IMG/VR virus record: IMGVR_UViG_3300044733_004038
Reading direction: 5' to 3' (one strand)
From: an uncultured virus (IMG/VR IMGVR_UViG_3300044733_004038)
Taxonomy: Duplodnaviria > Heunggongvirae > Uroviricota > Caudoviricetes
DNA: 20,000 nucleotides
Position 1 is the stretch's first letter. Each line of letters begins with the position of its first letter. The position numbers and the translations under genes are program-made. Shown one piece after another: positions 1-20,000 of this stretch. A model generated the notes under the pieces. The model was not told the origin of the DNA. It saw only the letters and a program-made list of their open reading frames with translations, and searched no databases.

Positions 1-740
1 GAGTTACCACCAGCACCGCCAGAACTAGTGCCACCGCCGCCACCGCCAGTTGATTTGTAAGTTGCACTGCCTGAAATAAATGCACTGACATCACCGCCAT
101 TACCACCAGTACCGCCAGTAGTGGTACCTGAGGTGCCACCTGCGGCTGAATAACCGCCACCGCCACCGCCAGCCCTTAAGTCTCCATCACGAGAACCAAT
201 GCCGCCATCATTACCTAAATTTGCAAAATTAGCAATACCACCAGCACCACCACGACCACCACCACCACCACCAGAACCACCTGGACCAGCGGCGTTGTCG
301 TTAGAGTGTCCAAAACCACCACCAGAAGCAACAAGTTTTGTGCCGACTGCGGTGAAACTTCCTGCTGTTCCAAAATTTTGACCCACACCACCAGCACCAC
401 CAGCACCGATTGTAATTGTTTGATTTGCGTCTAGATAAAGTGTTGATGTTGTAAAAAGACCTACAAGTTGTCCAGCACCGCCACCGCCACCAGCAACACC
501 ACCACCACTACCACCAGCACCACCGCCACCGCCAGCAACTAAAACGTCAAACAAACCTGCGGTAGTAACCGTCAAAGTTCCTGTGCTTGTAAAAGTTAGA
601 AGCGTGTATGCCTGTGCTGACACAGTAATACTTGACGAAGTTCCGCCTGTCGCAACACCGTAACCCGTTTGAGTGCCGTTTACATAGACGGCACTTGTTG
701 TTGGCTCTGCGCTGACATATCCAAATGTCCTGCGACCCAT
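1..740 (-). CDS. Glycine-rich (polyglycine) putative adhesin G6, runs off the left edge of the window
   Basis: Not in the ORF track. Manual translation from the ATG at 740 gives MGRRTFGYVSAEPTTS...FDVLVAGGGGAGG...ITIGAGG, the same motifs as the other G proteins. It starts 3 bp after the stop of the 744..1115 gene. Confidence 0.85.
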   Translation of the reverse strand, partial: MGRRTFGYVSAEPTTSAVYVNGTQTGYGVATGGTSSSITVSAQAYTLLTFTSTGTLTVTTAGLFDVLVAGGGGGAGGSGGGVAGGGGGAGQLVGLFTTSTLYLDANQTITIGAGGAGGVGQNFGTAGSFTAVGTKLVASGGGFGHSNDNAAGPGGSGGGGGGRGGAGGIANFANLGNDGGIGSRDGDLRAGGGGGGYSAAGGTSGTTTGGTGGNGGDVSAFISGSATYKSTGGGGGGTSSGGAGGN

Positions 741-743
741 AGG

Positions 744-1115
744 TTACGCCGTAATTCTGTTGACGAATCCGTGAATCGTGATGACGTTTGCAGTAGCGGC
801 GAATGCACGAACAACCTTTGCTGAAGCGTTGCCCTGCAACAACAGTCCTGGAATGATAGTTACAAGTCCAGCCTCTGGCTGTACTGTGACCTCAATGTTG
901 CCATCAGGCGCATCAGCCTGACCCCACTCAATCGTCAATTTAACCGACGAAGCAGAGGTATTCACGGCGTACAACCAGATCTCATCGATCGTCGTTGCAG
1001 TAGCCGATGCTGTGTGAATTGCCGTACCAGCTGTGGCAGTAGCAGCAACTTTTATCGCTAACCCTGTGCCCGTAGTGCCGGCTGGCTGTAGACATAATTT
1101 GCTTAGTGTTGCCAT
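744..1115 (-). CDS. Small adaptor-like structural protein, family T (T4)
   Basis: 123 aa. Close paralog of 7563..7925 (EIW.YAVN.SASSVKLTIEWG.A.APDGNIEVTV.PEAGLV...HG.VN.IT). AGGAG RBS upstream. Confidence 0.85.
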   Translation of the reverse strand: MATLSKLCLQPAGTTGTGLAIKVAATATAGTAIHTASATATTIDEIWLYAVNTSASSVKLTIEWGQADAPDGNIEVTVQPEAGLVTIIPGLLLQGNASAKVVRAFAATANVITIHGFVNRITA

Positions 1116-1133
1116 TATCTATCTCCTATTTTG

Positions 1134-1526
1134 TTAAGACCATATTTGCGTTGCGATGAAAACTTGATCATCGAACGCGTCGAAGCCAGTTCCTGATGAT
1201 GCTGCAGTAACTCTACCTTGTGCGTCAACAGTGATGTTGGTCGTCGTGTATGAGCCTGGCGTAACTGCTGTGTTAGCAAGCTTGTCTGCTGTAACCGCGT
1301 CGTCAGCAATCTTTGCAGTTGTAACGTTTAAATCAAGAATCTTAACAGTTGTGACAGCGTCGCTTGCTAATTTAACCGCCGTGACTGACCCATCGTCTGG
1401 CACGCCCGGAGACAGGGCGGATACGCCCATAAGCGTCCATGCGGTGCCGTTGTAAAACCAAGTCTTGCCACTAGACGTGAAAAGATCATTTGTTAACGGT
1501 GAGTTTGGAAAATCAATTGCTGCCAC
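1134..1526 (-). CDS. Short fibre/linker protein, family A (A2)
   Basis: 130 aa, GTG start. N-terminus IDFPNSP...TW.YNG.AW, ~10-aa VTxxK(L/I)A repeats, GSYTT.NITVDAQGR and a C-terminal DDQ motif. Paralog of 11680..12051. Confidence 0.85.
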   Translation of the reverse strand: MAAIDFPNSPLTNDLFTSSGKTWFYNGTAWTLMGVSALSPGVPDDGSVTAVKLASDAVTTVKILDLNVTTAKIADDAVTADKLANTAVTPGSYTTTNITVDAQGRVTAASSGTGFDAFDDQVFIATQIWS

Positions 1527-1639
1527 TGTATCATCCTATCTTTCGATACGCACTATACCCTATGTATATTAACACGAGTATACAGCGGTGATTACGCGAC
1601 CTAGTTGCTTTTTGTTGAAAATTACAACAAATCTAGCGG

Positions 1640-3595
1640 TTATTGCGGTAGTCTACTGCGTAAATACGCGCACTCTAGAGCAAGGGCTTCTTCGTACCGA
1701 ATTCCGTATCTATTTCCGGCAGCCTGGTGTTCTTGCACCATGCCAATTCCGTCCTCAAAGCGCTCTTCCTGCTCTTCCCATTCGTCGTAGCACAGGATGC
1801 CGTAGGCAAACGGATCAACGCCTTCAGCCTCAAATGCTTCTTTAACTCGTTGCGCCACCAACCCAACATGCCACCTCGCGCCGTCTCCTTTTTTCTGAAC
1901 AGCGTCTTTAAACTTGAACTGTTGATACTCGACGTTACTCCAAGCGCGCAGAACTGCCTCGTTGATGTCGCCGATCTGCTCTTTCTCTCTTTCATCCGAT
2001 GTGCTAATTGTTGCAGTGTCGGCGTAAACTACCGTCCACCTACGAGCCGCTCCACCAAGTGAGTATGTTGAATCAGTGCGAGGTCGTAAGACCTGAGTAT
2101 CTGTGTTTGTTGCAAAAAAAGTTACAGTCGCGCTTCCATCAGTTTCAGAACCGCCGGTGACTTGTATTCTTGCATCATAGTCATTGACCGATTCGTTGTT
2201 GCCAGAGGTATGAATATCCATGTACCAGGTTGCTGCAGTGTTTTGCTTTCCAAGTTCCAGTGTGCCATCAGCACGCAAAAGAGCGGAGCGCTCATTGGAA
2301 ATATAAGAATCAAAAACATTTGTTCCACCTGTGTAGTATAAACCAGTATCGGCATTATCAACTCGTAGTCCTACAAAACCAGAACCACGAGCAACAAAGA
2401 AACTTTGGACTTTGTACGTTCCAAGATTTACGGCATCAAAACCCCATGCATAGTGTGAACCACCAGTTGCAGCGGTTGATGCTTCTTTGTTGTCTACAAG
2501 TCCAAGTTCAAAACCAGTCATTGCTGAAGCATGTGAATTCGCGTCCATCAAAACATTTGCGTTATGCGCCCATACTTTTGTGAACGGATTTACATAGGCA
2601 GTTGCTGTTCCCGATGGAGTTGAGGCAGATTGTGCTGTACCGTTGGCGAGATACCAACCTTCAACCGTGATGCTTGAACCATTTGCTGCCCAATCAGTGA
2701 TAAATCCGCTGTACTTTGTTGGGCTGTGAGCAGTATCAATAATCATGCCTTTGCGCAAAAGTCTTCTATTCGCCTCGCTGATTGTTGAAGCAGGGACAAC
2801 AGTTGTTGCTGTATAGGTTGCGCCAGCTAAAGTCAGCGTTGGAGGTGGAGCTAAAACATCGGCAAAGAAAGAAACTGCGTCTCTGTCAGTGTAGATAGAG
2901 ATATCCGCCTCGTTGGTTACACCCAAAACTTCGGCGGCGCTATTAAAGTCCGAGCCACTTGGATAAAGTCTTACCGCAAAACCAGTCGCGCTATCTTCGT
3001 TGCCGTAAGGCGCCGACATGATTCTTTGGCCCTCACGAAGAAGGTCACCGTTAAGATTTTCTGGATTAAGGATTTTTGCGCCACGGTCTGCAACCCAAAC
3101 AACTTCTCGACCGCCAGTATCTATTCGACTAGAAAGCACATAGTTGCCATCTGGAATTGTTACAAATACACAATTTGCTCTCAGGATTCCATTGTCAGTG
3201 TAGGTGACAGCGCCAGTTCGTGCTTGTGCCGCGGCATCAAAAGCGGCAGTGTCATCTGTAACGCCATCGCCAACTGCGCCATAATCTGACACAGAAACTG
3301 GCAGAGAGGTCTTATTGACTTTTGCATTGATTTGAGTTTGAATTGCCGAGGTGACACTGTTCACGTAGCCGAGCTCGGTTGATGACACGTCACCGATAGT
3401 CGTTGTGCTTGGTAATACAACGTTGCCAGTAAAAGTAGGCGAGCTTAGCGGTGCGTAAGAAGCAAGTGAGCCTGCTTCTACATTTGCAGCTGAAGGATTT
3501 ACCTCCCAGGCAGAACCATTCCAAGTCCACGTGCGGGAGCCGGCAGTGTATACTTGGTTGAGAGATGGAGAATTTGGAAAATCAATTGCTGGCAT
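1640..3595 (-). CDS. Tailspike/depolymerase-like protein with C-terminal peptidase S74 intramolecular chaperone
   Basis: 651 aa. Family-A-like N-terminus MPAIDFPNSP. VSVSDYGAVGDGVTDDTAAF is the typical start of a pectate-lyase-like beta-helix. TSDEREK...ARWHVGLVAQ...RYGIRYEE resembles endosialidase-type autocleaving chaperone domains (~1640..2000). Confidence 0.85.
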   Translation of the reverse strand: MPAIDFPNSPSLNQVYTAGSRTWTWNGSAWEVNPSAANVEAGSLASYAPLSSPTFTGNVVLPSTTTIGDVSSTELGYVNSVTSAIQTQINAKVNKTSLPVSVSDYGAVGDGVTDDTAAFDAAAQARTGAVTYTDNGILRANCVFVTIPDGNYVLSSRIDTGGREVVWVADRGAKILNPENLNGDLLREGQRIMSAPYGNEDSATGFAVRLYPSGSDFNSAAEVLGVTNEADISIYTDRDAVSFFADVLAPPPTLTLAGATYTATTVVPASTISEANRRLLRKGMIIDTAHSPTKYSGFITDWAANGSSITVEGWYLANGTAQSASTPSGTATAYVNPFTKVWAHNANVLMDANSHASAMTGFELGLVDNKEASTAATGGSHYAWGFDAVNLGTYKVQSFFVARGSGFVGLRVDNADTGLYYTGGTNVFDSYISNERSALLRADGTLELGKQNTAATWYMDIHTSGNNESVNDYDARIQVTGGSETDGSATVTFFATNTDTQVLRPRTDSTYSLGGAARRWTVVYADTATISTSDEREKEQIGDINEAVLRAWSNVEYQQFKFKDAVQKKGDGARWHVGLVAQRVKEAFEAEGVDPFAYGILCYDEWEEQEERFEDGIGMVQEHQAAGNRYGIRYEEALALECAYLRSRLPQ

Positions 3596-3682
3596 ATCGT
3601 GCTCTTTCTGCCGCTACTGCGACACTACAGTGTATTTTACTACGCTTTAGCCGGTGCAATAATTTTGTTGCTGGTAGCGGTA

Positions 3683-3730
3683 TAAGCCACCTAGTTAATG
3701 TGTGACCCACTCTTGTTCTTCTTCGTTCCA
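3683..3730. repeat. Near-identical H-gene 3' end and downstream box (second copy 9623..9670)
   Basis: taagccacctagttaa and gacccactcttgttcttcttc are shared at offset 5940. Confidence 0.88.
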
Positions 3731-4030
3731 CTCATACGGGTTTTCTGTTGAAGCATCTGATGGCATTGGTGTCGGTGGTTGCCAATCGTGGTTGCTGTCA
3801 AGAGTCCACGAAGGGAACGGTTGTGGTGCTACGAACACATCAGCGTCAGGCAGATATTTGAACCCAACGCCACAGAATTGTTTGCGAATCCTGTTATTAA
3901 AACTTGTCTGAACCCAAGTGCCACCGAATAAATCGTTGCACCACTCAACACCGTTTGATTCATATTCGTTAGCGACCACGATTACTCGTAGCACATTATT
4001 GTTGTTATCTAATTCTGCGAAGTGTGCCAT
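3695..4030 (-). CDS. Family H partner protein (H5, MAHFAEL subtype)
   Basis: Start reassigned to the ATG at 4030 (TGATG overlap with the upstream stop), giving 111 aa. Motifs QTSFN..IRK, PQPFPSW and C-terminal W.EEEQEW. Confidence 0.85.
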   Translation of the reverse strand: MAHFAELDNNNNVLRVIVVANEYESNGVEWCNDLFGGTWVQTSFNNRIRKQFCGVGFKYLPDADVFVAPQPFPSWTLDSNHDWQPPTPMPSDASTENPYEWNEEEQEWVTH

Positions 4031-4920
4031 CAGAAAGTCCACGCAATCGTGCCAGTTGCAAGAAACGTAAATATTTTGTATCCGCCCGTGGTTGTTTGTG
4101 TGCCAACTGTCAATGTGGTTGGGTCTGCGAATGTGTCAAGAGTTCGCATAATAACGATTCCTGAACCGCCAGCACCACCTGCACCTGCGCCTTGACCGTC
4201 ATTACGACCACCGCCACCGCCACCCGTGTTTGCTGTGCCAGCCTGCGGAAGTGTGCTTGCATTTCCACCGTTACCGCCACCACCATTTCCGCCAGAAGCA
4301 ACAGCCCCAGAAGGAGAATTACCACCACCACCGCCACCGTAGTAAACACTTGAACCTGATATCACATTCACTACGCCAACACCACCTGCATTAGTGCCCG
4401 ACCCAAATGTATTTCCACCAGTATTACTTGCACCGCCACCGCCACCGCCGAAACCGCCAGTCGTAGAACCACCCGCACGACCTTGATTGGCTGTGCCTGC
4501 TGAGCCATTCGTATTCAAATTATAACCACCACCACCACTCCCACCAGTAGCAGACGCATTAGTGCCACCACCACGACCACCACCAGTTGAAGTAATAGTT
4601 GTCAAAGCCGTGCCAGCAACAGAACTATCTGTGCCAGATGTGTTTGACGCACCACCAGCACCAACCGTCGCTGTGTAAACAGTTCCGCTAACTGGTGTGA
4701 ACGCTGTTTCTAAAGTCGTAGCATCACCGCTTACCGCAACAGTGCTTCTTACGCCACCAGCACCACCACCGCCACCGTTAAAAGTTGCGTTGTTGCAGTT
4801 TCCCCCACCACCACCGCCAGCGACAACAAGATAATCAACAACAACAGGGACAGCACTTACAGTTTGCACAACTACAGGGTAAGCCGAAACATATCCAAGC
4901 GGTCTGCGTGAATTAGTCAT
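4030..4920 (-). CDS. Glycine-rich putative adhesin G5
   Basis: 296 aa. DYLVVAGGGGG, GGGGAGG.R, YGGGGGG, GTANTGGGGGG and GGSGIVI motifs. Confidence 0.88.
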   Translation of the reverse strand: MTNSRRPLGYVSAYPVVVQTVSAVPVVVDYLVVAGGGGGGNCNNATFNGGGGGAGGVRSTVAVSGDATTLETAFTPVSGTVYTATVGAGGASNTSGTDSSVAGTALTTITSTGGGRGGGTNASATGGSGGGGYNLNTNGSAGTANQGRAGGSTTGGFGGGGGGASNTGGNTFGSGTNAGGVGVVNVISGSSVYYGGGGGGNSPSGAVASGGNGGGGNGGNASTLPQAGTANTGGGGGGRNDGQGAGAGGAGGSGIVIMRTLDTFADPTTLTVGTQTTTGGYKIFTFLATGTIAWTF

Positions 4921-4943
4921 CGTCTAGCCCAGTAACGCTTGTG
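4871..4943. repeat. 73-bp exact direct repeat (second copy 6728..6800), junction box 2
   Basis: actacagggtaagccgaaac...ctagcccagtaacgcttgtg is identical at offset 1857. It spans QALLG*, a 3-bp spacer and most of the shared G4/G5 N-terminal codons. Confidence 0.95.
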
Positions 4944-5172
4944 GGCGAGTCGGAAAAACAATCAACTTAGGGTCAGCGTTTTGTGATGGCAAGTCTCGTA
5001 GTTCTTCACGGTATTCTTGCCACGCTGTTTTGTCGGCTGTGCAATCTGCTATCTGTGTCCAGTCCGATGCTTGTAGTTCACGGTTACGCCAGTTTCTAAA
5101 CCGTTCAAAATACCATTCGTTAGGTATTTCGTTTGCGTTTTCGTGTGGTGCAACAAAATCTAGGTAGTTCAT
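4924..5172 (-). CDS. Phage tail (fibre) assembly chaperone-like protein
   Basis: 82 aa. RNRELQASDWTQIAD...AWQEYREELRDLP...FPTRP matches the pattern I recognise for the Phage_tail_APC family. TAATG-coupled to the upstream gene. Confidence 0.8.
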   Translation of the reverse strand: MNYLDFVAPHENANEIPNEWYFERFRNWRNRELQASDWTQIADCTADKTAWQEYREELRDLPSQNADPKLIVFPTRPQALLG

Positions 5173-5618
5173 TATGCAGCCTCATAAACAAAATTAAAGT
5201 TAATGATATCGGTTGTTGCAAATGTAAACGGTTGAGTAGCACCGACATTGGCGTGAAACAAAAAATTTCCCGTTACTTGTGGCAACTTAAATAGAACTGT
5301 TGTAGTTGAATCTAAATATCCTGCGCCAAGATATTGGTCGGTTGTGCTTGTATCAACATAACTTATGTTGTTTGTGTAAAAATTGTTTCCTAATTTTGCT
5401 GTAACTGGCAAACTTATTTTAGGACCGCTTCCCATAGTTGTTGTGCTTCCGAAAGTTAATTGACCGTAAACATGAACCAAAAAACCAATCTGTGCATAAC
5501 GAAAATTGTTTGTGCCATTACCAAGAGTTATGTTTGTGTAAGAAGGCGTGTAGGCAACATAAGCAGTTACATTGTTGCTCGGAACTGCTTGAACAATTTG
5601 GCTAGAAGTATAAGCCAT
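5172..5618 (-). CDS. Beta-rich tail tip protein, family Y (Y2)
   Basis: 148 aa. First 13 aa (MAYTSSQIVQAVP) are identical to 6972..7559. The body (YTPS..NITLGNGT...RYAQIG...ISLPV...FVYEAA) resembles phage fibre tip domains. Confidence 0.75.
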   Translation of the reverse strand: MAYTSSQIVQAVPSNNVTAYVAYTPSYTNITLGNGTNNFRYAQIGFLVHVYGQLTFGSTTTMGSGPKISLPVTAKLGNNFYTNNISYVDTSTTDQYLGAGYLDSTTTVLFKLPQVTGNFLFHANVGATQPFTFATTDIINFNFVYEAA

Positions 5619-5620
5619 AG
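5581..5620. repeat. 40-bp exact direct repeat (second copy 7522..7561), junction box 1
   Basis: ggaactgcttgaacaatttggctagaagtataagccatag is identical at offset 1941 and encodes the Y N-terminus. Confidence 0.95.
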
Positions 5621-5896
5621 TTAAACCTCACTCTCGATAACAGGTGCGATGAACTCGTCAAGGTCAGCGTCATAGGTGTATCCGATACCTGCGTATCTGC
5701 CACGAATGTTCCCGTTGTATGAAGTGCGTTTGCACAACAAACCTTGATGCTGTGGTTGGTTTTGATAGAACTGTTCCCACGCTTCTGAAGAACCGCCGAC
5801 TTCAACATCACCGTCTAGTTGTGTAACTGTTTCATCAACGCCGACAATAACTTTGACAACTTTGTTTCCGTATCCAATAAATGCGTAATGTGCCAT
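5621..5896 (-). CDS. Family H partner protein (H4, MAHYAF subtype, short form)
   Basis: Start reassigned to the ATG at 5896 (TAATG overlap), giving 91 aa. Has CKRTSYN...R.RYAGIGYTYD but lacks the C-terminal PQP.PSW...W segment of the other H proteins. Confidence 0.82.
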   Translation of the reverse strand: MAHYAFIGYGNKVVKVIVGVDETVTQLDGDVEVGGSSEAWEQFYQNQPQHQGLLCKRTSYNGNIRGRYAGIGYTYDADLDEFIAPVIESEV

Positions 5897-6777
5897 TACA
5901 AAGCCCAACTCACATTACCCGAGCCAGCAGTAATCGTAGCCCGTTTGTAGCCACCCGAAGCAGCCGACTCTGTGCCTGTTAAACCTGCGCCGATAGTGAT
6001 TGTATAAGTATCTGCGTAACGCAAAATGACTACGCCACTACCACCGTTGCCACCGTTATAGCCAACAAAAGTATTATTGCCACCGCCACCGCCGCCACCG
6101 CCAGTATTGGCTGTGCCTGCTGAACCATTTGCACTTCTTCCACCATTACCGCCACCGTTTGAACCTGTGCCTTCATTGCTTTGATTTTGTGAGTTACCAC
6201 CGCCACCGCCACCAGCGTAAGTAACACTTGTGCCAGTAATGCTTACAGCCTGACCTGCACCGCCATTTGCGTTTGTTGCTGCTGCACCCGCACCACCACC
6301 ACCACCAGTAAGACCTGATGGGTGAGTGCCACCATTCGCACCATTATTTCCTTGAACAGGGCTGGCAGTTCTTGTGCCAGCATTAGCACCTGTGCCACCG
6401 CCAGCAGATGAACCACCATTACCGCCAGCCGTTTGTGGTCCACCACCAGTTCCGCCACCAGTTGAAGTTATGGAATCAAAAATACTACTTCCACCTTGTG
6501 TTCCATTATTGCTTGTGCTGCCAGTACCTCCACTGCCTACCTGTATTGAATAATTTGTATTTAACGCACACAACAATGCGGTTTCAAGCGAACCACCACC
6601 ACCTGTTGCTGTAACTGAACTGCGTAAACCGCCAGCACCAGCACCAGACCCTTGATTGTTACCGCCACCGCCACCGCCTGCGACAACAAGAAAATCAACG
6701 GTAATTGGATTAGTAATATTTGCTACGACTACAGGGTAAGCCGAAACATATCCAAGCGGTCTGCGTGAATTAGTCAT
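5896..6777 (-). CDS. Glycine-rich putative adhesin G4
   Basis: 293 aa. G-family motifs. First 18 aa identical to G5. Ends ITAGSGNVSWAL. Confidence 0.88.
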   Translation of the reverse strand: MTNSRRPLGYVSAYPVVVANITNPITVDFLVVAGGGGGGNNQGSGAGAGGLRSSVTATGGGGSLETALLCALNTNYSIQVGSGGTGSTSNNGTQGGSSIFDSITSTGGGTGGGPQTAGGNGGSSAGGGTGANAGTRTASPVQGNNGANGGTHPSGLTGGGGGAGAAATNANGGAGQAVSITGTSVTYAGGGGGGNSQNQSNEGTGSNGGGNGGRSANGSAGTANTGGGGGGGGNNTFVGYNGGNGGSGVVILRYADTYTITIGAGLTGTESAASGGYKRATITAGSGNVSWAL

Positions 6778-6780
6778 CGT

Positions 6781-6975
6781 CTAGCCCAGTAACGCTTGTG
6801 CTTCGTCTGCTGTCAAACCAAGTTTATCCAACACCGCTTGACGGGCAGCCTGCTTCAATGCGAGAGCATCAGCCTTTGCTTGCGCTTGCGCTGCGTCTGC
6901 TGCAACTTGTGCTGGGTCTGCTGGTTCTAAAAATACTGGGCAAACGCTGTTGTCTGGTGTTATGTCAGTTTTCAT
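6781..6975 (-). CDS. Small helical protein partnered with Y1 (possible chaperone)
   Basis: 64 aa. ATGA overlap with the upstream gene. Ends ARQAVLDKLGLTADEAQALLG. Occupies the same slot as the 82-aa chaperone in the neighbouring unit. Confidence 0.7.
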   Translation of the reverse strand: MKTDITPDNSVCPVFLEPADPAQVAADAAQAQAKADALALKQAARQAVLDKLGLTADEAQALLG

Positions 6976-7559
6976 TTTGTGTACCCATAAACGCTCAATG
7001 TTCCTGTTACTGCTGCGCTAATTAAAAATTGTATGCCGTCATAACTTGTGCTTGCTTTGTTGTAGTGCGCTTCGGTGTATGGAATTGCGTTTGTGCCATT
7101 CGTAGAGGTTTGTAAAGCGATACCTAAAATTGTTGTTGGTTCTGCAACGAACGGCTTAATGACATCGGCTGTGAACGACATTTGGTCGGTAGCACCTGCT
7201 CTGTAATCAAATGATGTTGCTGCCGCTATATTTTGTGCATAAACCGTGCCTGCAACTGCGTAAATTTGATTACTGAAATAATCGCTTGCTGAACTTACCG
7301 AACCGCCAACACTCAAACGACCTGTCAAATTGTATTGACTACCAGACGCATTCCAAATAAATTTGTAGTTAGTGTATGTTGAACTAAAAACGCCGTTTAA
7401 CAAAATGCTTGTCGTAACTGATGTCATTGTTACTTGACCGTTTGCCGATGCTGTAGCCGTGCCACCGCCAACCGTAATTGAAGTAGGGACAATCGCTACG
7501 AACGCAGAGTTGATACCTGTTGGAACTGCTTGAACAATTTGGCTAGAAGTATAAGCCAT
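6972..7559 (-). CDS. Beta-rich tail tip protein, family Y (Y1)
   Basis: 195 aa. Shared 13-aa N-terminus. The body (LNGVFSSTYTNYK...SYDGIQF...TGTLSVYGY) is not alignable by eye with Y2. Confidence 0.78.
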   Translation of the reverse strand: MAYTSSQIVQAVPTGINSAFVAIVPTSITVGGGTATASANGQVTMTSVTTSILLNGVFSSTYTNYKFIWNASGSQYNLTGRLSVGGSVSSASDYFSNQIYAVAGTVYAQNIAAATSFDYRAGATDQMSFTADVIKPFVAEPTTILGIALQTSTNGTNAIPYTEAHYNKASTSYDGIQFLISAAVTGTLSVYGYTK

Positions 7560-7562
7560 AGA

Positions 7563-7925
7563 CTAAACCGTAATCTGATTCACATACCCGTGAAGACAAA
7601 TAACATTCGCCGTACCAGCAAAAGCCTTAACAACCAACGGAGTCGCATTACCCTTCAACAACAAACCAGGAATTACTGAAACCAAACCAGCCTCAGGCAA
7701 CACAGTTACCTCAATGTTGCCATCAGGTGCAGTTGCTTCGCCCCACTCAATCGTCAACTTAACTGACGATGCTGAACTGTTCACCGCATAAATCCAAACC
7801 TCATCAAGAGTAGTAGTCGTAGTCGAACCAGTATGAATTGTTGTACCAGCAGTAGCAGTAGCAGCAACCTTAATTGCTTTGCCGTCTGTGCTACCTGAAA
7901 GAATCTTTTTAGTGAATGTTGCCAT
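7563..7925 (-). CDS. Family T adaptor (T3)
   Basis: 120 aa, MATFTKKILSGSTDG. Paralog of 744..1115 and 9213..9560. AGAGG upstream. Confidence 0.85.
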   Translation of the reverse strand: MATFTKKILSGSTDGKAIKVAATATAGTTIHTGSTTTTTLDEVWIYAVNSSASSVKLTIEWGEATAPDGNIEVTVLPEAGLVSVIPGLLLKGNATPLVVKAFAGTANVICLHGYVNQITV

Positions 7926-8015
7926 GTGCTGCCTCTAATCTATAGTGCTATTGCTATAATATACTACGCTACACGACCCAACCCTGATCAGCCACCTAGT
8001 TAAATTGCGACCCAC
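7915..8015. repeat. ~100-bp near-identical junction (second copy ~9550..9650): H end, 74-bp spacer, T start
   Basis: Direct comparison shows two substitutions and two compensating 5-bp indels within the spacer. Confidence 0.92.
7957..7970 (-). promoter_or_regulatory. Putative internal promoter motif CGT-N2-TAnnnT (also 9592..9605, 3631..3646, 1563..1576)
   Basis: The minus strand reads AGCGTAGTATATTA (twice), AGCGTAGTAAAATACA and CGTGTTAATATACA. Each lies in an intergenic gap 32-38 bp upstream of a start codon. Confidence 0.5.
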
Positions 8016-8017
8016 AT

Positions 8018-8395
8018 CTACGGCTCGTCAATTTCTATCCACACTTGGTTTGGTTCAAACCACGCATAGTTGCCTTCAGGTCTTGGGGTTGGCGGTTGCC
8101 AATTGTGGTTCTCATCTAAAGTCCATGAAGGATATGGTTGTGGTGTTATGAACACATCGTTGATGAAGTCGTATGTGTCACCAATGCCTGCGTAACGTTT
8201 ACGAAAGTTTGAGTTGTAAGAAGTTCGCTTGCAGGTAAGCCCCAAATTCCACGATTGATTTTCGTAGTATTGTTCCCACGCTTCAGTAGAACCACCGACT
8301 TCGATATCGCCGTCTAGTTGCGTAACTGTTTCATCAACGCCCGTAAGTACCTTGACAACAACATTATTTTCGTTAAGAAATGCGTAATGCGCCAT
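8018..8395 (-). CDS. Family H partner protein (H3, MAHYAF subtype)
   Basis: Start reassigned to the ATG at 8395 (TAATG overlap), giving 125 aa. Shares GVDETVTQLDGD.EVGGS.EAWEQ with H4. Confidence 0.85.
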   Translation of the reverse strand: MAHYAFLNENNVVVKVLTGVDETVTQLDGDIEVGGSTEAWEQYYENQSWNLGLTCKRTSYNSNFRKRYAGIGDTYDFINDVFITPQPYPSWTLDENHNWQPPTPRPEGNYAWFEPNQVWIEIDEP

Positions 8396-9210
8396 TATGC
8401 CCAACTCACATTCCCGCTACCAGCGGTAATTGAAACTATTGTATTTGCGCCGCTGGTTGTTGATGATGATGTCAAACCCGCACCAACAGTGATTGTGCCT
8501 GACGCTGTTGGATATCGCAAAATAACTATCCCACTACCACCGTTGGTTCCAGTACCACCACCACCGCCACCTGTGTTTGCTGAACCACCAGTGCTAGACG
8601 ACCCACCACCACCAGTTCCACCAGGAGCATTATTGTCTCCTGCACCACCACCACCACGAGTAACTGCCGAACCAGTTATAGAACTAGATAAACCATCTCC
8701 ACCGTGACCGTCACCGTCTGTGTTACCTGCTTCGCCAGCACCGCCACCACCCGAAAATGTCCCAGAGCCACCCACAAATCCCTGAACAGGCGTTGCCCGT
8801 GCTGCTGCTGCACCAGTATATGCACCACCAGATGAACCACCGCTTAAACTTGGGCAACCAGCACCGCCAGTACCGCCGCCGCCCGTAGAAATTACTGTAG
8901 AAAAAACACTATCGGTTCCGCTACGACTTGTAGTACCATTAAGTACGCCACCAGCACCAACAGAAACAATATAATTTGTATTTTTAAAAACCGACAATGG
9001 TGTTTCTGCAGCACCACCACCACCTGTAGTTTCTCCGCTTGTGCTATTGCGATAACCACCAGCACCACCACCGCCACCATAAGAAACTGCGCCCGAACCG
9101 CCACCAGCAATAACTAAGTATTCTACGGTAAGACTTGGGGTAGTAGCAGCCTGACCCCAATTGCCTAGAGTCGGTTGTTGAGTTAGTGTTCTAGGAGAAT
9201 ATCTAGACAT
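8395..9210 (-). CDS. Glycine-rich putative adhesin G3
   Basis: 271 aa. EYLVIAGGG, GGGGAGGYR and GGSGIVILRY motifs. Ends ITAGSGNVSWA. Confidence 0.88.
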   Translation of the reverse strand: MSRYSPRTLTQQPTLGNWGQAATTPSLTVEYLVIAGGGSGAVSYGGGGGAGGYRNSTSGETTGGGGAAETPLSVFKNTNYIVSVGAGGVLNGTTSRSGTDSVFSTVISTGGGGTGGAGCPSLSGGSSGGAYTGAAAARATPVQGFVGGSGTFSGGGGAGEAGNTDGDGHGGDGLSSSITGSAVTRGGGGAGDNNAPGGTGGGGSSSTGGSANTGGGGGGTGTNGGSGIVILRYPTASGTITVGAGLTSSSTTSGANTIVSITAGSGNVSWA

Positions 9211-9212
9211 TA

Positions 9213-9560
9213 TTAAGCAATTCTATTTACAAAACCAAAGATTTCTATTTTATTAGCCGTACCAGCAAACGCTGTCACGTTGACAGAACCAGTCAAGATT
9301 AGACCGGCACAAACAAGAACAAGACCCGAAGGTGTCGCTGCAATCGACTGCTGAATCAAATCCGAAGTCACAGTTGCACCACCAAGTTCAACAGTTAAAG
9401 TAACCGCCGAAGAATGAATATTTGCCGCGTACAACCACAACTCGTCCAACGCGGTTGCGTGAGCAGCATGAATTGTTGTGCCAAGAGTTGCTGTTGCAGC
9501 AACGGCAATACCTCGACCGTTCGTGCTACCTGAAAGTTTTACCTTTGTAAATGTTGCCAT
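9213..9560 (-). CDS. Family T adaptor (T2)
   Basis: 115 aa, MATFTKVKLSGSTNG...LDELWLYAAN...GFVNRIA. Confidence 0.85.
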   Translation of the reverse strand: MATFTKVKLSGSTNGRGIAVAATATLGTTIHAAHATALDELWLYAANIHSSAVTLTVELGGATVTSDLIQQSIAATPSGLVLVCAGLILTGSVNVTAFAGTANKIEIFGFVNRIA

Positions 9561-9634
9561 GTGCTGCCTCTAATCTATAGTGCTATTGCCATAATATACT
9601 ACGCTACGCTACACGACCCTGATAAGCCACCTAG

Positions 9635-10000
9635 TTAAATTGCGACCCACTCTTGTTCTTCTTCACTCCACGAATACATTCCTTCGCCTGCTGGGTAAGC
9701 AACAGGTGCTTCCCAAACGCAAGTGTCTTCATCAAGAATCCACGATGGATATGGTTGTGGGGCGTAGAAAGCGTCTAGTGTCGCGTCATACTTATAGCCA
9801 ATGCCCGCATAGTTTTTACGATATGGGGTGCCACCATTGTTGTGCTGACCACCATAAGTGTTGTACGAGGTGCGCTTGCAAGGCTGACCTCGGAACTCCC
9901 CATACCATTGTTCCCAATCGATACCGTCTTCACCTTCGTTTTTACCGACGATGACTTCTGTAACGATATTTTCGTTATCTAGAAATGCGTAATGTGCCAT
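9635..10000 (-). CDS. Family H partner protein (H2, MAHYAF subtype)
   Basis: 121 aa. CKRTSYN, NYAGIGY and PQPYPSW motifs. AAGGA RBS upstream. Confidence 0.87.
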   Translation of the reverse strand: MAHYAFLDNENIVTEVIVGKNEGEDGIDWEQWYGEFRGQPCKRTSYNTYGGQHNNGGTPYRKNYAGIGYKYDATLDAFYAPQPYPSWILDEDTCVWEAPVAYPAGEGMYSWSEEEQEWVAI

Positions 10001-10074
10001 GTTTATATTTATCCTTGCTAAGTTTACATTACTTATTGCTATTATTCAAATTAGTATTTATTATACGTAATAAA

Positions 10075-10554
10075 TTATTCTTTTTCTATTTGAGGGAAAA
10101 TGCCATACGACAGTGTAATTCTAGGGTCAATCCCAATAGCCATATGCTTAGTACCTTTTGGTATTATCAATAAATCAGAAGGTTCTAGAATATATTCTTC
10201 TGTGTTATTTATTTTATATAGAACTTTTCCATGCAATCCTAAAAGTAAAACATCGGTTATGTCATCATGCACTGGACTTTTAATTCCGGAAACTAATGAA
10301 GAAAAAATACATAAATTAGATTCCGTATTATGCATATTGAATTCATTTTCTAATTTACTATAAATATCTATAAAATCATTATCTAAATGAACATCTTTTA
10401 TTTGAAAAATACTTTCAAATATAAAATCGTTTAAATAGTTGCTTGAAATTCTAGACAAAAAATGGTTTCTGTTTAATAATCCAGACAAATTATTAAAATC
10501 ATATTCACCAAAAGATAAATACTTTTTTATATATTGTGTTTTAATTAAACTCAT
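10075..10554 (-). CDS. JmjC/cupin-fold 2OG-Fe(II) oxygenase-like protein, AT-rich
   Basis: 159 aa. PVHDDITDVLLLGLHGKVLYKI...LEPSDLLIIPKGTKHMA supplies an H-x-D...H metal triad as in cupin_4/ROX-like JmjC proteins. ATGA overlap with the G2 stop. Confidence 0.8.
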   Translation of the reverse strand: MSLIKTQYIKKYLSFGEYDFNNLSGLLNRNHFLSRISSNYLNDFIFESIFQIKDVHLDNDFIDIYSKLENEFNMHNTESNLCIFSSLVSGIKSPVHDDITDVLLLGLHGKVLYKINNTEEYILEPSDLLIIPKGTKHMAIGIDPRITLSYGIFPQIEKE

Positions 10555-11462
10555 GCTGTCACTGTTCCCGTACCTGCGGTAAATCTATAGATTTTATAAC
10601 CACCTGTATCTGTCAAAGTATATGTCAAACCAGCACTGACAGTTAAATTAGGGGATGTATTCAAATACCTGACTATTACAACACCAGACCCCCCAGCCGA
10701 ACCAGCCTCGCTACCACCAAGAGAACCACCACCGCCACCACCGCCAAGATTTACTGTCCCAGCCGTAGAGGCTCCATTTGTACCTTGCCCCGTTCCGCCA
10801 CCTCCGCTGCCACCAGAACCACCAGAAACCGCTCCGCCATCGTATGTATTTCCTCCACCTCCACCACCGCCTGCATATGTAACAGCAGAGCCGCTATATG
10901 AATTGGATGTACCACCGCCTCCATTTCTTCCGCTACCGCCAGAAGACGCGCCACCGCCGCCGCCGCCAGTCCATTCCTGCGTAGCACCACCTGTGCCATT
11001 TGCCCCGTTGGTTCCTTCAGCTGGTGAGAAACCGCCTTGGTTGCCAGTACCGCCGCCCTGTGGGCTATATCCACCACCACCGCCACCCGAACCGCCGTCT
11101 TGACCTCTTTGTGCTTGACCGCCACCGTAACCGCCGCCAGTTGAGGTTATTGTGCTAAATACAGAATTTGAACCTTTAGTGTTAATACCTCCACCTGCGC
11201 CAACTGTCACTGTAGTGTTTGCACCAGCAATTAAACTTACAGCCCCTGCTGCTGTGCGAAATCCACCAGCACCACCACCACCACCATCTCGGTTTCCACC
11301 TCCACCGCCGCCTGCAACAACAAGATAGTCAACACTAATAGGCTGACCAGACCAACTGCCTGCACCTCGTTTTCTTTGAACATCACCAAGAGTCCAGATA
11401 CCAGACGCAGCAGAAGCACTTACCGTTTTTTCTGCTCCAATAATTCCACCATTAGCGCGCAT
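10551..11462 (-). CDS. Glycine-rich putative adhesin G2
   Basis: Start reassigned to the ATG at 11462 (MRANGGIIGAEK, matching G1 MGSNGGIIGAKK), giving 303 aa. G-family motifs. Confidence 0.87.
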   Translation of the reverse strand: MRANGGIIGAEKTVSASAASGIWTLGDVQRKRGAGSWSGQPISVDYLVVAGGGGGGNRDGGGGGAGGFRTAAGAVSLIAGANTTVTVGAGGGINTKGSNSVFSTITSTGGGYGGGQAQRGQDGGSGGGGGGYSPQGGGTGNQGGFSPAEGTNGANGTGGATQEWTGGGGGGASSGGSGRNGGGGTSNSYSGSAVTYAGGGGGGGNTYDGGAVSGGSGGSGGGGTGQGTNGASTAGTVNLGGGGGGGSLGGSEAGSAGGSGVVIVRYLNTSPNLTVSAGLTYTLTDTGGYKIYRFTAGTGTVTA

Positions 11463-11664
11463 TATGCCCAACTCACATTTCCTGAACCAGCGGTAATTGA
11501 AACTATTGTATTTGCGCCGCTAGTTGTTGATGATGATGTCACACCAGCACCAACGCGGTTGCGTGAGCAGCATGAATTGTTGTGCCAAGAGTTGCTGTTG
11601 CAGCAACGGCAATACCTCGACCGTTCGTGCTACCTGAAAGAATCGTCTTAGTAAATGTTGCCAT
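11462..11664 (-). pseudogene. Collapsed T::G fusion relic (5' end of a T2-like gene joined to the 3' end of a G3-like gene)
   Basis: 11550..11640 is identical to 9446..9536. 11462..11554 is near-identical to 8395..8487. The junction is CCAAC. The T frame gives 41 aa and then stops at TGA 11539..11541. Confidence 0.9.
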
Positions 11665-11679
11665 GTGCTGCCTTCAGTC

Positions 11680-12051
11680 TTAGCCGAAAACTTGACTACT
11701 TAAGATGTTTTGATCGTCGTCTGCGCTAAAGCTAGTGCCAGAAGACGCTGATGTCAAGCGACCTTGTGCATCTACTGTGATGTTCGCTGTTGTATATGAG
11801 CCGGCTGCCACCGCTGTGTTTGCAAGCTTTGCGGCCGTTACATTTGCATCAAGAATCTTGGCAGTTGTGACAGCGTCGCTTGCGAGCTTATCGGCGGTAA
11901 CCGCGCCGTTCTGCAGCTCAGTAGTTGAGATCGTCGCAACTCCAAGAGTAGCGGCCTGTAGTGACCAGATACTTCCGTCCCATGTCCACGTGCGAGTACC
12001 TTCTGTTACCGTGTCGCCCGGGGTTGGGGTTGATGGAAAATTTAGTGCCAT
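11680..12051 (-). CDS. Short fibre/linker protein, family A (A1)
   Basis: 123 aa, MALNFPSTP...TWTWDGSIW...GSYTTANITVDAQGR...DDDQNILSSQVFG. AGATAGGAT upstream, as for A2. Confidence 0.87.
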   Translation of the reverse strand: MALNFPSTPTPGDTVTEGTRTWTWDGSIWSLQAATLGVATISTTELQNGAVTADKLASDAVTTAKILDANVTAAKLANTAVAAGSYTTANITVDAQGRLTSASSGTSFSADDDQNILSSQVFG

Positions 12052-12103
12052 GTTAGTATCCTATCTAGTCTAGGCTTGTGTGACGCTGAAAACAAAATTG
12101 CCA

Positions 12104-12460
12104 TTAATCTTCGATCCAAGATTGTGACGGCTCATCCCAGTAGTAAAATTTATTGTCATCAGGATACGGAACAGGTGAGACCCATTCAGTAGTTTCTTCA
12201 TCAAGAGACCATGACGGAAAAGGTTTTGGAGCAATGTATGCATCTAGTGATGAATTATACGTATAGCCGATTCCAGCGTAGCGAGCACGAATATTGTTGT
12301 TGTATGATGTTTGCTTCCATGTCCCGCCAAGATGATTACGGCAGAATTCAGCACCTACAGCTTCTGATTCATTACCATTTTCATCTTTACAATCATTATC
12401 GTGCACGACAATAACTCGTAATACGATATTATCTTCTCCTAGTTCTGCAAAATGTGCCAT
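12104..12460 (-). CDS. Family H partner protein (H1, MAHFAEL subtype)
   Basis: 118 aa. VLRVIVV, GGTWKQTSYN, RYAGIGY and PKPFPSW motifs. AGGA RBS upstream. Confidence 0.87.
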   Translation of the reverse strand: MAHFAELGEDNIVLRVIVVHDNDCKDENGNESEAVGAEFCRNHLGGTWKQTSYNNNIRARYAGIGYTYNSSLDAYIAPKPFPSWSLDEETTEWVSPVPYPDDNKFYYWDEPSQSWIED

Positions 12461-12526
12461 TATTTATTTTCCTATGTGTTAGTTATGTCTTGCGCGATAC
12501 AAAAAGTTTATTAACTTATCTATTAC

Positions 12527-13495
12527 TTAGAATGTTATACTCCCCGTAGCCGTAAAAGTATATACTCTGTATCCTGTTGGATTTGTTACGGTTGGAGATC
12601 CTGTTGTTGCTGTTGCTAATGGCAAACTATCTGGATAGCGAATAATTACTACACCGCTACCACCGTTACCACCGAATGTGCCTGTGTTATAACCTGGGTC
12701 AGTGTTTGTCTTACCGCCACCTCCACCGCCAAGATTTGCTGTGCCTGCCGTACCCGATGAAGGAACTCCAGCACCGCCTGCTCCACCACCACCTGAACCA
12801 CCAGAGCCTGGAGTGTTTTGTGAGTCACCAGGTCTAAATCCTCCACCACCGCCACCGCCACGAGTTACCGAAGTGCCTGTAATGCTTGATGCTGAACCTG
12901 CACCACCATTACCGCAAACATTACCGCTAACATTGCCACCAATAGCGCCAGCGCCACCTCCACCACCACAACCACGACCTCCACTGGACCCGCCATTAAA
13001 GCCTTGAACAGGTGAAGCCGTGCGAGTTCCGCCACCAAATGAACCCTCACCTACACCGCCGCCACCTGAACCACCAGCGCGACCAGCAGAAGCGTTACCA
13101 GCACCACCACCGCCACCAGTGGCAGTAATTGATGCCAGAACAGAGTCGTTACCATCGCCACCAGCGCCTGGGTTATTAACTGATGTTCCTCCAGCGCCAA
13201 CTGTGACTGTATGCGCAGTGCCTTTTGCAAGTGTTAATTGCGTTTCTAAAGTGCCACCGCCACCGGTTGCTGTAACTGTGCTACGCAAACCGCCAGCACC
13301 ACCGCCACCGCCGCCATAAGTATTGTTGCTACCAGCGCCTCCGCCAGCAAGAACTAGATAATCAATTGTTATGTCTGTACTAGGCCAATTGCTTGCGCCT
13401 TTTTCTCTCTGCGCATCGCGAACAGCCCAAATACCAGACGCAGCGCCAGCGCTTATTGTCTTTTTTGCGCCAATGATTCCGCCGTTAGAGCCCAT
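12527..13495 (-). CDS. Glycine-rich putative adhesin G1
   Basis: 322 aa. G-family motifs. N-terminal ~38 aa similar to G2. Confidence 0.88.
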   Translation of the reverse strand: MGSNGGIIGAKKTISAGAASGIWAVRDAQREKGASNWPSTDITIDYLVLAGGGAGSNNTYGGGGGGAGGLRSTVTATGGGGTLETQLTLAKGTAHTVTVGAGGTSVNNPGAGGDGNDSVLASITATGGGGGAGNASAGRAGGSGGGGVGEGSFGGGTRTASPVQGFNGGSSGGRGCGGGGGAGAIGGNVSGNVCGNGGAGSASSITGTSVTRGGGGGGGFRPGDSQNTPGSGGSGGGGAGGAGVPSSGTAGTANLGGGGGGKTNTDPGYNTGTFGGNGGSGVVIIRYPDSLPLATATTGSPTVTNPTGYRVYTFTATGSITF

Positions 13496-13549
13496 TTACG
13501 TCCAACTTACGTTTTCGCTGCCAGCAAATGAAGATAGAAACTGTGCCAT
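13496..13549 (-). pseudogene. 17-codon minigene MAQFLSSFAGSENVSWT, probable collapsed G gene
   Basis: Its ATG overlaps the upstream TGA (TGATG) and its TAA abuts the G1 ATG. AGSENVSWT resembles the G3/G4 ending AGSGNVSWA. Confidence 0.7.
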
Positions 13550-13902
13550 CAGCTAATCTCCTCGTAAGAGCACACCGCCTCAAGGTCAGAGTTTGCTGAC
13601 GCTGTGAGTCGCAAAGTGTCTCCTTCTTCAAGGTAGATTGACTTAGAAATAATATCTAAAGTTGCATCTGCTGGAACCGAAACTGTTTTAGCAACATGAT
13701 AAGCAGTAGAAGAACGGAATATGTCTACGTTCACATCTGCCGCACTTGTCCCGTCAACATTTGATACATAGAGAGCATTTACTTTAAAAACTTTTCCTGA
13801 CGAACCACTGTTTGTAACGATTGCTGTTGCAGAAGTCGTTACAGCAAGAACTGCTGTTTTGCCTGTGATTGTTGCTACGTTTACTATGTTTGGTGCTGCC
13901 AT
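13549..13902 (-). CDS. Small beta-rich adaptor-like protein (S1; same slot as family T)
   Basis: 117 aa, MAAPNIVNVATITGKT...KSIYLEEGDTLR...SYEEIS. AAGGA RBS. Lies between a fibre gene and a G gene. Confidence 0.85.
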   Translation of the reverse strand: MAAPNIVNVATITGKTAVLAVTTSATAIVTNSGSSGKVFKVNALYVSNVDGTSAADVNVDIFRSSTAYHVAKTVSVPADATLDIISKSIYLEEGDTLRLTASANSDLEAVCSYEEIS

Positions 13903-13911
13903 GATTTATCC

Positions 13912-16520
13912 TTAACCTCCAAAGACAATCGCCATAGCAATTGCTTTTCCTGTTGATGCTTTTGTATCTATTTGTGTTTGAATTGCGCTTGTAACTCCGT
14001 TTAAGTATCCAATTTCTGTGTTAGATACGTTCTCGACTACAGTCTGATAAACGGTAGGTGTAGTCCATTCTAATCCAGTTGTCGTGCCGGTGTTAACAGT
14101 AAGAACTTGTCCGTTTGTGCCAGTTCCAAGATTGTCAACCGTGTTATTCGCAGTTCCAACTAAAAGATCACCCTTTGCGTCGATCGTGCTGAGCAGCTCG
14201 TTGAACGGTGCCGCGCCAATTTCTACCCAGGCGCCATCGTAGTAAACGAATGTTCCACCGATGTCTGAGTCGAACCACACCTGACCTGCAATAGGAGATG
14301 TTGGAGCGGTGCTTGAGATTGTAGCAAAGTTACCAGAGGCGCCGATCTCAATCCACTGACTGTCGTAGTAGATAAAAGTCTGCGCTGTGTCTGAGTCAAA
14401 CCACAGCTGACCTGAGTCCGGTGCGCCTGGAGCTGTGCTTGAGATCGTTGTTGAGCCAGCGGCACCGGTCGGTCCTGTAGGTCCTGTTGATCCTGTTGGT
14501 CCAGTGACAGTACTTGCAGCACCCGTCGCACCCGTTGCACCAGTAGCGCCGGTTGGTCCAGTCGCACCAGTCGGTCCAGTATCACCATTAACACCTGAAA
14601 TGCCCATCATGCCTTCTGGACCCGTTGGTCCAGTCTCACCTTGAGCACCAGTTGCACCAGTCGCGCCAGTTGCACCCGTAGCACCGTTCGCACCGTTCGC
14701 GCCTGTTGCACCGGTTGGACCAGTGTCACCTTGTGCACCTGTTGGACCAGTTACTGTTGAAGCAGCACCTGTTGGACCAGTTACTGTCGAAGCAGCACCT
14801 GTTGGACCAGTGTCGCCTGTAGCGCCAGTTGCACCCGTTGCACCTTGCGGACCGGTTGGACCAGTGACAGTTGATGCTGCACCAGTCGCGCCCGTTGCGC
14901 CCGTTGGGCCCGTCGGACCTGTTGCTTGAATTTCATAGTACGCTGAACCGTCGTTGGTAAACTCCCACTTATCAGACGTTTCGTTCCAACGAAGTAGTAC
15001 GTTTGGATCACTACCGCGCTCGACCTCGATGCCCGCGTTGAGACTAGCAGCGCCGGTCGCGCCAAAGTTGAGAACAACGATGTTGTCTTCAACGTTTAGA
15101 GTTTGTGTGTTTAGCGTTGTTGTAGTGCCGTTTACCGTTAAGTCGCCGGTTACCGTTAGATCGTTTGGAAGTGTGACCGACGTAACATTGACCCAGTTTG
15201 TTCCGTTGTACTGTAGTAAGTCTCCAGTGCCTGGTGTAGCTGCAGAAACATCTGAAAGAGTATCAAGCGTCGCGCTGCTTACAGCCGTGAAATCGTCGTT
15301 GATCCATTGACTGCCGTTATAGCGAAGAATTTCACCGTTTGCTGGTCCTGTAATCGTGACGTCTGAAAGATCATTAAGTTCAGCAACGCCGGCAGGGCCT
15401 GTAGCGCCAGTTGCACCCGTAGCACCAGTTGGCCCAGTGACAGTCGATGCTGCACCTGTTGCACCAGTTGGTCCAGTCTCACCTTGCGCGCCCGTCGCAC
15501 CCGTCGCACCCGTTACACCTTGAGCACCAGTTGGTCCAGTGTCGCCTTGAGCACCAGTTGGTCCAGTGTCGCCTTGAGCGCCAGTTGGTCCAGTGTCGCC
15601 TTGAGCACCAGTTGGTCCAGTGTCGCCTTGAGCGCCAGTTGGTCCAGTGACAGTCGATGCTGCACCAGTTGCACCAGTTGGTCCAGTAACTGTGCTTGCT
15701 GCACCAGTTGGTCCAGTGTCACCTTGAGCACCAGTTGGTCCAGTGTCACCTGTAGCGCCGGTTGGTCCAGTGACAGTTGATGCTGCACCCGTCGCACCAG
15801 TTGGTCCAGTGACAGTACTTGCAGCACCCGTCGCACCCGTTGCACCAGTAGCGCCGGTTGGTCCAGTTGCGCCGATATCACGAATGATGAGCAGCAAGCT
15901 GTGGTTGTTGGCAAAGTTTGTTGTTCCTGTGCCACCAGACGAAACAAAAGTGACACCATATTCAACATGTGTTGTTTGGTCGGTAACGCTTGTTACTTGC
16001 CACTCTTGATAGTTAACCGAGCTATTTGCATCTTGAATAAATAGTTCGTCACCTGCTTGAACATTGTTTAAGAAGATGTGAACGTCATTGTTGTTTTGGT
16101 TAATGTCATCAACGTTTATTTGTGTTGCTGAAATTTGTGTTGCGTTGTTCCACAGCAAATATGTATCGCCTGGATCACCGCTTGTGGCTGTAGTTTTTGC
16201 TTTATACTCAAAATACGATGAAGACTGACCTGCTGCGCCAGTCGCGCCCGTTGGTCCAGTAACAGTTGATGCTGCGCCAGTCGCGCCAGTCGCACCGGTC
16301 GCACCCGTTGGACCAGTTACTGTCGAAGCAGCACCGGTTGGTCCTGTTGGACCTAGAAGTCCACCATATGGAAGAGAGTTCCACGTGGAAACGCCATCTC
16401 CAATCTTAAACTGGTCTGTATCAGTCTCGAGTCCAATTTCACCAATGGCAAGCACTGGGTTTGGACTGGCTGATGACCACTGCGATGCAGTGCCTCGCCT
16501 AAGTTGAATTTGGATTGCCA

Positions 16521-16521
<1 letters not shown>
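13912..16521 (-). CDS. Collagen-like fibre protein B with Mtd-like N-terminal domain
   Basis: 869 aa. IQLRRGT...[15 protein letters not shown]...WNSLPY (Mtd_N-like). GPT/GAT/GAQ tracts, two LSDV...YNG..W repeats, two GQ.WFDSD...YYD..W.EIG repeats. Ends [11 protein letters not shown]. Confidence 0.88.
15520..15646. repeat. 27-bp tandem repeat (GDTGPTGAQ units)
   Basis: ttgagc(a/g)ccagttggtccagtgtcgcc repeated 4 times plus a partial copy. Confidence 0.85.

Positions 16522-20000
<3,479 letters not shown>

Follow-up and report, generated by a model that had tools for sequence, protein, structure and literature searches.

Expanded cassettes of glycine-rich tip proteins in the putative host-recognition region of a lake-water phage

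Overview

The window analysed here, a stretch of 20,000 nucleotides from an uncultured tailed phage (IMG/VR record IMGVR_UViG_3300044733_004038), carries a long run of fibre and tip genes whose core is a repeated pair, in which a glycine-rich protein (G) is followed by a small protein (H). We lean, with moderate confidence, towards reading this run as a host-recognition region with expanded receptor-binding tip cassettes built around G and H, the products of which are made together and displayed as many tips on each virion. The reading draws on folds, synteny, junction repeats, relics and an indel variant, from which we infer receptor binding and the co-display of tips on one particle. Since the genes are intact, run in the same direction and are closely spaced, most of them are probably made together late in infection; a consensus scan for promoters and terminators found no clear ones. 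The array probably allows the recognition of many host variants, and virions with many different tips would cope with a microdiverse host. The source is a lake-water tailed phage, and its hosts are probably freshwater Actinobacteria, because a WhiB gene adjoins the array and a cultured relative infects such bacteria.

The array and the records that contain it

Every gene of the layout proposed in the first-pass annotation could be located, all of them on the minus strand. In transcription order the window begins with two collagen fibres: the giant collagen-repeat fibre A (16521..20000, more than 1159 aa, cut by the window edge; Pfam Collagen, E 6.9e-93, and PHROG tail fibre families) and fibre B (13912..16521, 869 aa), which has an Mtd_N N-terminal domain (44.3 bits) followed by collagen repeats (E 9.1e-32). 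Among the tips without glycine lattices, Y1 (6972..7559) is a tip-like protein with a GYVSSQ-like N-terminus, followed by a 64-aa protein (6781..6975, at a 73-nt junction repeat) whose end, ...QALLG, resembles that of the Tfa-type chaperone described next and which is the probable chaperone of Y1; Y2 (5172..5618), the second of this type, is followed by a tail-fibre assembly chaperone of Tfa type (4924..5172; PF16778, 60.2 bits vs 26.6). The tailspike (1640..3595) combines an A-type N-terminus, a pectate-lyase-like body and an S74 intramolecular chaperone (PF13884, 56.8 bits; PF12708, 33 bits).

Six G genes had been counted, which is right for the window and too low for the array, as the latter runs on past window base 1 in another record, G001, which overlaps window positions 1-6561 at 100% identity (6,561 bp) and continues as G6 (complete, 294 aa)-H6-G7 (a double domain)-H7-G8-H8-G9-H9-G10-H10. 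With it, the inventory comes to 10 G genes with 11 domains and one H gene per G, besides the two Y tips with their Tfa-type chaperones, the tailspike and the two collagen fibres. Words sampled from the sequence were found at 83-98% in each of 24 lake metagenome runs, and most gene junctions are bridged by exact-match contig pieces from four such runs. The pieces end at the junction sequences that are repeated; for the order over longer distances, the basis is hence three short-read assemblies, namely the window, G001 and a third record, L010. In each of the four runs, records that span G4-H4 and Y2 reach about half the depth of those next to them, and the window may therefore be only one among several co-existing forms.

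The G proteins: a variable glycine lattice

All six G proteins of the window, G1 (12527..13495), G2 (10551..11462), G3 (8395..9210), G4 (5896..6777), G5 (4030..4920) and G6 (3..740, with a type II body, truncated at the window edge), pass the 24.3-bit cut-off of the Pfam family PF21722 (Gly_rich_2), at 56.4, 42.3, 35.2, 69.6, 83.5 and 37.7 bits, respectively. Their glycine content is 33-35% in G1, G2 and G6 and 29-30% in G3-G5, and PF21722 is present in all of the best 120 of 2,462 G homologues. The polyglycine fold that had been predicted for them was borne out by a confident lattice model of G5 (AF2, pLDDT 92.7, pTM 0.88). Searched against 48,161 PDB chains, this model has matches above Z 5 with two phage structures alone, the Pam3 fibre gp24 (Z 12.3, rmsd 2.8, 163 aa, 31% identity, chain residues 94-280) and the Bxb1 tail tip (Z 12.2-12.6, 165-168 aa, 28-30% identity); other polyglycine-II proteins score much lower (ALK GRD, Z 4.4-4.6; Obg, 3.5; springtail antifreeze protein, 3.1), and the likeness to S16 gp38 is weak (Z 2.9, 74 aa). 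The strong structural matches of G, as modelled in G5, are hence all phage tail-fibre or tail-tip proteins.

It had also been claimed that the glycine scaffold is conserved and the stretches between the runs vary, and the numbers agree: across 72 aligned sequences, the columns that match the 88 Gly positions of G5 average 0.79 in conservation and those that match its other 208 positions 0.47, and non-Gly identity between G bodies is only 16-46%. A G protein would thus consist, in its roughly 300 aa, almost entirely of a TNF-like beta-sandwich and a polyglycine lattice domain, folded as in the receptor-binding end of Pam3 gp24, and this analogy suggests that the G proteins are receptor-binding tips.

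The H proteins: candidate chaperones

As previously noticed, each of the five complete G genes of the window is followed by an H paralog of phrog_7759: H1 (12104..12460; E 4.3e-45), H2 (9635..10000), H3 (8018..8395, whose ATG shares 1 nt with the G3 stop), H4 (5621..5896, a short form of 91 aa with the N-terminal domain only) and H5 (3695..4030, whose ATG overlaps the G5 stop). The one detour is in the G2 case, in which an inserted JmjC/cupin-like gene (10075..10554; PF08007, 23.9 bits vs 22) lies in between, in a bin of low G+C (0.374 at 10001-11000). The H family is large (3,615 clusters) and has no name. Of 81 further loci, which were reached through H or come from isolates, 80 have H next after a G ORF and in the same orientation; the gap is at most 5 nt in 89 and 6-30 nt in 39 of 148 non-redundant pairs, and 6 of the 10 pairs of the source phage overlap by 1 or 4 nt.

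The model of H2 (AF2, pLDDT 97) finds its best match among the 48,161 chains in the fibre-binding N-domain of Pam3 gp25 (rmsd 2.9 over 55 aa), at a Z of 4.4 that is weak for a tool whose typical best score without a clear match is 7-8; Mu Tfa ranks third (Z 2.5). This gp25-like N-terminal domain is all that the short H forms retain. Short H follows type II G in 24 of 27 pairs and long H follows type I G in 100 of 121, in raw pair counts that ignore kinship and may partly reflect shared cassette ancestry. From the model and the analogy with Pam3, H is most likely the fibre chaperone of G: a small protein, co-produced with it, whose N-terminal beta-sandwich would fold or assemble the tip, as gp25 does for gp24.

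Adaptors, addresses and the grammar of the cassettes

Three kinds of gene would serve to mount the tips. The small, adaptor-like T2 (9213..9560), T3 (7563..7925; E 2.4e-62) and T4 (744..1115; E 4.3e-60) all fall in phrog_30535, T3 has relatives in at least 568 IMG/VR stretches, and no known family was found for T. S1 (13549..13902, 117 aa, phrog_1276) belongs to the kind of protein found ahead of G in S-G-H cassettes; Melnitz and 9 other loci have an S-like ORF directly upstream of G, and the comparison of S and T profiles was not significant (probability 6.5%). The short fibre stalks A1 (11680..12051) and A2 (1134..1526), assigned to PHROG tail fibre families, share an N-terminal motif with the tailspike in alignment. 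This gene-order grammar recurs in about 160 other phage loci, in which the canonical order is A-like, T, G, H, (G, H), with one or two G-H pairs downstream of a small T or S protein.

Short "address" motifs at the N-terminus are shared by the G and Y tips and differ according to the gene upstream. Glycines apart, nothing in 34 aligned G proteins is as well conserved as RRxLGYVS, and xGYVS is found in 37 of the 53 G proteins encoded after T, in 24 of 28 after H and in 7 of 7 after a small chaperone, vs none of 9 after S and none of 48 without such neighbours; a GGIIG/SGVW motif is present in 6 of the 9 after S. Accordingly classed, G1 (NGGIIG...SGIW) and G2 bear S-type addresses. Y1 and Y2 have their first 13 residues in common. 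Two kinds of natural fusion protein were also found, one of a shaft-like N-terminal extension with T-T, and another of T, an address and a different tip. The proposal that tips are mounted through shared adaptors thus gains indirect support, from addresses that track the upstream gene and from these fusions, although that co-variation may be due in part to the shared ancestry of whole cassettes. G has neither a shaft of its own nor the helical docking domain of gp24. Its first 10-20 residues would serve as an address peptide, through which the tip docks on T or S as a small conserved adaptor, itself carried by a short stalk A; the unrelated Y tips bear a similar address, and docking of this kind is predicted from the motifs.

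Junction repeats, relics and module turnover

With fibre B's collagen repeats left aside, the longest exact DNA repeats of the array lie at gene junctions (73, 46, 45, 40 and 40 nt) or in two relics. Both relics reported earlier are real. Relic 1 (13496..13549) is a 17-codon ORF whose translation ends in a G-type C-terminus (...AGSENVSWT), and relic 2 (about 11462..11664) joins 38 codons of a T N-terminus to 29 out-of-frame codons of a G3-like C-terminus, with exact matches of 91 nt to T2 and of 36 nt to the end of G3; to judge from its sequence, it is the deletion scar of a T-G module. L010, 100% and 99.97% identical to the window on either side of an indel, is without Y1-small-G4-H4, and the break is at a 48-nt repeat. 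Module content, on which a comparison of relatives had been suggested, does differ, both in L010 and in the relatives with 1-2 G genes. At the level of genome comparison, the two deletion relics and this variant show module turnover. The G genes, Y tips, tailspike and collagen fibres would have accumulated by recombination at gene junctions conserved in nucleotide sequence, which may still be adding and removing modules.

Alternative readings

Is the array real, and do its tips recognise receptors? It is very improbable that the assembler made the array by chaining, through shared junction repeats, the strain variants of a locus with one or two cassettes. Repeats of 40-91 nt could give cycles in a de Bruijn graph, k=31 contig pieces end exactly at them, and the halved depth of the G4-H4 and Y2 pieces would fit. 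However, ordinary reads are longer than the repeats, the pieces of most modules have similar depth in each of the four runs, the modules diverge more than alleles of a single locus would (their flanking genes differ too), and three separately filed records (window, G001 and L010) agree in order over 6.5-12.8 kb at 99.97-100% identity, with the exception of one clean indel. Somewhat less improbable, but still improbable, is that the G proteins are "brush" elements of the virion or tail tip, making non-specific contact with envelope or lipid or aiding penetration, with specificity residing in the tailspike, the Y tips and the collagen fibres. The Bxb1 tail-tip chain, which matches G5 as well as the Pam3 fibre does, speaks for it; the ten divergent paralogs, with their variation concentrated between glycine runs, accord better with specific recognition under diversifying pressure than with generic contact, and the island of phage E7 that holds two G genes (matched by inference to the island of the paper) is reported to be hypervariable in recruitment plots (PMC10202952).

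How many tips does one particle carry? All tips might be made and paralogs with the same address compete for few docking sites, each virion receiving a random subset of tips as a form of bet-hedging, and this is the alternative we take most seriously, if as a minority possibility. There are 3 intact T, 1 S and 2 short A stalks (plus the A-type N-terminus of the tailspike) against 10 G and 2 Y; address classes are common to G7/G9 and to G8/G10, the first 18 residues of G4 and G5 are identical, and relatives manage with a single T and either one G or two, although branched arrangements could hold all tips. It is unlikely that neighbouring G proteins are instead obligatory parts of one hetero-oligomeric tip, in which case the array would make a few compound structures and not ten specificities. 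The T-G-H-G-H unit does occur in many relatives, its first G tending to an address of the PNRRELGYVS or ARRQLGYVS type and its second to one of the AARLMGYVS or TRSYLGYVS type, a pairing repeated in G7-H7-G8-H8 and G9-H9-G10-H10. Nevertheless, many relatives have a single G, each of G1, G2, G3, G4 and G5 stands alone behind a different upstream gene, and Pam3 gp24 is described as a homotrimer (PMC9608196). The joint display of many tips stays our preferred reading.

Comparison with known systems

A layout without characterised precedent had been proposed, which does not hold: single and double G-H cassettes are widespread, and the gp24-gp25 pair of Pam3 has been solved. In the published account of that phage (PMC9608196; PDB 7YPX, 7YFW), receptor recognition is assigned to the part of gp24 that is TNF-like and rich in glycine, on which G5 superposes, and gp25 is a chaperone encoded beside it and bound 3:3. 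Here too a small gene lies directly downstream, and the beta-sandwich of its product has its best PDB match in the fibre-binding domain of gp25. Unlike gp24, G lacks the N-terminal helical shaft and docking domain and has about 25 residues ahead of the sandwich, and H lacks the C-terminal helical trimerisation domain of gp25, often ending in a beta C-terminus rich in proline and tryptophan; the single fibre gene of Pam3 compares with ten tip genes here. Bxb1 (PDB 9D93, chains Qa/Qb), equally close to G5, has an actinobacterial host, consistent with the WhiB gene beside the array. The polyglycine-rich "brush" domains of mycobacteriophages are presented in PMC13243795 (citing Cambillau and Goulet 2023 and Freeman et al. 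2025) as parts of the tail hub, whereas the G proteins are free-standing, have their own helper gene and are multiplied tenfold.

The S16 adhesin gp38, which the first-pass annotation had taken as the model, is more distant than either of these. It is monomeric and needs general chaperones. As proposed for G, it is a free-standing adhesin, and it is mounted on the fibre tip (PDB 6F45), and the Pam3 paper describes it as a three-layer lattice of glycine-rich motifs (PMC9608196); it differs in lattice size and in its flanking domain, G having a TNF-like sandwich, and no window protein matched the gp38 family of Pfam.

For the mounting of several tips, the closest logic is that of the Klebsiella phages KP32, K11 and KP34, in which, as reported in PMC13352976, a conserved N-terminal docking peptide of the secondary receptor-binding protein binds a domain of the primary one, much as we propose for the xGYVS address and T; the hyperbranched phiKp24 is described as having several receptor-binding proteins in one phage (PMC9700779). 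The proteins of those accounts are depolymerase tailspikes, in contrast to glycine-lattice tips with dedicated putative chaperones, and the putative socket T, of no known family, is a predicted one.

Cultured relatives include the 'Ca. Planktophila' phages E7 and F5, in which a 5-kb island over the tail-fibre genes is reported as highly variable, with genes termed 'collagen-like' and 'DUF2541' (PMC10202952) that presumably correspond to G and Y. E7 (OX376640.1, 'LanE43-AprE7') is a freshwater actinophage that has WhiB, like the probable source of the window; the gene order at its locus is S-like, G, G, three Y-like, small chaperone, H, and its H is 45% identical to H2. Its tip N-termini share another motif, and its 39-kb genome holds two G genes and one H, against the ten G-H pairs of the array described here.

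Gene order and extent of the array

The window codes for proteins on its minus strand only, and the gene order proposed in the first-pass annotation was recovered here. In transcription order, a collagen-repeat fibre (cut by the window edge) and a second collagen fibre with an Mtd_N start precede S1 (a small protein of the kind that comes before G in S-G-H units), a 17-codon relic (i.e., a gene remnant), G1 (a glycine-rich tip protein) and H1 (one of the small proteins encoded after G). Then come A1 (a short fibre stalk), a T::G relic, G2, a JmjC/cupin gene and H2; T2 (a small adaptor-like protein), G3 and H3; T3, Y1 (a non-glycine tip-like protein), a 64-aa protein, G4 and H4; Y2, a Tfa-type chaperone, G5 and H5; and, at the end of the window, a tailspike, A2, T4 and G6. 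The five H proteins of the window belong to phrog_7759 and the three T proteins to phrog_30535, both of which are entered in PHROGs as "unknown function".

The array does not end with the window. An overlapping virus record, G001 (20,712 bp), is 100% identical to window 1-6561 and continues beyond base 1, where it adds the complete G6 (294 aa), H6, G7, H7, G8, H8, G9, H9, G10 and H10, so that the phage has in total ten G genes, encoding 11 domains, and every one of them is paired with an H. Against these ten cassettes, the number of H genes did not exceed three in any of about 160 other loci examined. Pairwise identities range from 37 to 62% among the G paralogs (16-46% when Gly-Gly columns are excluded) and from 19 to 77% among the H paralogs; judged by their sequences, the paralogs are old or separately originated. 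When the whole window was searched by megablast against 50,697 phage records, no match was returned, nor was any by tblastn with G5 or with T3, G being probably masked by the low-complexity filter.

The order itself has to be weighed against the possibility that it was created during assembly. Metagenome runs from lake water, 24 in number and dating from 2020-2024, contain 83-98% of the words sampled from window 3501-13500; six of them may be the source, and none is listed as RNA. Four other runs yielded exact contig pieces corresponding to window 910-3697, 3669-4896, 5044-5608, 5693-6757, 6781-7551, 8425-9475, 9578-11515 and 11611-14524. Most gene boundaries are bridged by these pieces, which end at repeated junctions; the full order therefore rests on three short-read assemblies, in agreement with one another apart from one indel, and an artefactual order is considered very improbable.

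An inversion or diversity-generating mechanism does not fit the array, since its genes are all on the same strand and none of the 25 main ORFs scanned matches invertase or reverse transcriptase families.

Fold of the glycine-rich tip proteins

All six G proteins of the window pass the gathering cut-off (24.3 bits) of the Pfam family PF21722 (Gly_rich_2), with 56.4 bits for G1, 42.3 for G2, 35.2 for G3, 69.6 for G4, 83.5 for G5 and 37.7 for the cut G6. An AlphaFold2 model of G5, built on a 72-sequence alignment, reached a pLDDT of 92.7 and a pTM of 0.88, and is poor in regular secondary structure, which is to be expected of polyglycine-II segments. When this model was compared with 48,161 representative PDB chains, the top match was the solved fibre of cyanophage Pam3 (7ypx_A; Z 12.3, rmsd 2.8 over 163 aa, 31% identity, chain residues 94-280), closely followed by a tail-tip chain of mycobacteriophage Bxb1 (9d93_Qa, Z 12.2), both far above the remainder. 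Lower matches include other polyglycine-II proteins, i.e., the ALK glycine-rich domain (Z 4.4-4.6), Obg (3.5) and a springtail antifreeze protein (3.1).

The polyglycine fold predicted for G in the first-pass annotation is thus borne out by a confident G5 model and by the Pam3 and Bxb1 matches. The nearest relatives, however, are Pam3 gp24 and the mycobacteriophage "brush" domain rather than the gp38 adhesin of phage S16 named in that annotation, for which (6f45_D) the comparison gave a Z of 2.9 over 74 aa. The gp38 Pfam family was not found in the window proteins at E ≤0.01, and no relevant match came from searching PDB sequences with profiles built on the G and H alignments.

In the paper on Pam3, the gp24 residues of the matched range are described as a TNF-like sandwich leading into a four-layer lattice with 12 glycine-rich motifs, whose less conserved distal ends are proposed as the receptor-binding site (PMC9608196). 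The G5 model likewise has a TNF-like beta-sandwich running into a multilayer lattice of glycine motifs. Unlike gp24, a homotrimer whose N-terminal alpha-helical domain serves as trimeric shaft and baseplate dock, G has no helical shaft: there is no helix before residue 241 in the G5 model, in which approximately 25 residues (pLDDT 56-65) precede the first strand, and the N-termini of the other G proteins are of similar shortness. Columns of the 72-sequence alignment have a mean conservation of 0.79 where G5 has glycine versus 0.47 elsewhere, with insertions between the glycine runs.

Two body types can be distinguished. Type I has a "Y.I.TFTA.GT" strand after a ...GGSGVVILRY segment at the C-terminus, and type II (G6, G7 and G9) has a similar "YTLLTFTS.G" strand ahead of the first glycine run and a C-terminal end ...VRFKV; in 24 of 27 pairs elsewhere, a type II G is followed by a short H. 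G7 (566 aa; 6963-8663 of L008, a stretch beyond the window) consists of two complete glycine-rich domains fused in tandem. In G10 (1317-2210 of L009, another such stretch), the block "GGFRSTVTATGGGGSLE...VSVGAGGA" lies near the C-terminus, being near the N-terminus in other paralogs, which at the level of sequence looks like an internal rearrangement or a circular permutation.

The H family as putative chaperones

The H family is very large. At 90% identity it comprises at least 8,000 clusters (of the 8,000 candidates that were scored, none failed), and at 50% identity 3,615 representatives with E ≤0.001, 1,182 of them with E ≤1e-10. A Pfam scan of 88 members retrieved no convincing family, with scattered hits only at E ≥0.018, and a Foldseek search of H against BFVD gave, at E ≤0.001, 11 viral proteins, none of them characterised; a "tail assembly chaperone" came up only at E 0.077. 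By tblastn, H was found in 39 phage records, among them Pelagibacter, Roseobacter, Methylophilales and cyanobacterial phages and a Pontimonas phage.

The pairing of G with H was checked in 81 loci, of which 79 come from IMG/VR with H2 as the sole seed and two are Melnitz and CRP-207. A same-strand H comes after a Gly_rich_2 ORF in 80 of them, and the sole exception begins inside H. The gap between both genes, in 148 non-redundant pairs, is of 5 nt or less in 89 and of 6-30 nt in 39 (that is, 30 nt or less in 128). In this phage, the distance is within 22 nt in eight of the ten pairs; in six pairs the start codon of H overlaps the stop of G, five times by 1 nt and once by 4 nt.

The H2 model (pLDDT 97) has one short helix (residues 29-37) and a beta C-terminus. 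Its best match among the 48,161 chains, with a low absolute score, is the N-terminal, fibre-binding beta-sandwich of Pam3 gp25 (7ypx_a; Z 4.4, rmsd 2.9 over 55 aa), the region matched being H2 residues 1-81, and its third match, also with a low score, is the Mu fibre chaperone (5yvq_B, Z 2.5). In Pam3, the chaperone gene gp25 lies behind gp24, as H lies behind G. H lacks the C-terminal helical trimerisation domain of gp25 and gave no convincing match to a Pfam Tfa family. The short forms H4, H6, H8 and H9 (74-92 aa) keep exactly the gp25-matching domain. Given that the top match is to this domain, that the gene position is the same and that the short forms retain it, H is proposed, with moderate confidence, as a putative cognate chaperone or assembly partner of G.

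Adaptors, stalks and N-terminal addresses

At least 568 relatives of T were found in IMG/VR. In 79 T-seeded loci (L010, a record with a module-indel variant, excluded), T is followed by G-H, often with a second G-H, or else the order is T-Y-small protein-G-H; each locus has at most two G ORFs, counts that are lower bounds, many of these loci being truncated or short. Where 10 kb of upstream DNA could be inspected, in three relatives, an A-like structural protein (146-167 aa) lies directly before T and follows tape-measure-like or large tail genes. A second common unit, S-G-H, was found in nine loci and in Melnitz. Profile comparison of S with T gave a probability of 6.5%, which is not significant and is not taken to show homology.

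The N-terminal residues of G depend on the upstream gene. After T, the motif xGYVS occurs in 37 of 53 G proteins and RxRVST in nine; after H (i.e., in the second G of a unit), xGYVS occurs in 24 of 28, and after the small chaperone in 7/7. After S it is present in none of nine, six of which have GGIIG/SGVW, and it is likewise absent from all 48 G proteins preceded by none of these genes. Outside the glycines, RRxLGYVS is the best conserved element in an alignment of 34 G proteins. The Y proteins, which are unrelated to G, start with MAYTSSQIVQAVP, which resembles the ...GYVSSQSSQVVP with which some G proteins begin. Furthermore, among longer natural proteins from other metagenomes, P0391, P0394 and P0395 consist of a T domain, an RxRVSTY-type address and then a different repeat-rich tip with a "GVAGY" motif, and P0393, P0397 and P0398 have an N-terminal extension followed by two tandem T domains, one of the extensions being a heptad-like, fibre-shaft-like repeat. 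Pfam gave no name for the Y proteins, the tip domain fused to T or the tandem T proteins, an ESM Atlas search with T3 retrieved only unnamed viral clusters with no structure, and no known branching-domain family was found in T.

The gene order, the co-variation of address and upstream gene, the likeness of the G and Y starts and the T fusions together support a design, inferred from sequence, in which a stalk (A) would carry an adaptor (T or S) and this, in turn, a tip (G or Y) bearing an N-terminal address, i.e., a short docking motif. The co-variation may be partly due to cassettes being inherited whole. Branched receptor-binding proteins (RBPs) of Klebsiella phages are described in PMC13352976 as following a docking-peptide logic, in which a branching domain of a primary RBP is bound by a conserved peptide at the N-terminus of secondary RBPs, and the conserved N-terminal motif in the tips of this phage would follow the same logic in a comparison made at the sequence level.

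Junction repeats and module turnover

The longest exact repeats of the array, outside the collagen repeats of fibre B, fall at gene junctions or in the two relics. The T::G relic shares 91 nt and 36 nt with T2 and with the end of G3, respectively; the end of the small chaperone and the start of G4 share 73 nt with the end of the Tfa chaperone and the start of G5; and further identities link H7/G8 with H9/G10 (46 nt), H4/Y2 with H8/G9 (45 nt), T3/Y1 with H4/Y2 (40 nt) and the regions upstream of T2 and of T3 (40 nt). Both relics are scars left by deletions.

A natural variant is at hand in L010, which is 100% identical to window 10383-7522, resumes at 99.97% from window 5627 into G001 and lacks Y1-small protein-G4-H4, via a 48-nt overlap at the Y starts. 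The contig pieces of G4-H4 (5693-6757) and Y2 (5044-5608) have, in four lake runs, about half the depth of their neighbours (36.7 vs 66-81; 13.9 vs 21-26; 43 and 29.8 vs 51-68; 8.8 vs 14.5-19). Since contig depth is a coarse measure, this is kept as a hint that a further common form without G4-H4-Y2-chaperone (window 4920-6777) co-exists, a form that recombination between the identical starts of G4 and G5 would yield. In the extension beyond the window, the address motif PNRRE is shared by G7 and G9, and AARLM by G8 and G10; the tail of the array looks, from its motifs and order, like two extra copies, without T, of the two-G unit of many relatives.

A conserved spacer (26-30 nt exact, ...GTGGGTCGCAATTTAACTAGGTGGCT) is present after the long H genes at window 9560-9640, 7925-8030 and 3595-3700, and in G001 past H10. 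This spacer and the 40-nt block before T2 and T3 could be transcription signals or recombination sites. A consensus scan found 29 promoter-like sites (18.9 +/- 4.7 expected) and 11 terminator-like sites (12.4 expected), none of them convincingly placed in conserved spacers.

Other genes of the window

The gene at 4924-5172 matches PF16778 (Phage_tail_APC; 60.2 bits, cut-off 26.6), and the tailspike gene (1640-3595) matches Peptidase_S74 (PF13884; 56.8 bits, cut-off 22), a C-terminal intramolecular chaperone domain, and, in its body, the pectate-lyase-like PF12708 (33 bits, cut-off 27). The JmjC/cupin-like gene (10075-10554; PF08007, 23.9 bits, cut-off 22), between G2 and H2 and with a 4-nt overlap with the G2 stop, looks like a recent insertion, given the much lower G+C around it (0.374 vs 0.42-0.58 in the remainder); its product could modify tips or collagen fibres. 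In phage DSL-LC04, the H match overlies or adjoins a 2OG-Fe(II) oxygenase gene. Upstream of the array, the two collagen-repeat fibre genes (13912-20000) are very large, and fibre A has three copies of a knob motif of approximately 60 aa outside the collagen type (...W.DVG) between Gly-X-Y runs, together with other globular inserts.

Host and cultured relatives

Past the array, G001 carries a glycosyltransferase, a SAM methyltransferase, a WhiB-like regulator, a DNA methyltransferase and a dUTPase-like gene. The WhiB-like gene (L009 4933-5466), surrounded by the other four, is encoded on the other strand, downstream of the array and past the glycosyltransferase and the methyltransferase. WhiB is regarded as an actinophage marker (PMC10202952), and this gene, the lake origin and the Bxb1 match together suggest an actinobacterial host.

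The record OX376640.1 ("LanE43-AprE7", 39,112 bp) is phage E7 of "Ca. Planktophila", for which the same paper reports whiB and, over 5 kb, a hypervariable island containing tail-fibre, "collagen-like" and DUF2541 genes (PMC10202952). A scan of its locus found an S-like gene, two Gly_rich_2 genes, three Y-like genes, a small chaperone and H; a small version of the system is therefore in culture. In this locus (L169 5429-8755), both G proteins and the first Y-like protein share an N-terminal motif (…SLKTG..S.S.LLVGN / …SIKNKIKSGTLLAGN), unlike xGYVS, which could be a second case of tips of different folds with a common address.

Implications and comparison with known systems

A broader and rather doubtful reading is that of a plug-and-socket lottery, in which at least 12 structurally unrelated tips would compete through their addresses for a few sockets, each particle receiving a random subset. 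The tips would be the ten G, the two Y and others such as those fused to T in relatives, with addresses of 10-15 residues, and the sockets would be located on the small unnamed adaptor family T, perhaps also on S; the nucleotide-conserved junctions would act as standard connectors for the movement of cassettes between phages, and the chaperones dedicated to glycine-lattice tips would form, in H, a very large family still without a name. If this lottery were true, each particle of an abundant lake actinophage would show different specificities.

To our knowledge, few examples of glycine-lattice tips have been solved, and this class of phage receptor-binding domains is under-studied. The tip appears as a two-gene cassette, and a chaperone assignment for H would annotate thousands of aquatic phage genes. 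Its tenfold occurrence is a candidate answer to how phages track the microdiverse, streamlined freshwater Actinobacteria, and the address motifs, junction repeats, relics and indel variant suggest simple rules for the mounting and exchange of tips, ideas that the cultured relatives E7 and F5 (of "Ca. Planktophila") make testable at the bench. In the literature outside subscription journals, no account of a glycine-lattice tip gene array this large was found, nor any mention of PF21722.

Already known are the fold, one solved tip-chaperone pair (that of Pam3), the brush domains of actinophage tail tips, recombination at conserved fibre junctions and phages with multiple RBPs. What is new with respect to these systems is a free-standing tip protein that has a partner family of its own, unnamed and very widespread, the tenfold multiplication of this cassette in one genome and the connector rules that address motifs and junction repeats, taken together, suggest.
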